DNA of 64,000 nt from Nitrososphaerota archaeon (GCA_011605725.1 JAAOZP010000017.1:374354-438353); one strand, 5' to 3'; shown: positions 1-64,000, counted from the first letter of the stretch. Notes: generated from the sequence alone by a model not told the origin. Program-made: numbers and translations.

Positions 1-1
1 C

Positions 2-133
2 GGTTGGCTCATAATCCTGGTGATAACTCCTCTTCTTGCAACCTTTCTAGCCAGGGCTGCAACACTCTTCTATTCGGATGCTGTTGAAAAAACCCTACTT
101 CCGCCACCCCCGCCTCCACCTATAACTGTTTAA
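2..133 (+). CDS. 3' end of a membrane protein (partial, runs off window start)
   Basis: Manual translation GWLIILVITPLLATFLARAATLFYSDAVEKTLLPPPPPPITV*: hydrophobic segment then poly-Pro tail; TAA at 131-133. Confidence 0.6.
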   Translation, partial: GWLIILVITPLLATFLARAATLFYSDAVEKTLLPPPPPPPITV

Positions 134-284
134 CCATCACGCGAGTTTCCCCTGAAAACCTGATTGAAGTAGTTTTTCAGCTTATACCATATTGTTTCCC
201 GTGGCATGTGAATCAGCCAGCGCATCTGCAAAAATGTCTCATTTCAGCGCTCTAAATCTTTTTTAAACCAGAAGACGTTTCCCA

Positions 285-1145
285 GTGATCATGGGAGACT
301 GGACTAGGAGAATCTTCATAGAACGAGCTGATCTCTTTCTTAAAATCATGAATGAGAAATGGATTAAAACAGAGGCTCTCGTCGACGGAATGATAAGGCT
401 GCTTAAGGATTTCAACATTGAAAGCGGAAGGATACTGGATCTTTGCTGCGGAAACGGGAGGGTTGCAATAACCTTTGCTAAAAAGGGTTTCAGAGCCGTG
501 GGCATCGATTTTTCCCCCATGTTTATCGAAGATGCTAAAGAAAAGGCAAGGGAGCTAGGCGTCTCTAAAAGGACCAGCTTCATATGTGGCGACGCTAGAA
601 GACTCTTGAGCCTCGTGCCCAAGGATGCGTTTTTCGACGTAGTAACCAGTGTCTGGACATCAATAGGCTATTACAGTAAGGATGAAGACCTTTCAGTTTT
701 CAAGCAGGCGAGAAAGCTAACAAGAGATGGAGGGATACTTTTCATAGCTGAGACAGTTCATAGAGATTCCCTAAACCTGAGTTTCTGCCCTTCATCGTTC
801 ACGCTCTACGAGAATATTGTTCTAGTTGAAGAAAGGAAGTGGGACGTGCTCACCTCTAAGCTTAGAACCACATGGTCTTTCTACGCGAAGAACGGTGATA
901 ACCTAAGGCTTATTGACAGAATCATGTTCGACATATACGTCTATAGCGTAAGCGAGCTTGCATCAATGTTGAGGGAAGCAGGTTGGGAAACCGTCGCAAC
1001 ATATGGGAACCTGGCTACTGGACAACTGTTCAGCCCCTGGACAGAGTTAAACCTGGTTGCGAAAACCACTAACATGCAGCATGATGAAAAAGGTAGTGGC
1101 ACTACACAGTTTTTTAAAAAGACTGAAAGGAGTTTAAAGGATTAA
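285..1145 (+). CDS. Class I SAM-dependent methyltransferase
   Basis: ILDLCCGNGR motif I, GIDFS, GDAR, FDVVTS motifs. Confidence 0.9.
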   Translation: MIMGDWTRRIFIERADLFLKIMNEKWIKTEALVDGMIRLLKDFNIESGRILDLCCGNGRVAITFAKKGFRAVGIDFSPMFIEDAKEKARELGVSKRTSFICGDARRLLSLVPKDAFFDVVTSVWTSIGYYSKDEDLSVFKQARKLTRDGGILFIAETVHRDSLNLSFCPSSFTLYENIVLVEERKWDVLTSKLRTTWSFYAKNGDNLRLIDRIMFDIYVYSVSELASMLREAGWETVATYGNLATGQLFSPWTELNLVAKTTNMQHDEKGSGTTQFFKKTERSLKD

Positions 1146-2074
1146 GCTTCCTTAACACCCTCTAAAGCCTCGCGCAAACCCTTGTAGCGGTTACGAACAG
1201 TAACCTCAGTAACATTACTTGCTTCAGCAATCTGTTTTTGAGTGAACAATTGTAAACCAAGCCTCTGCGTAGCAAGATACATCGCGGCCGCAACCATTCC
1301 AAGCGGGTCTTTACCAGCCGTGATCTTTTTCTCCTTAGCCTCTTTTAAAATTTTCAATGTTTCTCTCTCCACCTCCGGTCCGACTTTAAGCTTGCTCGCG
1401 ACTTTTTCAACATATATCGCCGGGTCGCTGAGAGGCATTTTGCTTTCAAGCGACCTGATCAACAGCCTGTAGCTTCTCGCCACCTCCTTCCTCTTAAGCC
1501 CTGAAGCATTCGCAACCTCTTTAAGCGTCCTCGGGATTCCACTGTCTCTGCATGCTGCGTACAATGCTGCCGCCGCGAGACTGTTTATCGGTCTCCCCCT
1601 CACCAGTCCTCTTTCAAGAGCGTCACGATAGATCTGCACTGCCCTCGTGTATGTTGCCTTCGGCGCTTTAAGCTGGTCTGCTATCTGCGATATTACTTTA
1701 CTCGCAACCTGCAGGTTTCTCTCCGCCGAGTTGTACGCCCTGTTTCTCTGCTGCCATAGTCTTAGCTTCTGGGCTTCAGCCATTGCTTTCTCAGAAAGCA
1801 CTTTGCCAGTTGCGTCTTTAATTCCTGTTTCAAGCGTGGTTGATAGTCCATAATCATATATTGCTGTTGATAGGGGACTTCCAACCCTATCTCTTTTCTC
1901 TGATTCCTCGTCTCCAAATTCCCTCCATTCTTTCGACTCGTCAAGCATCTTCTGCACGAGTACGAAGCCGCATGCTGAGCAATAGATTTCCCCAGACCTT
2001 TTATCCTCCACTATCTTCTTCGAGCCGCACTGGGGACATGCCCACCTCTGCAGCTCGTCTGATGGGAGGCTCAT
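1142..2074 (-). CDS. tfb: Transcription initiation factor IIB (TFB)
   Basis: Zn ribbon CPQCGS...CSACG, EWREF B-reader, two cyclin repeats, EVTVRNRY. Confidence 0.97.
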   Translation of the reverse strand: MSLPSDELQRWACPQCGSKKIVEDKRSGEIYCSACGFVLVQKMLDESKEWREFGDEESEKRDRVGSPLSTAIYDYGLSTTLETGIKDATGKVLSEKAMAEAQKLRLWQQRNRAYNSAERNLQVASKVISQIADQLKAPKATYTRAVQIYRDALERGLVRGRPINSLAAAALYAACRDSGIPRTLKEVANASGLKRKEVARSYRLLIRSLESKMPLSDPAIYVEKVASKLKVGPEVERETLKILKEAKEKKITAGKDPLGMVAAAMYLATQRLGLQLFTQKQIAEASNVTEVTVRNRYKGLREALEGVKEA

Positions 2075-2269
2075 CTCTCAAACCTCCTGCGGAAAAGCTT
2101 AAAAGCAGGTGCCATTTTCACTCAACCCTCCCATACCATTATTTAAACTTTTCGCTTTTCCGGCCGAGTAGTCAAAAACCCCCTTCTCACGGTTTCCCCA
2201 GCCGAATAAACCCTTATTTCCCAGTTTCTCCCGGATGATTAAAACCGTTTAAAAGGGTTTAGAGTATTA

Positions 2270-2285
2270 TTTAGCGCACGCTAAA
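2270..2285. promoter_or_regulatory. 16-bp imperfect palindrome TTTAGCGCACGCTAAA just before the dinB start
   Basis: 7-bp arms with CA centre, about 20 bp downstream of TATA-like TTTAAAAG (2248-2255); last base is the A of the dinB ATG. Confidence 0.55.
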
Positions 2286-3427
2286 TGAGCCTTTGGAAAA
2301 ACCCTGTCGAAAAGCAGGCGTCGCAACCCAGAGTTATAATGCTCGTTGACCTAGACTATTTTTTCGCGCAGTGCGAGGAAGTAAGGAATCCTTCTTTAAG
2401 AAACAAGCCTGTGGTTGTATGTGTGTACTCTGGAAGAAGTGGGGAAAGCGGTGTTGTGAGCACTGCAAACTATGAGGCTAGGAAATACGGTGTTAAATCA
2501 GGCATCCCTATCACCGTGGCTAAAAAAAGGCTGGCGAATGTTGACGCAGTATTTCTCCCTGTTGACCATGATTATTACGACAGGGTTTCAGAAGAAGTGA
2601 TGAATATCCTTAGGAATCATGCTGATGTCTTCGAGCAGGCGGGGGTTGACGAAGCCTACTTGGATGTGAGCGAGAGAGTTGGAAGAAGCTTTGATAAAGC
2701 CAGGGAATTAGCTGAGAAGATAAAGGAGGAGGTGAGGAGAAGCAAGGGGTTGACATGTTCAATAGGCATCGGTCCGAATAAGCTTGTCGCTAAGATTGCT
2801 GCCGACAGTCAAAAGCCGGATGGCCTAACGGTTGTTAAACCCGAAGAGGTTCAAGGCTTCCTTTCACCCCTGCCGGTCAACCGGTTAATCGGAGTCGGAG
2901 CCAAGACCCAGAGCCGGATGGAGAGCCTAGGCATTAAGACGATCGGCGACCTAGCTGGTTTTAGTGTTCAGAGGCTCGTTGAGCTTTTCGGGGAGAAGCT
3001 TGGCATTTACTTCTATAATGCTTCCCATGGGGTAGATAACAGGCCTGTTGAAGAAAAAGGTGAAACGGCATCCATAAGTAGAATATCGACTCTTAGGGAA
3101 GATACTCGCGACACAGAGGCTATTATGAGAAAGGCTGGTGAGCTTTGCGACGAGATTCAAGCTGAACTCGCCCGGCGTAGGCTAAAGGCTAAGCAGATTG
3201 GAATAATAGTTATTTCTAAAGATACTAGTGTTCACAGCAGGTCGAAAACCCTGGCACAGCCCACGAGTAATCCGGAGGCGCTTAAAAAGGATGTGAGAGA
3301 ACTGTTTGAAAGATTTCTGAGGGAATCCGGGCTTGAAGCGCGAAGAGTAGGTGTGAAGGTCTCAGGCTTCGTTAGAGGAGACAGTCAGAGAAGACTGGGA
3401 AGCTTTATTCAGGGCGAGGCAGAGTAA
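2285..3427 (+). CDS. dinB: DNA polymerase IV (Y-family, DinB/Dpo4)
   Basis: VDLDYFFAQCE, STANYEARKYGV, GVDEAYLD, KPDG motifs, little-finger RRVGVKVSG. Confidence 0.96.
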   Translation: MSLWKNPVEKQASQPRVIMLVDLDYFFAQCEEVRNPSLRNKPVVVCVYSGRSGESGVVSTANYEARKYGVKSGIPITVAKKRLANVDAVFLPVDHDYYDRVSEEVMNILRNHADVFEQAGVDEAYLDVSERVGRSFDKARELAEKIKEEVRRSKGLTCSIGIGPNKLVAKIAADSQKPDGLTVVKPEEVQGFLSPLPVNRLIGVGAKTQSRMESLGIKTIGDLAGFSVQRLVELFGEKLGIYFYNASHGVDNRPVEEKGETASISRISTLREDTRDTEAIMRKAGELCDEIQAELARRRLKAKQIGIIVISKDTSVHSRSKTLAQPTSNPEALKKDVRELFERFLRESGLEARRVGVKVSGFVRGDSQRRLGSFIQGEAE

Positions 3428-3705
3428 TACTTCCTCAAACATCCAGGCAATCCGTCACCACAGGCTTCCGTCAGTAGTGTGCACCGGATCTTCCGGAGAC
3501 GAAGACAACGATACCAGCCATGGTTTGTCTTAGACACCGCATCCCGCCGGCTAATCCATATTCAAAAACCCTTAACCTCCCTGTTCCACCGGTTTTTATG
3601 CGCAGAACCATTGTCCTAATTGATGCTCATTTTCACACAACCCTCTCCCTCAAACGTTTACCTGCCTCCGTATTTTTAAAGACGGTTTCAAACGGCTTTT
3701 CAGCC

Positions 3706-4668
3706 ATGATGACGGAGTGCTCGCTTGAGGATATTGACGGCGTTGGGCCTGCGACGGCGAGGAAGCTCAGGGAAGCTGGCTTCGTAAGCATTGAGTCCCT
3801 AGCGGTTGCAACAGCATTCGAGATCTCCGAGGCTACTGGAATAGGCTATGATACTGCTCTCAAGATCTCCCAGGCTGCCAGGGAGCTTGTCAAGATAGAC
3901 CTGGTTACTGCAGACGAGGTTTTGAAGAGGAGGCAGCAGGCCCAGAAGATCACGACTGGAAGCAAAGCCTTAGACGCTCTTCTCGGGGGAGGAATCGAGA
4001 CTCAAGCCATAACGGAGCTTGTTGGAGAATTCGGAACCGGGAAGACCCAGCTCTGCCACACTTTATGCGTGACAGTTCAGCTTCCCAAGGATAAGGGCGG
4101 GTTGGAGGCCGGCGCGTTATTCATAGATACTGAGGGGACGTTCAGGCCTGAGAGGATTGTTCAGATAGCTAGGAAACACAGGCTTGAAGCCGAGAAGGCT
4201 CTTAAGAACATTATCTACGCTAGAGTTTACAACTCTGATCATCAGGTTCTCTTGGTTGACAAGGCTTGGGAAATATGCAGTCAGCACCCAATAAGGCTGA
4301 TTATCGTAGACTCTCTGACAAGCCAGTTCAGGGGAGAGTATCTTGGGAGGGAAGCGTTAGCCTTAAGGCAGCAGAGGCTTAACGGCCATGTTCACAAGCT
4401 GCTTAAGTTGGCTGAGGCTCTTAACCTTGCCGTTGTCGTTACTAACCAGGTTGTCGCTAACCCTGGCCAGTTCTTCGGAGACCCCAACAAGCCGGCAGGC
4501 GGGAACGTAGTTGCGCATGCAAGCACCTACAGGCTGTTTCTAAGGAAGGGTAAGGAGAATACCCGTGTTGCATGCCTCTTCGACGCTCCACACCTGCCTT
4601 ATGGGGAGGCTTCTTTCCTCGTTGGTGAAGGCGGGGTTGTGGATTCGCCAGGATCCGAGTCTAGTTAA
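3706..4668 (+). CDS. radA: DNA repair and recombination protein RadA
   Basis: HhH N-domain GVGPATARKL, Walker A GEFGTGKT, IDTEGTFRPER, IIVDS; start moved from ORF-track 3520 to in-frame ATG 3706 downstream of TTTTTAAA. Confidence 0.95.
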   Translation: MMTECSLEDIDGVGPATARKLREAGFVSIESLAVATAFEISEATGIGYDTALKISQAARELVKIDLVTADEVLKRRQQAQKITTGSKALDALLGGGIETQAITELVGEFGTGKTQLCHTLCVTVQLPKDKGGLEAGALFIDTEGTFRPERIVQIARKHRLEAEKALKNIIYARVYNSDHQVLLVDKAWEICSQHPIRLIIVDSLTSQFRGEYLGREALALRQQRLNGHVHKLLKLAEALNLAVVVTNQVVANPGQFFGDPNKPAGGNVVAHASTYRLFLRKGKENTRVACLFDAPHLPYGEASFLVGEGGVVDSPGSESS

Positions 4669-5443
4669 ACGGTACTACGAGTCAGCAAGTATTCCGGTAA
4701 ACCTGCCCTGGAAACTTAGCAGGAAGCATATCAGGATAGTTACTCGAGACGGGCGTTTCATAAAGCTTAACACGCTTAGAAACAGGATAAACTCTAAAGC
4801 ATTATGGAGGCTCTGCGCCAAGTATGCTCCTACGCACGTCTGCATGAGCGTGCTCGACTACCTTTCCCCTGAGAAGGTTGGGCTGAGTAGCGAAGCAAGA
4901 CATGCCTACCCTGTTGGCGGAGAGTATGTTGTCGACGTTGACAACTCCCTGTTTAGAGGGATAGATAGCCACGAGCATCCCAGGACACTGGTCTGCTACG
5001 AGTGTCTAGAGATTGTTAAGAAGTACACCATTAGAATCTGCGAACTCATCGAGGAGAACTACAGCAACATAATTATAGTTTTCAGCGGCGTAAGGGGCTT
5101 CCACATTCATGTGCTCGACTTTCAGGCTGGAGACTGGGCTTCCTTCGACGGGCACAACCTGTTTAAGAGTCACAAGGCCGCCAGGTTTCGCTACACCCTC
5201 CACCTCTCTAGGATGCTTGACACGCTTTTAGATAAGTCCCGTTTCACGCTCTCAGTAGACCCGATGAAGGCTATAGCTGTTCCCTACTCTCTCAACGCCT
5301 CCACCATGCTGGTTTGCAGACCCGTAGGAAGCAGAATAGACCTTGAGAGGAAGAGCGTAACCAAGATACTCGACGAGGCAAACCCGGCTCTATTAATATG
5401 GCCGGTTAAAGCCATCTCTGAGCAACACGTCGAGTTTCAGTAA
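4637..5443 (+). CDS. Archaeo-eukaryotic primase (AEP) superfamily protein, divergent PriS-like primase/polymerase
   Basis: EYVVDVD (motif I), FSGVRGFHIHV (motif II), SVD..AVPYSLN (motif III region), H/C cluster HEHPRTLVCYEC; likely TTG start 4637 with GGTGA RBS overlapping radA end. Confidence 0.8.
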   Translation: MWIRQDPSLVKRYYESASIPVNLPWKLSRKHIRIVTRDGRFIKLNTLRNRINSKALWRLCAKYAPTHVCMSVLDYLSPEKVGLSSEARHAYPVGGEYVVDVDNSLFRGIDSHEHPRTLVCYECLEIVKKYTIRICELIEENYSNIIIVFSGVRGFHIHVLDFQAGDWASFDGHNLFKSHKAARFRYTLHLSRMLDTLLDKSRFTLSVDPMKAIAVPYSLNASTMLVCRPVGSRIDLERKSVTKILDEANPALLIWPVKAISEQHVEFQ

Positions 5444-5587
5444 ACCATTTACGCTAAAAACACCGTAGGCCGTATCCGCGAATGATTTTCCATGCTCCTC
5501 CTAAACGTGAAAATGCGATTTTCAGGGAAACTCATGTTCGAAGGGATAAGGAAACAGATAAATCAAAGAGCAGGCTTATTCCTAATC

Positions 5588-5989
5588 GTGGTGACTAGGG
5601 CGAGAGATTTAATCGAGGATGCTGAGGACTTCCTAGGGTCTGCTTTAGACCTGTTTAAAACCGGAAGATGGTCAAAAGTATGCTTTAACGCGCAACAGGC
5701 AGCCGAGCTTTCCCTCAAGGCGGCTTTAAATCACTACGGTGTCGAAAAAAGGACGCACTCGCTTGTCGACCTAGTCGAAGAGCTGATTAAGATAGATGAA
5801 CGGTTCAAAGCCTTTCAGGAAAACGCTAAGATACTGGACCAGTACTATATTCCGACAAGGTATGCCAATGCTTTTGCAAGCGGGCCCGCTAAGAGATATT
5901 TCACAAGGCTACAGGCTGAGCAGGCAATAAGCCTAGCGAAATCCATTTTCGAGGAGGCGAAGAAGATTGTTACCGAAGGAGAAACTTAA
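5588..5989 (+). CDS. HEPN domain protein (HEPN-MNT toxin-antitoxin)
   Basis: CFNAQQAAELSLKA, THSL, YIPTRY; GTG start inferred (ORF track starts at 5492). Confidence 0.88.
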   Translation: MVTRARDLIEDAEDFLGSALDLFKTGRWSKVCFNAQQAAELSLKAALNHYGVEKRTHSLVDLVEELIKIDERFKAFQENAKILDQYYIPTRYANAFASGPAKRYFTRLQAEQAISLAKSIFEEAKKIVTEGET

Positions 5990-6398
5990 GAACATCGCCT
6001 ACGAGAAGGTTATGGAGTTTCTACGTCAAGTCGAAAAGCTTAAGCCGATGCTCATCGTGCTTTTCGGCTCCTACGCTAGGGGGGACTTCACTGAGAAGAG
6101 CGACATAGATGTGTGCATAGTGGCTGAGAATCTTCCCGAGAACATTTTCGAGAGGAGGAGCCTATCCGGGCTTTACAGGGTAGACAATCTGAGGGCCGTC
6201 GGATATTTCCCGCAAGAGTTTCTAGAGGAATTAGAGAAGCCTAACTTCTTCCTGTACGATGTGCTTGAGGACGGCATAATTATTCACTACGACAAGTCTT
6301 TTCTGGAAAACGTAATGGAGAAAAGAAACACGGTTAAAAAGAAAATGGGTTTAGTAAGGGAAAGCGACGGCTGGAGGATAATGAGAAAAGAGAAATAA
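5967..6398 (+). CDS. Minimal nucleotidyltransferase (MNT)
   Basis: LFGSYARGD..SDIDV; overlaps HEPN gene. Confidence 0.9.
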   Translation: MLPKEKLKNIAYEKVMEFLRQVEKLKPMLIVLFGSYARGDFTEKSDIDVCIVAENLPENIFERRSLSGLYRVDNLRAVGYFPQEFLEELEKPNFFLYDVLEDGIIIHYDKSFLENVMEKRNTVKKKMGLVRESDGWRIMRKEK

Positions 6399-6665
6399 AG
6401 CAGACGCGTCTTTAAACCGTGAGAGAATGAGGAAACTATAATAGCGCGTGCTGAATTTTAGCCCATCCCGACTTGGGCACGGGATGCTGATCTAATGTTT
6501 AGCAGTATATTCTCTTAAGGCTTAGCGCAACCCTACTCCTTTTTAAGTATTATACAGCGCATATTAGAGTTTCGAGGCCAGAATACTTACGATGGCGCAT
6601 GCTCACAGATACGGGAGCCCCCAGCGCGCTAGCCTAGCTTTCAATACTGGTTTCTAAAAACATTC

Positions 6666-7078
6666 TTATTTTTCAGCACTGGAGGTAATCCAGATTCTTT
6701 TAATCCCTCTAACCTTGTCGAACTCCCTGTCTTCGAAAACTATATTACTTATCCCGGCTTTCTCCATCGTTGCCAAGTGTATAGCGTCAGAGGTTTCAAA
6801 CCGTATTTCAACAAGTATTTTTCAGCGGGCTTTGAATCCTTCTCTTCAACAGGCAAGACTTCAGCGTAGGGCAGCACTATGTTTTTCAAGAAATCTAGAG
6901 TTGTTTCATACGACACTCCATACTTTCTCGATATGTAAAGCACCTTATCTATCACAAGCATGCCCGTAAACAGCTGTTCTTCAAGAAGTCTTTTAAACAG
7001 CCCTTCTACCAGCCTTCTTTCATCATCCACCATAGCGTTCAAGTATATGAAGAGGCAAGCATCTAGAAAGGCTTTCAA
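6666..7078 (-). pseudogene. vapC: VapC/PIN toxin with 1-nt frameshift near 6790
   Basis: MKAFLDAC N-terminus; alternative frame restores SDAIHLATMEKAGISNIVFEDREFDKVRGIKRIW to TAA at 6666-6668. Confidence 0.8.
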
Positions 7079-7356
7079 CCAGCGTTCTCCTCAAACTCCA
7101 TTTCTAAATAGGCCTTACTCAGGCCCCCCAGTTTCAGACCAGAAACCCCTATCCTTCTAATCTTTTCAACATGCTCCTTAAGCCTTTTCATTATTTCCTC
7201 CTGAGAGGGTTTTCCCCTTATCAGGATTCCTTCAGAAGTGAGTTCGATCGAAACCTTCTCTCCCTCCACTATTCCATACCTGTCTCTAAACACTTTAGGG
7301 ATGAGTATTTGACCCTTTTCTCCAACTTTTACCTTGAGTTCAACCATGGTTTCCAA
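7075..7356 (-). CDS. AbrB/MazE-type antitoxin (VapB)
   Basis: KVGEKGQILIPKVFRDRYGI..G; directly upstream of the PIN gene. Confidence 0.88.
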   Translation of the reverse strand: METMVELKVKVGEKGQILIPKVFRDRYGIVEGEKVSIELTSEGILIRGKPSQEEIMKRLKEHVEKIRRIGVSGLKLGGLSKAYLEMEFEENAG

Positions 7357-7581
7357 AAGTTATACCTTAGTTGAAATCTTAAGCCTTTCCAACTTGAGTA
7401 GCAGCCAATGGGCACCTCCTCCTTCCCAAAGAAAGAGGCGAAAACCCTTGCTTCATCTAACAGCTTTCTCCTCAGCCCCCGCTACCTAAACCGACTCGAG
7501 AAGTATACTCTTAGTCTGAAGTTGTTTGTTTAACTCTAATTTTTCAAGCACCATACGATACAGGGCGGAGTCTACTCTGAG

Positions 7582-7773
7582 CGCGCGCGGAAAAGCTTTG
7601 AGGAGTTGCTTGATGATGCAGTCGATGACCTTAGGAACCACCTTCAGTTCGATAAGTATAAGAACGTTAAATACGGTATAGCTATAGGATTCTCATATGA
7701 TCCAGAGCAGGTGCTTGCGGAGGAGCCTGGCGTGCCCCCGCTCATAAGAGTGTATGGTAGGGGGGAGCCATAG
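7582..7773 (+). pseudogene. Headless 3' gene fragment, possibly a nuclease-fold C-terminus
   Basis: Frame RARKSFEELLDDAVDDLRNHLQFDKYKNVKYGIAIGFSYDPEQVLAEEPGVPPLIRVYGRGEP*; no start codon back to the in-frame stop at 7537; coding-like sequence begins at AGCGCGCGCG. Confidence 0.55.
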
Positions 7774-7777
7774 GGAA

Positions 7778-8443
7778 ATGAGCGTGGTTGAGAAGTTAAG
7801 GGTTCTGCTGGCTGAGAAGTTTGAGCGCAGGCCGTGGGAGAAGGTTGAGCTACTGCCTCCTCTCCCTCCTGAGAAGTGGGTGATAGCCGTTAGGATATCC
7901 TTCGACATCTTCATCAAGGCATACGAGAGTGGAAAGATACAGGTCGATGCCGGCCCAAAGCCAACCAGGAGCGAAATACGGGAGTACTTGAGTAGAAAGA
8001 AGTATGGCCGCATGTATGAAAAGGCTAAGACTGAGGAGGAGAAGGAGAGGATTTTACGAAAGGAGCATGAAGAAATAGGGAGGATCCTCGAGGACTTCAA
8101 GCAGAGGAGGTTCGAGAAATATTTGAAGATGACTAGCGCATTCAGGTTTCCTGGCCTGAGGGTCGGATGGAGCCTTGCAGACTGCGCCAAGAGCCACATG
8201 TGGGGAATCGAGGTGGCTAAAAGGGTTAGCGAAAAACATGGCATTGAAGTCAGGTTCGAAATAGACTATGAATCGGGCTTCTTCACAACATTCGACTCAA
8301 CAGGCATGGACGATGAACAATTAATCAACGAGACCATGAAAAGGGTAAATGCAATCGCCGAAGCTAGAGAGGTGTTCCTAAGCGAGAAGATGATGAACGA
8401 ATTCTTGAAAAGTAAAGGAATAGAAGTAAGCGGCGCTAATTAG
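7778..8443 (+). CDS. Hypothetical protein
   Basis: About 221-aa open frame, charged soluble protein; ATG 4 nt after the stop of the upstream fragment. Confidence 0.7.
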   Translation: MSVVEKLRVLLAEKFERRPWEKVELLPPLPPEKWVIAVRISFDIFIKAYESGKIQVDAGPKPTRSEIREYLSRKKYGRMYEKAKTEEEKERILRKEHEEIGRILEDFKQRRFEKYLKMTSAFRFPGLRVGWSLADCAKSHMWGIEVAKRVSEKHGIEVRFEIDYESGFFTTFDSTGMDDEQLINETMKRVNAIAEAREVFLSEKMMNEFLKSKGIEVSGAN

Positions 8444-8519
8444 GATGAATTCTTGACCTACACATGTTTGAATATTGAAATAAGTACAGCCGAATAGAAC
8501 AAAGAAATTATTTATTTAA

Positions 8520-8534
8520 TAAAAAAGAAAAAAA
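8520..8534 (-). terminator. Oligo-U terminator after tRNA-Gln
   Basis: A-run on + strand (T-run on -) immediately after the encoded CCA. Confidence 0.6.
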
Positions 8535-8662
8535 TGGTAGCCCGGAGGAGGTTCGAACTCCTGTCAAGGGGTTACTTTTCCGCTTTTTCGAGCGGATCCA
8601 GAGCCCCTCATCCCTAGTCGGGATCTAAGCCTTTTCCCCGTTGACCGCTAGACGACCGGGCT
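8535..8662 (-). tRNA. tRNA-Gln(CUG) with two introns (position 21/22 at 8614-8640, 27 nt; position 37/38 at 8573-8597, 25 nt), encoded CCA
   Basis: Spliced: AGCCCGGTCGTCTAGCGGTCAA|GGATGAGGGGCTCTGG|ACCCCTTGACAGGAGTTCGAACCTCCTCCGGGCTACCA; A1-U72 pair typical of archaeal tRNA-Gln; bulge-helix-bulge-like folds at both junctions. Confidence 0.92.
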
Positions 8663-8687
8663 GCCTGTTTCGATGTTTCTTTGACGA

Positions 8688-8705
8688 TATTTAAGTTTTT
8701 TTCGG
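8688..8705 (-). promoter_or_regulatory. BRE/TATA promoter of tRNA-Gln
   Basis: Minus strand CGAAAAAAACTTAAATA about 26 bp upstream of the tRNA 5' end. Confidence 0.65.
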
Positions 8706-8734
8706 CTGTTTTCCTCGCTTCTTCAACAGCTTTC

Positions 8735-8959
8735 TCACCTCATCTTGCTTATTTTCATCGAAGCAACCTTCCTCCGGGATGAGGCGGCGAGGATGGTGAG
8801 GAGGTTCTCTTCTTCCCTAACCCTCCTGATGAGTAGTAAATCGCCTTTCAAGTAGGCCAGCAACCTGTCTCCCTTCCTTAATCCTAACCGGCTTCCAACC
8901 CCTTTAGAGATGACGACCTGACCCTTAGAGCTGACTCGAGCATCCCCGACTTCCGCCAT
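8735..8959 (-). CDS. AbrB-family DNA-binding protein, orphan, C-terminus possibly frameshifted
   Basis: RVSSKGQVVISK...LGLRKGD; no toxin downstream; other frame continues KAVEEARK. Confidence 0.7.
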   Translation of the reverse strand: MAEVGDARVSSKGQVVISKGVGSRLGLRKGDRLLAYLKGDLLLIRRVREEENLLTILAASSRRKVASMKISKMR

Positions 8960-8976
8960 AGTAATCCTATTTATAA

Positions 8977-8994
8977 AGTAAGATTGGTCTTACT
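8977..8994. promoter_or_regulatory. Inverted repeat AGTAAGA-ttgg-TCTTACT upstream of abrB (candidate autoregulatory operator)
   Basis: Perfect 7-bp arms next to TTTATAAA. Confidence 0.5.
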
Positions 8995-9201
8995 CATAAG
9001 CCTAGTGCAGGTAGCCTCAGCTTTATTTCCGCGCTACATGGCTTCTCTTTGAAACACCGTTACAACCTAAACCGTGAGATTATTTTTAACCGTGTGGCTT
9101 AGACCTGAGTTTCCCTTTCTTAACAAGCTTTGGCTAGTGCTTTGAAGCCGGGTTTCTTCAGACAAGCCCCTTTAGAATTCGTTTCGCGTGCATTGCTTTG
9201 G

Positions 9202-11079
9202 CTACGTTACCAAGCCTGCCCTCCTCAGCTTAGCCTCCACATCTGTGAGCCCGAGTCTTCTCAGTGTTCTCGGCTTCGGAACCCCTTTCTCATCCCAGCC
9301 TACAGCCTTGAAGTATTCAAGCCTCTCTTTTTCAAACCTTCTCCTGCTGAGCCTCCTGCCTTTGAACGGCCCTGAGGGCAGTGGCTCCCAGAACCTCGGC
9401 GGGTTGTCGTCGTCAACCCCGGGCCTCCACTTGAAGTCGGGGCCGCCTAGGAGCAGCATTGCTCTTTGAAGCTGAAGTATCCGTAGCGCCTTCTCCCCGT
9501 ACCATTCCCTAAGCGTCATCCTCCAGCCTGTCACAGCCTCGTAGAACTCTAAGATCTCACTGTCCGTTGGGCCGAAGGCTGCGAACATGCAGTAGACTCC
9601 GCTGTCAGGCAGTATGGAGGAGAGCTCACCCCTGTCTCCCTTGCGCATTGGTGATGCTGGCGAAGTATGGTCTCCCGCTTGAACAGAGCAGGCGTAGGCG
9701 ATTCTGCTTGAAATATAGTCTCGCCCGCTTCTGACGCCGTGCGCCCCTATTGCCATGCCCTTCTCCTGAACAGCGTATTTAAGCAGGTTCCTCTTCTTTT
9801 TCTCCCCCAGCTTGACGGCTGCGCGGTAAACCCCTTCAGCCAGAACATCTCCAATCCCCTGGCGGAAAGCTGTTTTCTCAGCAAGGGCTGCGAATCCCCT
9901 GGGGTCTCCCCATTTAAGCTCAACCCCGTTAAGGTCTTTCTTCGAGAGTATCTTCCTCTGGTGGAGCTCGGCTGCGAAACCCAGGACCGCGCCCCCCTGT
10001 ATTCCGCAGAGGCCCAGCTCGTTGACAACGTAGGAAACATAAATGTTATGCTCAGGATTGAATATTCCAAGGTTTGTTCCAACGTATGCTTCAAGCTCGT
10101 AATCCGGGTTGTCGCACACAGCTCCCCTGAACCTTCCTTTCCTAATCACCGCGAGCTTGAGGCAGGTCATGGCGCAGCCGAAGTCGCCCCAGTTCTTCTT
10201 AACCCAGTACTTGTCAAACTCCTCCCGCCTATAGCTTCTCTTATTATGCCACTCTGTCTGCCAGTTTCTAACAGGCTCGGAGCTCGTTTCAGCTCCGAAC
10301 GAGTATCCTCCGCCCCCTGTTCCCCAACGTCTGAACCAAGTGTTCTCCAGACAGTCCTCGGCGAACCTGCGGGCCAGGCGGAGCATCTTCTCATCGTCGT
10401 AGACATCCGGCAGGGGTCCGAAGCCTTTTGCAACGATCGCTTTAAGGTTCTTCGAGCCCATTACGCCACCGTACCCTCCGTATCCTGCTGCGTGCGAATA
10501 TTTTGACATGACCGCCGCGATCCTGCTCCTGTTCTCCCCGGCCGGCCCAATGTACAGGATGGAGGGCTCCTTCGCCTCCCCGTAGCGCGGCCTGATTCGA
10601 GAAACATCCTCCCTGGTTTTTCTCACAAGGAAGCGCAGGGTTTCCCTCGCGGCAGCACCCCAGACCTGCGAAGCATCCTTTATTTCAACATGGTTATCAC
10701 ATATGAAGAGGTAGCAGGGCTTCTCTGCTCTACCGGTCACCACGATGCCGTCGTAGCCGGCGCATTTTAAGTCGACTCCGAACTCGCCTGCGACCGTTGA
10801 GCCTACTAAACCATTGCTTTGCGGAGACTTTCCGGAGACACAGGTTTTCGACCCTGGGTAGTAGCCTGTCAACGGGCCTGTCAAAACGAGCAGAATGTTC
10901 TCCGGGCTGAATGGGTCAACAGTCTCCCATTCAGCGCCCAGCCTGTCCCAAGCTATCTTCGCCGCTAAGCCTCTTCCACCAACATAGTTCTTCAAATCCT
11001 CCTCCGGGACCCTGGTTTCACTTATGCTCCCGCTGGAAAGGTCGACGTCTAAAAGTCTTCCAGCGTAACCCCTCATCAT
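9202..11079 (-). CDS. Tungsten aldehyde:ferredoxin oxidoreductase family large subunit, WOR5-like
   Basis: GYAGRLLDVDL, SGKSP, IGPAGEN, GVMGSKNLKA, PDYE; D-x2-C-x3-C cluster motif; resembles Pyrococcus WOR5 from memory. Confidence 0.9.
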   Translation of the reverse strand: MMRGYAGRLLDVDLSSGSISETRVPEEDLKNYVGGRGLAAKIAWDRLGAEWETVDPFSPENILLVLTGPLTGYYPGSKTCVSGKSPQSNGLVGSTVAGEFGVDLKCAGYDGIVVTGRAEKPCYLFICDNHVEIKDASQVWGAAARETLRFLVRKTREDVSRIRPRYGEAKEPSILYIGPAGENRSRIAAVMSKYSHAAGYGGYGGVMGSKNLKAIVAKGFGPLPDVYDDEKMLRLARRFAEDCLENTWFRRWGTGGGGYSFGAETSSEPVRNWQTEWHNKRSYRREEFDKYWVKKNWGDFGCAMTCLKLAVIRKGRFRGAVCDNPDYELEAYVGTNLGIFNPEHNIYVSYVVNELGLCGIQGGAVLGFAAELHQRKILSKKDLNGVELKWGDPRGFAALAEKTAFRQGIGDVLAEGVYRAAVKLGEKKKRNLLKYAVQEKGMAIGAHGVRSGRDYISSRIAYACSVQAGDHTSPASPMRKGDRGELSSILPDSGVYCMFAAFGPTDSEILEFYEAVTGWRMTLREWYGEKALRILQLQRAMLLLGGPDFKWRPGVDDDNPPRFWEPLPSGPFKGRRLSRRRFEKERLEYFKAVGWDEKGVPKPRTLRRLGLTDVEAKLRRAGLVT

Positions 11080-11618
11080 CCAAGAGCCTCCTTCAAAACC
11101 TCTTTCCCCAGGATTTTCAAAGCCGTTTCGCGAGTAAGCTCCTCAGGGGTCTTCGCCAGAGGCTTGCGCGAAGCCACGCTACCCGCTGGAACCAGCTCAA
11201 GAGCATTCCACCTGCCTTTTACGCATTCTTTTACGCAAGCCGGGTCTCCGCCGCAAAGATTGCAGATAACGATAGTGTTTCTCTCCGGATGCAGGTGGGG
11301 AACTCTCCCTGGGCAGGTGTTCACGCACAGGCCGCACCCGGTGCATTTAGAGGAGTCTACTTCAACAGCACCGGTTTGACTGTTAACCGTGAGCGCCCCG
11401 GCTGGACAGGCTTCGACGCAGGGATAGTCTTCACACTGGAAGCAGAGATGCGGTATCTCAATCCCTGGGATAAGCATGAAAACCCTTATCCTAGATGCCT
11501 CCGGCCAGATTTTTCCCTCATGTTGGAGCGAACAGGCGATTTCACATCTTCTGCAGCCGCTGCAATGCTCGTACCGCCGACTGATCCAAACCCGGTCTAC
11601 ACTGTCCAATGATTCCAA
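11076..11618 (-). CDS. 4Fe-4S polyferredoxin small subunit
   Basis: CSGCRRCEIAC, CFQCEDYPCVEACP, CTGCGLCVNTCP, CNLC...C; overlaps the AOR start. Confidence 0.92.
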   Translation of the reverse strand: MESLDSVDRVWISRRYEHCSGCRRCEIACSLQHEGKIWPEASRIRVFMLIPGIEIPHLCFQCEDYPCVEACPAGALTVNSQTGAVEVDSSKCTGCGLCVNTCPGRVPHLHPERNTIVICNLCGGDPACVKECVKGRWNALELVPAGSVASRKPLAKTPEELTRETALKILGKEVLKEALG

Positions 11619-11673
11619 TAGTCTTTCTCATTAGAAAAATTTTCTGTTTAAAACTGCAGACCATACTTAAGGA

Positions 11674-12744
11674 TTAAACGTGCAGTATTTCCTCCCAATC
11701 CACGTTCTCCTGAACCAGTTTCCTAGCCGCGGCGATGCGCGTCCTATCCCTGGGCCTTATTTTACCAACTATCTTCTGAACCATCTGCAGGGTTGTGTAA
11801 GTATCATGGGGCACGACTATCATCGGAATCTTAAGCTCATCCGCTCTAGGCAGCACTTTAGCGCTTGGACGCAGGTTTCCAGTCAGGATTATGCCGGAGG
11901 CTCCTGCTTCAAGCGCCGCCAGCACTATGTCTGTCCTATCGCCCCCGGTTATTATAAGCTCGTTCCTAACTCTTCTAAAATACTGTATGGCGCTTTCAGG
12001 AGTCATAGCGCCTATTAAAACGGTTTCAACAGGGTTTTCAAGCCCTCTTTTCCCGGCGATAAGCTCGCCGCCTATGGACTCGTAAACCTCTCTCACTGAG
12101 AGGGAGCTTAGCACCCTGTCTTCAGGCATGATCCCAAGGGTTTTCAAGCCTTCTTTCTCAAGCATCGGTTTCACGATCCCTCTTGCAAGCTTAAGCCTGT
12201 TCTCCTCAACACGGTTTAGAACGATGCCTGACACCTTGACACCCCAGTGTTCACAATAGTCTCTTGCGTGAAGCGCCTCGTCGACGACGAAGTCACCCTC
12301 GTATCTTAACACTAGGATTAGCTCAGCGTTGAAAAGCTGGGCAAGCCGCGGAGCCTGGCAGCCTAGGAAGGAGCCTGTTGAAAGCGTTTGAGCCCCTTCG
12401 ATCAGCATCAGATCGTTTTCAGCAGAAGCCTCCTTATAAGACTCTAGAATGCTGTCTCTGAAGCGTGAAGCGTCTTCACTCCAGAAGTATTCGAGGAAGC
12501 TTCCCCCGCATATTTTGAACGGGCATAATTCTAGGCTTGTTCTCAGCCCGAGGATTTCCCTCATGGTTTCAACATCCTCGTCCACAAGCTCGCCCCTAGG
12601 GTTCGGCACACAGAACCCGCTGATAGGCTTGAAATAGCCTACTCGCAACCCTTTCTCCAACGCGAGCTGCGCGAGCGAGATTATTAGCGTGCTCTTCCCA
12701 GCCAGCCTGCTCTGCGAAGCCACGTATACTGCTTGCCTCCTCAT
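11674..12744 (-). CDS. BioD-like/DRTGG protein (Pta N-terminal-like, no catalytic PTA domain)
   Basis: AGKS P-loop, VGYFKP, IEG, ITGGDRTD. Confidence 0.88.
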   Translation of the reverse strand: MRRQAVYVASQSRLAGKSTLIISLAQLALEKGLRVGYFKPISGFCVPNPRGELVDEDVETMREILGLRTSLELCPFKICGGSFLEYFWSEDASRFRDSILESYKEASAENDLMLIEGAQTLSTGSFLGCQAPRLAQLFNAELILVLRYEGDFVVDEALHARDYCEHWGVKVSGIVLNRVEENRLKLARGIVKPMLEKEGLKTLGIMPEDRVLSSLSVREVYESIGGELIAGKRGLENPVETVLIGAMTPESAIQYFRRVRNELIITGGDRTDIVLAALEAGASGIILTGNLRPSAKVLPRADELKIPMIVVPHDTYTTLQMVQKIVGKIRPRDRTRIAAARKLVQENVDWEEILHV

Positions 12745-14861
12745 GTCTCAGCCTCACCCTTAGGCTTGGAAAGCGTTCCTCTTATATCTACTGCCATACA
12801 CCCTTTTCCCTCCTCGTAGGCGAACAAGGGGTTTATTTCCATTTCCACAAGCTTATTGAAGCGGCACATAAGCTGGGAAAGCCTCACGACCACGTTTAAA
12901 ACCGACTCCAGGTCCGCCGGAGGCTCGCCCCTGACGCCCTTAAGCAGGGTGTAAGCCCTGGTCTCGGAAACCATCTCCATAGCCTCGGTGAAAGTAAGCG
13001 GCGCCAGCCTGTATGAAACATCCCTGAGGAAGTTTACGTATATTCCTCCTAGGCCGAACATCACCAGCGGGCCGAACTGCTGGTCTCTGACAGAGCCCAC
13101 AATAACCTCCCTGCCGGGTGGCGCCATTTTCTGGATTAACGCGCCCAGGATTCTCGCCTGCGGCATTGCTGCCCTAGCCCTTCTCACCACCAGCTCGTAA
13201 GCCCTGCCAGCCTCCTCAGGCGTTTTAACGTTAAGGATTACGCAGCCCATGTCAGTCTTGTGCAGAATATCCGGGGAGACGATTTTCACAGCAACCGGGC
13301 ATCCTATGGATTCAGCTGTTTCACGGGCCTCCTCAGCGTCCCTAGCTATCCTGGCTTCTGGAACAGGAATCCTGTATGCGGAAGCTATTTCGAAAGCCTC
13401 CTCCGAGGAAAGGTTGATCCTGCCCTCAGCCTCAACCCTTGCTATCACCCTTGCCACAGCATCGTCATCAACGTCAACAAGGTTTACAGCATGCTCCTCA
13501 GGCTTGCTGAGCATCAGGCTGTAGTCGTACATTCCTTTAAGCGCGAAGGCCGCTGGCTCCGGGAAATCGTAGTTCGGAATCTTCCCCTCCCTCAGGATCC
13601 TTATCGGCGGAGACTCGTTTCCAAACCCCATGAAGACTGCTGCAACAGGCTTCTCAAACCTTCTTCCCGCCTCTACAACGACGCGCGCAACCTCCTCTGA
13701 GGGAGTCATCGCCTGCGGCGTCAGTATGACGATCACGCTGTGCACGTAACTGCTGCTTAAAGCAGTTTCAAGCGCAATCCTGTAACGCTTTTCGTCAGCG
13801 TCTCCAAGCACGTCCAGAGGATTGTTGACGCTAGCATGAGGTGGAAGCAGGCTGCTAAGCTTCTCCCTTAGATCCTGCTCCAGCAGGGGCAGGTCTAAGC
13901 CCATTTTCTCGCAGGCGTCGACAGCAAGTATTCCTGGACCCCCGCCGTTAGTAACCACCATGACGCCGCTCCCCCTAGGCAGAGGCTGGCCTTCGAAGGC
14001 TGAAAGAAGGTCGAAAAACTCTTTCATCGTGCTCACCCTCAGGACACCAGCCTTCCTGAAGGCTGCTGAGAAAGCAGTGTCAGACCCTGCCAGCGAACCC
14101 GTGTGGGAGGAGACTGCCCTGACGCCAACCTGGGTGGTGCCGGCTTTCAAAGCAACAATCGGCTTTCTTCTTGAAAGCCTCCGGGCAACGTCTATGAAAC
14201 GCTCCCCGTTCTTCACGCCTTCAACATAGATTCCAACAACCCTAGTGGTCTCATCGTCAATAAGAGCTTCGAGAAAGTCTGTAGTAGTGAGGTCAGCCTC
14301 GTTGCCGACGCTTATGAAGTTCGCAAGACCCATTCCGCTGATCCTCGACCAGTTCAGTATCGCGCTTCCAAGAGCCCCGCTTTGAGAAACGATCGACACG
14401 TTTCCAGGCGTCGGCATGGTTGAAGCGAAGGAAGCATTCATACTGCTTCTAGAGTTTATGAAGCCGAGGCAATTCGGCCCCTGCATTCTCATGCCGTATT
14501 CCCTGCATTTAGCGACAAGCTCTTTCTCTAGAAGCGTTCCTTCTCTCCCTGTTTCACTGAAGCCTGCAGATATAACGATGAGACCCTTCACGCCTTTCCT
14601 CCCACACTCCTCGGCGACGCTTAGAACAATCCTGGCTGGGACAGCGATAATAGCCAGGTCAACATCGTCCTCAACATCCTTAACGCTCCGGTAGCACTTG
14701 TAGCCAAGTATTTCCTGAGCATTAGGGTTCACCGGGTAAAGCCTCCCTTTGAATCCTGACTCCACCATGTTACGGAATATTCTGTGACCTACTTTCCCCT
14801 CCTCCCTGCTGGCGCCTATTACTGCCACCGTTTTCGGGTTAAAGAAAGCCTCCAGCCTCAT
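12741..14861 (-). CDS. Acetate/acyl-CoA ligase (ADP-forming), fused alpha-beta
   Basis: VAVIGAS, GPNCLG, SQSGA, SHTGSLAG phospho-His, NPLD, C-terminal ATP-grasp HKTD/EINPL. Confidence 0.93.
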   Translation of the reverse strand: MRLEAFFNPKTVAVIGASREEGKVGHRIFRNMVESGFKGRLYPVNPNAQEILGYKCYRSVKDVEDDVDLAIIAVPARIVLSVAEECGRKGVKGLIVISAGFSETGREGTLLEKELVAKCREYGMRMQGPNCLGFINSRSSMNASFASTMPTPGNVSIVSQSGALGSAILNWSRISGMGLANFISVGNEADLTTTDFLEALIDDETTRVVGIYVEGVKNGERFIDVARRLSRRKPIVALKAGTTQVGVRAVSSHTGSLAGSDTAFSAAFRKAGVLRVSTMKEFFDLLSAFEGQPLPRGSGVMVVTNGGGPGILAVDACEKMGLDLPLLEQDLREKLSSLLPPHASVNNPLDVLGDADEKRYRIALETALSSSYVHSVIVILTPQAMTPSEEVARVVVEAGRRFEKPVAAVFMGFGNESPPIRILREGKIPNYDFPEPAAFALKGMYDYSLMLSKPEEHAVNLVDVDDDAVARVIARVEAEGRINLSSEEAFEIASAYRIPVPEARIARDAEEARETAESIGCPVAVKIVSPDILHKTDMGCVILNVKTPEEAGRAYELVVRRARAAMPQARILGALIQKMAPPGREVIVGSVRDQQFGPLVMFGLGGIYVNFLRDVSYRLAPLTFTEAMEMVSETRAYTLLKGVRGEPPADLESVLNVVVRLSQLMCRFNKLVEMEINPLFAYEEGKGCMAVDIRGTLSKPKGEAET

Positions 14862-14928
14862 TGCGTATCATCGATGCGGACTGTCCCTAGCCGCCTGAAA
14901 GTATGTTTATAAACTTGCAGTCTTAAGA

Positions 14929-16839
14929 ATGCTCTGGATGGCCGGCAGGGAGCGTTTACGAGACAGGCCTTACGATGATAAGAAGACCAGCCTGGAGGAG
15001 GCTTTAAGCTACATAAAGACTGGAGACCATATTTTCGTGGGCTCAGCGTGCGGGGAGCCCCAGTACCTTGTGCACGGGCTTGTGGATAAGGCTAAGCATC
15101 TGGCGGATAATGAGATACTTCATGTTCACACTCTCGGCGTCGCGCCCTATGCTAAGCCAGTATACTCAGACAGGTTCCGTCTGAACGCTTTCTTCGTAGG
15201 CGTGAACACTAGGGAGGCGGTTGCTGAGGGAAGGGCTGACTACACTCCCGTCTTCCTCTCTGACCTGCCTAGGCTGATATCAATGGGAATGGTGCCGATA
15301 GACGTGGCGCTGATACAGGTGACTCCTCCGGATGAACATGGTTTCTGCAGCCTAGGTGTTTCGGTTGAAATAACTAAGACAGCTGCTGAGAAGGCTAGGC
15401 TGGTAATAGCCCAGGTGAACCGATTCATGCCGCGCGTCCTAGGGGACAGCTTTATACATGTTAGTAACATAGATGTGGTTGTTGAGCATGATGAGCCTAT
15501 TCTTGAGGCTCCGCAGCAACCTAGAGACGTTGTTTCAGACAGGATAGCGAGGTATGTTTCCGAGCTGGTTGAGGACGAGTCGACTCTCCAGATAGGAATA
15601 GGAAGCATACCTGACGCAGTGTTAAGCTCCCTCGAGAATAAGAGAGACCTCGGGATCCACACGGAGCTTCTAACGGAGAGCGTTGTAGACCTTGTTGAAG
15701 CAGGAGTCATAACCTGCGCTAAGAAGACTCTCCACAGGGGGAAGATAATAGCCTCCTTCGCCATGGGTACTAGGCGTCTCTACGATTTCATAGACAACAA
15801 TCCGATGGTTGAGTTCTACGAGTCCAACTATGTGAACAACCCGCTTGTAATCGCTCAGAACAAGAAGATGGTTGCTATAAACCAGGCTCTGGAAGTCGAC
15901 TTGACTGGGCAGGTTTGTGCCGACTCTCTTGGATACGTTTTCTACAGTGGCCTTGGCGGCCAGGCTGACTTCGTAAGGGGCGCCAGGCTCTCGGAGGGAG
16001 GTAAAGCCATAACCGTCATACCCTCAACGGCTAAAGAGGGCGCGATTTCCAGGATAAAACCAGTGCTCAGCGAAGGCGCTGGCGTAGTGCTGACCAGGGG
16101 CGACGTGGACTATGTTGTTACAGAGTATGGTGTCGCACACTTAACAGGGAGGACGATAAAGGAGAGGGCACTGGCGCTCATAGGTGTTGCACACCCGAAG
16201 TTCAGAAACCAGCTTCTCGAATGGGCTAAGTCCCACAAGTATGTTCCTGAGGAAGTGTTACCTTTCCCAGAGGTTGAGTATCCCGAGGAGTTGAAGCGGT
16301 ACGTTACTCTTAAAGATGGGACTAGGCTGCTGTTAAGGCCGATAAAGCCTTCAGACGCAACCATGAAGCAACACTTGTTCTACGCTCTCTCCAAGGATAG
16401 TGTTACTAAAAGATACTTGGGACCGTTAAAATCTCTACCTTGGGACAGGGTTTGGCCGTACGTTATAATCGACTACCAGAACGAGATGGTTCTAGTGGCT
16501 GTTGTAAGTGAAGAGGGTTTTGAAAGCATGGTTGGAATAGGCAGCTACTCGAGAATACCTGGTACTGAGCTGGCTGAGGTTGCTCTCGTAGTCAGAGACG
16601 ATTGGCAGGGCAAGGGGATTGGAACGGAGCTTCTAAAATACCTTATTGAGCTGGCTAAGGCAAGGGGCTTCACGGGTTTAAAAGCATGGGTGCTCGTTGA
16701 AAACACTAGGATGATGCATCTGTTCAGAAAATGCGGCTACGCTATGAAGTATCGGGTGGAGGACGGGGTCTACGAGGTGTTGATAGACCTTAAGCAGCCT
16801 GTTGAAACCAAGGAGCCAGCAGCCTCGGAAAGCCTCTAA
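14929..16839 (+). CDS. Acetyl-CoA hydrolase/CoA-transferase fused to a C-terminal GNAT acetyltransferase
   Basis: LQIGIGSIPDAV, GIHTE, SGLGGQADF, VVTEYG; tail with VRDDWQGKGIG and ENTRM. Confidence 0.9.
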   Translation: MLWMAGRERLRDRPYDDKKTSLEEALSYIKTGDHIFVGSACGEPQYLVHGLVDKAKHLADNEILHVHTLGVAPYAKPVYSDRFRLNAFFVGVNTREAVAEGRADYTPVFLSDLPRLISMGMVPIDVALIQVTPPDEHGFCSLGVSVEITKTAAEKARLVIAQVNRFMPRVLGDSFIHVSNIDVVVEHDEPILEAPQQPRDVVSDRIARYVSELVEDESTLQIGIGSIPDAVLSSLENKRDLGIHTELLTESVVDLVEAGVITCAKKTLHRGKIIASFAMGTRRLYDFIDNNPMVEFYESNYVNNPLVIAQNKKMVAINQALEVDLTGQVCADSLGYVFYSGLGGQADFVRGARLSEGGKAITVIPSTAKEGAISRIKPVLSEGAGVVLTRGDVDYVVTEYGVAHLTGRTIKERALALIGVAHPKFRNQLLEWAKSHKYVPEEVLPFPEVEYPEELKRYVTLKDGTRLLLRPIKPSDATMKQHLFYALSKDSVTKRYLGPLKSLPWDRVWPYVIIDYQNEMVLVAVVSEEGFESMVGIGSYSRIPGTELAEVALVVRDDWQGKGIGTELLKYLIELAKARGFTGLKAWVLVENTRMMHLFRKCGYAMKYRVEDGVYEVLIDLKQPVETKEPAASESL

Positions 16840-16919
16840 AAAGTTTCAACGGCTACCTGATACGGTTTAAACGGTTCTGCGCAACACTTATTCCGGCTGG
16901 CTTAAGTTTATCCTTCTGA

Positions 16920-17836
16920 TCTCCGCCGGAGGAATCTTCCATTTTCTATCGTAAGTCATGAAGCCATTAACCTCGCCTTCAACACCGTAAAGCTGAGTAT
17001 GGCAGAACCGCAGACACGTGGTTCACGCATTATCGTCAGCGTCACGTCGCGGTACTTGCTGACAAACTCATACTCGTCCTCTAACGGCGGACCGTAAGCG
17101 TGAAACTCCCTGTCTATCAGCGGCGTGAAAACCTTAATGCCCCAGCCGCCGTACTCGCTCATGACCACTGGTTGGCCAGAGTATTTGAAACCCTTGAACA
17201 TAAGCGGCCTGTGCGAAGAATATGGCTCAAGTTTCTTCGCTTTCCTCCAGCCCTCGGCGAACACGTAGCCTCCCTGCCACGCCATGTAATCATGAACATC
17301 TATAATGTCTGACTCAGTATGGTGGTAGCCACTGTTGTCTATTACAAGCCTCGTTGGGTCATGCTTCTTAGTCTCCCTGTAGACTGTCCTTATGAAGCCT
17401 AGGGCTTCAGGAGTTTCACCCGGATCCCTCTCGTTGAACGAAACTCATACGGTTACGCATGGATGGTTAAAGTCCCTGTCTACGATTGTCCTCCACTCAG
17501 TTAAGAAGGGCTCAAGGTTTCGGCTTACAAGACTCACACCCCAGTCGCCCATTTCCTCCCAGACTAGAATCCTGATCTTGTCAGCCCAATACAAATATCT
17601 AGGATTCGGAGGCGCGCGTTATACCATACTACGTTGTGGAAACCCTCGTCATTTATTCTGCTCAGCCTACTCTGATACGGGAACGGAACCATAATGATTC
17701 TGTTAAAAACATCTTTAGACAAGCACCATTTTTCATCCTCCCCTGCACTCTTATCGTCGAAAGCAAACCCCCATTCACCGTTCAGGTTGATCCATCTGCT
17801 TCTAACGAAATCCGGCCTCGGAATACCCTCCGACAT
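16920..17836 (-). pseudogene. Glycoside hydrolase family 2 pseudogene with large internal deletion, nonsense codon and frameshift
   Basis: N-term PRPDFVR..WINLNGEW..VPFPYQS..VWY joined directly to PNPRYLYWAD..VWEE, RDFNHPCVTV*..NE, DPTRLVIDNSG, SEYGG; left end approximate. Confidence 0.85.
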
Positions 17837-17943
17837 TTAAAAACTACCGCCTCCAACCTGATTATAAAAGGCTTTTTCACCATCCTGCTTTAAGAAGGGA
17901 ATTCTTTATTAGCTTGAGAAACCTGCTCTACCGGTGCAGCAGG

Positions 17944-18807
17944 ATGTCTAAGAGAATCATTCTGGATACTGATATAGGTGATGATATTGATGATGCTTTC
18001 GCCCTGTTGTTCGCGTTGAAGTGCAGCGAGCTTGAGCTGGAGGCGGTTACAGTAGTCTGGGGAGACGTTGAGACAAGGGCTAAACTGGCCTCCAAGCTTA
18101 TATCAACACTCGGCTTGAAAACACCCGTAGCCAAGGGTTCTCCCCAGAGCCTTCTCGGGTTTAAGCCAGGATGGAAGCCTTGTCAGGCGGAGGTTTTGAA
18201 GCGGGATGAAGCTTTTCCAAACATTCTGGAGACTCCGGCTTGGAACATTGTTTCTGAAAAAGCCTGTGAAATCGACGGGCTTCACCTAGTCAGCATCGGC
18301 CCGATGACGAACGTGGCTTTAACATTGTTTTTCAAGCATGGTCTTGAGAAAAGGGTTAGCCTAACCTCGATGGCAGGGGTTTTTAAGAGCCCCGGCGCAG
18401 AATACAATGTTAAATGCGACCCTGAAGCCTTAAGCATTGTTCTCAAGTCAGGGTTGAACCCGCTTCTAGTCGGGCTGGACGTCACGATGAGATGCGTAAT
18501 GCCTGTGGACATGGTTGAGAAACTGAAGGTCAGTGGAAAGCCTGAGCACAGGCTTGTTTCAGCAATGCTTGAAGCCTGGACGGGGAGCACCGGCTTCAGG
18601 CAGCCGGTTTTACACGATCCTCTGGCTTTAGCCACGCTGGTGGACGATAAGATTGTTAAGGTTGAGAAAACCAGGGTTGAGGTTGAGCTTAAAGGAGAAT
18701 ATACGCGCGGCTTCACTGTTCTAACCAACGGCTCTCCAAACGCATCCGTATGCTTGAGCGTTGACGTCGACAGGTTTCTGAAGCTTTTCGAGGAAGTAGT
18801 CTTCTAA
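17944..18807 (+). CDS. Nucleoside hydrolase (IU-NH family)
   Basis: DTDIGDDIDDAFAL, GPMTN, EYN..DPEA, LHDPLA. Confidence 0.92.
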   Translation: MSKRIILDTDIGDDIDDAFALLFALKCSELELEAVTVVWGDVETRAKLASKLISTLGLKTPVAKGSPQSLLGFKPGWKPCQAEVLKRDEAFPNILETPAWNIVSEKACEIDGLHLVSIGPMTNVALTLFFKHGLEKRVSLTSMAGVFKSPGAEYNVKCDPEALSIVLKSGLNPLLVGLDVTMRCVMPVDMVEKLKVSGKPEHRLVSAMLEAWTGSTGFRQPVLHDPLALATLVDDKIVKVEKTRVEVELKGEYTRGFTVLTNGSPNASVCLSVDVDRFLKLFEEVVF

Positions 18808-18839
18808 AAGTTTAAAAAGCAAACGGTCCCGCTTATCCC

Positions 18840-19892
18840 ATGGATGAGTTAAGGTTTTTAAACGGACCGCTTTCAAACCTGCCTAGAATAGTTCACGCTA
18901 AAACCAAGAGGGTTTCCTCATTCGACAAGACGGGCGGGAACAAGGATTACTGGACCATCGGTGCCCGTGAAAAAGTGAATATTGCTGAAATCAAGGGTGC
19001 TGGAGTAATTAGACACATATGGTTTACAGTTAGCTCTCTCAACAAGCTCTGTCTGAGGGACGTAGTGTTAAGAATGTACTGGGACAGTGAGCAGGATGCT
19101 AGTGTTGAAACACCTCTCGGAGACTTCTTCGGAGTCGGCCATGGTGTTGCAAACCATTTCGTTTCACTACCCTTAAGCATGGTTAGAGGACCGGGGAGAG
19201 GGGTTAACGCTGGAATGAACTGCTATTTTCCAATGCCTTTCTCAAATGGAGCTAGAATAGAGGTTGAGAACGAGAAGGATGACGAGATTATTCTCTACTT
19301 CCACGTGGACTACGAGCAGTTTGACGAAATACCTGAAGACTACGGGAGGTTCCACTGCTGGTGGAACAGGGAGAACCCGTGTACCCCGGTTGAGCATAAA
19401 GGAGAAGAGTTGAACACTACTGGCGACGACAACTATCTGATACTCTACGCTGAAGGGACTGGCCACTACGTCGGATGCGTCTTAAGCGTGGATAATTTCA
19501 ACGCTTTCAACCAGAAGTATACATGGTTCGGAGAGGGTGACGACATGATTTTCGTAGACGGGGAGAAATGGCCTCCCAGTATTCACGGCACCGGGACCGA
19601 GGACTACTTCCTGTCAGCATGGGGCTTCCCCTGCGGAGAATACTCCGGGCCGTATCACGGCGTCTCCCTGGCTGGAGACACTGTAGAGTGGTCTGGAAAA
19701 TGGAGTGTCTACAGGTTTCACATAGAAGACCCAGTCAGATTCACAAGGTCGATCAAAGTTACTATTGAGCACGGGCATGCTAACGACCAGGGTAACGATT
19801 ACTCTAGCGTAGCATACTGGTACCAGTCTGAGCCCCATAGGAGGTTCCCACCTCTTCCGAAAGCATTAGACAGAAGGCCTAGAAGAGTTTAA
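18840..19892 (+). CDS. DUF2961 / GH172 family glycoside hydrolase
   Basis: PLGDFFG, YFPMPF, GEGD, GTGTEDYF, YRFHIEDP, IEHGHAN. Confidence 0.88.
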   Translation: MDELRFLNGPLSNLPRIVHAKTKRVSSFDKTGGNKDYWTIGAREKVNIAEIKGAGVIRHIWFTVSSLNKLCLRDVVLRMYWDSEQDASVETPLGDFFGVGHGVANHFVSLPLSMVRGPGRGVNAGMNCYFPMPFSNGARIEVENEKDDEIILYFHVDYEQFDEIPEDYGRFHCWWNRENPCTPVEHKGEELNTTGDDNYLILYAEGTGHYVGCVLSVDNFNAFNQKYTWFGEGDDMIFVDGEKWPPSIHGTGTEDYFLSAWGFPCGEYSGPYHGVSLAGDTVEWSGKWSVYRFHIEDPVRFTRSIKVTIEHGHANDQGNDYSSVAYWYQSEPHRRFPPLPKALDRRPRRV

Positions 19893-20016
19893 GCTGTTAA
19901 ACAGCAGTGTCAAAGCTTTCTCAGAACACTATAGGCTTTCACCTGGGACCTGGATTCAAGCCTTAGTTGCGAAACAGGAAGACAGCCGTAGCCCTTGAGA
20001 GAAAGCTGAAGGACAA

Positions 20017-20092
20017 CGGGCCCGCTGGGATTTGAACCCAGGTTCTCCGGCTCCGGAGGCCGACGCCTTTATCCTGGCTTGGCCACGGGCCC
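20017..20092 (-). tRNA. tRNA-Arg(CCG), no intron, no encoded CCA
   Basis: GGGCCCGTGGCCAAGCCAGGATAAAGGCGTCGGCCTCCGGAGCCGGAGAACCTGGGTTCAAATCCCAGCGGGCCCG folds as a cloverleaf. Confidence 0.95.
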
Positions 20093-20137
20093 GCTTAAAC
20101 TTTATTTGCCCGAGCTTTTAAACCTAATTCGCTTCAA

Positions 20138-21772
20138 GTGAATATGGATAGCAAGGGCAAGGGTGGTTTTGTGTTCTGGGCCGATGCGGTGGCTGAATCG
20201 GCGATTGAACACGCTAAGAGGAATAGGATGAGCATTGTAACTATTAAAAGTGGAGGATCACCCTCGGGGGGGAAACACTTGGGAAACATGAACGACCAGA
20301 TTCGCGCGTTCTTCATCTACGACGCTGTGAAAAGAAGGGGTGTTTCAGCGAGGCTGATCTACACCAATGACGATATGGATCCGCTTAGGACTATTCCGCC
20401 TTCAGCGCCCGACGGCGGTGGCGAGTGGCATGTTTTCACGGAGCAGGAGCTTTCAACCCTCGAGAAATACTTGGGATGGCCCTATAGCCGTATACCGGAT
20501 GTTTTTGGATGCCACGGGTCTTGGGGGGAGCATTTCAACTCAGTGATTCAAGACGGCTTAAGCAGAATAGGAATAGTGATGGAGAACTATAGTAACAGCG
20601 AGTCCTACTCGAGCGGGAGGTTTCTCGACGCTACTAAGCTTACACTCTCTAAGACTATGCTAGTCAAGAAGGTTTTAAGCAGGTTTCAGAGAAACATTGA
20701 GGAAAACTGGGTGCCGTTTCACCCTGTCTGCAGCAACTGTGGGAAGATAACGACGACGGCTTTAGGCTTCGACCTTGGCAGCGAGACTGTTGAGTACGAG
20801 TGTAAGGGGAGGGTTTTAGCCGGGAAATACGTGATAAAGGGCTGCGGCCACAAGGGTTTTTCAACGCTGAAAGAGGGTAAGCTTCCCTGGCGCCTAGAAT
20901 GGGTTGCGCAGTGGATGGTTTTCCAGGTTAACGCGGAGCCGTTTGGAAAGGATCATTACGAGGGGTCTTGGAAATCAGGCCAAGCGTTAGCTAGGGAAGT
21001 CTACGGGATAGAGCCGCCGGCAAGCCTAGTCTACGAGTTTTTCCTGGTTAACGGTGAGAAAATGTCGAGTAGGAAGGGGAACGCGTACACGCTGCACGAC
21101 CTGCTGAAGGTTCTTGAGCCTGAGGTGATAAAATACCTTTACACTAAGAGGCCTATGATGCAGAGAAACATTGATTTGAAGAACCTGCACCTGCTGGTTG
21201 AGGAGTTCGACAGGTTTGAGGAGAGCTTTTTCAAAGGAGGCTCGGAGGAGGCTGCGAGAATATATCCGTCGATAGTTGGGAAAACCCCTGCTGAGAAGCC
21301 GTTGAGAGTAAGCTACCTGCTTGCAAGCTACGTCGTCCAGTTCTACCCGGTTGAGGAGGCTTACAGAAGCCTAGTTAGAGCCGGCATCGTGAAAGAAGAC
21401 GCCAGCGTGGAAGACAGGGAAAGAGTGCTTCGCAGACTCAGGCTTGCTGGAAACTGGCTTTCAACATTCGCAGACGCCAGCAAGTATGTTCTTAAAAGGG
21501 AGCCTGCGGAAGTGGATTTAAGCGGCTTCGAACAAGCCTTCAAGGAGCTTCTAGAGAAACTGTCTTCGCTGAAAGAGTTTAACGGTGAGGAGATTCAGAA
21601 CATTATTTACTCCACCGCCCGTGAGCACGGCATTCCTTCGTCAAGCTTCTTCGAGAAGCTTTACATGGTTTTCATAGGAAGGGGAAACGGCCCCAGGCTT
21701 GGCTACCTGCTTGCAGCACTGGGCAGGGAGCACGTTTTAACTCGTCTCAACACGCTTCTTAAAAAATCTTAA
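20138..21772 (+). CDS. lysS: Lysine--tRNA ligase, class I
   Basis: SPSGGKHLGN, DDMD, Zn-binding CSNCGK, GKLPWR.EW, FGKDH, KMSSRKG, GPRLG. Confidence 0.95.
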   Translation: MNMDSKGKGGFVFWADAVAESAIEHAKRNRMSIVTIKSGGSPSGGKHLGNMNDQIRAFFIYDAVKRRGVSARLIYTNDDMDPLRTIPPSAPDGGGEWHVFTEQELSTLEKYLGWPYSRIPDVFGCHGSWGEHFNSVIQDGLSRIGIVMENYSNSESYSSGRFLDATKLTLSKTMLVKKVLSRFQRNIEENWVPFHPVCSNCGKITTTALGFDLGSETVEYECKGRVLAGKYVIKGCGHKGFSTLKEGKLPWRLEWVAQWMVFQVNAEPFGKDHYEGSWKSGQALAREVYGIEPPASLVYEFFLVNGEKMSSRKGNAYTLHDLLKVLEPEVIKYLYTKRPMMQRNIDLKNLHLLVEEFDRFEESFFKGGSEEAARIYPSIVGKTPAEKPLRVSYLLASYVVQFYPVEEAYRSLVRAGIVKEDASVEDRERVLRRLRLAGNWLSTFADASKYVLKREPAEVDLSGFEQAFKELLEKLSSLKEFNGEEIQNIIYSTAREHGIPSSSFFEKLYMVFIGRGNGPRLGYLLAALGREHVLTRLNTLLKKS

Positions 21773-21929
21773 TGCAGCGTATTCCTTTCTCCACGGCTTC
21801 AGGCGACAGTTAATCGTCGAACATGTTTTACAGCCGGAAATAAATCGGCTTTAGACGGATGTTTTCTAAACATCTAATGGTAAAGTTAAATACGGCTTTC
21901 CAGAAGCAGCGCAAACATTGAGGCTAAGC

Positions 21930-22979
21930 ATGAGGGTTGGAATAGTCGGCTACGGAGTGTACGTGCCCAGGCTGAGAATCAGGGTTGAGGAGATAGCGAA
22001 AGTCTGGGGGCATGATGCCCGCTCCTACAGGGAGGGTCTTGGAATAGAGGAGAAGTCTGTTCCGTCGCTGGATGAGGATACTGCCACAATAGCTGTTGAA
22101 GCTGCGAGAAACGCTATGAGGCGTGCGCCCGAGGTTAAGCCGAGCGAAGTCGGCGCGCTGTTCGTAGGATCAGAATCACACCCGTACGTTGTTAAGCCGA
22201 CAGCAGCAACAGTCGCTGAAGCCCTAGGCTTAACGCCAAGCCTAACAGCAGCAGACACAGAGTTCGCCTGCAAAGCTGCGACAACAGCGGTTCAAGCATG
22301 CCTAGGAATGGTTAAGGCAGGATACATAAAGTACGGCATCTCGATAGGGGCTGACACAGCTCAAGGAGCGCCTAGGGACGCGCTTGAGTATACTGCTGCC
22401 GCAGGCGGAGCCGCATACGTCGTGGGCGCTGGAGAAGGAGTGGTTGCAGAGGTTGAAGCAACATATTCTTACACTCAGGATGTTCCGGACTTCTGGAGGA
22501 GAGATGGCGCAAGCTACCCTAAGCATGCTGGAAGATTCACAGGCGAACCCGCGTATTTTGAGCATGTTATAAGCTGCACGAGAGGCCTGCTTGAGAAAAC
22601 CGGGACCACTCCGAAGGATTATGACTACGTGGTGTTTCACCAGCCTAATTCAAAGTTCCCGTTGAAAGCCGCTAAGGAGCTTGGTTTCGACGAGAAGAAG
22701 CTTCAACCCGGGCTCTTGGTCAACCGTCTCGGAAACACTTACTCAGGCTCTTCCCTAATCGGCTTAGCGGCGGTCCTGGATGTTGCAAGACCCGGGGAAA
22801 GGATCCTGTTAACCTCCTATGGTTCAGGAGCCGGGTCTGACTCTTTCAGCATAAGGGTTACTGAAGCCATAGACTCCAAGAGGAAGCTAGCCCCGCCTGT
22901 GATGTATTACTTGGAGAAGCGTGAATACATTGATTACTCGACCTACGCGAAGTGCAGGAGGCTTTTCAAAGAGAGGTGA
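21930..22979 (+). CDS. Hydroxymethylglutaryl-CoA synthase (archaeal type)
   Basis: [39 protein letters not shown]. Confidence 0.95.
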
Positions 22980-22985
22980 CCATGC

Positions 22986-24152
22986 TTGAAGAGAGAGGTT
23001 GCTATAGTGGCTGTTGGAGCAACAAAGTTCGGGGAACACTGGAGCAAGGGTCTTAAGGATCTGGCTTGGGAAGCCGGGGTTCAGGCTGTTGAGGAGGCAG
23101 GGATCAGTGGGAAAGACGTTCAGTACATTGTTTTCGGAAACATGTCTGGAGGAATGTTTGAGGGGCAGGAGCATGTCGGGGCCCTTGTAGCGGAGTTCCT
23201 AGGCTTGAACCCGGTGCCGGCGACAAGGGTTGAGGCGGCATGCGCCTCCGGAGGAGTGGCTTTCTTCCAGGGCTACTTGGCTGTAGCGTCAGGCATGTAT
23301 GACCTTGTAGCTGTCGGCGGAATCGAGAAGATGACTGATGTTGAGCCGAGCCAGGCTACGGAGATTCTTTCAGCAGCAATGGACTATGAGTGGGAAGCAT
23401 ACTTCGGAGCAACCTTCCCAGGCGTCTACGCGCTTATAGCAACCAGGTATATGCATGATTACGGTCTTAAGCCGGAGACTCTTGCTGAAGTAGCTGTTAA
23501 AAACCATTATCATGGAAGCATGAACCCGCTTGCACACTTCAGGAACAGGATAACCGTGGAGGATGTTCTCTCCTCCCCGTTCGTAGCCTACCCATTGAGA
23601 AGAAACGATTGTTGCCCTATTTCAGACGGCGCTGCCTGCGTATTGCTCGCACCACTGGATGAGGCGCGTAAATACACGGATACGCCGATAATCGTTAAGG
23701 CTGTGGCGCAAGCGTCTGACACGCTCAGTCTTCTCGAGAGAAGAGACATATGTACACTGGACGCGACGGTGCATGCTGCGGAGAAGGCTTTTGCAATGGC
23801 TAAGCTAACTAGGAAGGATGTTGACCTGGTTGAGGTGCATGACTGTTTCACCATAGCTGAAATACTGGCCTTAGAGGACCTTGGCTTCTGCGCCAAGGGA
23901 GAGGCGTTTAAGCTTTATGAGGAGGGGGAAACATACGTGGGCGGCAGGCTGCCGGTTAATACTGACGGAGGGTTGAAAGCAGGTGGGCACGCGGTCGGCG
24001 CGACAGGAGTGAAACAGATAGTTGAGATCGTGAAGCAGCTGAGAGGGGAGGCAGAGGGTGGAAGACAGGTTGACGGGGCTGAAGTAGGCTTGGCGCATAA
24101 CGTAGGCGGGTCGGGCGCCACCGCCGTGGTAACCATTCTTTCAAGGAGGTGA
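22986..24152 (+). CDS. Acetoacetyl-CoA thiolase (archaeal)
   Basis: EAACASG, EVHDCF, GGLKAGGH, AHNVGGSG. Confidence 0.95.
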   Translation: MKREVAIVAVGATKFGEHWSKGLKDLAWEAGVQAVEEAGISGKDVQYIVFGNMSGGMFEGQEHVGALVAEFLGLNPVPATRVEAACASGGVAFFQGYLAVASGMYDLVAVGGIEKMTDVEPSQATEILSAAMDYEWEAYFGATFPGVYALIATRYMHDYGLKPETLAEVAVKNHYHGSMNPLAHFRNRITVEDVLSSPFVAYPLRRNDCCPISDGAACVLLAPLDEARKYTDTPIIVKAVAQASDTLSLLERRDICTLDATVHAAEKAFAMAKLTRKDVDLVEVHDCFTIAEILALEDLGFCAKGEAFKLYEEGETYVGGRLPVNTDGGLKAGGHAVGATGVKQIVEIVKQLRGEAEGGRQVDGAEVGLAHNVGGSGATAVVTILSRR

Positions 24153-24622
24153 GCAGCATGAGTGTTTCCGGAGTACCTAGACACTGGAGGAGCCTTAGGG
24201 AAAGATACAGGCTTCTCGGCACGTATTGCGAAAACTGTAAGACAAGCTTCTTCCCGCCTAGGAAGATCTGTCCTAAATGCCGGAGGAAAGGCAGAACTAG
24301 GGAGGTTGAGTTCTCAGGAAGAGGCAGGGTTTTCAGCTACACGGTGATCCACGTAGGCTCTAAAACCTTCGAGGAGTATACTCCTTACATAATAGGGTTG
24401 ATTGAGCTTCAGGAGGGCCCGAGAGTCCTCTCGCAAATAGTGGACTGTAAGCCTGAGGACGTGCATATAGGGATGATGGTTGAAGCCTGCTTCCGGAAGC
24501 TCTTCGAACAGGAGGACGGGGGAATAATAAGCTACGGCTTCAAGTTCAGACCTGTCGACGACAGTTGGGCCGAGTACTACGATAGGCTTCTTGCAGACAG
24601 GGCCATGGTTGAAAAAACCTAG
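24149..24622 (+). CDS. DUF35 Zn-ribbon/OB-fold scaffold of the thiolase-HMGCS complex
   Basis: CENC..FPPR.ICPKC, YGFKFRP; canonical three-gene cluster. Confidence 0.92.
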   Translation: MSSMSVSGVPRHWRSLRERYRLLGTYCENCKTSFFPPRKICPKCRRKGRTREVEFSGRGRVFSYTVIHVGSKTFEEYTPYIIGLIELQEGPRVLSQIVDCKPEDVHIGMMVEACFRKLFEQEDGGIISYGFKFRPVDDSWAEYYDRLLADRAMVEKT

Positions 24623-24710
24623 TCCGGGTGGAAGCATCAGAATAAGACTCGATTCCCGCTCCCTGCGAAACAATCTTTAAAAACATCCTTTCAACACTCA
24701 TTACTAGTAA

Positions 24711-25550
24711 TTGTCATCCCCGTGTAGAATAGGTCCTGCAGGCTTTCCTTTAAAGGGTCCGCACGGGACTGACGCGATGCCTTACCTGAGGAAGATAGGG
24801 CTTGACGCGATGGAGTACCAGGCTGTTAGAAGCCTAAGAATAAGCAGGAAGCCTGCTGTTGAGCTCGGCTCAGCCGCGTCTGAGAACGGTGTTCTCCTGA
24901 CTCTTCACGGCCCGTATGCGATAAACCTTTCCTCAGAAAGGAAGCTTGTTAGGAGACAGAGTGTTCAGAGGCTCGTCAAGTCGGCTGAAATAGCCTCCTG
25001 GATGGGGGCTTTCCACGTGACTTTCCACCCAGGCTACTACAGCGGTCTTCCAAGAGAGCTCGCCATGCAGGCTCAGAAAGAGGCTTTTAAAAACGTTTTG
25101 GAGAAGATGAGCATGAAGAAGATTAGCGTTGAGCTCGGCCCCGAGACAACAGGTAAACCAGACCAGTTTGGAACACTTGAAGAGCTTATCGAGCTTTCAA
25201 ACACTTTTGAAAACGTTAGGCTTACCCTTGATTTCGCTCATATTCACGCTAGAATGGGAGGCTCGGTTAAGAGCCGCGGCGACTACGAGAAGATTCTCGA
25301 CACGGTTGAGAAGAATCTTGGAAGCGAGAAGATGAAGAACCTGGTTGTGCACTTCTCAGAGGTTGAGACAACCTCGAAAGGCTTCGGGGAGAAACGGCAC
25401 CATCCTCTTGGAAGCGGCTACGGGCCTGATTTCAGAAGGCTTGCGGAAATAATAGTTGAGAAAGGATACTCGTTCATAATAATATGCGAGTCTCCTCTGC
25501 TTGAAATAGACGCGTTGAAAATGAAGAGGATGCTGACTAGGGTTAAGTAA
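24711..25550 (+). CDS. Endonuclease IV-like TIM-barrel protein
   Basis: HGPYAINL, FHPG, ETTG..QFG, DFAH, HFS, ICESP. Confidence 0.88.
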   Translation: MSSPCRIGPAGFPLKGPHGTDAMPYLRKIGLDAMEYQAVRSLRISRKPAVELGSAASENGVLLTLHGPYAINLSSERKLVRRQSVQRLVKSAEIASWMGAFHVTFHPGYYSGLPRELAMQAQKEAFKNVLEKMSMKKISVELGPETTGKPDQFGTLEELIELSNTFENVRLTLDFAHIHARMGGSVKSRGDYEKILDTVEKNLGSEKMKNLVVHFSEVETTSKGFGEKRHHPLGSGYGPDFRRLAEIIVEKGYSFIIICESPLLEIDALKMKRMLTRVK

Positions 25551-25612
25551 TGGCTAGACGGCTGACTGAGAACCGGGTTTGAAGACTGGAAGCGGAAGAC
25601 ACGCTTTACTGC

Positions 25613-26197
25613 TCACTGTTTAGAGAGGAAGGAGATTATCTCCCTGCAGAACTCTGGAAGATCATCGGGAACTCTTCCAGTTATTATGTTCCCATCCCTC
25701 ACGGCAGGAACGTCTTCGAACATTGCACCAGCGTTAATCAGATCATCCCTAACAGCCTTATACGCTGTAACCCTTTTTCCCCTAACTATGCCTGCTGATA
25801 TCAGCACCTGGGGCCCATGGCAGATGGCTGCTATCAGCTTCCCAAGCTGGTTCACTCTCCTAACCAGCTGAATTACCCTGCTGTCGGTTCGCAACGCGTC
25901 TGGGGAGAACCCTCCGGGGAAAAGAAGGCAGTCCACCTCCTCGGGTTTTATCTCTTCAAGCGTTTTTACGACGTAACGCTTACCTGGAGCCATGACTTCA
26001 AGCGGCACTGGCGTCCCGTATCTGCCGGACACCGGCTTCTCAGCAGAAGGCCTTGGGTGCAACCCCTTCTTAACCGGCACAATGGTGACGCTGGCTCCCT
26101 CCTCGCTCAGCCGCAGCAAAGGATATAGCAGCTCAACATCCTCGAATTCGTTAGCCACAATTATAACTACATTCTTTCCACTCAGGCTCATGCTCAC
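25613..26197 (-). CDS. PfpI/DJ-1 family protein
   Basis: FEDVEL, PGG..PD.LR, AAICHGP. Confidence 0.92.
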   Translation of the reverse strand: MSMSLSGKNVVIIVANEFEDVELLYPLLRLSEEGASVTIVPVKKGLHPRPSAEKPVSGRYGTPVPLEVMAPGKRYVVKTLEEIKPEEVDCLLFPGGFSPDALRTDSRVIQLVRRVNQLGKLIAAICHGPQVLISAGIVRGKRVTAYKAVRDDLINAGAMFEDVPAVRDGNIITGRVPDDLPEFCREIISFLSKQ

Positions 26198-26355
26198 GGG
26201 AAAAGCATTTGACGTTTAAAAACTTTTCGAGCTTGAAGCGCGTGTCAATATGCTTATCTTAATACATTTACTGATTTTAAACATGATAATGTTGCTATCG
26301 CCGTAAAAACCCGGTTGAACTCTTTAAGAGACAATGTGCCCACGCGGATAAAAGG

Positions 26356-27369
26356 TTAAAGCATCAGGTTTCTGCTTTCCCTAGGATCTACAACAATACC
26401 CTCAATCGGCTTCTTATCCAAATAGTTGAAAATAGCTTCCACTATCGTCTCATCCATGGCGGTTAAAGATTCCCGAGTATACGCAGCTATATGAGGCGTA
26501 ATCACGACGTTACCATGTTTTAGAAGCGGGTGGTCAAGCTCTATCGGCTCCTTCTCGACAACGTCTAACGCTACAGCGCTTACAACACCCTTATCAAGGG
26601 CTTCAGCAAGAGCATCCTGGTCTACGAGCTCCCCCCTCGCAGTGTTAACCAGTATAATTCCCCTTCTCGCGTTCATCAGGTTTCCCCGGTTAATAATACG
26701 GTATGTCTCAGGGCTGAGACTTGCGTGAAGCGTAACTATGTCGCTTTCAGCCATTAGCTCAGCAATGCTGCCGACGGGAACAACCCCAAGAGCCCTCATC
26801 TTCTCCTCTTGAACATAAGGGTCGTAGGCAATCACTCTTGATCCAAATCCCTTTCTAAGGATTTCAGCCACTCTAGAGCCGATATTGCCGAATCCCACTA
26901 CGCCGACTGTGAGACTACTTAGGTTTCTGCCCACGAATTTAGCGCGCTCATGCCACCCGCCTTTTCTAACAGAATCATTAGCCTCTACGATGCGTCTAAG
27001 CGCGGAAAGCATTAAAGCCAAAGCATGTTCCGCAACAGCCTCCCTCTCCCTGTAGCCTGGCACAGCCACGATCTTCACCCCATGCTTTTCCGCAGCTTTC
27101 AAATCAATATTGTCTAGACCTATGCCGTGCCGAACAATCATAACTACGTCCACATTATTTTTAAAGAATTCTTCACCGTAACGCGGTGTAACACTTGCCA
27201 CGATAAAATGGTATCCAACTAGTTTTTCAGCCAACTCTTTCTCCAGAACGTTCTTCGGAACCTCAATCTGGTCAACGGAGCATCTGGATTCAAGCCTGGT
27301 TAAAGCGTCAGTAAACCTTCCAAAGGATTTGGAGTTCACGACAGCTACGCGGGGCTTCACTCTCTTCAC
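26356..27369 (-). CDS. D-isomer-specific 2-hydroxyacid dehydrogenase
   Basis: GVVGFGNIG, NTARG, LDV, TPHIA. Confidence 0.92.
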   Translation of the reverse strand: MKRVKPRVAVVNSKSFGRFTDALTRLESRCSVDQIEVPKNVLEKELAEKLVGYHFIVASVTPRYGEEFFKNNVDVVMIVRHGIGLDNIDLKAAEKHGVKIVAVPGYREREAVAEHALALMLSALRRIVEANDSVRKGGWHERAKFVGRNLSSLTVGVVGFGNIGSRVAEILRKGFGSRVIAYDPYVQEEKMRALGVVPVGSIAELMAESDIVTLHASLSPETYRIINRGNLMNARRGIILVNTARGELVDQDALAEALDKGVVSAVALDVVEKEPIELDHPLLKHGNVVITPHIAAYTRESLTAMDETIVEAIFNYLDKKPIEGIVVDPRESRNLML

Positions 27370-28265
27370 CCTAAGCCTTCAGCATACTCGACATAGGGTT
27401 GGGAGATCCTCTTGACCTCAAGCTTCTCCTCCTCAGTAAGCTTTCTCAAAGGGATTGGAGACTCTCCAACGTCAACTCCCCTCAGCCTAAGTATTTCTCT
27501 GAGAACAACCTGTGTTTCAACACCGAATTTACTCAACTCCCTCCTAATTCTGTTTATGATGTTTTGAAGCTCAATAGCCTTCTTAACATCCCTGTTTTTT
27601 ACAGCAGCGTAAACCGCTAGAGGAATTTCTGGAAACGCGTTAGCTATTCCACAGACATGGGCCCTGGCTCCGATTAGAAAAGCCACAGCTATCAGTGAGT
27701 CCCCGGCTCCCGCAACGTAATGAGTTCCCCCAAACATATCCACGTAATTCTGCAGCTGCTCCAAATCGTAGCTCGTATCCTTCACGCCTATTACGCTCGG
27801 AACCCCCCTGGTTATGGATTCAAAATCGCTCGGCGAAATATTATACCCCTGCCTGCCCTTATTGTTATAAACCATTACTGGAACACCGGCTCTTGAAAGA
27901 AAACCATAGTATGAGATTAACCCAGCCTTGCCTGGCTTATGGTATATCGGGCCTACGGAGCTGACTGCAGCAACACCTAGGCTCGCCGCATGCTTCGCAA
28001 GCTCGAGAGCGGTCTCCACGTCTGCCGCACCGACGTGAGCGATAATGCTCGCCCTACTGGGAGCAGCTTCAACCACTTTCTCAAGCATCTTTTCACGCTC
28101 GTTTCTACTTAGGAGCATTCCTTCACCATAGGTCCCGAGCACGAAAAAGCCTTTAACCCCTTTCTCAACCAGGAATCCTATTAGTGGAGCAACCCTCTCC
28201 CTGTCGACTTCAAAATCATTTTTAATTGGAGTTATTACTGCTGTAACTATGCCTTCAGGATACAT
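27366..28265 (-). CDS. DapA/NAL-family aldolase (possible 2-keto-3-deoxy sugar-acid aldolase)
   Basis: GTYGEG, VYN, GVKDTS Schiff-base Lys. Confidence 0.88.
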   Translation of the reverse strand: MYPEGIVTAVITPIKNDFEVDRERVAPLIGFLVEKGVKGFFVLGTYGEGMLLSRNEREKMLEKVVEAAPSRASIIAHVGAADVETALELAKHAASLGVAAVSSVGPIYHKPGKAGLISYYGFLSRAGVPVMVYNNKGRQGYNISPSDFESITRGVPSVIGVKDTSYDLEQLQNYVDMFGGTHYVAGAGDSLIAVAFLIGARAHVCGIANAFPEIPLAVYAAVKNRDVKKAIELQNIINRIRRELSKFGVETQVVLREILRLRGVDVGESPIPLRKLTEEEKLEVKRISQPYVEYAEGLG

Positions 28266-28292
28266 TATTAACTGGCTTAGTATAACCTGAAA

Positions 28293-29855
28293 CTATATAA
28301 GTTTTGTTTCAGTGTTTCTCAAACGTGCGCCAGCCTTTCTCCCAATGCTCCTAAACAGCTGAACTAGTTCAACGAAGACAGCGTAGTTCTCCTCGTAAAC
28401 AGCCCTGTTCCTCTCAACTGGCACAACTCTCTCTTTAATACTTACCCATTTACTTGAAAACTCTTCTATGCCGGCAAGGTTTAAAGCGTTGAAGGCTAGT
28501 GCTGCTGCACCGTAATTGGTAGCGTCCTCACCCCCAGCTACAACGTTAATCCTACAGCCGAGAATATCTGAAAGTATTTGCGCCCATATTCTGGATTTTG
28601 AACCTCCTCCTACAAAGTATACTTCGCCCAGGCCTATCGAGTTTTCCGAGAGCGCGTCGCTAATCGCCCTAATAACGTAGCCCACTCCCTCCATTATCGA
28701 TCTTACGAAATGAGCTCTACTGCATCCTCTGGTGACGCCTATGAAAGCACCCGTTAAGTTTGGGTCTCTATAAGGAAACCTTTCACCCGTGAGAAAAGGC
28801 AGGAAGATAAGGCCTTCTGAACCCGGAGAAGCTTTTTCCGCCTCCAGGTCCAGAATACTGTAAGGATCTCTGCCGATCATGCTGCCGGCTAGAGTCTCTA
28901 CCTGGCCGAAATTATCCCTGAACCATCTTAAACAGTCGCCACCGCTGTTCGAAGCACCTCCTAAAGCATAGAGACCGTTTGCCGCATAGTAGGTGAAGAA
29001 CCGCATTTCAAGACTCTTGTCGAAAACAATTCTCCTTGAAAGCTTTCTAACAACCCCGGTGGTCCCGATGTTTAAAACAGTGCCTTTTTCAGTCAAGCCT
29101 AGGCCGAAGTTCTGCGCCGCACCGTCGAACGTCGCCAAAACGATCCTCGTGCCCGGTGCAAACCCGTATTCCCTGCTGACGCTAGACGGAACAGCGTCTA
29201 GACTTTTCCCACCCTCGCATAGCCTTGGAAACCTGTTCTCATCAACCCCAAGTAGGTTAAGTACTTTCTCACTATACTTGAGTCTTTTAAGATTAACAAC
29301 CCCGCCTCCGCTGGCCGTGGCAAGATCTATATGCGGCTCCGTTGTCAAGCCGCTTTTCCACAGCAAGTAATCCTTACAGAATAAAAAATATCTTGCTTTT
29401 CTAAAGGTTTCAGGCTTCCTTTTCATAAACCAGTAAAGCTTATACGGCATGAATACGAATAGCGGCGGAGCCCCGGTTTCTCTGTAAAGCTCGTACGCGT
29501 CAGTTTTCTCCAGCAGCTCTTTTTCAACCTCCGCCGCCCTAGTATCATGATGCGTCAACACCCTTGTTAAAGGAACCCCATCTTTGTCTACGAGGAGCAC
29601 GCTATGGTTGTAAGCCGTCACGGAGATTGCTCCAATGCTCTCCCCGTATTTTTTACCGAAATAACCCAGCATGAGGGTGAAAGACTCTAAGAGCTCTTTC
29701 GGCTCGTGTCCAGCAAACCTGCTTTCCAGGTGAAGCGTTATCTCGCGAGTCTGCCTGTCAACAACCTTTCCTTCACTACTTATGACGAGACCCTTCATAT
29801 TGGTACTGCCGACGTCAATCGTAAGAACAAGGCTCATTTCCACGCCTACTTTCAT
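28293..29855 (-). CDS. FGGY carbohydrate kinase (gluconokinase-like)
   Basis: IDVGSTNMK, DGAAQN, IGTTG, LPFLTGER.P, GGGSKS. Confidence 0.88.
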   Translation of the reverse strand: MKVGVEMSLVLTIDVGSTNMKGLVISSEGKVVDRQTREITLHLESRFAGHEPKELLESFTLMLGYFGKKYGESIGAISVTAYNHSVLLVDKDGVPLTRVLTHHDTRAAEVEKELLEKTDAYELYRETGAPPLFVFMPYKLYWFMKRKPETFRKARYFLFCKDYLLWKSGLTTEPHIDLATASGGGVVNLKRLKYSEKVLNLLGVDENRFPRLCEGGKSLDAVPSSVSREYGFAPGTRIVLATFDGAAQNFGLGLTEKGTVLNIGTTGVVRKLSRRIVFDKSLEMRFFTYYAANGLYALGGASNSGGDCLRWFRDNFGQVETLAGSMIGRDPYSILDLEAEKASPGSEGLIFLPFLTGERFPYRDPNLTGAFIGVTRGCSRAHFVRSIMEGVGYVIRAISDALSENSIGLGEVYFVGGGSKSRIWAQILSDILGCRINVVAGGEDATNYGAAALAFNALNLAGIEEFSSKWVSIKERVVPVERNRAVYEENYAVFVELVQLFRSIGRKAGARLRNTETKLI

Positions 29856-30302
29856 TTTTCCAAGGCTCTTCTTAATAACCTCTTCGCCCTCCGAAGTGTT
29901 TCTCCAACCTTTTCATTAATGATTCTCACGTCTGAAAACCAGGGTAACTCGTAGACGAAACGGGGAAATGTTGAACGTGTGGAACGATGGTTTTCAAGGT
30001 TGAGCAAGCAGGGCTTAAAGATTTTTATACGTTTCAAGCATTTCAACTTCAGGTTGCCGCGTAAGGAGCCCCGAATACTTCTCGACGCCGAGGTCCTTGT
30101 GAGGCTCGCATACCTCACCATCACGGGTGAAACAGAGTTTAAAAACCTGGAGACGCTTAGGCTGGCCTACGAGCAGGGCGGAGGCCAAACCGTTGCTAGC
30201 GAGGCCACTCTAGAGGGCTCGCTGGAGCTGACGCCGATTGAAGACCTCCGAAGATTCTTTGAGGAAACACTGGGTTCTTCAAACAGTTTGAAGAAAGAGT
30301 AG
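29852..30302. pseudogene. Two back-to-back gene 3' remnants (one per strand)
   Basis: Minus frame ends ...ELPWFSDVRIINEKVGETLRRAKRLLRRALEK* with ATGA overlap on the kinase start; plus frame ends ...LTPIEDLRRFFEETLGSSNSLKKE*; no room for both 5' ends. Confidence 0.45.
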
Positions 30303-30315
30303 AATGGATGTGACG

Positions 30316-32136
30316 CTATAGTTCTTCAAACTCGTATTCCTCAGTTTTCCTGGGCGCCGGCCTCCCTTTCAAACGAAGTATTTTAAACACTACTACTGCT
30401 AAAACTATTGAAAAAACACCGATTATTATGAGAACCACGTTCATCGACATAGGTATTTTTATAGTCACCTCCCTCTCCGTCAGGAAGCTTACTCTAACAG
30501 TCGCCGAGTACCCTAGGTTGATTACTGTAACCGTCAGCTCTCCGCCGGCAACCCTGCTAATGTTGACAGTGCCGCTTGGCCCAGTGACGTATTTAGCCTG
30601 AGTATTGTTCGCGAATATTATTTTCAACTCAGCACCCTCTATGGGCATTGAAAAAGGATCCACGATCCTGATGAACCCGTTTACAATGCTGCATGAAACC
30701 CTTATCTCCCTAGGGGCGTCGACATGCTCTATTCTAGCCTCGTCGAGAACATTCAGCCCCGCGTACTTAACCATCGTCAACCTGAAGCTTCCCCCAGTCA
30801 TCCAGATGCTTCTTAAAGTCCCGTTGTAAACAGTGTTGTTTGAAAACATGCAAATATAGAAGGTGGGGTTGAACGGAGCATTATCCTTGTCGACGAAGCT
30901 CAAGTTAACCAGGTACTCCTTCCGGTACTCCGCCGTCAGCTCAAGGTCTCCCTCAACATTCAACACTATTTCTGGAGAAAGAGTCGTCAAGCCTTTCTGT
31001 TTCCATCCGGTGAAAACGTACCTCACCCCTTCAGTAGGACTATACGTCTCCTGTGCCCTGAGGGTCTTGGTTCCGTACGTAGTGTAGAAGACAATCCCGG
31101 TTTCATCCATTATTTCCTGGCGTTTGCCATCAAGCTCTACAGCCACACCCGGTATGCTAAACACGCTTATCTTTGCAAGCCTAGCCGTGAAACTAGCCTG
31201 GCCGAAATTATTATCCTCATTCGAATCGTAAAACACGTTCAGCGCTTTAACCCATATTTTTACAACGTGAATACCCGCAGTAACATTAGTGATAGTCTTT
31301 TCGAAGCGTACTCGCTCCGACTCCAGCATAGGGGTTTTGAGCCTAAGCTGGCTGCCGGTAGTGTTCGTAAGCAGAGCATCGTCAAGCATGATGGTTATCA
31401 AGTAGTCCGGAATAGCAGCATCCCCCTTGTTTCTTAAAACCAAGACAAGAGTCAAGTTGGAGCCTGCGATAAGACTCTCCTTATCCAAGTATACTCCTTC
31501 AAGCATGATGTCGCATCTTGTCGCCCAGTTGTCAGGAGAAGAGACAACTCCCCAGCTAGACGGGTTGCTTAGAAGAGCGTCAGCAGGCCAAGAATAATTA
31601 ACCCCTACTCCGGAAGCGATTAGGGCGAACCCTAGTGTCCTAGGCGTATTAGGATGAACATCCAGCTTCCATAAAGGTATGGATAGTTCAATAGTCCAAG
31701 AAACAGTTCCATTGACAATCCTGAAGATAATGTCGCCTGCAGACTCCTCAAGCCATTCATCCCCATGCCCGTAGAAATATTTTAACACGCCCGACCTGTT
31801 TACAGCAAGCCTCGTAGTTCCAACTGTGAGAACAGTACTGTTTAAAACACCGGTGTTAAAAAGAAGGTTGACTGTCCTGCAAGCATTGTTCAAAACCATT
31901 GCGAAAAACAGGTGGCTGCCATTATGGACAGCATAGGTTTTCACCCATGGTAGGCTGAGCTGTTCAACAGGATACTCTCCTGATGAAACAGCCCCGTCTA
32001 CCCTAGGGCTTTTGTAAATCGGGATACTTAGCTCCGGCTCGGCTGAAGCATGAAGCAGCAAGCATCCGGCCGCGAGAAGCATGATTATAAGCAGTATTAT
32101 CATACTGTTTGCAAACGGCTTCCTAAGCCTCCTCAT
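30316..32136 (-). CDS. Membrane-anchored cell-surface protein (CBM9/DOMON-like, CARDB and beta-sandwich domains)
   Basis: Signal peptide, PRVDG...GEY, CARDB-like V.LRNKG...DSNEDNN, many N-x-S/T sequons, C-terminal TM plus basic/acidic tail; ATG 32136 with GGAG RBS. Confidence 0.75.
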   Translation of the reverse strand: MRRLRKPFANSMIILLIIMLLAAGCLLLHASAEPELSIPIYKSPRVDGAVSSGEYPVEQLSLPWVKTYAVHNGSHLFFAMVLNNACRTVNLLFNTGVLNSTVLTVGTTRLAVNRSGVLKYFYGHGDEWLEESAGDIIFRIVNGTVSWTIELSIPLWKLDVHPNTPRTLGFALIASGVGVNYSWPADALLSNPSSWGVVSSPDNWATRCDIMLEGVYLDKESLIAGSNLTLVLVLRNKGDAAIPDYLITIMLDDALLTNTTGSQLRLKTPMLESERVRFEKTITNVTAGIHVVKIWVKALNVFYDSNEDNNFGQASFTARLAKISVFSIPGVAVELDGKRQEIMDETGIVFYTTYGTKTLRAQETYSPTEGVRYVFTGWKQKGLTTLSPEIVLNVEGDLELTAEYRKEYLVNLSFVDKDNAPFNPTFYICMFSNNTVYNGTLRSIWMTGGSFRLTMVKYAGLNVLDEARIEHVDAPREIRVSCSIVNGFIRIVDPFSMPIEGAELKIIFANNTQAKYVTGPSGTVNISRVAGGELTVTVINLGYSATVRVSFLTEREVTIKIPMSMNVVLIIIGVFSIVLAVVVFKILRLKGRPAPRKTEEYEFEEL

Positions 32137-32189
32137 AGCTCCTATGCGTAGGGAAACTCTTAAAAAGATTTTTTTGCGGATGAAAAACA

Positions 32190-33395
32190 GTGATCGTGTT
32201 GAAAGAAGCATGCGTGTTAGCGTATTCAGGCGGGCTTGATACTTCAACCATGATACCGTGGATAATGGAGAAATACGGCATGGATGTTATCGCCGTCATC
32301 GTCGACGTCGGCCAGAAAGAAGACTTTGAGGCTGCTGTCGAGAGAGCTGAGAAGCTTGGTGCATCAGAAGTTGTTAAAATAGATGCTAGAAGAGAGTTTG
32401 TTGAAAAATATGTTTTCAAAGCCATAAAGGCTAACGGCCTGTATGAAGGCGTTTACCCAATGGGCACTTCTCTCTCAAGGCCGCTGATAGCTTCAAAGAT
32501 CGTTAAGGTGGCTGAGGAGAAGGGTGCTTCAACAGTTGCCCACGGCTGCACAGGGAAGGGTAACGACCAGGTTAGGTTTGAAGTATCAATAAGGTCGCTG
32601 AACCCTAGGCTTAGAATACTTGCGCCAGTCAGAGAATGGGGATTAAGCAGGGATGACGAGGTTGAATACTTGGGTAAGAAGGGTGTTAAAATGGATCCTG
32701 GGAAAAGCAGGTTCAGCATAGACGACAACCTGTGGAGCAGGTCTATTGAGGGCGGTGAGCTTGAAGACCCTTGGGTGGAGCCTCCTGAGGAAGCGTTCGT
32801 CTGGAGCAGACCAGTGTCCGAGGCGCCGGATAAGCCTGAGTACATGACGATAGAGTTCGAAAAGGGTGTTCCCATAAGTCTGAACGGGGAGAGGCTTGAT
32901 CCAGTTGAATTAATACTCCAGGTTAACAGAACAGCTGGGTCACATGGCTTCGGCAGAATAGACCACATGGAGGACCGTGTTGTCGGAATAAAGTCCAGGG
33001 AAGTCTACGAGGCTCCTGCAGCCTTAACACTGATAAGAGCACACCAGGATCTTGAGAAACTCGTTTTAACAAGGCTTGAGCTGGAGGAGAAGAGGAGGCT
33101 TGAAGCAACATGGGCCTGGCTCGTATACTCCGGACTATGGTTTGAACCTTTAAGAATGGCTATTGAAGCATTCATAGACTTCACGCAGGAGAATGTTGAC
33201 GGGGAGGTTAGAGTTAAACTGTTTAAGGGAGAGGCAGTAATCGTTGGAAGACGCTCAGCGAAATCGCTCTACGACGAGAAGAGAGCAACCTACTCGTCTC
33301 TTTCAAGGTTCGACCAGGCCTTGGCGAACGGTTTCATACAGCTTTGGGGACTCTCAACAGTGAGGGCGAACGAGGTGCGCCAGCGTAAAAGCTAA
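32190..33395 (+). CDS. argG: Argininosuccinate synthase
   Basis: LAYSGGLDTS, HGCTGKGNDQVRF, SREVYEAPA. Confidence 0.97.
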   Translation: MIVLKEACVLAYSGGLDTSTMIPWIMEKYGMDVIAVIVDVGQKEDFEAAVERAEKLGASEVVKIDARREFVEKYVFKAIKANGLYEGVYPMGTSLSRPLIASKIVKVAEEKGASTVAHGCTGKGNDQVRFEVSIRSLNPRLRILAPVREWGLSRDDEVEYLGKKGVKMDPGKSRFSIDDNLWSRSIEGGELEDPWVEPPEEAFVWSRPVSEAPDKPEYMTIEFEKGVPISLNGERLDPVELILQVNRTAGSHGFGRIDHMEDRVVGIKSREVYEAPAALTLIRAHQDLEKLVLTRLELEEKRRLEATWAWLVYSGLWFEPLRMAIEAFIDFTQENVDGEVRVKLFKGEAVIVGRRSAKSLYDEKRATYSSLSRFDQALANGFIQLWGLSTVRANEVRQRKS

Positions 33396-33432
33396 ATTTA
33401 TAAGCAAGAACATGAAGAATCTTCAACACTCC

Positions 33433-33606
33433 ATGAAGACGGAATGCGAGGAATGCCTAGCTGTGTTCGAGGTCTCGGAAGACGCGATAGTGGGTGAAGT
33501 AGTGACATGCCCCGAATGCGGCTCAGACCTTGAGATAATAGAGATAAGCGGCGACACCGTTAAGACGAGGAAGATTCAGCTCTCAGGCGAGGACTGGGGC
33601 GAGTAG
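33433..33606 (+). CDS. lysW: Amino-group carrier protein LysW
   Basis: CEEC...CPECG and C-terminal EDWGE. Confidence 0.95.
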   Translation: MKTECEECLAVFEVSEDAIVGEVVTCPECGSDLEIIEISGDTVKTRKIQLSGEDWGE

Positions 33607-33615
33607 GCGTAGGAA

Positions 33616-34470
33616 TTGCCTTTAAGCATTTTTTATGACCAGATAAGGTTTGAGGAGAAAGAGCTTTTCAAAGCAGCTGAAAACCTTTCAATACCCTTTA
33701 AAAGACTGAACGCGGACGATTTTTCATTCACACTCGGCAGGAGGACGCCTGAGATCCAGGATGTTGACACAGCCCTCTTAAGATGCGTATCATACTTCAA
33801 GTCGCTCCACCTTTCAAGCTACCTGGAGGGGGTTGGAATACGAACAGTAAGCTCCTTCAAAACACTGCAGATAGCTGGAAACAAGCTCTTCACGACAGTC
33901 GAGCTCGTGAAAAACAACGTGAAAACCCCGTTCACAGTGGTCTCCTTCTCCTACCAGTCTGCCCTAGACTCTTTCAACAAGACAGGATACCCAGCGGTTT
34001 TAAAACCCGTCATAGGAAGCTGGGGAAGACTAATCTCCCTTATAAAGGACAGGTATACTGCTGAAGCAGTGCTTGAAGACCGTTTATACATGTTCCCGCT
34101 TTACCAGGTTTTCTATGTTCAAGAGTATGTTGAGAAACCCGGTAGAGATATTAGGGCAACAGTAATCGGGGATGAAGTTGTCTCCGCAATATACAGGGTC
34201 TCCCCGCCAGACCAGTGGAAGACAAACCTAGCTATAGGTGGAAAAAGCGAGAAGGCGGAGATAACCAGCGAGCTGGCTGAAATAGTTCTCAAAGCAGCCG
34301 AAGCAGTAGGCGGAGAAATAGTGGGGATAGACGTGATGGAGAGCCCTAGGGAGGGTTATGTTGTTAACGAGGTTAATCCTACGCCTGAGTTCAGGGGAAG
34401 CATGGAGGCCACTGGAATCAACATTCCCGAGAAGATTCTCAAGTACCTCGCGTCTAAAGCGAGAAGGTAA
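33616..34470 (+). CDS. lysX: LysX/ArgX ATP-grasp LysW ligase
   Basis: KPVIGSWGRL, QEYVEKPGRDIR, WKTN, EVNPTPEF. Confidence 0.92.
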   Translation: MPLSIFYDQIRFEEKELFKAAENLSIPFKRLNADDFSFTLGRRTPEIQDVDTALLRCVSYFKSLHLSSYLEGVGIRTVSSFKTLQIAGNKLFTTVELVKNNVKTPFTVVSFSYQSALDSFNKTGYPAVLKPVIGSWGRLISLIKDRYTAEAVLEDRLYMFPLYQVFYVQEYVEKPGRDIRATVIGDEVVSAIYRVSPPDQWKTNLAIGGKSEKAEITSELAEIVLKAAEAVGGEIVGIDVMESPREGYVVNEVNPTPEFRGSMEATGINIPEKILKYLASKARR

Positions 34471-34526
34471 GAGTGTAGCGTGCACTATCAGCATTAGAAT
34501 CATTTTTACGCTGCCCAGCTTATGTT

Positions 34527-34830
34527 AGCGTGCGGGCTACTCAGAATAGGGTACGTTTTCACATACGCTTTGACTCCAAGTATAAGGAGGGATTAGAGGA
34601 GATAAGGAACCTTTTAAAAGATCTAGGCTTCCGTCCCCCTGAAATCCATGAGTATTATAGGGAGGATAGAACCTATTACTATTTTATGAATCCCTGAGGA
34701 GGAACACTTAAAATTCATAGAGGAGATAGGATCTGAGAAGCCGGACCATCGTGAGAAGTTCGAGGGTCTTGAAACAAATTTATGAAGAGAAAAGAAGAAA
34801 AAGGGGAGAGGGAAGATTAAAAGAGAAGCA
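34527..34830 (+). pseudogene. Headless, frameshifted LAGLIDADG/DOD-endonuclease-like C-terminal fragment
   Basis: SVRATQNRVRFHIRFDSKYKEGLEEIRNLLKDLGF...YYYFM / IPEEEHLKFIEEIGSEKPDHREKFE resembles the second half of DOD domains; two frameshifts. Confidence 0.5.
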
Positions 34831-34842
34831 GGGAGTAAAGAT

Positions 34843-35532
34843 ATGGAAACGAGGAAATCGGCGAAGGTATGGGGATGGGGCGACAAATTTGAGGACGTAA
34901 AGATTAATTGTGAAAGATACGTGGACAGAAGGTGGACGGAGACTACGAAGGAATGCTGCATCGGCATCATGGCAAGAGAGAGAAATAAGACGATATTTTA
35001 CTTCATCGATGCATATACGAGTGACCCCAAAAGCGTTGGAAACCTGGCTGAAGGTCTATTCCAGGCAGCGCTTAGCCAAGGGGAAACTAAAGTCGACTTC
35101 GTCACAATAAGGTTCTATGATAATGTCGTATCTCGCGATATGCAGCACCGCAAGTCTATTGAGGAAATTGAGGAAGAACTCAAGAAACGCGAGAAAGTCA
35201 TTGCCAGCAGATTCATTAACGATCCGAAGGTGAGTGACGCAGCTAAGGGGAAAGAAGTTATATTTATTCCAGAGACCCGTTTGCTATGTGAGCTCAGATC
35301 TAAAGTGGCGAACAAGGTGATTATAGAGGCGGTTTATGGCTTTGGCTTTGAGGCCTTAAAGGATTTCATCAACTCTTTAGGCAATGAACTTATCAAGAGG
35401 CGTATTGCTGAAGGAGTTGCTGGTTACGAGTTGCGGGGAAGCGCTGAGGAACTCAAAATCAATGATGTTGATGATGGGTATGATGAGGTTTACGTGTACT
35501 TAGGTTTGAATCAAGCTAGCATTTTATTCTGA
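34843..35532 (+). CDS. Hypothetical protein inserted in the lysW operon
   Basis: 229-aa ORF with AT-richer codon use than its neighbours. Confidence 0.7.
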   Translation: METRKSAKVWGWGDKFEDVKINCERYVDRRWTETTKECCIGIMARERNKTIFYFIDAYTSDPKSVGNLAEGLFQAALSQGETKVDFVTIRFYDNVVSRDMQHRKSIEEIEEELKKREKVIASRFINDPKVSDAAKGKEVIFIPETRLLCELRSKVANKVIIEAVYGFGFEALKDFINSLGNELIKRRIAEGVAGYELRGSAEELKINDVDDGYDEVYVYLGLNQASILF

Positions 35533-35861
35533 ATGTTTTAGCGTGCATCGACTAGGGATGAATGGGCTTAGGTTACTTAGGGAGGCGTGAAGCATCTAGA
35601 AACTGTTCCGCTTTAAACTGATTTAATATTCTACTAGTTCTTTATTCCGCTAAAGCACCATTCTAGCGCGCGCTTTCAGATGGCTCGCATGTCTAATCTG
35701 AAAAGATTGTGAAAAATATAGTAAGCCCCCGGTTAAGGATCCAGCATGCGTCTGGCTCGTTAAACCTGGAGAAGCCTACGCACGCTGGAGGAAAAAGGGT
35801 CCTGCTGTGCAAGTTGGAGAAAAGATTCTTAAACACCTGGTTTGGAGGATTAGGAGGTAAG

Positions 35862-36917
35862 TTGGTTAAAGTAGCTGTGTACGGGGCAAGCGGCTATGTG
35901 GGTGGAGAACTGCTTAGAATACTTCTCTCACACAGCAAGGTGGAAATAGTTGCAGCCACTTCTAAAAGGTTCAGCGGCATGCCTGTTCACAAGGTTCACC
36001 CGAACCTTAGGAAGGTTTGCCAGATTAGCTTCGTGGAGCCCAGGGTTGAAAACGTGGCTAATGCTGAAGTCGTGTTCACAGCGCTTCCACACGGCCAGTC
36101 TATGCATGTGGTTAAAACGCTTCTCGACAGGGGTTTGAAGGTTATAGACTTGGGAGCTGATTTCAGGCTTAAAGACTCCTCCGCCTACGAGAAATGGTAC
36201 GGGTTTAAACATCCTTATCCTGATCTTCTCGAGAAGGCTGTCTACGGTCTGCCGGAGCTTCACAGGGAGGAGATAAGGACAGCTAGCCTGGTGGCAGTAG
36301 CGGGCTGCATGGCTTCGGCGAGCATACTGGCACTCGTGCCTCCTGTTAAGAATGGTCTGGTAGACAGGAGCCAGATATTCATAGATGCTAAAATAGGCTC
36401 CTCAGGAGCTGGTTCAACACCAACCCTAGAAGGATACCATCCGGAGAGGTATAACGTGGTAAGGCCCTATAAGCCGGCTGGACACAGGCATGTTGCTGAG
36501 ATAATTCAAGAGGTTTCGCATGCTTCCGGCGGGGAAATAGTTGTAGGCTTCTCACCGCACTCCGTAAACATTGTGAGAGGGATACTCGTAACTATTCACA
36601 CGCGTCCCTCTGGAAGACTCCCTTCTTATCCAGACTTATGGAGGTGTTACAGGCAGGCTTACGACAAGGAGCCGTTTATAAGGCTCGTTAGGGATCCGAC
36701 GATGGTGCATGGACTGCCTGATCCAAAGTATTTGATGGGTTCAAACTTTGCAGACATAGGTTTCGAAATAGACGTTGACTCCAACAGGGTAATCCTGTTC
36801 GCAGCCATAGACAACCTGGTTAAAGGGGCGGCTGGAAACGCTGTCCAGTGTTTCAACATAATGTTTAACTATGATGAGAAGGAGGGCTTAACTTTCCCAG
36901 GTCTGCATCCAGCGTGA
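35862..36917 (+). CDS. lysY: LysY/ArgC LysW-aminoacyl-phosphate reductase
   Basis: GASGYVGGEL, ALPHG, DLGADFR, YGLPE, DNLVKGAAG; TTG start with GGAGG RBS. Confidence 0.93.
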   Translation: MVKVAVYGASGYVGGELLRILLSHSKVEIVAATSKRFSGMPVHKVHPNLRKVCQISFVEPRVENVANAEVVFTALPHGQSMHVVKTLLDRGLKVIDLGADFRLKDSSAYEKWYGFKHPYPDLLEKAVYGLPELHREEIRTASLVAVAGCMASASILALVPPVKNGLVDRSQIFIDAKIGSSGAGSTPTLEGYHPERYNVVRPYKPAGHRHVAEIIQEVSHASGGEIVVGFSPHSVNIVRGILVTIHTRPSGRLPSYPDLWRCYRQAYDKEPFIRLVRDPTMVHGLPDPKYLMGSNFADIGFEIDVDSNRVILFAAIDNLVKGAAGNAVQCFNIMFNYDEKEGLTFPGLHPA

Positions 36918-37724
36918 GTGTTGAAAATGATAGTGGTTAAAGCAGGAGGAGCACTGCTTGAGGAAGACGTTTTAGAGAAGATAGTGGCAGACGTGGCTGA
37001 ATACTCGAGGAGGGAGAAAGTCGTGTTCGTCCACGGGGGAGGAGCAGAGGTGACGGAGACGTGTAGGAGAATGGGTATTGAGCCAAAGTTCGTTGTTTCA
37101 GCAAGCGGGATGAGGAGCAGAGTGACCGACTGGGAGACGATGCAGGTCTACCTTATGACGATGGGGAGGCTTAACAAGATTGTAGTCTCTAAGTTTCTCA
37201 GGATGAACGTTAACGCTGTCGGCTTAACCGGTGTAGACGGAGCTCTGGCTAGCGCCAACAGGAAGGAAAAGATATTAGTTAAAAGAGAAGACGGTAGGAG
37301 AATCCTTATGGACGGCGGGTTCACTGGAAAGATTGAAAAGATTAACGTAGACCTGTTAAAACTTCTTTTGGACAACAGTATTCTCCCGGTTCTAGCACCC
37401 ATAGCTTTAAGCAAGCAGTTTGAACCACTTAACGTTGACAGCGACGCCTTCGCAGCCAAGGTTGCTTCAGCACTGGGAAGCAGCCTGCTTTATCTTACGA
37501 ACGTGGAGGGCCTGCTGATAGACGGGAAGCTCGTCGAGTCGCTGACGATGGCTGAAGCATCAGTCCTTCTTCCGAGCATAGGACACGGCATGATGAGGAA
37601 AGTGCAGTCAGCCGTGGAGGCGCTTCGAGAAGGAGCTGTTTCAGTAAGAATATCCTCCGGGCTTATTGACAAGCCTGTTTCAAGCGCGCTGGAGAAAAAC
37701 CTTGGAACACTCATATTCAAATGA
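36918..37724 (+). CDS. lysZ: LysZ/ArgB LysW-aminoacyl kinase
   Basis: VVKAGG, VHGGG, SRVTD, LNVDSD. Confidence 0.92.
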   Translation: MLKMIVVKAGGALLEEDVLEKIVADVAEYSRREKVVFVHGGGAEVTETCRRMGIEPKFVVSASGMRSRVTDWETMQVYLMTMGRLNKIVVSKFLRMNVNAVGLTGVDGALASANRKEKILVKREDGRRILMDGGFTGKIEKINVDLLKLLLDNSILPVLAPIALSKQFEPLNVDSDAFAAKVASALGSSLLYLTNVEGLLIDGKLVESLTMAEASVLLPSIGHGMMRKVQSAVEALREGAVSVRISSGLIDKPVSSALEKNLGTLIFK

Positions 37725-37736
37725 GGATGTTTAAAA

Positions 37737-38942
37737 ATGGTTGACCCGTATGAGGTTGAGGACAGGCTTCTTCTTAAAACCTATGTTAAGAGGCGTATAG
37801 CGATAATAAGCGGGAGAGGGTCAGAGGTTTTCGACGATAAGGGCCGGAGGTTTATCGACTTGACTTCAGCCTACGGTGTTGCAATACTCGGACACTCTAA
37901 TCCTGTGATTGTTGAGGCAATCATGAACCAGTTGAAGAAAATATCTTCCTGCCACGGCTCGTTCTACAATGATGCTAGAGCCGAATTCCTGGAGGAAGTG
38001 TCGCGCTTCACACACCGTTTCTTCCACAAGATGATTCTCGTTAACAGTGGCGCTGAAGCCGTTGACCTAGCTATTAAAACAGCCTTCAGGAAAACAGGGA
38101 GAAGCAGGATCGTCGCAGCCAGAAGAGGATTCCACGGTAAGACGCTGGGCGCTCTAAGCGCGACTTGGAACCCTGAGTACAAGAAGGGGCTGGAGCACAT
38201 CATGGGCGAAAAAGTTGTATTCGCAGAGTATGGTGACGCCGAGGATTTGAAAAACAAGGTTGACGAGGAGACTGCAGCAGTTATTCTTGAGCCTGTTCAA
38301 GGAGAAGGCGGGATCAGGATTCCTCCAACCGGTTACTTGAAGGCGGCTAGGGAAATAGCCTCCGACAAGGGAGCACTACTCATACTGGACGAGATTCAGA
38401 CAGGCCTTAGGAGGACAGGAACATTCTTCGCGTTTGAAAAGGAGGATGTTACGCCGGATATTGCTCTCTTAGCCAAGGGGGTGGCTGGGGGGATCCCGGC
38501 TGGAATCACGTTTTTCAGCGAGGAAGCCTCAACAGTCGCCGAACCAGGATTCCATACTTCAACATACGGTGGAAACCCTTTAGCGTGCGCAGCAGGCGCC
38601 GCAACCATGAGGCTTTTAAGGGAGGAAGTCACCAGGGAGAGTGTTGAGGAAAGATCTAGAATATTCTGCGAGAAGCTTGAAACCTTGAAAAACCTAAGGA
38701 TAGTTAGGGAAATAAGGATAAGCGGCCTTATGATAGGGGTCGAGTTGAAAGTAAGGTCTAAGCCTTTCGTAGACATGCTTGAGGAGAAAGGAGTCCTTGC
38801 GTTAACAGCCGGCCCAACAGTAGTGAGGCTACTGCCCCCGCTAAACATACCGTTAAACCTTGTCGACGAAGCTTGCAGCATCATTCTGGAAACGATGAGA
38901 AGCTATGAGTCAAGGCTTGGAAGCAGTGCAGCCGCTGGTTAG
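37737..38942 (+). CDS. lysJ: LysJ/ArgD class III aminotransferase
   Basis: NSGAEA, FHGKT, EPVQGEGG, DEIQTG, AKG, TYGGNPL. Confidence 0.93.
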   Translation: MVDPYEVEDRLLLKTYVKRRIAIISGRGSEVFDDKGRRFIDLTSAYGVAILGHSNPVIVEAIMNQLKKISSCHGSFYNDARAEFLEEVSRFTHRFFHKMILVNSGAEAVDLAIKTAFRKTGRSRIVAARRGFHGKTLGALSATWNPEYKKGLEHIMGEKVVFAEYGDAEDLKNKVDEETAAVILEPVQGEGGIRIPPTGYLKAAREIASDKGALLILDEIQTGLRRTGTFFAFEKEDVTPDIALLAKGVAGGIPAGITFFSEEASTVAEPGFHTSTYGGNPLACAAGAATMRLLREEVTRESVEERSRIFCEKLETLKNLRIVREIRISGLMIGVELKVRSKPFVDMLEEKGVLALTAGPTVVRLLPPLNIPLNLVDEACSIILETMRSYESRLGSSAAAG

Positions 38943-40005
38943 ACTCCTCTCCAAGTATTCGCCAAGCGGGGAGGAGGAAGAGGCTCAGCGAGAAGTCTTC
39001 TCCCTCCTTGTTGAAAACGGCTTTGAAAACGTTAGGAGAGACCCGGCGGGCAATGTTCTCGGGGAGAAGGGGGATGGACATAGGACGCTGCTTTTCTGCT
39101 CTCACGTGGACACTGTGCCAGGGCTTATTGAAGTCAGGCTTGAATCCGGAAGATTATTCGGCAGGGGTGCTGTTGACGCTAAGGCTTCCCTAGCGGCGAT
39201 GGCTCTGGCAGCATCAGGCTACTCGGGGAGAAGCCTGAGACTAGTCTACTCGTCGGTAGTCGGGGAAGAGTCTGACAGCAAGGGGGTTAGGAGGCTTCTT
39301 GAGGAAATCCCAGCCCCGGATTACGTGGTCATAGGGGAGCCGACTGGAATCAGGGCTGCGGCAGTAGCGTACAGGGGGAGTGCAACCGTCAGCTTAAGGG
39401 TTTCAACCCAGGGCGGCCACTCCTCCTCCCCGCTTGACGATTTCAACGCTATTGTTCAAACCATGAGGCTTGTTGAACACGTTAAGACTAGGCTAACCTT
39501 CTCTAAAGACCTTTTTTCAAACATAGGTGTCTCAATAACCATGATTAAAGGAGGATACGGGGATTCTAGAATACCGGATTCAAGCGAGGCACGTTTAAAC
39601 CTGCGCTACCCTCCCCCCATGGGCTTCAAAGAGCTTTCAAGAATTTTCGCCGAAGCCTTGGAAGAGTATGTTGAGAAAGCACGCGGAGCCTTGAGCGTGA
39701 GTTACGAGTTTCTAGACTACCTGGACGGCTATGCTTCAGCCAAGGATCAGGTTATGATTAACGCGGTCAGGGAGGCGGTTAAAGAAACCCTTGGAAGAGA
39801 GCTTCTTCTGGTAAGGAAGCTTGGAACATCAGACTTTAACTATACTGGTTTGAAATGGGGTAGGCCGCAAATAGCATGGGGCCCTGGAGACGCTTCCCTG
39901 GCACACAGCTCCAGGGAGAGCATTACAGTTGAAGAGTTCACGCAGGGTGTTGAAGCCTACAGAAGGTTTCTTAAAAACCTTGATTCAAGCCTAGCCCAGT
40001 TTTGA
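38905..40005 (+). CDS. lysK: LysK/ArgE M20 LysW-lysine/ornithine hydrolase
   Basis: SHVDTVPG, GRGAVDAK, GEE, GEP, GPGD..LAH. Confidence 0.92.
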   Translation: MSQGLEAVQPLVRLLSKYSPSGEEEEAQREVFSLLVENGFENVRRDPAGNVLGEKGDGHRTLLFCSHVDTVPGLIEVRLESGRLFGRGAVDAKASLAAMALAASGYSGRSLRLVYSSVVGEESDSKGVRRLLEEIPAPDYVVIGEPTGIRAAAVAYRGSATVSLRVSTQGGHSSSPLDDFNAIVQTMRLVEHVKTRLTFSKDLFSNIGVSITMIKGGYGDSRIPDSSEARLNLRYPPPMGFKELSRIFAEALEEYVEKARGALSVSYEFLDYLDGYASAKDQVMINAVREAVKETLGRELLLVRKLGTSDFNYTGLKWGRPQIAWGPGDASLAHSSRESITVEEFTQGVEAYRRFLKNLDSSLAQF

Positions 40006-40046
40006 AAAACAATTTTAAAAAACCTCGCGTTTAAAAACCATTCGGA

Positions 40047-40322
40047 TTGATGGTTAGAGCCCATGTGCATGTAAGCGGGAGAGTCCAAGGAGTATTCTTC
40101 AGATACGAGACTAAAAGCCTTGCAGACGAGCTGGGCGTCAAAGGGTGGGTTCGTAACCTTCCAGACGGGAGGGTTGAGGCCGTCTTCGAGGGTGAGGAGA
40201 CGCTTGTTAGGAGAATGATAGATTTCTGCAGAAAAGGGCCGCCGGGAGCAAGAGTTACTGGAGTAGAGATTGAGTGGGAGGAGTATAAGGGAGAGTTTAA
40301 AGGATTCGCCATAAGGCGTTAA
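40047..40322 (+). CDS. acyP: Acylphosphatase
   Basis: [19 protein letters not shown]. Confidence 0.95.
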
Positions 40323-40375
40323 GCGGAGGCCGGTTTTCAAAACGTTTTTAAAGCTGTGGGGCCGCTGTCTGCCAG

Positions 40376-40822
40376 ATGGTTAGGAAAGTCTTATTCATAT
40401 GCGTGCAGAACAGTTTTAGAAGCCAGGTTGCGGAAGCGTTTTTCAACTTAAACCCTCCGCCAGGCTGGGTTGCGGTTAGCGCCGGTCCAAAGCCCGCTGA
40501 AAAAATAAACCCTAAGGCTGTTCAACTGTTGAAGGAAAAAGGGATAGATGTTTCAGGCAGGAAGCCTAGGAAGCTGACAAGAGAGATGGAGGCTGAGGCG
40601 GATATTGCGGTAATAGTGTGCAGCGGCTCAGAATGCCCCGTCGTAAACGTGAAGCATGTTGAACACTGGGGTTTCGAGGATCCTGCTGAAATGAGTCTGG
40701 AGGAAGCCCGTGAAGTAGTGAACAGGATTGAGGCGAAAGTAAGAGACCTTGCTGAGAGAATAACGAGGGGCGAAGCTCCTTCAGATGATTCTAGTCTTAG
40801 CCTTAGCCTTAGAGGACTCTGA
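40376..40822 (+). CDS. Arsenate reductase / LMW-PTP family protein
   Basis: LFICVQNSFRSQVAE, SAG, W.FEDP. Confidence 0.88.
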   Translation: MVRKVLFICVQNSFRSQVAEAFFNLNPPPGWVAVSAGPKPAEKINPKAVQLLKEKGIDVSGRKPRKLTREMEAEADIAVIVCSGSECPVVNVKHVEHWGFEDPAEMSLEEAREVVNRIEAKVRDLAERITRGEAPSDDSSLSLSLRGL

Positions 40823-40874
40823 AGCCATTTCCTGATTCTAACAGCCTTTGACGCGCATAAACTTTTTTATAAAA

Positions 40875-41978
40875 CTATTTGTAGACGGCAAGCGGCTTCC
40901 CGAGAATCTCAGCATCCAGCTCCTCAAGCCCCAGTCCGCTTCCTTTAGGGAAAAGCCGCATTGAGCCTGAAACCGTTACCCCGCCCTTCTTAACCAGCTT
41001 GTCGGCGTGAAGAAGGTCGCAGTCCAAGTCGGCAAACTCTATGTTTCTAACTCCAGCTGCTAAATGGGCTCCGGCTGCAATACCTATTTCAGACTCGCTC
41101 ATGCACCCTACCATGCAGGATACTCCTGCAGCCTCAGCCACGTCGGATATTTTCCTAGCCTTCAATATTCCACCGCTCTTCGCAAGCTTAATGTTTATCA
41201 TGTCGACAGCCTCCTCACGGATAAGCCTCAACGCGTCAGAGGGTGAATGAACGCTCTCATCAGCCATAACCGGTATTGGAGAATCCCTTCTAACCCTAGC
41301 CAAGCCCTTCACATCGTGAGCGGGCACAGGCTGCTCGACAAACCGTATCCTAAACTTCTCCACCCTGTTTAAGACTTCAACCGCCTGGTCTGGGCTCCAG
41401 CCCTCGTTCGCGTCAACCCTTATCTCAACACCCTCTCCGACAGCCTCGCGAACCATCCTTATTCTCTCAACATCCTCCGAAGGGTTTACACCAACCTTAA
41501 CCTTAAGAGCCCTGAAGCCTTTCTCAACAGCCTTAACAGCGTCGGCAGCCATCTCCCTCGGAGTCTTAATGCTTAAAGTGAAATCGGTTAAAACCTGGGT
41601 TCTGAATCCCCCTAGAAGCATGAAAAGCGGTTTCCCAGCGGTCTTCCCAAGAATATCGTGTAGAGCAGTATCTATAGCAGCCTTAGCAGCAGGATTACCC
41701 TCGACAACCCGATCCATCATTTCAACGTTCTGCTCAACCCGGAGAGGACACATGCCGATAAGCCTAGGCGCGATCCTAGACAAGACTTCTAAAACAGTTT
41801 CAACAGTCTCTCCAGTGACTCGTTTAGATGGAGAAGCCTCACCCCAGCCTTCAACACCATAGTCCGTGACTATCCTCACCACAATGTTACGGCTCTTCTC
41901 ACTCGAGCCCGGAGCTATCCGGAAGGGTTCGAAATACCTTAGAGTCACAGAGTAAACCTCTACTCGTTCAATCCCCAT
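40875..41978 (-). CDS. Dipeptide epimerase (L-Ala-D/L-Glu epimerase family, enolase superfamily)
   Basis: GWGEA, KVK, DANEGW, EQP, ADES, NIKLAK, DLD. Confidence 0.9.
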   Translation of the reverse strand: MGIERVEVYSVTLRYFEPFRIAPGSSEKSRNIVVRIVTDYGVEGWGEASPSKRVTGETVETVLEVLSRIAPRLIGMCPLRVEQNVEMMDRVVEGNPAAKAAIDTALHDILGKTAGKPLFMLLGGFRTQVLTDFTLSIKTPREMAADAVKAVEKGFRALKVKVGVNPSEDVERIRMVREAVGEGVEIRVDANEGWSPDQAVEVLNRVEKFRIRFVEQPVPAHDVKGLARVRRDSPIPVMADESVHSPSDALRLIREEAVDMINIKLAKSGGILKARKISDVAEAAGVSCMVGCMSESEIGIAAGAHLAAGVRNIEFADLDCDLLHADKLVKKGGVTVSGSMRLFPKGSGLGLEELDAEILGKPLAVYK

Positions 41979-42014
41979 CTTACTCAGACCATCCCAGGTG
42001 GGGCAGGAGGGTTT

Positions 42015-43289
42015 TCAACCGGACGTTGCACCAGGCACTTCGAAACCCCTGTTCTTAAGGTATTCCTGAATCTTCTTCTTAACGTCCTCCGGCACCTCAT
42101 GTTTAAAAGGAAAGCTTTCCGCGTTAGATATCCGTATGAGGAACTCACGGACAATCATCCCGATCATCTTGAAGCCGACGGGTGCTGTAAACCTCGCGTC
42201 ATCATCAGGAGTATGACCATACACTCCAGCACCGCTTCTCCTGAAGAAGTTTACAGACGGCACTCCCTTGTTGGAGAAGGGAACACTGTCAGAACTGTAA
42301 ACATCCTGCGACACGGAGAGGTTTACGCCAAGCTCCTTCGACATTATTTCCAGATAAGTCTTCACCTCAGCTGGACCAGTAACCACAGAGTTACAGCCGC
42401 CTATCGCACCCCCGTTCACATCCAGGTTTATCATCATCATTATTTTCTCAACCTCATCCTTATGCTTCTCCACATAGTTGAAAGACCCTTTGAGCCCAAG
42501 CTCCTCGCCTGAGAAGAAAACAAACCTCACTGTCCTTTTCAAATCAAGGCTTCTGACGGATTTCGCCAGCTCCATCAGTAGAGCAACACCGCCAGCGTTA
42601 TCAATACCGCCTTTCACGCCGTAAACAGTATCGTAGTGGGCTCCGACGACAATCATCTCCTCAGGATACTTAACCCCCTTTTTCTCCACCACTATGTTGC
42701 AAGTGTCAGCGTCAAACTCATCCTGCGTGAGAACCAGCCTAGCCTTGGAAGCATTGTTTCTAACGAGTCTAAACGCGTCTTCAAAACTTATGAAGACAGT
42801 AGGCACCCTGAACCTCCTGCTTACTTCGAAAGGCCTATCAACCTGAGAAGGCTTCCTGAAAGGAGTGCCCTCGCTTATAACAATCCCTGAAGGCTCATAC
42901 TTGGAAAGCTCAAACAGCTTTTCAACAGTCGGCAGCGACTCTGAGAAAAGAAGTATCTCTCCCCTTGTTCCAGACAGCAGCAGCGGGTCGCCGGTCTCAA
43001 CGTATCGGAGAGGAGCAACAACCCCTTCCTCAGGAGTCGACCCGCTAAACCCGACACCCCGACAGTCAATCTGCCCGCTCCAAGGCTCCAGAACGTGAAG
43101 CTCGTTCCTCAGAATCCTGAAGGTTTTAACAGTGAACTCTTCAAGCAGCGTCGCGTAGCCTGCTTTCTCCATGATGCTAATAATGTATTTACAAGCCTCT
43201 TTCTCACCAGGAGTCCCCGCAAGCCTCTCGTACGAGGCTAAGCCCATTAGGAAGCTGTGCGCCTCCTCCTCCAGGAACTCGCTGCTCAT
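42015..43289 (-). CDS. M28 aminopeptidase with PA domain
   Basis: GAHYD, DNAGG, GEELGL.GS, NLD, SDS..F, HT..D. Confidence 0.9.
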   Translation of the reverse strand: MSSEFLEEEAHSFLMGLASYERLAGTPGEKEACKYIISIMEKAGYATLLEEFTVKTFRILRNELHVLEPWSGQIDCRGVGFSGSTPEEGVVAPLRYVETGDPLLLSGTRGEILLFSESLPTVEKLFELSKYEPSGIVISEGTPFRKPSQVDRPFEVSRRFRVPTVFISFEDAFRLVRNNASKARLVLTQDEFDADTCNIVVEKKGVKYPEEMIVVGAHYDTVYGVKGGIDNAGGVALLMELAKSVRSLDLKRTVRFVFFSGEELGLKGSFNYVEKHKDEVEKIMMMINLDVNGGAIGGCNSVVTGPAEVKTYLEIMSKELGVNLSVSQDVYSSDSVPFSNKGVPSVNFFRRSGAGVYGHTPDDDARFTAPVGFKMIGMIVREFLIRISNAESFPFKHEVPEDVKKKIQEYLKNRGFEVPGATSG

Positions 43290-43401
43290 TAAGGCTTAAC
43301 AATGAGCCAGCAAGTTAAAAACGTTGCGAAACCCGGAGGAGTTAAACAAGGGATTAAGCATTGAAGAAAAATTTATTTTCAACATTAATGTAGCCCGGGT
43401 G

Positions 43402-44514
43402 ATGAACAAGAGGGAGAGACTGCTTAGAACACTGCAGTTTAAAGAGGTTGACAGGGTTCCCGACTATGAGTTCGGCTACTGGAGTGAAACAATAGACCGT
43501 TGGCATGCTGAAGGCCTACCCCTGCACCTTCACACTATTGGAGATGTTGAAGACTTTTTCATGCTTGAAGGCTGGGACACGATAGACATGCTTCCGGTGA
43601 ACACTGGACTATGGCCCCCGCCGCCGGCGAGAAAAATCAGGGAGTTCGACGACAAGGAGGTTATTGACGATGGTTTAGGCGGAGTCTACATTAGGAAGAA
43701 ATGGACCTCCACGATTCCGCAATACTTAAGGTACCCGATTAGAAGCAGGGAGGACTGGGAGAAAATAAGGCCGTTCTTCAACCCGGATACTCCGGGTAGA
43801 ATGCCTTTAAGCTACGAGGAGATAATAAACGTCTACAGGGAGAGAGACTATCCCTTAGGCATAAGCGTCGGAAGCCTCTACGGCTGGCTGAGAAACCTGA
43901 TGGGTGTCCAGGGAATCTCAATAGCCTTCTACAGGGATCCTGACTGGGTGGCTGAAATGATGGATACGCTGGTAAACCTCTGGATAAAAATGATTCGAAA
44001 AGCCTTGAGAAACATCAGGGTTGACTTCGCAACATGGTGGGAAGACATGGCTTACAACATGGGGCCGCTTCTCTCAGTCAGGCTTTTCGAAGAATTCATG
44101 GTTCCAAGGTATAAGAAGGTGACGGACGTTTTAAAAGAGTACGATGTTGAAATAAACATTCTGGACTGCGACGGGAAGATAGATGAGCTTGTCCCAGGAT
44201 GGTTGAAAGCAGGGATAAACTGCATGTTCCCGATTGAAGCGAAATACACGAGCCCCGTGAAGCTTAGAGAACAATACGGGGAAAAGATTCTCCTAATGGG
44301 AGGAGTTAACAAGCTCGCGCTCATCGAGGGGCCGAGGGCAATAGACAGGGAGCTTGAAAACCTTTCGCAGCTTGTGAAGGAAGGAGGATACATACCTATG
44401 GTTGACCACAGGGTTCCGCCGGACGTGTCGCTAAGCAACTACGTGTATTATTTGAAGGCTAAGAGGAGGATGATAGGGAGGAGAGAGGAGCTGCCGTATC
44501 CGAAAACCGTTTAA
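43402..44514 (+). CDS. Uroporphyrinogen decarboxylase / MtaA-like TIM-barrel protein
   Basis: EDMAY..GPLLS, DCDG, GGVNK, GGYIP..DHRVPPDV; ATG 43402 chosen. Confidence 0.82.
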   Translation: MNKRERLLRTLQFKEVDRVPDYEFGYWSETIDRWHAEGLPLHLHTIGDVEDFFMLEGWDTIDMLPVNTGLWPPPPARKIREFDDKEVIDDGLGGVYIRKKWTSTIPQYLRYPIRSREDWEKIRPFFNPDTPGRMPLSYEEIINVYRERDYPLGISVGSLYGWLRNLMGVQGISIAFYRDPDWVAEMMDTLVNLWIKMIRKALRNIRVDFATWWEDMAYNMGPLLSVRLFEEFMVPRYKKVTDVLKEYDVEINILDCDGKIDELVPGWLKAGINCMFPIEAKYTSPVKLREQYGEKILLMGGVNKLALIEGPRAIDRELENLSQLVKEGGYIPMVDHRVPPDVSLSNYVYYLKAKRRMIGRREELPYPKTV

Positions 44515-44646
44515 AGAACCCGTCTTAAACAGCCTAGGATTCAACATTCCTCTGCGGCACTAAGGCTTAATGCGTCATATTTTACTCTCATAGTGGTTCT
44601 AAAGAGGCTAAACATGGTGAGCTACCGGGAGAATACAGTCTAATAG

Positions 44647-45537
44647 TTAATAGTAGCCCAGTGTTCCCTTCTTCAAAACCCGCCTCTCTTCTCTGGCAAA
44701 TATCATTATCCCTGCCGACAACCAGAAAACGTCGAAGAAAATCAACGGTACTGCAAGCCCCATTACCTCGTTCAAGCCTGAATCCATTATCAGCAGGCTC
44801 CTCATCCCCTCTATCGCGTAAGTCGGTGGAAGCAGGTAGGAGAAGTATCTCAAGACCGGTGGAAGAACGCTCAGCGGATAGGATATTGGGAGAAGCAGCC
44901 CTAGAAGAGAGCTTAGGAAATTGACGAAAGCACTGTGCTCTTTAAAATCCAGAACTACACCGGCGAGCGAGAAACCTATGCCGATGAAACTCGGCAGGGC
45001 GACTAGGAAGAAGAGCATTGCGAAAGGCAGGTTTAAGAACTTCACGTTCAAGCCGAATACTAACGATACTAGGCTTATCTGCAGGAAAACCCATAGGGAG
45101 GTTGTCAGCATCGAGCTAAAAGCCTTTCCTAAAAGAATGGAAAACCTGCTGCACGGCGCTAGGAAGGTTGATTCAAGAGTCCCGCTCCACTGTTCGCCTC
45201 TTAAAGCATAGCTCATCCCCCAGAGGGTTGAGTAGGCGAAGCTTGAAACAATCATCCCGACTATCGTGAAGGAAACATAGTCCCCAGTGTTAGCCAGCCT
45301 TGCCAGGTTTTCCGAGTAGGGTGAGCCTACTAGAGCCCTTCCGTATATCACTAGTGAAAGAACCCAGAGCAGAGGCATTAAAGCGTCGAAAAGCACCCAA
45401 ACCGGGTATCTTAAGTAGAGCACAAGCTCCTTCTTCAAAACGACGCCGACAACCCTAGCCTCGTCAAAAAGACCCAATGCCCCACCACCCTCAGTAGGCT
45501 TCAACCGCACCCCTCCTCCTAACCTTTTTCTCAACAA
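44647..45537 (-). CDS. ABC-2 exporter permease
   Basis: EQWSGTLE, multiple TM helices, YPLSVLP. Confidence 0.9.
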   Translation of the reverse strand: MLRKRLGGGVRLKPTEGGGALGLFDEARVVGVVLKKELVLYLRYPVWVLFDALMPLLWVLSLVIYGRALVGSPYSENLARLANTGDYVSFTIVGMIVSSFAYSTLWGMSYALRGEQWSGTLESTFLAPCSRFSILLGKAFSSMLTTSLWVFLQISLVSLVFGLNVKFLNLPFAMLFFLVALPSFIGIGFSLAGVVLDFKEHSAFVNFLSSLLGLLLPISYPLSVLPPVLRYFSYLLPPTYAIEGMRSLLIMDSGLNEVMGLAVPLIFFDVFWLSAGIMIFAREERRVLKKGTLGYY

Positions 45538-46360
45538 CGCTGAACAGGAGCATGCCCAGGGTTAGAAATACTAGGGTTACTGCAGCAAGATAGGAAAGGG
45601 CTATTGCAACGTTCAAGTAGGGGTTGAACGATGGTAGAAGAAAAGCTCTTACAGCCTCTAAAGCAGGCGTCAAGGGGAACACGATGCTCACCATAGCAAC
45701 ATAGTAGCCCACGCCCCCGAAGAAAAGCATCAGCGTCCTTAAAGGATAGTTAACCGGGCAGACAGTATATATCAGGGTGTCGACGAAGTTCAGCAACGCA
45801 CCCGGCTCCCTGTACATTAGAATTAAACCGGAGAGAATAAGCCCAATGCCGTAAAGAGCCAGGATCATCAGCAATACTGCTGAGACTGCGAAAAACAGGT
45901 TCTCCACCCTTATCCTGGCTCCGAAGAGGAGGCTGGCAAGGGCGAACTGAACAGCCGCGTAGAAGGTTGTCAAAACGCTGTCCGACAAAGCTTTCCCAAA
46001 CAGTATTGAGAACCTGCTGCAGGGTGCAATTAGGATTGTCTCCAACGTTCCTCCCCACTGTTCCCTTCTCAGAGAGAGCCCTGTCCCCCATAGGGCTGAC
46101 ATGACGTAAGCATAGAGCGAGCTTCCGATTATCGTGAAGGTTACGTAGTCGGAGCTTCCGGCGAGCTCTCTGAACGATTCTGACAACCTTCCCCCGACGA
46201 GGGCGTGTCCCTGGAATACGAAGGGTGCCAGCCAGAAAATCGGCATTATCGCCCAGAAAACAACCCAGAGAGGATACCGTAGGTTGATCAGTATCTCTTT
46301 CCTGGCTGTTGAAACCGCAGCCTTAAGCTCCAGAATCATGCTCGCTGCATCCAGCTTCAA
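45491..46360 (-). CDS. ABC-2 exporter permease
   Basis: EQWGGTLE, multiple TM helices; paralogous to its neighbour. Confidence 0.9.
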   Translation of the reverse strand: MKLDAASMILELKAAVSTARKEILINLRYPLWVVFWAIMPIFWLAPFVFQGHALVGGRLSESFRELAGSSDYVTFTIIGSSLYAYVMSALWGTGLSLRREQWGGTLETILIAPCSRFSILFGKALSDSVLTTFYAAVQFALASLLFGARIRVENLFFAVSAVLLMILALYGIGLILSGLILMYREPGALLNFVDTLIYTVCPVNYPLRTLMLFFGGVGYYVAMVSIVFPLTPALEAVRAFLLPSFNPYLNVAIALSYLAAVTLVFLTLGMLLFSVVEKKVRRRGAVEAY

Positions 46361-47382
46361 CCGTCCAACACCTCTCCGGTAAGCTTCACGAAAACATCCT
46401 CGAGAGTCGGCTTCTCAATGCTTAGGGAGAAAATCCGGCAGCCTGCTTTAGAAAAGACTCCCACAACCTCCTGAATATTAGCGTCAACATTCTTCATGTA
46501 CAGTCTAACCATGGTTCTGCCGTCTTGCTCAGCATTAGCCACTCCACAGTCTTCTATAAACGGTAGGCCTCTAACCATGGTTAAAACTTTCTCATCCAGG
46601 TTGCTCACAACTATCTTTAAAACCTCGTTCATACCGATCATGGCTTTCAGCTTCTCCGGTGAATCCACAGCAACTATCCTACCCTTGTTTATGAAAGCAA
46701 CCCTGTCGCACATCTGGTCAGCCTCATCCATGTAATGAGTTGTGAGAAGTATGGTTTTACCCTGCTTCCTGTTAAGCTCCTCCCTTATGAAAACACGTAT
46801 GCTTCTTGAGAAACTGGGGTCTAGGCCTAATGTCGGCTCGTCCAGAAGAAGAACCTCAGGGTCGTGCAGTATCGCTCTGGCAATAGCGAGCTTCTGCCTC
46901 ATTCCGCCGGAGTATTTCTCAACAAGCTCGTCAGCCCTATCCTCAAGCCCCATAAGGCTCAGCAGCTCACTAATCCGCCTTCTAGCAACGCCGTCAGGAA
47001 CCTTGTAGAGCCTCGCGAAATACTCCAGGTTCTCCCTTGCCGTAAGCCTCCAGTAAAGAGACCTCTCTCCGCTTGAAACAACCCCGATGGAAGCCCTTAC
47101 TTTCCCAGGCTCTTTTAAAACATCATGCCCATTGACTAAAGCAGTACCGGCATCCGGAATAATGATCGTGCTAAGTATTTTCACCAGCGTCGTTTTACCA
47201 GCCCCGTTAGGCCCAAGCAGGCCGAAAAGCTCACCCTTTTTAACGCTTAAGTCAACATCGTCGAGAGCCACAATCGTCTCGGAACTCTTCCTTCTAAACG
47301 GGAACCCACCCTCCTCCTTTCTATAGACCTTCCTCAGCCTTTTCGCGACAACCGAGTACTCAAGCATCACGTGAAAAACCAT
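46357..47382 (-). CDS. ABC exporter ATP-binding subunit
   Basis: GPNGAGKTT, YSGGM, LLLDEPT, TTH. Confidence 0.95.
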   Translation of the reverse strand: MVFHVMLEYSVVAKRLRKVYRKEEGGFPFRRKSSETIVALDDVDLSVKKGELFGLLGPNGAGKTTLVKILSTIIIPDAGTALVNGHDVLKEPGKVRASIGVVSSGERSLYWRLTARENLEYFARLYKVPDGVARRRISELLSLMGLEDRADELVEKYSGGMRQKLAIARAILHDPEVLLLDEPTLGLDPSFSRSIRVFIREELNRKQGKTILLTTHYMDEADQMCDRVAFINKGRIVAVDSPEKLKAMIGMNEVLKIVVSNLDEKVLTMVRGLPFIEDCGVANAEQDGRTMVRLYMKNVDANIQEVVGVFSKAGCRIFSLSIEKPTLEDVFVKLTGEVLDG

Positions 47383-47519
47383 GGTAACAATATTAAACTT
47401 TAATCATCGTTTCCATCTTTAAAACACACTGGGGAAATACGCGTATTCTTCTTAACACACACTACGCGGAGTCCAGTATGACAATGACTCCCACCCTTTT
47501 CCTCCCGAAGGCCTCATAC

Positions 47520-48130
47520 AGGACAGCGCGCGCCCACACCTTCACCGTAATGAATCTTAACAGTTGGAAGAACCCTCGTCCTCAGGCGTAGCGCGCTGGG
47601 ATTTTTCAACAATTCCCCCTGGAAGCCTTCAAAACCCTGTAGCCGAGCAGGATGACAGCCACGCCAAGAATGAAGACAGCGGCGCAGGCTTCCCACCCTT
47701 TATGGAGGAAACGTTAACCATGAAAACCATGCTGCCGAGCACAGCCAAGCCCCCGTAGACTAGTGCGACGAGCCTAACGGACCTAAGCCTCCTCGCCGCA
47801 GCCGTGAAACACGTCCAGACGATTAGGAAAACACTAGGATAAGCTGGCCCGCGGCAAACCCGGGCAGGGATAGAGCTTTCTCCAGGAAACCGCTTACAAT
47901 GCTGGAGGACCCGGGGAGAGCAAGCATGCCCAGCGCTAGGCTGAGAAGCGCGAGAACAGTAAGCCTCTCCACGGGACACCAGCATAGCATGCTCCGCGCG
48001 ACATTAAAGCCTTACGCTCAACACTGGTTAGACGGTTGGCGACTGGGTTGGGAAACCCTACCGTTATGTTGGACTTATTCAACCTCCTGGGCGCGCGCGT
48101 GATCCAGGCGCCGCCATGTTTTCAACCATC
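47520..48130 (-). pseudogene. Mosaic of membrane-protein and other gene remnants
   Basis: Broken hydrophobic frames (LTVLALLSLALGMLALP; VFLIVWTCFTAAARRL..VALVYGGLAVLGSM) and an RBS+ATG start near 48128 cut by a GCGCGCGC tract. Confidence 0.45.
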
Positions 48131-48202
48131 CTCCAGCCGGGGAAAGTTTTTCGTTAAAGCCTTATGTACTGTTCCCAACGCCTCCCCGGGAGGGAGAAGG
48201 GG

Positions 48203-50326
48203 TTGCACGAGCATCATGCGCACCACATCGCCGAGTTTAGAAACAGGCTTATCGCAAGCCTAATCCTTACAGCCCCAATCCTGCTTTTCTCAGAAACGTT
48301 TCAAACAATGATCCTAGGGGGGAGGATAATGGTTTTCCCCATGCAGAAACAAGCCCTGCTAATCCTATCCGCTTCCCTCTACGTTTACGGCGGCTGGCCT
48401 TTCCTGAGAGGACTGGTGGACGAGTTGAAAGCCAGGCTCCCAGGCATGATGACGCTCATCGGCACAGCCATAACGGTTGCGTTCACATACTCTGCCGCGA
48501 CAGTCTTCATTCCGCTCGGCATGGAGTTCTTCTGGGAGCTCGCCACCCTGATGGACGTGATGCTTCTAGGACACTGGATAGAGGCGAAAAGCGTTCTCGG
48601 AGCCTCAACAGCCCTCGAGGAGCTTGTTAGAATAATGCCTACGACAGCCCACGTTTTAAAAAACAGTGAAATAGTTGACATACCGGTCTCGGAGCTTAAG
48701 CCCGGCGACACCGTCTTAATACGGCCGGGTGAGAAAATCCCGTCTGACGGAACTGTTTTAGAGGGAGAATCATTCGTGAACGAGGCTTTTCTAACAGGCG
48801 AGTCTAAACCGGTTGTGAAGAAAGCAGGGTCCAGGGTTATCGGTGGCTCGATAAACGGCGACGGCGTTCTGAAAATGGTTGTCGAGAAAACAGGGGAGGA
48901 TACTTACCTGGCTCAAGTCGTAAAGCTCGTTAAGCAGGCTCAGGAAATCAGGTCAAGGACCCAGGACTTGGCGAACAGGGCTGCAGCCCTGCTTTTCTAC
49001 GTTGCGCTAACAGTCTCGCTGGCTGCTTACGCAGCATGGTTCGCCGCCGGAAACCCGAGTATGGCTTTCGAAAGCATGGTTGCAGTACTCGTCGTCGCAT
49101 GCCCGCATGCCCTCGGCCTAGCCATACCGCTTGTCGTAGCCCTTTCAACCTCGATAACCGCGAAAAACGGGATACTCGTGAGAGACAGGAGAGCGTTTGA
49201 AACAGCCAGGAGCGTTAACGCCGTTGTCTTCGACAAGACTGGGACACTAACCCTCGGCAGCTTCGGCGTCAGCGACACTGTGCCCCTGATCCCGGAGGAG
49301 GAGCTTTTGAAACTGGCTGCAAGCGTCGAGCTGAACTCTGAACACGTGGTTGCGAAAGCCATTGTAGAGTACGCGAAGCAGAAGGGTGTTCAACCTGTTG
49401 AAGCAGAAGGTTTCAGAGCAATCCCTGGGAAAGGCGTTTACGGTAGGGTTGACGGGAAAGAGGTTTACGTCGGGGGCCTGAGCCTTCTAAGCGATGCTGA
49501 AAAGGTTTTAGAAAACCGGGAGATAAGCAGGCTGGTGAAGCAGGGTAAGACAATGGTTTTCACACTCGTCGACGGCAGGCTCGCAGGCGCGTTCGCCCTC
49601 TCGGACAAGGTGAGGAGAGAATCCTACGAGGCGGTTGAGAAGCTTAAAAGAATGCGGATAAGGGTTTACATGCTCACAGGAGACTCTATGGAAGCCGCGA
49701 AATGGGTTGCGGAGGAACTTGGTGTAGACGAGTATTTCGCCCAAGTCATGCCGCATGAGAAAGCGGATAAAATCAGGCTTCTCAAAAACAGGGGGCTAAG
49801 GGTCGCGATGGTTGGGGACGGTGTGAACGACGCGCCCGCCCTCGCCACAGCAGACGTCGGCATAGCCATAGGGGCTGGCACGGATGTAGCAGTAGAGAGC
49901 GCGGACATAATCCTTGTTAGAAACGACCCGAGGGATGTTCCAAAGATTATTGAGCTTTCGCGGAAAACGTTCTCCAAGATGGTTCAAAACCTATGGTGGG
50001 CAGCCGGCTACAACATTGTCACCATACCTCTTGCAGCAGGCGTCCTACATGGCTTAGGCATAGTGATGCCCCCATGGCTGGGCGCGCTAGTCATGTCGCT
50101 GAGCACAGTCATAGTTGCTTTAAATACTCAGACCCTGAGGAAATACGAGCCGGAGGAGACGAGGAGGATGAGGAGAACCGTCACCGACCCGGTTTGCGGG
50201 ATGAAGATAGATCCTGAAACAGCCTACAGCAGGCTGGAATACCAGGGGAAAACCATCTACTTCTGCTCTAGACACTGCGAGGAGGAATTCAGGAGGAACC
50301 CGGAAAAATACAGGGTTAGAGCCTGA
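48203..50326 (+). CDS. Copper-exporting P1B ATPase (CopB-like) with C-terminal YHS/TRASH domain
   Basis: TGES, CPHALGL, DKTGTLT, GDGVND, YN, MSLS; C-terminal DPVCGM...YFCS..C; TTG start inferred (ORF track 48164). Confidence 0.93.
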   Translation: MHEHHAHHIAEFRNRLIASLILTAPILLFSETFQTMILGGRIMVFPMQKQALLILSASLYVYGGWPFLRGLVDELKARLPGMMTLIGTAITVAFTYSAATVFIPLGMEFFWELATLMDVMLLGHWIEAKSVLGASTALEELVRIMPTTAHVLKNSEIVDIPVSELKPGDTVLIRPGEKIPSDGTVLEGESFVNEAFLTGESKPVVKKAGSRVIGGSINGDGVLKMVVEKTGEDTYLAQVVKLVKQAQEIRSRTQDLANRAAALLFYVALTVSLAAYAAWFAAGNPSMAFESMVAVLVVACPHALGLAIPLVVALSTSITAKNGILVRDRRAFETARSVNAVVFDKTGTLTLGSFGVSDTVPLIPEEELLKLAASVELNSEHVVAKAIVEYAKQKGVQPVEAEGFRAIPGKGVYGRVDGKEVYVGGLSLLSDAEKVLENREISRLVKQGKTMVFTLVDGRLAGAFALSDKVRRESYEAVEKLKRMRIRVYMLTGDSMEAAKWVAEELGVDEYFAQVMPHEKADKIRLLKNRGLRVAMVGDGVNDAPALATADVGIAIGAGTDVAVESADIILVRNDPRDVPKIIELSRKTFSKMVQNLWWAAGYNIVTIPLAAGVLHGLGIVMPPWLGALVMSLSTVIVALNTQTLRKYEPEETRRMRRTVTDPVCGMKIDPETAYSRLEYQGKTIYFCSRHCEEEFRRNPEKYRVRA

Positions 50327-50499
50327 GGCATTGCATGCATCAACCCTCTTAAGGCCACATGCTTCCATACGGCACTTGTTTGAACACTCTTTTAAGACAC
50401 GCCGTCTAACGGTTGAAAAAGAAACCAGCCACAGGCATCGCGCGCCGGGAAAAGCTAATACTTACCAGACTGGCTCAAACACTACAAGTAGGGGTGACA

Positions 50500-50952
50500 A
50501 TGCTGTTGGAAACACTGATGGATGAAAAGATAAAACTGGTTCTTAAATGCAAAACGATTGCAATAGTTGGATTATCAAGAGACCCGAGTAAGGACAGCTA
50601 TAAGGTGGCTGAATACCTGAAGAAAAACGGGTACCGTATTATTCCGGTCAACCCTTTCGCAGGCGAGATTCTTGGCGAGAAGTGTTTCAAAAGCCTTCTC
50701 GAGGCCCCGGAGGAAGTTCAGAAGACTATTGAAGTCGTCGACATCTTCAGGCCTTCTGAAGAAGTTCATCCAATCGTTGAGCAGGCGGTTCGCCTAAAGC
50801 AGAAACACGGTAATCCCCTATTCATATGGATGCAGCTAGGCATAGTTAACACGCAGGCTGCTGAACTCGCTGAGAAAAACGGTTTAACGGTTATAATGGA
50901 TAGGTGCATGATGATTGAGCATAAAAGATTAACCCGGATGCAGAGGTCGTAG
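50500..50952 (+). CDS. CoA-binding protein (YccU-like)
   Basis: IAIVGLS..P.KDS, PVNP, VDIFR, WMQLGI, DRC. Confidence 0.9.
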   Translation: MLLETLMDEKIKLVLKCKTIAIVGLSRDPSKDSYKVAEYLKKNGYRIIPVNPFAGEILGEKCFKSLLEAPEEVQKTIEVVDIFRPSEEVHPIVEQAVRLKQKHGNPLFIWMQLGIVNTQAAELAEKNGLTVIMDRCMMIEHKRLTRMQRS

Positions 50953-51020
50953 CATACACCTGCATCACTTTTTCTTCTAACTCGAACACTCTGGCTGAAA
51001 TCCTAGCGTGAACCCGTTTT

Positions 51021-52436
51021 TCACCTAGGCAAGGGGTTTCTAGGTCTTAGAACGTAAAGCTTCAAAACCCTGCCTTCATACAACAGTAAACCCGTTGGAA
51101 CACCCGGGTACTGGGAATTCTTATCAACTATCAGGTAAACCGTTTTCCCCTCTCGAACCAGTTCCTGTGGAGAACCCACATTGTTCGAGTTAAGAATGTA
51201 TTCAACCCAGTATCTCCAAGGATGTCTCGGCGAGACGACCGTGCTATTGGCTGGTATGAATACCCGCATGGAGAGAAGATCCTCGTATTCCAGAGGGCTG
51301 ATTACAGGCCCGATCCTCATGAACGCCGGGATGCTTTGAAAGTAAATGATGAAGGTCACCAGCACAATGGCCACCAGCACTTGGACAAAGGTCTTTTCAA
51401 CATACCCCACGAGGCTGCCCGCGATTATGAACCATGGGATGAAGACCATTAGGAGAAACCTCTGACCCCATTGGGGTGGCATTACGGGGAAAGAGAGGAA
51501 GAGAAGCATTATGGAGCTCGCCGTCAGAAAACTGAAGTTGATCCAAGACCCATTCCTATGGTTAACGTATGCCAGAGAAAGCCCCACAGCGGCGAATACG
51601 TAGGATAATGCTCTCACCCCTCCCGGGTCACGCGCGTCGACGATAGGATGGAACTCAAGCATCTGTATGAACTGTTGAATAAAGACTCCACCCTTAGCTA
51701 TGTCTATCGCGTATCCTTTAAATGAAAAGTAGAGGAGGGCTCCTACGCTGAAGACGATTACTAGAAACAGGAGGGAGAATTTAAGGAACCTGGTTTTCGG
51801 CTTCCCTGAGAAAAAGGATGAGAGCATTTGAAGAATGAAGAATAACAATGCTACTCCAGCGTCAAGTATATGCGTTAAACCCGTTAGGAGGAAGAAGAAC
51901 ATGGTTACTATCTCGGTGAAAACATTTTCGTCGCCTGAGAGAAGCCTGTAGAGGAAATAGATGAAGAAAAGGAGGAACGGAATTCCAACCGCGTTCTTCA
52001 GAAACTCTCCGCTCATCGAAATCAGCCCGGGAGAGAAAGCTACGGAAAATGCGCCGACAGCAGCAGCTACACAGCTCTTCGTCATCCTCTTAACCAGCAG
52101 ATACGAGGGTACAGCAGTCAAGGAGCAGAAGAATACTACGCACAGTTTAACCGCAAGCGTATCGTTCCCCACCAGCAGCGTTAACGCTGAAAAAAGATAG
52201 AAGGAGAAAGGCGGGTCAGGATACTTCATCACGCCCGTGCTAAGAATGCTTTCAACCTGAATAAGATAGTACGCCCCATCTATACCATACATTAAAGGGT
52301 GCCGAAACAAAGCAGCGTAATAGGATGAAGAAGCCATGATAAAAATGGTTAAAACAATGATAAAATCATACCCTGGTTCCTTAAATACGTGCAGCATACT
52401 CTGGACAACACTTGGAAGCAATCTAGCATTGTTCAC
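51021..52436 (-). CDS. Multi-pass membrane protein, GT-C-like glycosyltransferase
   Basis: About 12 TM segments, early loop GIDGAYY...YPDPP, RF motif near the C-terminal helices. Confidence 0.6.
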   Translation of the reverse strand: MNNARLLPSVVQSMLHVFKEPGYDFIIVLTIFIMASSSYYAALFRHPLMYGIDGAYYLIQVESILSTGVMKYPDPPFSFYLFSALTLLVGNDTLAVKLCVVFFCSLTAVPSYLLVKRMTKSCVAAAVGAFSVAFSPGLISMSGEFLKNAVGIPFLLFFIYFLYRLLSGDENVFTEIVTMFFFLLTGLTHILDAGVALLFFILQMLSSFFSGKPKTRFLKFSLLFLVIVFSVGALLYFSFKGYAIDIAKGGVFIQQFIQMLEFHPIVDARDPGGVRALSYVFAAVGLSLAYVNHRNGSWINFSFLTASSIMLLFLSFPVMPPQWGQRFLLMVFIPWFIIAGSLVGYVEKTFVQVLVAIVLVTFIIYFQSIPAFMRIGPVISPLEYEDLLSMRVFIPANSTVVSPRHPWRYWVEYILNSNNVGSPQELVREGKTVYLIVDKNSQYPGVPTGLLLYEGRVLKLYVLRPRNPLPR

Positions 52437-52448
52437 GCTGAATAAAGC

Positions 52449-53345
52449 TTAGCGTAAGCACGCGCTATTTATGCTTTTCAGGCGGGAGAACTCGAATATT
52501 GAAACACGCGCTGAAAACTGAGTCTAACTACAATTCTGGCCAAGGCCCAGCAGTTCCACCGTGCAAAAATAATTGGCTTCGCGCTACCGAGTATTTTCCT
52601 CCATCACCTTCCCCATCCTTCGCCGCTCAATCTTCAAATGTCCCTCAGCACATGCTCGTCTTAAAACATGATAAGAGCGCGCGCTTCAAACCCTGTATTC
52701 ACCAATGCCACTGTCTCGAGAGACTTGCCGTTTTCAAAACTATCCTTATCTTAACCCTTACACCCGCTTTTCATTTCACTCAGATACCCGGCTAAATCCC
52801 TAGGCCTTATGCGGCCAATCCTGGACCTGCGTCTAACCACTATGCGTCCAACTCGAACCCTGCGAGCCTCCACTCGAAACCCTTGGTTGCTCAAGTCAAC
52901 AGTATTCATCCGACTGACTAAACATCCTACTCGCCGCATATAAACCTTAGCTTGTTCCAACCAATTATACGCGTGACTCATCATGAAAACTACCTGACTC
53001 TCCACGTATTTCCTCGAGTGTCTGAAGCACGCGCCTTATCCCTTATCCTCCGTATCTTACCGATAAGTGCTTTTTCGCAAACTGTTAGCGCACGCGCTTA
53101 ATTCAGAAACCAAAAAACACCCGATAAAGAAAACGTGCGCGCGCGCTAGACGATAGCGCGCTAGGCAGTTGAATAAAGCGGGGGTAAAGCTTGTCTCGCC
53201 CTCTTTCCTTGGGGAAGAAATAGATGGCTTCTAAAAGCTTGAAGCACATCGCGCTGGTTTCCCAATCCTCTTCACCATTCCTAAGAAAACGAAGCTAGAT
53301 GCTAGGCAACCATGCCGACCGCCGCAACCACTATAGCATGCGCGC
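52449..53345. repeat. Cluster of short alternating purine-pyrimidine palindromes separating unrelated DNA pieces
   Basis: AAGCACGCGCTA 52456, AGCACATGCT 52647, AGCGCGCGCT 52676, AGCACGCGCC 53026, TTAGCGCACGCGCTTA 53085, ACGTGCGCGCGCGCTA 53133, TAGCGCGCTA 53154, TAGCATGCGCGC 53334. Confidence 0.7.
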
Positions 53346-54089
53346 CTCCACGTCCCGGATAACCGTTTTAAAACGTGGAACGAAGGTTGCTACTGGTTTC
53401 AACTCCTCCACCCATGTGTTCTCCAGCTCCCTGATCTTCCTTCTAAACTCCTCCGAGCTGAAAACAGTCTTATAGTAGCTTAGCTTAGTGTTGACCAGCT
53501 TTAAATCCATTTTCACCCCCTTCCTGAGCAGGAACCATAAGTCATAAAGGTCGCTGGCCCTGCCACGGTAGAAAATTGCTCTAACCTTCTCTGCAAGAAT
53601 CTCCTCCAGCCTCATCACCTGCACCAGGTAGGGTCTCACATCAGGATATATCGGCACAATCTCCCTTACTTCCGGCTCCAAAACCAGGTCTCTTCTCAGG
53701 CTGACCTCCACCCTCAACAGGGTTATGCTCCTGTCAGACCCGTTGAACAGAGGACCCTTAATCCTTAAAACCAGTGTTTTACTAATGTCTTTAAACTTCT
53801 CCACCCTAGAAAACTCCGCAGCCAAACCAAAAACCTCCATGTCCCTCACAATCCTTTTCACAATCTCCTCCTCACCATTGTTTCTAGAAGTAAAATCCAG
53901 GTCTAGGCTGAACCTGTTCAAGCCGTAAACCTTCTGCAGAGCCGTGCCACCTTTAAACACAAGCTCCCCCTTGGATTCAGCTGAGAGAAACAAGAGGAAA
54001 ACATGCTGAATATAATCCTTCTCCGTCTGCCAAAGATTAAACCCGGAAGCAGCGGTTAACTCCTGAAGCTGACTCCTGTCAAGCATCAC
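53331..54089 (-). CDS. AbiEii-family nucleotidyltransferase toxin (type IV TA)
   Basis: EKDY, FKGGTAL, RFSLDLDF, AEK.RA, DLYDL. Confidence 0.92.
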   Translation of the reverse strand: MMLDRSQLQELTAASGFNLWQTEKDYIQHVFLLFLSAESKGELVFKGGTALQKVYGLNRFSLDLDFTSRNNGEEEIVKRIVRDMEVFGLAAEFSRVEKFKDISKTLVLRIKGPLFNGSDRSITLLRVEVSLRRDLVLEPEVREIVPIYPDVRPYLVQVMRLEEILAEKVRAIFYRGRASDLYDLWFLLRKGVKMDLKLVNTKLSYYKTVFSSEEFRRKIRELENTWVEELKPVATFVPRFKTVIRDVEARML

Positions 54090-54802
54090 TCAAGCACCTC
54101 GTTAACAATAATCCTCCATTTCCCATTCCTCTCGCCAGCAGGAGGCTTAAGCGGATTCAACAGCCCGTAATTATTATCAATCAGATTTTTAAAAGAATCA
54201 TAAAGATTTACGCCGGTAAGCTCGAGCAAGTACCCTAGTCTTTTCACCACCGTTCTCGAGCCGAGCCTCACAGCATACCTCATAAGCTTCCCATGATCCA
54301 GCTTCGCCTCCCTCAACACGGAAAAGGTTTCAGACACAGGACAGTACTTCGGAAGCAACAGACTGTCTAGAATCGCTTTCTCAACCTCCGCAATAAAAAC
54401 CGTCTTACCCTCCACATACTCCCTCAAGTATCCGAAGAACCTTTCCCCAGAAAACTTGACAAACCTAATCCGGAAGCCCCCGTACAGAACCTCCTTCTTC
54501 TGCTTCAAGCACACGACGAAAACCGTTGAAGGAATCCGCGTAGTCAGCGAATAGTAAGAGTATGCGGAAATAAAGGAAACGTAGGACGGATAAACAAGGA
54601 GAGAAGCCACGCTGAAAACACTCTGGTTCGGCAGAGAATACTTATTCCTCTCAACCCTAACCAGAAGACCCTTCTCCACCAGCCTGTTCAGCAAAACCTT
54701 AACATAAGCTTCATCCCTATTCAACACCCTCACCAAGTCGCCTAAAGAGAAAACGCTAATCCTAGAATCCTGCAGCACCCGGACGAGATCGCTACTCTTC
54801 AC
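54086..54802 (-). CDS. AbiEi-family antitoxin / transcriptional regulator
   Basis: N-terminal wHTH (L.RLVEKG...RVERNKY), SYVSF.SA, EKAILD, KRLGYLLE. Confidence 0.88.
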   Translation of the reverse strand: MKSSDLVRVLQDSRISVFSLGDLVRVLNRDEAYVKVLLNRLVEKGLLVRVERNKYSLPNQSVFSVASLLVYPSYVSFISAYSYYSLTTRIPSTVFVVCLKQKKEVLYGGFRIRFVKFSGERFFGYLREYVEGKTVFIAEVEKAILDSLLLPKYCPVSETFSVLREAKLDHGKLMRYAVRLGSRTVVKRLGYLLELTGVNLYDSFKNLIDNNYGLLNPLKPPAGERNGKWRIIVNEVLE

Positions 54803-54809
54803 GAACTTT

Positions 54810-54851
54810 CATCGTTTTCCGTAAATTTAAAGTTATCATTTTTGATAACTA
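54810..54851. repeat. 42-bp direct repeat copy 1 = abiE promoter with operator AGTTATCA-tttt-TGATAACT
   Basis: CATCGTTTTCCGTAAATTTAAAGTTATCATTTTTGATAACTA; 40/42 identical to 58345-58386. Confidence 0.85.
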
Positions 54852-55107
54852 CAAAACTACATTTTATCGAAGCCAAAGACACACTCAAAGCCACGAGAAA
54901 ACAGTATTTAAATTACGCAACTTCCAAACAGCGCGCAAGCAAGCGAACCCGTTATTCAGAAAACGTTAAAACCATTCTAAGCCGGAAAAACCATAGTAAA
55001 ACCAGTATTGTGTACGCTGTAAAAGCACTCGGGTTTTTCAGATTTTTCAGAATTAATCAGAGATAATCTTTTAAGTCTGATTATGCAATGACAAACCGGT
55101 GAAATAA

Positions 55108-55362
55108 GTGAGTCTAACTGTAAAGACAAAAGTCGGAAAGAGGTATGCGATCTACCTGCCTAAGACCGTGGTCAAGACCCTTGGCATGAAGGAGGGGGAC
55201 AAAATACTGCTGAGGGTCTCTGGAGACCACATCATACTAGAAATACTCCGCGACCCCGTAGAGCTGGCACTCCACGGGAACAAGTTTGCTTCAGTAAAGC
55301 CTGAGGAAATAGAGGCGATAAGCGTTGAAGAACAGGCAAACCAAGCCAAGAATACTCCTTGA
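55108..55362 (+). CDS. AbrB/MazE-type antitoxin (VapB)
   Basis: KVGKRYAIYLPK..V..LGMKEGD. Confidence 0.88.
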   Translation: MSLTVKTKVGKRYAIYLPKTVVKTLGMKEGDKILLRVSGDHIILEILRDPVELALHGNKFASVKPEEIEAISVEEQANQAKNTP

Positions 55363-55774
55363 CACATCCTTCATACTACCATCCCTAGGGATCGACACGG
55401 GAAAGGAAGTGTCGAAGGGCCTAAGAACGCTTGCGGAAGCCGAAGCGGAAATACATTACTCGCGCTTCAGCATACTTGAATCACTCTGGGTGGCTGCTAA
55501 AGTAACTGGAGGAATAATCGATGAAGCCTTTAACACAGGACTGAGAAGCATCCTTGAAGGCGACAGGTACATGAAGATGGAGGAGGATTCCAAGGTGTTC
55601 AGCGAAGCCCTAAGACTCTACACACAGGGCCACAGAGACATGATCGACAACATACTCTACGCAGCCTCAGTCAACTTCGACCTCAAGCTACTCACAGTAG
55701 ACAAGGAGCTAAAGGAATTCATACGCAAGAACGGTTTGAAAGACACGCTTATAACGCCAGACCAACTAACATAG
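55325..55774 (+). CDS. vapC: VapC/PIN toxin
   Basis: LLDTSF, SILE, D.IDN..YA, LLTVD. Confidence 0.88.
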   Translation: MKNRQTKPRILLDTSFILPSLGIDTGKEVSKGLRTLAEAEAEIHYSRFSILESLWVAAKVTGGIIDEAFNTGLRSILEGDRYMKMEEDSKVFSEALRLYTQGHRDMIDNILYAASVNFDLKLLTVDKELKEFIRKNGLKDTLITPDQLT

Positions 55775-55999
55775 CACGCGGCGCCAGACAGCTTTGCATT
55801 ACGGCATTATGTAGCAGGCGCACCACCGGCAAAGGAAAACCACACATACCTATGGTTAACCATAGTTCCTCCAGGCGTGTAGCAAGCAACTACAACCACC
55901 CTTTGAGGCTAAAAGAAAAAACTATCGGTGGAAACGAAAACTTACCTCATCCTTCACAAGAATGCTTGCGAAAACACTTGAATCCAGAACTTGCAAAAA

Positions 56000-56222
56000 C
56001 TATCTCTCCCTAAACTCCCTGATCGTACGCTAAGCAGGCTCCTTCGAAGCCTCAACCCCGGAAAGAACCCTGTCTATCGCGTCCAGAGCCTTCAACGCCT
56101 CCTTCTCCCTTATCTTCATCTCGATGAAACTCTTATCTCACTCCTCCAATCCACATCCTTCAACTTCCTCATCTTCTTTTAACGTCCCTCCTTATTCTGA
56201 TGCTCAAGGTTTCAGAAACCAT
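56000..56222 (-). pseudogene. Degraded RHH/CopG-type antitoxin
   Basis: MVSETLSIRIRRDVK / MRKLKDVDWRSEI / FIEMKIRE...EPA*RTIREFRER* with frameshifts and an internal stop. Confidence 0.65.
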
Positions 56223-56516
56223 GTCTACAATTTCCGCATACAATAAGCACATGTAAATCCTCCCAAAAACTAAATCCAAAAAGCCGAAAAACAAGTCAAA
56301 ACCCAATGCTTTCCACGCATCAAAAAAGGCTGAGCACACACCAGACCGCCTTGAGCCCAAACCCCAGCGCGCGTTGAAGGAGAAAAATGGTTTGAAAAAG
56401 GCGGAAACAATATTATAAAGAAGGCAAGAATCGGATGGAAGCAGAAAAACCCACCGATCAAACCGGTTAGAAGACAAATAAAACCGTACAAGCTATGCTG
56501 AGTAAGTTTAAATAAT

Positions 56517-57746
56517 ATGTTTATTATCATTATGATCATGAACATAGTAATAAGAAGAACGCAAGAACTCGAACGCATAAAAAAGCTAGGACCTTGGATT
56601 CTCATATTTGGAAGAAGAAAAACTGGGAAGACTTACTTTGTTAAGAACTTTTTAGAGTGGCACGAGTACTTCTTTGCAAGGAGGGACAACAAACTTCTGG
56701 ATAAAGATGGAAATGAACTTTCCTTGGAAGCTTTCTTAGAGGTTTTTAAAAGGGAGATTGGAAATAAGACGATCGTAATAGATGAATTTCATAGACTACC
56801 GGAGAGCTTCTTTGATTTCCTGCATTCACTTGGCGTCAAGGGAAAGCTTATAGCAATTTCTTCCACCCTCTCTTATTCTAGAAAAATGTTGAACAGAAGT
56901 TCTCCACTTTTAGGATTGTTTTCAGAATTCAAATTCAATCTGGTTGACGAAAAAGACATCATTAATTCGTTAAAGGGGTTGCTGAATGGGAAGGAGCTGA
57001 TTGAGGCAGCAGTATATCTTAGAGAACCCTGGCTCGCACCAAAGTTTGAAGAAAATAAAAATGCTAGAGATTTTCTTGCAACATTTTTATTAGAACAGAA
57101 AGGAAGCATAAAAGCATTAATAGGGGAAATATTCAGCGAAGAAGAAAGAAGGCTATCATTAGTGTACGAAGGAATTTTAAAAGCGATATCAGATGGGAAA
57201 AATACATCTACTGAAATCTCGAGCTACTTATTTTCAAGAAAGCTTATTCCAAAGGACAACCCTGGACTCATACAAAGATACCTTGAAGTTTTAAGAGACA
57301 TTGGATTGATAGATAAGGTTGAAGTTTTTGGCTCAAGAAAGTTTAAGTATTTTCATATTTCTCCACTTCTTGATCTCCACTATTACCTGGAAGAAAAGTA
57401 CGCATACAGTGAGGTTGAGGTTCCGGAAAAATTTATAAGAAAGGTTATTGATGAAAAAATACCCTTCCACGTGGAGAGCTTTTTTGCCTCCCTTTTATCA
57501 AAGAAGCTTGGGCTAAAGATGGTGAAAGTGGAAAAACCAGAAGTAGACATTGCATTAACAGAGTTTAATAGAATAAAAGTGGTTGGAGAAGTAAAGTGGA
57601 AGAAGATAAATCAAAAAGAACTAGAGGCAATAGAAGAAAAGCTATACCATTTTAAAAACGCTGAAAAATACATTATTCTGCAAGAAAAAGGTAAACTTGA
57701 AAGCAAGAAAGCAAAACTGATTGATTGCAACGATTTAAAAACATAG
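56517..57746 (+). CDS. Archaeal ATPase with wHTH and C-terminal PD-(D/E)XK-like (DUF234) region
   Basis: GRRKTGKT, IDEFH, SPLLG, EVDIA...GEVKW; AT-rich; exact start uncertain. Confidence 0.85.
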   Translation: MFIIIMIMNIVIRRTQELERIKKLGPWILIFGRRKTGKTYFVKNFLEWHEYFFARRDNKLLDKDGNELSLEAFLEVFKREIGNKTIVIDEFHRLPESFFDFLHSLGVKGKLIAISSTLSYSRKMLNRSSPLLGLFSEFKFNLVDEKDIINSLKGLLNGKELIEAAVYLREPWLAPKFEENKNARDFLATFLLEQKGSIKALIGEIFSEEERRLSLVYEGILKAISDGKNTSTEISSYLFSRKLIPKDNPGLIQRYLEVLRDIGLIDKVEVFGSRKFKYFHISPLLDLHYYLEEKYAYSEVEVPEKFIRKVIDEKIPFHVESFFASLLSKKLGLKMVKVEKPEVDIALTEFNRIKVVGEVKWKKINQKELEAIEEKLYHFKNAEKYIILQEKGKLESKKAKLIDCNDLKT

Positions 57747-57892
57747 AGACGCACACTAGAACTTTCCTCCTTATCGAGATTCCACTCGGGATCTTCGCGC
57801 ACCAGCGGATATTTTTTCCTTCGTTACCTCCCACCCATTGTCTCTAACAACACTTTAAATCTCGAGCGCCATATCTCTGAGAACCATTATCT

Positions 57893-58256
57893 TTAGCTTC
57901 TAGTTAATAGTACGACTTTAAGATGGCCATAAACCTCTTCAACCGTCTTGAAATCCCTATCCGTAGTCACAATCTCCTCAACACCATTAGCCACAGCGAT
58001 GCCGGCGATCAAAACTTAATAACGTTAACAGGCCTACCAGCCCTAAGGAGCATCCCAGGATTTCAACAGCCTTCTCCGAGAATTCTCGCCAAACATCAAG
58101 AGATTCAAGCCCTTGACCAGCCTCCTGAGCACCCTTCCCTCCTTAACAAGCTCCCTGTGATACATCCTGGAGAAAAGCTCGAAGCGAGTAATCGTAGTCG
58201 TGCAGAACCCTTCTTTCGCAGGCCTATCAACAATACTCTTAGCCTCAGAACCCCCT
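57893..58256 (-). pseudogene. Degraded VapC/PIN toxin
   Basis: Broken frames TTTITRFEL, GRPVNV, LIAGIAVANGVEEIVTTDRDFK; N-terminus missing. Confidence 0.7.
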
Positions 58257-58344
58257 GAGAATACTTATTATCGCCCAATCGTCTTAACTATAACAAGCAG
58301 CTGAATAAGGCTGGAGCAAAGCTTGCCGCGCGTGGTAAACCCTA

Positions 58345-58386
58345 CATCGTTCTCCGTAAATTTAAAGTCATCATTTTTGATAACTA
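58345..58386. repeat. 42-bp direct repeat copy 2
   Basis: CATCGTTCTCCGTAAATTTAAAGTCATCATTTTTGATAACTA. Confidence 0.85.
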
Positions 58387-58445
58387 TGTTTCAATAGTGC
58401 AGACTTAACCGGAAGCTTTTTAAGCACGGTATTCAAAATAAAGCC

Positions 58446-59615
58446 ATGTTAAACATTAAGAAGGGTTTCGCCCTGTTCTTGGCTTCTATCTTCATTCTCA
58501 GCATCACACCCTTCGTTGCAGGAGCAACCCCATCTAATAAGGTCGCAGTTATAGTGGGTTTTAAGCAAGAGCCGAATCCACAGCTCATAAGATCCCATGG
58601 AGGCGAGGTAAAATACGTTTACAGGTACATTCCAGCCATAGCCGCTTCATTACCACCACCCGCCATAGATGCCCTACGGAAGAACCCTGAGATTGCCTAC
58701 ATAGAGCTAGACCATGAAGTCCGCGCCATACCCTTGGCTAAACCCACACCCCCGCCCCAGCCAGCCCAAAATACTCCTTGGGGTGTTGCTAAGATAGAAG
58801 CGCCTAAAGTTTGGAACGTCGGGTACAAGGGTGCAGGCGTAAAGGTGGCCATATTGGACACAGGAATAGACACGAAGCATCCAGACTTGACGGTCATGGG
58901 CGGTGCAACCTTCGTCAAGGGCACTAGAAGCTACAACGATGATAACGGTCACGGCACCCATGTGGCTGGGATCGTGGCTGCGCTGGACAACAGCATAGGA
59001 GTTGTCGGCGTGGCGCCGGAGGCTGAGTTGTACGCGGTCAAGGTGCTGAATAAGCAGGGTTCTGGATGGGTCAGCGACGTCATAGCTGGCATCGAGTGGA
59101 GCATAACCAATGGAATGCAGGTAATCTCCATGAGCTTCGGCTCAACCTCAGACTCTCAGGCACTTCACGACGAATGCGACAAAGCGTATTATATTGCAGG
59201 CATTGTGCTGGTAGCTGCTGCAGGAAACGATGGGCCGGGTGAAAACACGGTAAACTATCCAGCAAAGTACAGCTCAGTGATAGCTGTGGGCGCAACCGAC
59301 GAGAACGATAACGTGGCTGATTGGAGTAGTAGAGGCCCGGAACTAGAGTTAACAGCTCCAGGAGTTAACATCTACTCCACGTACAAGGGAAGCACCTACG
59401 GAACGTTAAGCGGCACATCAATGGCTTGCCCACACGTAACCGGAACCGTGGCGCTTATTCTAAGCAAGAACCCCAGCTTAACACCAAGTGAAGTTAGAGG
59501 CATATTGCAGCAAACGGCGGTAGACCTAGGTCAACCAAGATATGATTTAACTTACGGGTATGGGCGGGTTAACGCCTCCGCTGCCGTAGCTGCAACACCT
59601 TCACGTTCACCTTAA
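58446..59615 (+). CDS. Secreted subtilisin (S8A) with I9 propeptide
   Basis: Signal peptide, ILDTGI, HGTHVAG, GTSMACPH triad. Confidence 0.96.
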   Translation: MLNIKKGFALFLASIFILSITPFVAGATPSNKVAVIVGFKQEPNPQLIRSHGGEVKYVYRYIPAIAASLPPPAIDALRKNPEIAYIELDHEVRAIPLAKPTPPPQPAQNTPWGVAKIEAPKVWNVGYKGAGVKVAILDTGIDTKHPDLTVMGGATFVKGTRSYNDDNGHGTHVAGIVAALDNSIGVVGVAPEAELYAVKVLNKQGSGWVSDVIAGIEWSITNGMQVISMSFGSTSDSQALHDECDKAYYIAGIVLVAAAGNDGPGENTVNYPAKYSSVIAVGATDENDNVADWSSRGPELELTAPGVNIYSTYKGSTYGTLSGTSMACPHVTGTVALILSKNPSLTPSEVRGILQQTAVDLGQPRYDLTYGYGRVNASAAVAATPSRSP

Positions 59616-59661
59616 AGACAACCTTTCTCCTTTTTTCGCTTCGATTGCTAGAGAGGAGGTT

Positions 59662-60060
59662 GTGAGCAAGATGGAAAGGAGAATCATCGTTGAGGTTCAA
59701 ACGGATAAAGACGAGTATACGCTTTATGAACCGGTGCAGATGACACTGAAAATCTGGAATAAGGAGACTAAGCCTATAGAACTCGTTTTTACATCAGCCC
59801 AACGCTACGATTTCATAGTTTTGAAGAACGACGAGGAGGTTTGGCGCTGGTCCAAAGATAAGATGTTCGCCATGGTTCTGAGCTCCCTACTCTTAAAACC
59901 CCATGAGAAGAGAGTCTATACAGAAACCTGGAAGACACCAGCAGCCATCCCTGGAGAGTATAAAGTAGTAGGAGTAGTCACAAGCCGACCAGCCTTTAAA
60001 GCAACATCCACGTTCAAAATACGAAGCCCCCAATCCCAGTCCCCCCATACCTACATCTAG
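59662..60060 (+). CDS. BsuPI-like proteinase inhibitor domain protein
   Basis: L.FTSAQRYDF.V....EVWRWS..KMF pattern; directly after the subtilisin. Confidence 0.75.
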   Translation: MSKMERRIIVEVQTDKDEYTLYEPVQMTLKIWNKETKPIELVFTSAQRYDFIVLKNDEEVWRWSKDKMFAMVLSSLLLKPHEKRVYTETWKTPAAIPGEYKVVGVVTSRPAFKATSTFKIRSPQSQSPHTYI

Positions 60061-60291
60061 AAGCCGCAACCCAAGAAGGCAGGCGACCCGCAGGTTTGGC
60101 CGAGACGGCTAAAAAAAAGCCTCCCGAGAAACCCGCAAGACAGAGCACGCGCTTAAACCTCTCTAATCCTATTCATTTCCTTAAACCAGACCATATCCTT
60201 AAAAAAGGAGAAAACCGTTTAAAAAGGCCAGAAAGCGTTCGCAAAACCTAATCCTAAAGCTTAACAATGTTTCTCAGCCTTACTTTTTCGT

Positions 60292-60495
60292 ATGAGGACC
60301 TTTACCGTTGCTGTTGAAAGAAATGATGAAACAGGTCTATATGTGGCTCAGTGCCTCGAGATTCCCCAGGCCATATCACAAGGCAAGACTGAAGAAGAAG
60401 CCATAAGAAACGTGAAGGAGGCTATTGAACTAGCCTTAGAGCATTTAGGAGAAAGAATGGCGAAGTGCGCGCTTTTCCTCCGGCTCAGACAATAA
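60292..60495 (+). CDS. HicB-family antitoxin, orphan, possibly C-terminally clipped
   Basis: YVAQCLEIP..ISQGKT.EEA..N.KEAIEL; sequence changes character at AAGTGCGCGCTT (60463). Confidence 0.8.
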   Translation: MRTFTVAVERNDETGLYVAQCLEIPQAISQGKTEEEAIRNVKEAIELALEHLGERMAKCALFLRLRQ

Positions 60496-60549
60496 TCCAA
60501 CAAGCACACCAATTTAGATTCATCTGATCAACATTTTAAGGGAAGAAGT

Positions 60550-61938
60550 TTAAAAACCAATTTTTTCGAAATCCTCCAAGTCAAAGACAAGATAGCCTTT
60601 TTCTCGCAAATCCTTCTTGTCCTTTAGCCTTTTACCAATTAAGCAAAAATACTCCTTTCTTTTCGCATTAAACCATTTCACTACACTAGCCTTCTTCTTC
60701 AGTCTCTCCAATATCCTTTCCGCTTCACTTTCATCTAGATCCTGCCATTTTGCTTCGCAGAATAGAATTCTCTTTCCCTCTCTGTCAAACGCCACTATGT
60801 CTATTTCCTCATCCTTCTCCCACCAAGTACCAATATTTAAAAGCTTAAAAGGCGTCAAACCTTTCAGGCTTAACTCGTATAAAAAACCTCGTGAAACATC
60901 TTCAAATTTTTTCCCGATAAACGTGTTAAAATCTTTTTTAATAATGCCCATAACCTTCTTAACATTTCCGAGTTCTAAATCACTCTTATACGGGTAGACG
61001 AATCGGAAGTAAAAATCGAAAAAGTTATCTTTTATTTTGTAGATCGTCTTTTTCGTCGCCCTTTTCTCTGTAATCGGATGAACTTTCTCCACAATATCTA
61101 ATCTTATGAGAACATTCAAGTATTTCGGTAAATCTTTTGCTTGTATTTTAGAGAAATTCGCGATTTCACTCAATCTACTGTTTCCTCTCGCTATTGCCTC
61201 AAGTATAGAAAGATAAGATGAATAGTCTCTCAACTCCTCCCTCAGTAAGAATTCAACTTCTTCATATAGAACCTCCCCTTTAGTCAAGATTTTCTCCTCT
61301 ATGTTTGTGTAAATGTCTTTCCTATCATCAAACGTATTAAGGTAGAAAGGTATTCCACCAAGAATCGAGTAAGCCACCACTCTCTGTTCCGTCGAATAAT
61401 TGGGGAAAAACTGTTTAGCCTGATTAAATCTTAAGGGAGATAGTTTCCACTGTCCCGTTCTCCTACCATATAAAGGAGACCTGTAGGATAATATGCTCTC
61501 CATCATTGAAACGAGAGAACCGCAAAGGATCAACATTATATTCTTATCCTTAAGAACCTCGTCCCAAATCAGCTGGAAGACGGAGGGAATCGAATCATCT
61601 TTTTCAACCAAGTATGAGAATTCATCAATAACAGTTACAATTTTCCTCTTATTCAACCTAATTGCAATATATGTAAAAACATCGTCGAAATTCCTCACTT
61701 TCGGCGGCACGTCGCCAAAAAATTCAGCAGCTATGTTTGCAAACCTCTCCGCGTTCAATAAACTGCCCCTTCTATCTGCAAGAAAATAAATATGGTCTTT
61801 ATCTTTACAGAATTGCTTAATCAGCTCCGTCTTCCCCAATCTCCTTCTCCCATATATGACTATCAGCTGCCTCTCATCACTATTGAACTTTTCCTCTAGA
61901 AATTCCAATTCCCGTTCCCTGTCGATAAATCGGCTCAC
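60550..61938 (-). CDS. Archaeal ATPase with DUF234 PD-(D/E)XK-like C-terminus
   Basis: FIDREREL, YGRRRLGKT, IDEF.YL, SPLYGRRT, GGIPFYL, EIDIVA...CEAKW; AT-rich. Confidence 0.92.
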   Translation of the reverse strand: MSRFIDRERELEFLEEKFNSDERQLIVIYGRRRLGKTELIKQFCKDKDHIYFLADRRGSLLNAERFANIAAEFFGDVPPKVRNFDDVFTYIAIRLNKRKIVTVIDEFSYLVEKDDSIPSVFQLIWDEVLKDKNIMLILCGSLVSMMESILSYRSPLYGRRTGQWKLSPLRFNQAKQFFPNYSTEQRVVAYSILGGIPFYLNTFDDRKDIYTNIEEKILTKGEVLYEEVEFLLREELRDYSSYLSILEAIARGNSRLSEIANFSKIQAKDLPKYLNVLIRLDIVEKVHPITEKRATKKTIYKIKDNFFDFYFRFVYPYKSDLELGNVKKVMGIIKKDFNTFIGKKFEDVSRGFLYELSLKGLTPFKLLNIGTWWEKDEEIDIVAFDREGKRILFCEAKWQDLDESEAERILERLKKKASVVKWFNAKRKEYFCLIGKRLKDKKDLREKGYLVFDLEDFEKIGF

Positions 61939-62293
61939 AAAGATTATCTTTTACATCCGAATTTATAAACTTAACGCTCAACAACACCCTGATCAACACC
62001 CTCCCGGCACGCGTTAAAAACCGTAAACAAGAGGCGAAAACACACATCCAAGCAGACACATAAGCAACACCACAATTAAACCACCCCGCGCGCCATCCCA
62101 CAACCCTCCAAGACGACAATAACAGACTTTCAAGAACACACAGCCCCCACCCATACCACATACAGAATACAAACCACCCAAACCATACCCTTAAAAAGCA
62201 AAAGACCATTCAAAAAAGTCAGAAACCAAATAAAAACCCATGAAAAACACCCCGAAAAACCAGCAGAAAAAACAAAAACCATAAGGAAACCAA

Positions 62294-62330
62294 TATTTAA
62301 ATACACAACCACCCCCTTTATAAAGAGGGG
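62294..62330 (+). promoter_or_regulatory. tbp promoter: TATA (TATTTAAATA) plus downstream palindrome CTTTATAAAG flanked by CCCC/GGGG
   Basis: TATA at 62294-62303; perfect 10-bp palindrome at 62316-62325 just before RBS and ATG. Confidence 0.55.
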
Positions 62331-62333
62331 AAA

Positions 62334-62912
62334 ATGCAAACACAAGCAGAAAAACCACCCGAAAAACCAATAGTAGAAATCCAAAACGTAGTAGCATCAG
62401 TAATCCTAGACCAAAAAATAGACCTAAACCAAATCGTCAAAACCTTCGAAAACGTAGAATATAAACCCGACCAGTTCCCAGGCCTAGTATTCAGACTAGA
62501 AAAACCAAAAACAGCAACACTAATCTTCAGCTCAGGAAAAATGGTCTCCACAGGAGCAAAAAGCGAAAAACAAGCACACGAAGCAGTCCACAAAATCGTA
62601 AGAGAACTCCGAAGCAAAAAAATACTAACAGGAAAAACAAAACCACAAATCACAGTCCAAAACATCGTAGCATCAGCAACACTACCCGGAAAAATAGACC
62701 TCGAACACGCAGTCACCGCACTAGAAAGAACAATGTATGAACCTGAACAATTTCCTGGCCTTATTTATAGAATGCATGATCCTGATGTAGTTATATTATT
62801 ATTTGCTTCTGGTAAACTGGTTTGCACCGGCGCGGTTAACGAGAAGATGGTTTACGACGCGGCGGAGAAGCTTATGAACGAGCTTATTCAAAAAGGATTA
62901 TTGATTAGATGA
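62334..62912 (+). CDS. tbp: TATA-binding protein
   Basis: Two repeats QNVVAS/QNIVAS, Y.PDQFPGL/YEPEQFPGL, LIFSSGK/LLFASGK. Confidence 0.97.
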   Translation: MQTQAEKPPEKPIVEIQNVVASVILDQKIDLNQIVKTFENVEYKPDQFPGLVFRLEKPKTATLIFSSGKMVSTGAKSEKQAHEAVHKIVRELRSKKILTGKTKPQITVQNIVASATLPGKIDLEHAVTALERTMYEPEQFPGLIYRMHDPDVVILLFASGKLVCTGAVNEKMVYDAAEKLMNELIQKGLLIR

Positions 62913-62965
62913 ATTTTAAAATATTTTAACTTAAGGAGGAAAAAGAGGATTAAAAAGGATAGGTC

Positions 62966-63334
62966 ATGATAATGTATAAACGAAGAACCTATAAACGTAG
63001 AGGTAGACAGGTTATAGGTTTTTATAAAGATACGAAAGGAAGGACTAGACCTATTACCTTAAGAAAGGGAAGAAAGAAGGGGCCTGCATTTCCTCATCCA
63101 AAGGAATTAACCAAAAAGCAACTGAATGTCGTTATCTCTCTCGTCTTAAGCCAAGCTCCTATCGTAAAAGAACTTCACTCAGCCTATATCCTTGCTGACA
63201 CCATATACGAGAACTGGGACCTAGTAACTCAACTATATGATACATATGAGGAAAAAGGATGGCAAGGAGTAGCAAACATTATCGGAAGCAGTATTGCTCA
63301 GAATGCTTCTTCTGCTAGCGCGCGCGCTTTTTAA
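62966..63334 (+). CDS. Hypothetical protein with very basic N-terminus, probably 3'-truncated
   Basis: YKRRTYKRRGRQVIGFYKDTKGRTRPIT; ends in SARAF* encoded by TAGCGCGCGCGCTT. Confidence 0.6.
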   Translation: MIMYKRRTYKRRGRQVIGFYKDTKGRTRPITLRKGRKKGPAFPHPKELTKKQLNVVISLVLSQAPIVKELHSAYILADTIYENWDLVTQLYDTYEEKGWQGVANIIGSSIAQNASSASARAF

Positions 63335-63453
63335 CAACACCAGCTTCCCGCGAACATTAAGATCTTCGGTCTGGCCTTCGTGCCTAGAATGTCTATCCGT
63401 GGTGGAACAGAGTTTTTATAAGCTGGAGCATTATGGTTTAGTCTTGAAAAGGG

Positions 63454-64000
63454 TTGCTCGAGAAGCGTAGAATAGGCTTCATCATGCTAATAGTCATTGT
63501 TGCCGGGGCTACTGGACTTCTCTACAAGCAGCAGTTGGATAGAATTAAAGAAGAAATGAAGAAGCCTTACAAGCAGGCTGGTCTTAGCGATGATGAAATT
63601 GAAGAGTTCATAGCTAGTTATCCTAAGCAGAATGGAAATTCAACTTGGGTGAGCTTTGCTAAGTCTTGGGCTAATAATAGAGCTTTGGCTGAAGAGAGCT
63701 TGAAAATTTTTGGAAATTTGAAAGACAGCTTGGAGTACCTTTATTTCGCTAATAGTAATGGTTATGATGGGTTAAACTTTTTGAAAGATTTTCCTCAGTT
63801 TGCTAAGAATTATACACTAGTTCTACCAGCTTACTCTGCTAACTCTACTCTGGTTAAAACTGTTTACGATCAGTTTCAAAGAGACCCTAGGATAAGCTCA
63901 GATAGAAATGATTTGTTCTTGAAAGGATTGAAAGAATATCAGGATTTGAATTTAATTAAGAAAAATCTGATGATTCAAACTATTCATGCTGTTAACAACT
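63454..64000 (+). CDS. N-terminally anchored secreted protein (partial, runs off window end)
   Basis: Manual translation from TTG: LLEKRRIGFIMLIVIVAGATGLLYKQQ..., open to 64000, with N-x-S/T sequons. Confidence 0.65.
   Translation, partial: MLEKRRIGFIMLIVIVAGATGLLYKQQLDRIKEEMKKPYKQAGLSDDEIEEFIASYPKQNGNSTWVSFAKSWANNRALAEESLKIFGNLKDSLEYLYFANSNGYDGLNFLKDFPQFAKNYTLVLPAYSANSTLVKTVYDQFQRDPRISSDRNDLFLKGLKEYQDLNLIKKNLMIQTIHAVNN

Follow-up and report, generated by a model that had tools for sequence, protein, structure and literature searches.

The window, a continuous stretch of 64,000 nucleotides, derives from an uncultured hot-spring archaeon, and its host is Brockarchaeota-like. It carries a stand-alone PriS-like AEP gene together with an accessory radA paralog and dinB, and numerous short GC-rich palindromes, for which an original prediction had proposed a role at rearrangement junctions. 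Inspection of the window showed that 16 of 16 singly cited motif positions match the expected words and that the cluster at 52456–53345 is also present. The features are as follows:

2271–2284: old patch, one transition, directly 5' of the dinB start; same allele in 9 strain loci
2285–3427, + strand: dinB (Y-family polymerase), beside the AEP gene here only, outside the module
3706–4668, + strand: accessory radA paralog, overlaps the AEP start; 50% identical to housekeeping RadA (C11)
4601–5443, + strand: stand-alone PriS-like AEP of 280 aa without PriL; putative GC-patch writer
6442–6453: old patch 3' of the MNT gene, one transition
7581–7589: patch at join; L295/L297 run on into unrelated sequence; a headless gene fragment begins directly after
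17612–17619: patch-like run, from the window sequence alone
34476–34487: old patch just past the lysX stop
34525–34533: decaying patch; GTGC in the window, GCGC in 5 strain loci
34666–35368: uncut parent; 703 bp lost in L001, 9 new bases CGCGCGCGC instead; neither end with a GC run
35538–35546: decayed patch
35664–35675: perfect patch, intergenic
47525–47533: patch
47589–47597: short patch
48090–48101: patch; 2-base slip allele known; run X3 connects 47400 to 48091
52456–52466: old patch
52677–52684: patch linking two sources; left parent L298 and right parent L006 each run on without a GC run
53026–53034: old patch
53085–53098: old patch
53138–53147: fresh patch; 10 bases in place of 1 in the uncut allele (L010, L013, L298, L299, runs X1 and X3)
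53628–54080: uncut parent, abiEii; 453 bp lost in L006–L008, AGCGCGCG instead; L009 has the left end
54580–54858: uncut parent; missing from run X4, where a 10-base decayed patch joins the ends
55772–55780: decayed patch; its TAG is the vapC stop codon
56365–56374: patch
57783–59952: uncut parent; 2,170 bp lost in L010 and run X3, closed by TAGCGCGCAC
58378–58381: uncut parent; 4 bp exchanged for a 17-base TA(GC)7T patch in L006
60144–60154: old patch
60463–60474: old patch
63316–63329: join; about 890 bp of L302 lost; left end, new bases; right end, older tract reused, plus one GC

The reality of the motif is borne out genome-wide. In the window's genome, G000 (2.23 Mb, about 46% GC, 93% complete), GCGCGCGC is the top over-represented 8-mer, with 458 occurrences on both strands against 15.9 expected from an order-3 Markov model (29-fold), and AGCGCGCGCT occurs 176 times against 1.7 expected from the same model. 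The patch has the self-complementary form (T)AGCGCGCGCT(A), with a length maximum at (GC)4. The flank logo displays A at position −1 in 91% and T at −2 in 53%, further positions being uninformative, and a comparison of 395 run ends identified TA as the sole conserved adjoining sequence. Enrichment of RYRYRYRY 8-mers drops with A/T content, from 28.8-fold at zero to 3.25-fold at one, 1.36-fold at two and about 1.0-fold at three or more, and no enrichment was detected for dinucleotide runs other than GC. Thus the degenerate palindrome stands as a motif, but its extension to any purine/pyrimidine alternation does not. The RY variants are (GC)n decayed through transitions: at 34525 the window reads GTGC, whereas strains read GCGC.

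The 201 runs of at least 8 bases in G000 are unevenly placed. Sequence outside ORFs makes up 10% of the bases and harbors 121 of the runs, whereas ORFs of at least 200 aa, although covering 76% of the bases, contain 27; among 28 cases of a run in a long ORF, 18 are situated at most 60 nt from an ORF end. Conserved-gene interiors hold 2 runs in the 350 kb examined, and gaps below 1 kb account for 29% against 9% expected, in agreement with the predicted clustering in non-coding patches. The predicted position at or after stop codons is likewise found, at 34476 just past the lysX stop and at 55772, where TAG is the vapC stop. A transcription-factor site was rejected, as distances to TATA-like boxes form a flat histogram with no fixed motif offset.

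New bases at rearrangement joins

Strain alignments revealed deletions, ranging in length between 1 and about 4,000 bp, that are closed by 8–17 new bases missing from both parental ends. A patch is present on exactly one branch at 17 of 40 large-break ends, compared with a background of 0.7%; the other 23 ends carry no patch, and some of them are joined by plain microhomology (W53035|52760). Both parental ends are known and free of GC runs at W34665|35369, W58382|58377, W54081|53627, W59953|57782, W53138-53147, W52677 and X4 54579|54859, of which W54081|53627 was seen in JGI and ENA contigs and W59953|57782 in L010 and X3. Identical junction alleles recur across JGI, ENA and Logan samples, and they are transition-decayed and lineage-specific. 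Within the genome, self-BLAST located 62 alignment ends near the motif, compared with 19±4 at shifted positions, and copies of 50–200 bp are bordered by patches while their source copies are not. These comparisons bear out two parts of the original proposal, namely the placement of the motif at sites of rearrangement and its origin as the scar of a cut-and-join pathway. In the majority of resolved events neither parent has the motif at the break, which makes it an insertion at the join; the headless fragment predicted at 7582 is also recovered, with homology beginning at about 7591.

Half-junctions are in register with the retained base in 17 of 23 cases (74%, p=0.004 against a bias-corrected 44%). 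The left and right patch flanks are statistically independent, which is the expectation if each end is tailed separately. Two events (W53340 and W63316) end at an older tract, and old scars are therefore reusable. Taken together, we conclude with high confidence that the motif arises de novo as a repair patch when broken ends are rejoined.

A candidate polymerase and its distribution

The gene at 4601–5443 matches PF01896, and its catalytic motifs DxD (4931), SGxxGFH (5084) and third Asp (5258) are invariant in 68 homologs. The structure model (pLDDT 86) finds archaeal PriS as best fold, followed by LigD PolDom. Fold and catalytic motifs place the product in the AEP superfamily, where its family forms its own clade apart from PriS (support 100/99). 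It had been predicted that no recombinase is visible in the window, and this holds, yet a candidate enzyme, the AEP polymerase, is encoded there. PriS itself is universal, so that its presence alone cannot account for the patchy scar trait, although a variant PriS might.

Within the genus, a whole or fragmentary AEP occurs in seven of nine scar-rich members (G000, G002, G006, G007, G008, G012 and G016) and in none of eight scar-poor ones (Fisher p=0.002); these counts are confounded by kinship and not independent, since the scar-rich group resembles a single clade. Elsewhere in the order an AEP occurs in G023 alone, and among five genomes tested this is also the only one with an excess of GC runs (54 against 12 for the control; 103/123, 9/14, 1/5 and 1/3 in the other four). 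Loci of 72 metagenomic homologs (36–50% identical) contain 30 runs per 100 kb compared with 1.7 around PriS and other AEPs, and one very distant homolog likewise lies among GC runs. In Bathyarchaeia a first blind test was weak, with an AEP at E≤1e-8 in 6 of 19 run-rich genomes; AEP traces were observed in 11 of 24 run-rich and 1 of 30 run-poor genomes, the remnant counts being inflated because scar-rich genomes shred any accessory gene. The examined run-poor carriers are damaged (G051 truncated, G535 with altered motif II, G057 and G536 fragments); G060 has an apparently intact AEP, yet few runs.

An accessory radA, 82–90% identical, adjoins the AEP gene in G002, G006, G007, G012 and G016, and scar-poor genus members have only the ~50%-type radA. 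In Bathyarchaeia, however, the accessory radA is unlinked to the AEP gene and is thus not a required partner. DinB is encoded in scar-poor G003, G011, G013 and G015, and its gene does not adjoin the AEP gene in other species. Judged by gene distribution, the basis of the assignment, the stand-alone AEP is the most likely writer of the patch, although we would give the opposite view equal weight. What is new here is a named candidate enzyme for patch writing.

Proposed mechanism and alternative origins

In the proposed mechanism, the ends of a break would be variably trimmed and a polymerase would extend each 3' end along the fixed order T-A-G-C-G-C..., usually in register with the end's last base. 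As (GC)n is self-complementary, any two tails could anneal, with several possible registers giving (GC)3–7, before gap filling and Ku-independent ligation. This route would close deletions, link unrelated pieces and capture loose fragments of 50–200 bp, and old patches would later decay via C>T/G>A changes. The sequence might be specified by protein-guided choice, self-templated slippage or a short primase-made oligonucleotide; a telomerase-like RNA route appears less likely, because no reverse transcriptase (PF00078) was found in G000, G016, G471, G045 and G041. An Rfam search of the window yielded only a tRNA and identified no template RNA. That a stand-alone AEP family writes the fixed sequence on any broken end, template-free, and thereby creates universal sticky ends is put forward tentatively. 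Such a route would be sequence-programmed end joining, by which Brockarchaeota and Bathyarchaeia might delete, capture and shuffle DNA without homology, a generalization that we regard as possible but somewhat less than probable. For the explanation as a whole, a de novo patch with the AEP as writer, belief and doubt are evenly balanced.

The same de novo patching could be performed by another writer, such as a lineage-specific property of PriSL, DinB or an unrecognised protein, with the AEP as a passenger of the same accessory pool; we consider this less probable, though a serious contender. It would accommodate the about 13 scar-rich drafts in which a relaxed search gave no AEP trace, namely about 11 Bathyarchaeia whose enrichment withstood a GC control (G496, G529, G539, G554, G563, G566, G572, G485, G497, G524 and G551) and two Brockarchaeota (G009 and G010). 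It would also suit G471, where the AEP is reduced to a weak 25-aa remnant (E=0.039) on a scaffold with 306 gaps, while the genome has 508 hits and patches as fresh as those of G000 (perfect to one-transition 94:79 versus 88:68). Moreover, PriSL is known to prefer microhomologies of GC at breaks and to insert C there (PMC12019639), and Ku adjoins a second AEP in G566. On the other hand, DinB, two further G000 AEPs, LigD-PE and a second ligase also occur in scar-poor relatives (PE and the second ligase in G003 and G014), and inspection by eye of non-syntenic or scar-near proteins common to G000 and G471 offered no better candidate. The AEP, by comparison, follows the scars across three separate lineages, and few scar-poor genomes have an intact copy.

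Explanations other than de novo patching fare worse. TA-flanked footprints are reminiscent of Tc1/mariner-type excision, and an element with ends TAGCGC...GCGCTA could have been excised through its GC core after having induced adjacent deletions, the more so as repeated elements can drop out of draft assemblies. Nevertheless, the 395 run ends have no conserved flank past TA, target duplication is absent, self-BLAST uncovered no element-like repeat with the motif at its ends, TA is in many cases missing or newly added and begins in register with the break, and patches substitute for as few as 1 or 4 bp. A Tc1/mariner or IS630-like footprint was rejected on these grounds, although a draft may conceal collapsed elements, and a mobile element in general is improbable. 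Still less credit is due to pre-existing sites, the core of a relaxed recombinase or the fragile, Z-DNA-prone tract of the original prediction, directing breaks or crossovers. Patches are clustered and an older tract forms the end of two events, but neither parental end bears a run in most resolved events, RY tracts show no enrichment once decayed (GC)n is set aside, and a tyrosine recombinase (PF00589), present in G000 and G471, was not found in scar-rich G016. As an origin of the patch, pre-existing sites are largely refuted, a secondary hotspot role being possible; integron att-type site-specific recombination was rejected because it needs the site in both parents, and most resolved events have it in neither. 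Slippage of microsatellites seeded by chance GCGC words would explain the 2-base slips of existing runs (48091), but parental ends lack seeds, a fixed (T)A flank and a (GC)4 peak are not slippage-like, and other dinucleotide runs are unenriched. A library or assembly artefact is countered by the recurrence of the same junction allele in three sample sources and by its lineage-specific transition decay, which leaves slippage and artefact together as the most remote of the readings.

Double-strand break repair in Ku-less archaea is poorly known. Hundreds of recognisable scars make repair events countable, datable by transition decay and mappable in uncultured lineages, and the proposed route, if true, would record each event in countable form. 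A polymerase writing a defined palindromic tail would represent a new form of DNA synthesis, template-free but sequence-specific, whose product becomes part of the chromosome; confirmation of sequence-defined synthesis would make it categorically new. It might also serve for homology-free ligation or for end-labelling. A literature search found no description of such a repair route.

Comparison with known systems

The cyanobacterial repeat HIP1 is common in coding DNA. Like the present motif, HIP1 (GCGATCGC) is a strongly over-represented GC-rich 8-bp palindrome (PMC5861425), and it is linked to methyltransferases. However, it is another word, and the motif described here is kept out of conserved genes and arises anew at joins; the low density in conserved-gene interiors (2 runs in 350 kb) and the 121 of 201 runs outside ORFs led us to reject a HIP1-type repeat.

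Archaeal PriSL performs terminal transfer and anneals ends via 2–4 GC pairs in double-strand break repair (PMC12019639), and removal of the PriL-like part raises the terminal transferase activity of PolpTN2 (PMC4538821). PriSL(X) microhomology-mediated joining in Saccharolobus (PMC12019639; PADT, PMC3333859) shares the AEP fold, 3' terminal transfer, annealing by few G-C pairs and Ku-independent archaeal repair with the system proposed here, whose enzyme side is predicted. In contrast to the replicative heterodimer, which leaves mostly 1–2 bp indels, the candidate is a PriS-like protein in its own right, lacking PriL and patchily distributed, and the product is a fixed palindromic patch of 8–17 bases. 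PriSL-type junctions (short microhomology, 1–2 bp indels, no fixed filler) were rejected because 17 of the 40 large-break ends have this filler.

In Ku/LigD end joining (PolDom AEP, PE, ligase) and in PrimPols of mobile elements (AgaPP, PMC11724360; IEE, PMC9943667) an AEP also adds bases and bridges broken ends; no report of fixed-sequence filler was found in the literature searched on these systems. G000 possesses a stand-alone LigD-PE and a second ligase, but these do not track scars, and among five genomes Ku (PF02735) is present only in G566 and was not found in G000, G016, G471 and G045. A LigD-type assignment of the AEP was rejected, its fold being nearer to PriS than to PolDom and PE/ligase not being co-distributed with scars.

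Telomerase-inserted interstitial repeats (PMC2246262) resemble the patches in their defined repeat at repaired double-strand breaks, flanking deletions, decay with age and in-register start (67–80%, compared with 74% here), and differ in that here the repeat is self-complementary, providing universal sticky ends, and the host is prokaryotic. Sequence-defined simple-repeat DNA is made without a nucleic-acid template by DRT3b and DRT7, the latter including a primase-polymerase domain (PMC13174585; bioRxiv 10.64898/2026.04.18.719102). These systems are RT-based and anti-phage and produce free DNA, whereas here the product is chromosomal, situated at joins, and the candidate is a polymerase without an RT domain.

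Abundance and placement of the GC runs

All words cited in the original prediction are present at their positions in the window, which corresponds to C7:374354–438353 of a 2.23 Mb draft assembly of 93% completeness (G000). Within this genome, GCGCGCGC is the most over-represented 8-mer, with 458 occurrences against 15.9 expected under an order-3 Markov model, and AGCGCGCGCT is observed 176 times against 1.7 expected under the same model. The runs follow the consensus (T)A-(GC)n-T(A), most often with n = 4, and the flanks outside the TA carry zero information. They cluster within accessory patches and shun conserved genes: 121 of 201 lie outside ORFs, in 10% of the bases, and 350 kb of conserved-gene interior hold only 2 of them.

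The original prediction had regarded purine-pyrimidine alternation, perhaps recognized as a Z-DNA-type structure, as the defining feature. However, enrichment of RYRYRYRY drops from 28.8-fold in words lacking A/T to 3.25-fold, 1.36-fold and finally about 1, leaving nothing beyond decayed (GC)n. The degenerate variants are decay products of (GC)n; at position 34525, GCGC is found in five strain loci and GTGC in the window. A TATA-linked transcription-factor site is contradicted by the flat distribution of distances to TATA-like words.

Where a patch or patch-like word begins with TAG or TAA, this triplet is often a stop codon (55772–55774 and about 30 ORFs genome-wide). Loose as this pattern is, the patch start thereby supplies a stop codon, so that truncated genes end cleanly at joins. 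The genes for TFB (1142–2074) and TBP (62334–62912) are situated within scar-rich accessory patches of the window, and the region 3' of TBP varies across almost all of the strains compared (L006, L300–L303). Close homologs of the window proteins carry the label Candidatus Brockarchaeota. A single exact-match protein query gave no result. Library adapter sequence, unrelated to the motif, remains at the ends of contigs C5 and C14 of G000.

GC patches arise de novo at DNA joins

The window was compared with about 30 contigs from strains 93–100% identical and with four sequencing runs, all in the form of contigs. The motif indeed marks losses and joins of DNA as proposed, but not as a pre-existing core site, since it is absent from both parental ends in the majority of resolved events. 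A segment of 703 bp (34666–35368) is exchanged for 9 GC bases in strain contig L001, 453 bp of abiEii for AGCGCGCG in L006–L008, and 2,170 bp for a 10-base patch in L010 and sequencing run X3. Small replacements follow the same pattern, with a 17-base patch in place of 4 bp in L006 and the window's own patch at 53138–53147 in place of one base. Of the 40 large-break ends left after strict filtering, 17 display a patch on exactly one branch, compared with 0.7% at random positions; slightly under half of the large joins thus take the patch route, which is one of several, and some of the unpatched ones show plain microhomology. Short fragments copied within G000 bear a patch on both sides, while their source copies lack flanking patches. 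Two events (53340 and 63316) stop at an older tract, indicating that old patches are reusable.

Patches are fixed in sequence, biased in register, decay by transitions and are restricted to certain lineages. Additions from each retained end obey one string (T is followed by AGCG, A by GCGC and G by CGCG), and three half-junctions open with a fully new TA. In total, 17 of 23 half-junctions are in register (p=0.004 versus a bias-corrected 44%). Left and right flanks are independent of one another, which, judged from the junction sequences, is consistent with each end being tailed on its own before the self-complementary tails anneal. Snap-back or hairpin copying of the flanks was rejected, left-right complementarity being no higher than chance.

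A stand-alone primase-polymerase as candidate writer

Features considered (window positions for the first, contigs of G000 for the others)
4565/4601–5443 (+): AEP, candidate writer, a stand-alone PriS-like primase-polymerase of 280 aa; catalytic motifs intact, confident PriS-like predicted fold, no PriL, own clade
C12:18272–18881 (L033/L076): second module of radA2 (accessory RadA paralog) and AEP, shredded into pieces 66–90% identical, beside a GC patch
C7:85642–86022: stand-alone LigD phosphoesterase without Ku; scar-poor relatives have one too
C9:42756–44360: second ATP-dependent ligase without Ku; scar-poor relatives have one too

Within the genus, TAGCGCGCGC is counted 13–224 times in nine genomes and 0–5 times in eight. 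AEP, whole or in pieces, is found in seven of the nine scar-rich and in none of the eight scar-poor genomes, and whole copies are placed behind the accessory radA. Broken extra copies resembling the shredded module of G000 occur in G002, G006, G007 and G016, implying that the radA2-AEP module has been repeatedly gained and destroyed. Outside the genus, G023 is the sole genome of the order with AEP and, among five tested, the sole one with excess GC runs. Homologs in Bathyarchaeia, about 40–50% identical and with no radA adjoining, are surrounded by 30 runs per 100 kb versus 1.7 around PriS-type controls (genome and metagenome loci), a contrast that is partly due to accessory versus core location. 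Run counts are bimodal in 161 sampled Bathyarchaeia genomes. A blind test at a strict cut-off gave a mixed outcome, with AEP in 6 of 19 run-rich genomes; a relaxed search detected remnants in 11 of 24 run-rich versus 1 of 30 run-poor genomes (p=2e-4, with kin not independent). G165 and G494, identical in matches and counts and apparently one genome, were counted once. Those run-poor carriers that were inspected harbor damaged AEP copies.

No AEP traces were found in about 11 truly enriched Bathyarchaeia drafts, nor in G009 and G010. In G471, whose patches are as fresh as those of G000, AEP is represented by a weak N-terminal remnant of 25 residues, itself cut by a GC run, on a scaffold with 306 gaps. 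Loss during binning is plausible because most AEP homologs sit on contigs of 1–3 kb, yet it does not fully account for the scar-rich drafts lacking AEP. Among the viral contigs searched the family is essentially absent, with one distant match. Overall, the chances that AEP writes the patches appear about even.

Other enzymes were weighed by the same distribution. DinB is present in scar-poor genomes too, two further AEPs of G000 (C1:1195–2535 and C7:146131–147045) are spread across genus and order, and the LigD phosphoesterase and second ligase occur in both scar-rich and scar-poor groups, where they possibly constitute a general end-healing set. A tyrosine recombinase of G000 (C17:8672–9895) is not found in scar-rich G016. 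Ku was not detected in G000, G016, G471 or G045 and is present only in G566; reverse transcriptase was not detected in G000, G016, G471, G045 or G041. An apparent AEP remnant matched by tblastn at G471:627489–627644 proved to be a HAD-phosphatase piece from a chimeric query and was discarded, and by-eye screening of proteins common to G000 and G471 yielded no better candidate.

In G566, a very scar-rich Bathyarchaeia draft without trace of the candidate family, Ku adjoins an AEP of about 300 aa (C129:228–1424), which is probably a LigD polymerase domain. Two run-rich Bathyarchaeia (L146 in G557, L149 in G539) carry AEPs of 440 aa that are extended at the C terminus and form a clade separate from both PriS and the candidate family. 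In a GC-run-rich island at L385:14724–18039, a tyrosine integrase and an additional nurA nuclease gene are found close to a distant AEP homolog. As L085 (G041), L385 and further Bathyarchaeia loci show, patch starts vary by lineage, being TA-GCGC in Brockarchaeota and G471 and TA-CGCG in G041, with runs of the CGCG type around the distant homolog P0203. Enzyme variants may underlie these differences, which could be of use in mapping specificity residues.

Proposed mechanism and relation to known systems

In the proposed route, the stand-alone AEP would write (T)AGCGC... tails, which would then anneal and be sealed by a general ligase. At breaks, AEPs including archaeal PriSL carry out terminal transfer and anneal ends through GC microhomology (PMC12019639), and terminal transfer is enhanced when the PriL-like part is lost (PMC4538821).

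Searches of the open-access literature turned up no account of a fixed GC filler in archaea. The motif is real and probably represents a repair signature not described before, for which there is now a candidate enzyme that can be tested. The patch system fails to fit Ku/LigD NHEJ, telomerase or, in its junctions, PriSL MMEJ, as well as site-specific recombination, transposon footprints and HIP1. Its route may be likened to polymerase-mediated end joining with filler, and it resembles telomerase healing in the use of a defined sequence: interstitial repeats inserted by telomerase are in register in 67–80% of cases (PMC2246262), similar to the 17 of 23 half-junctions of the GC patches.
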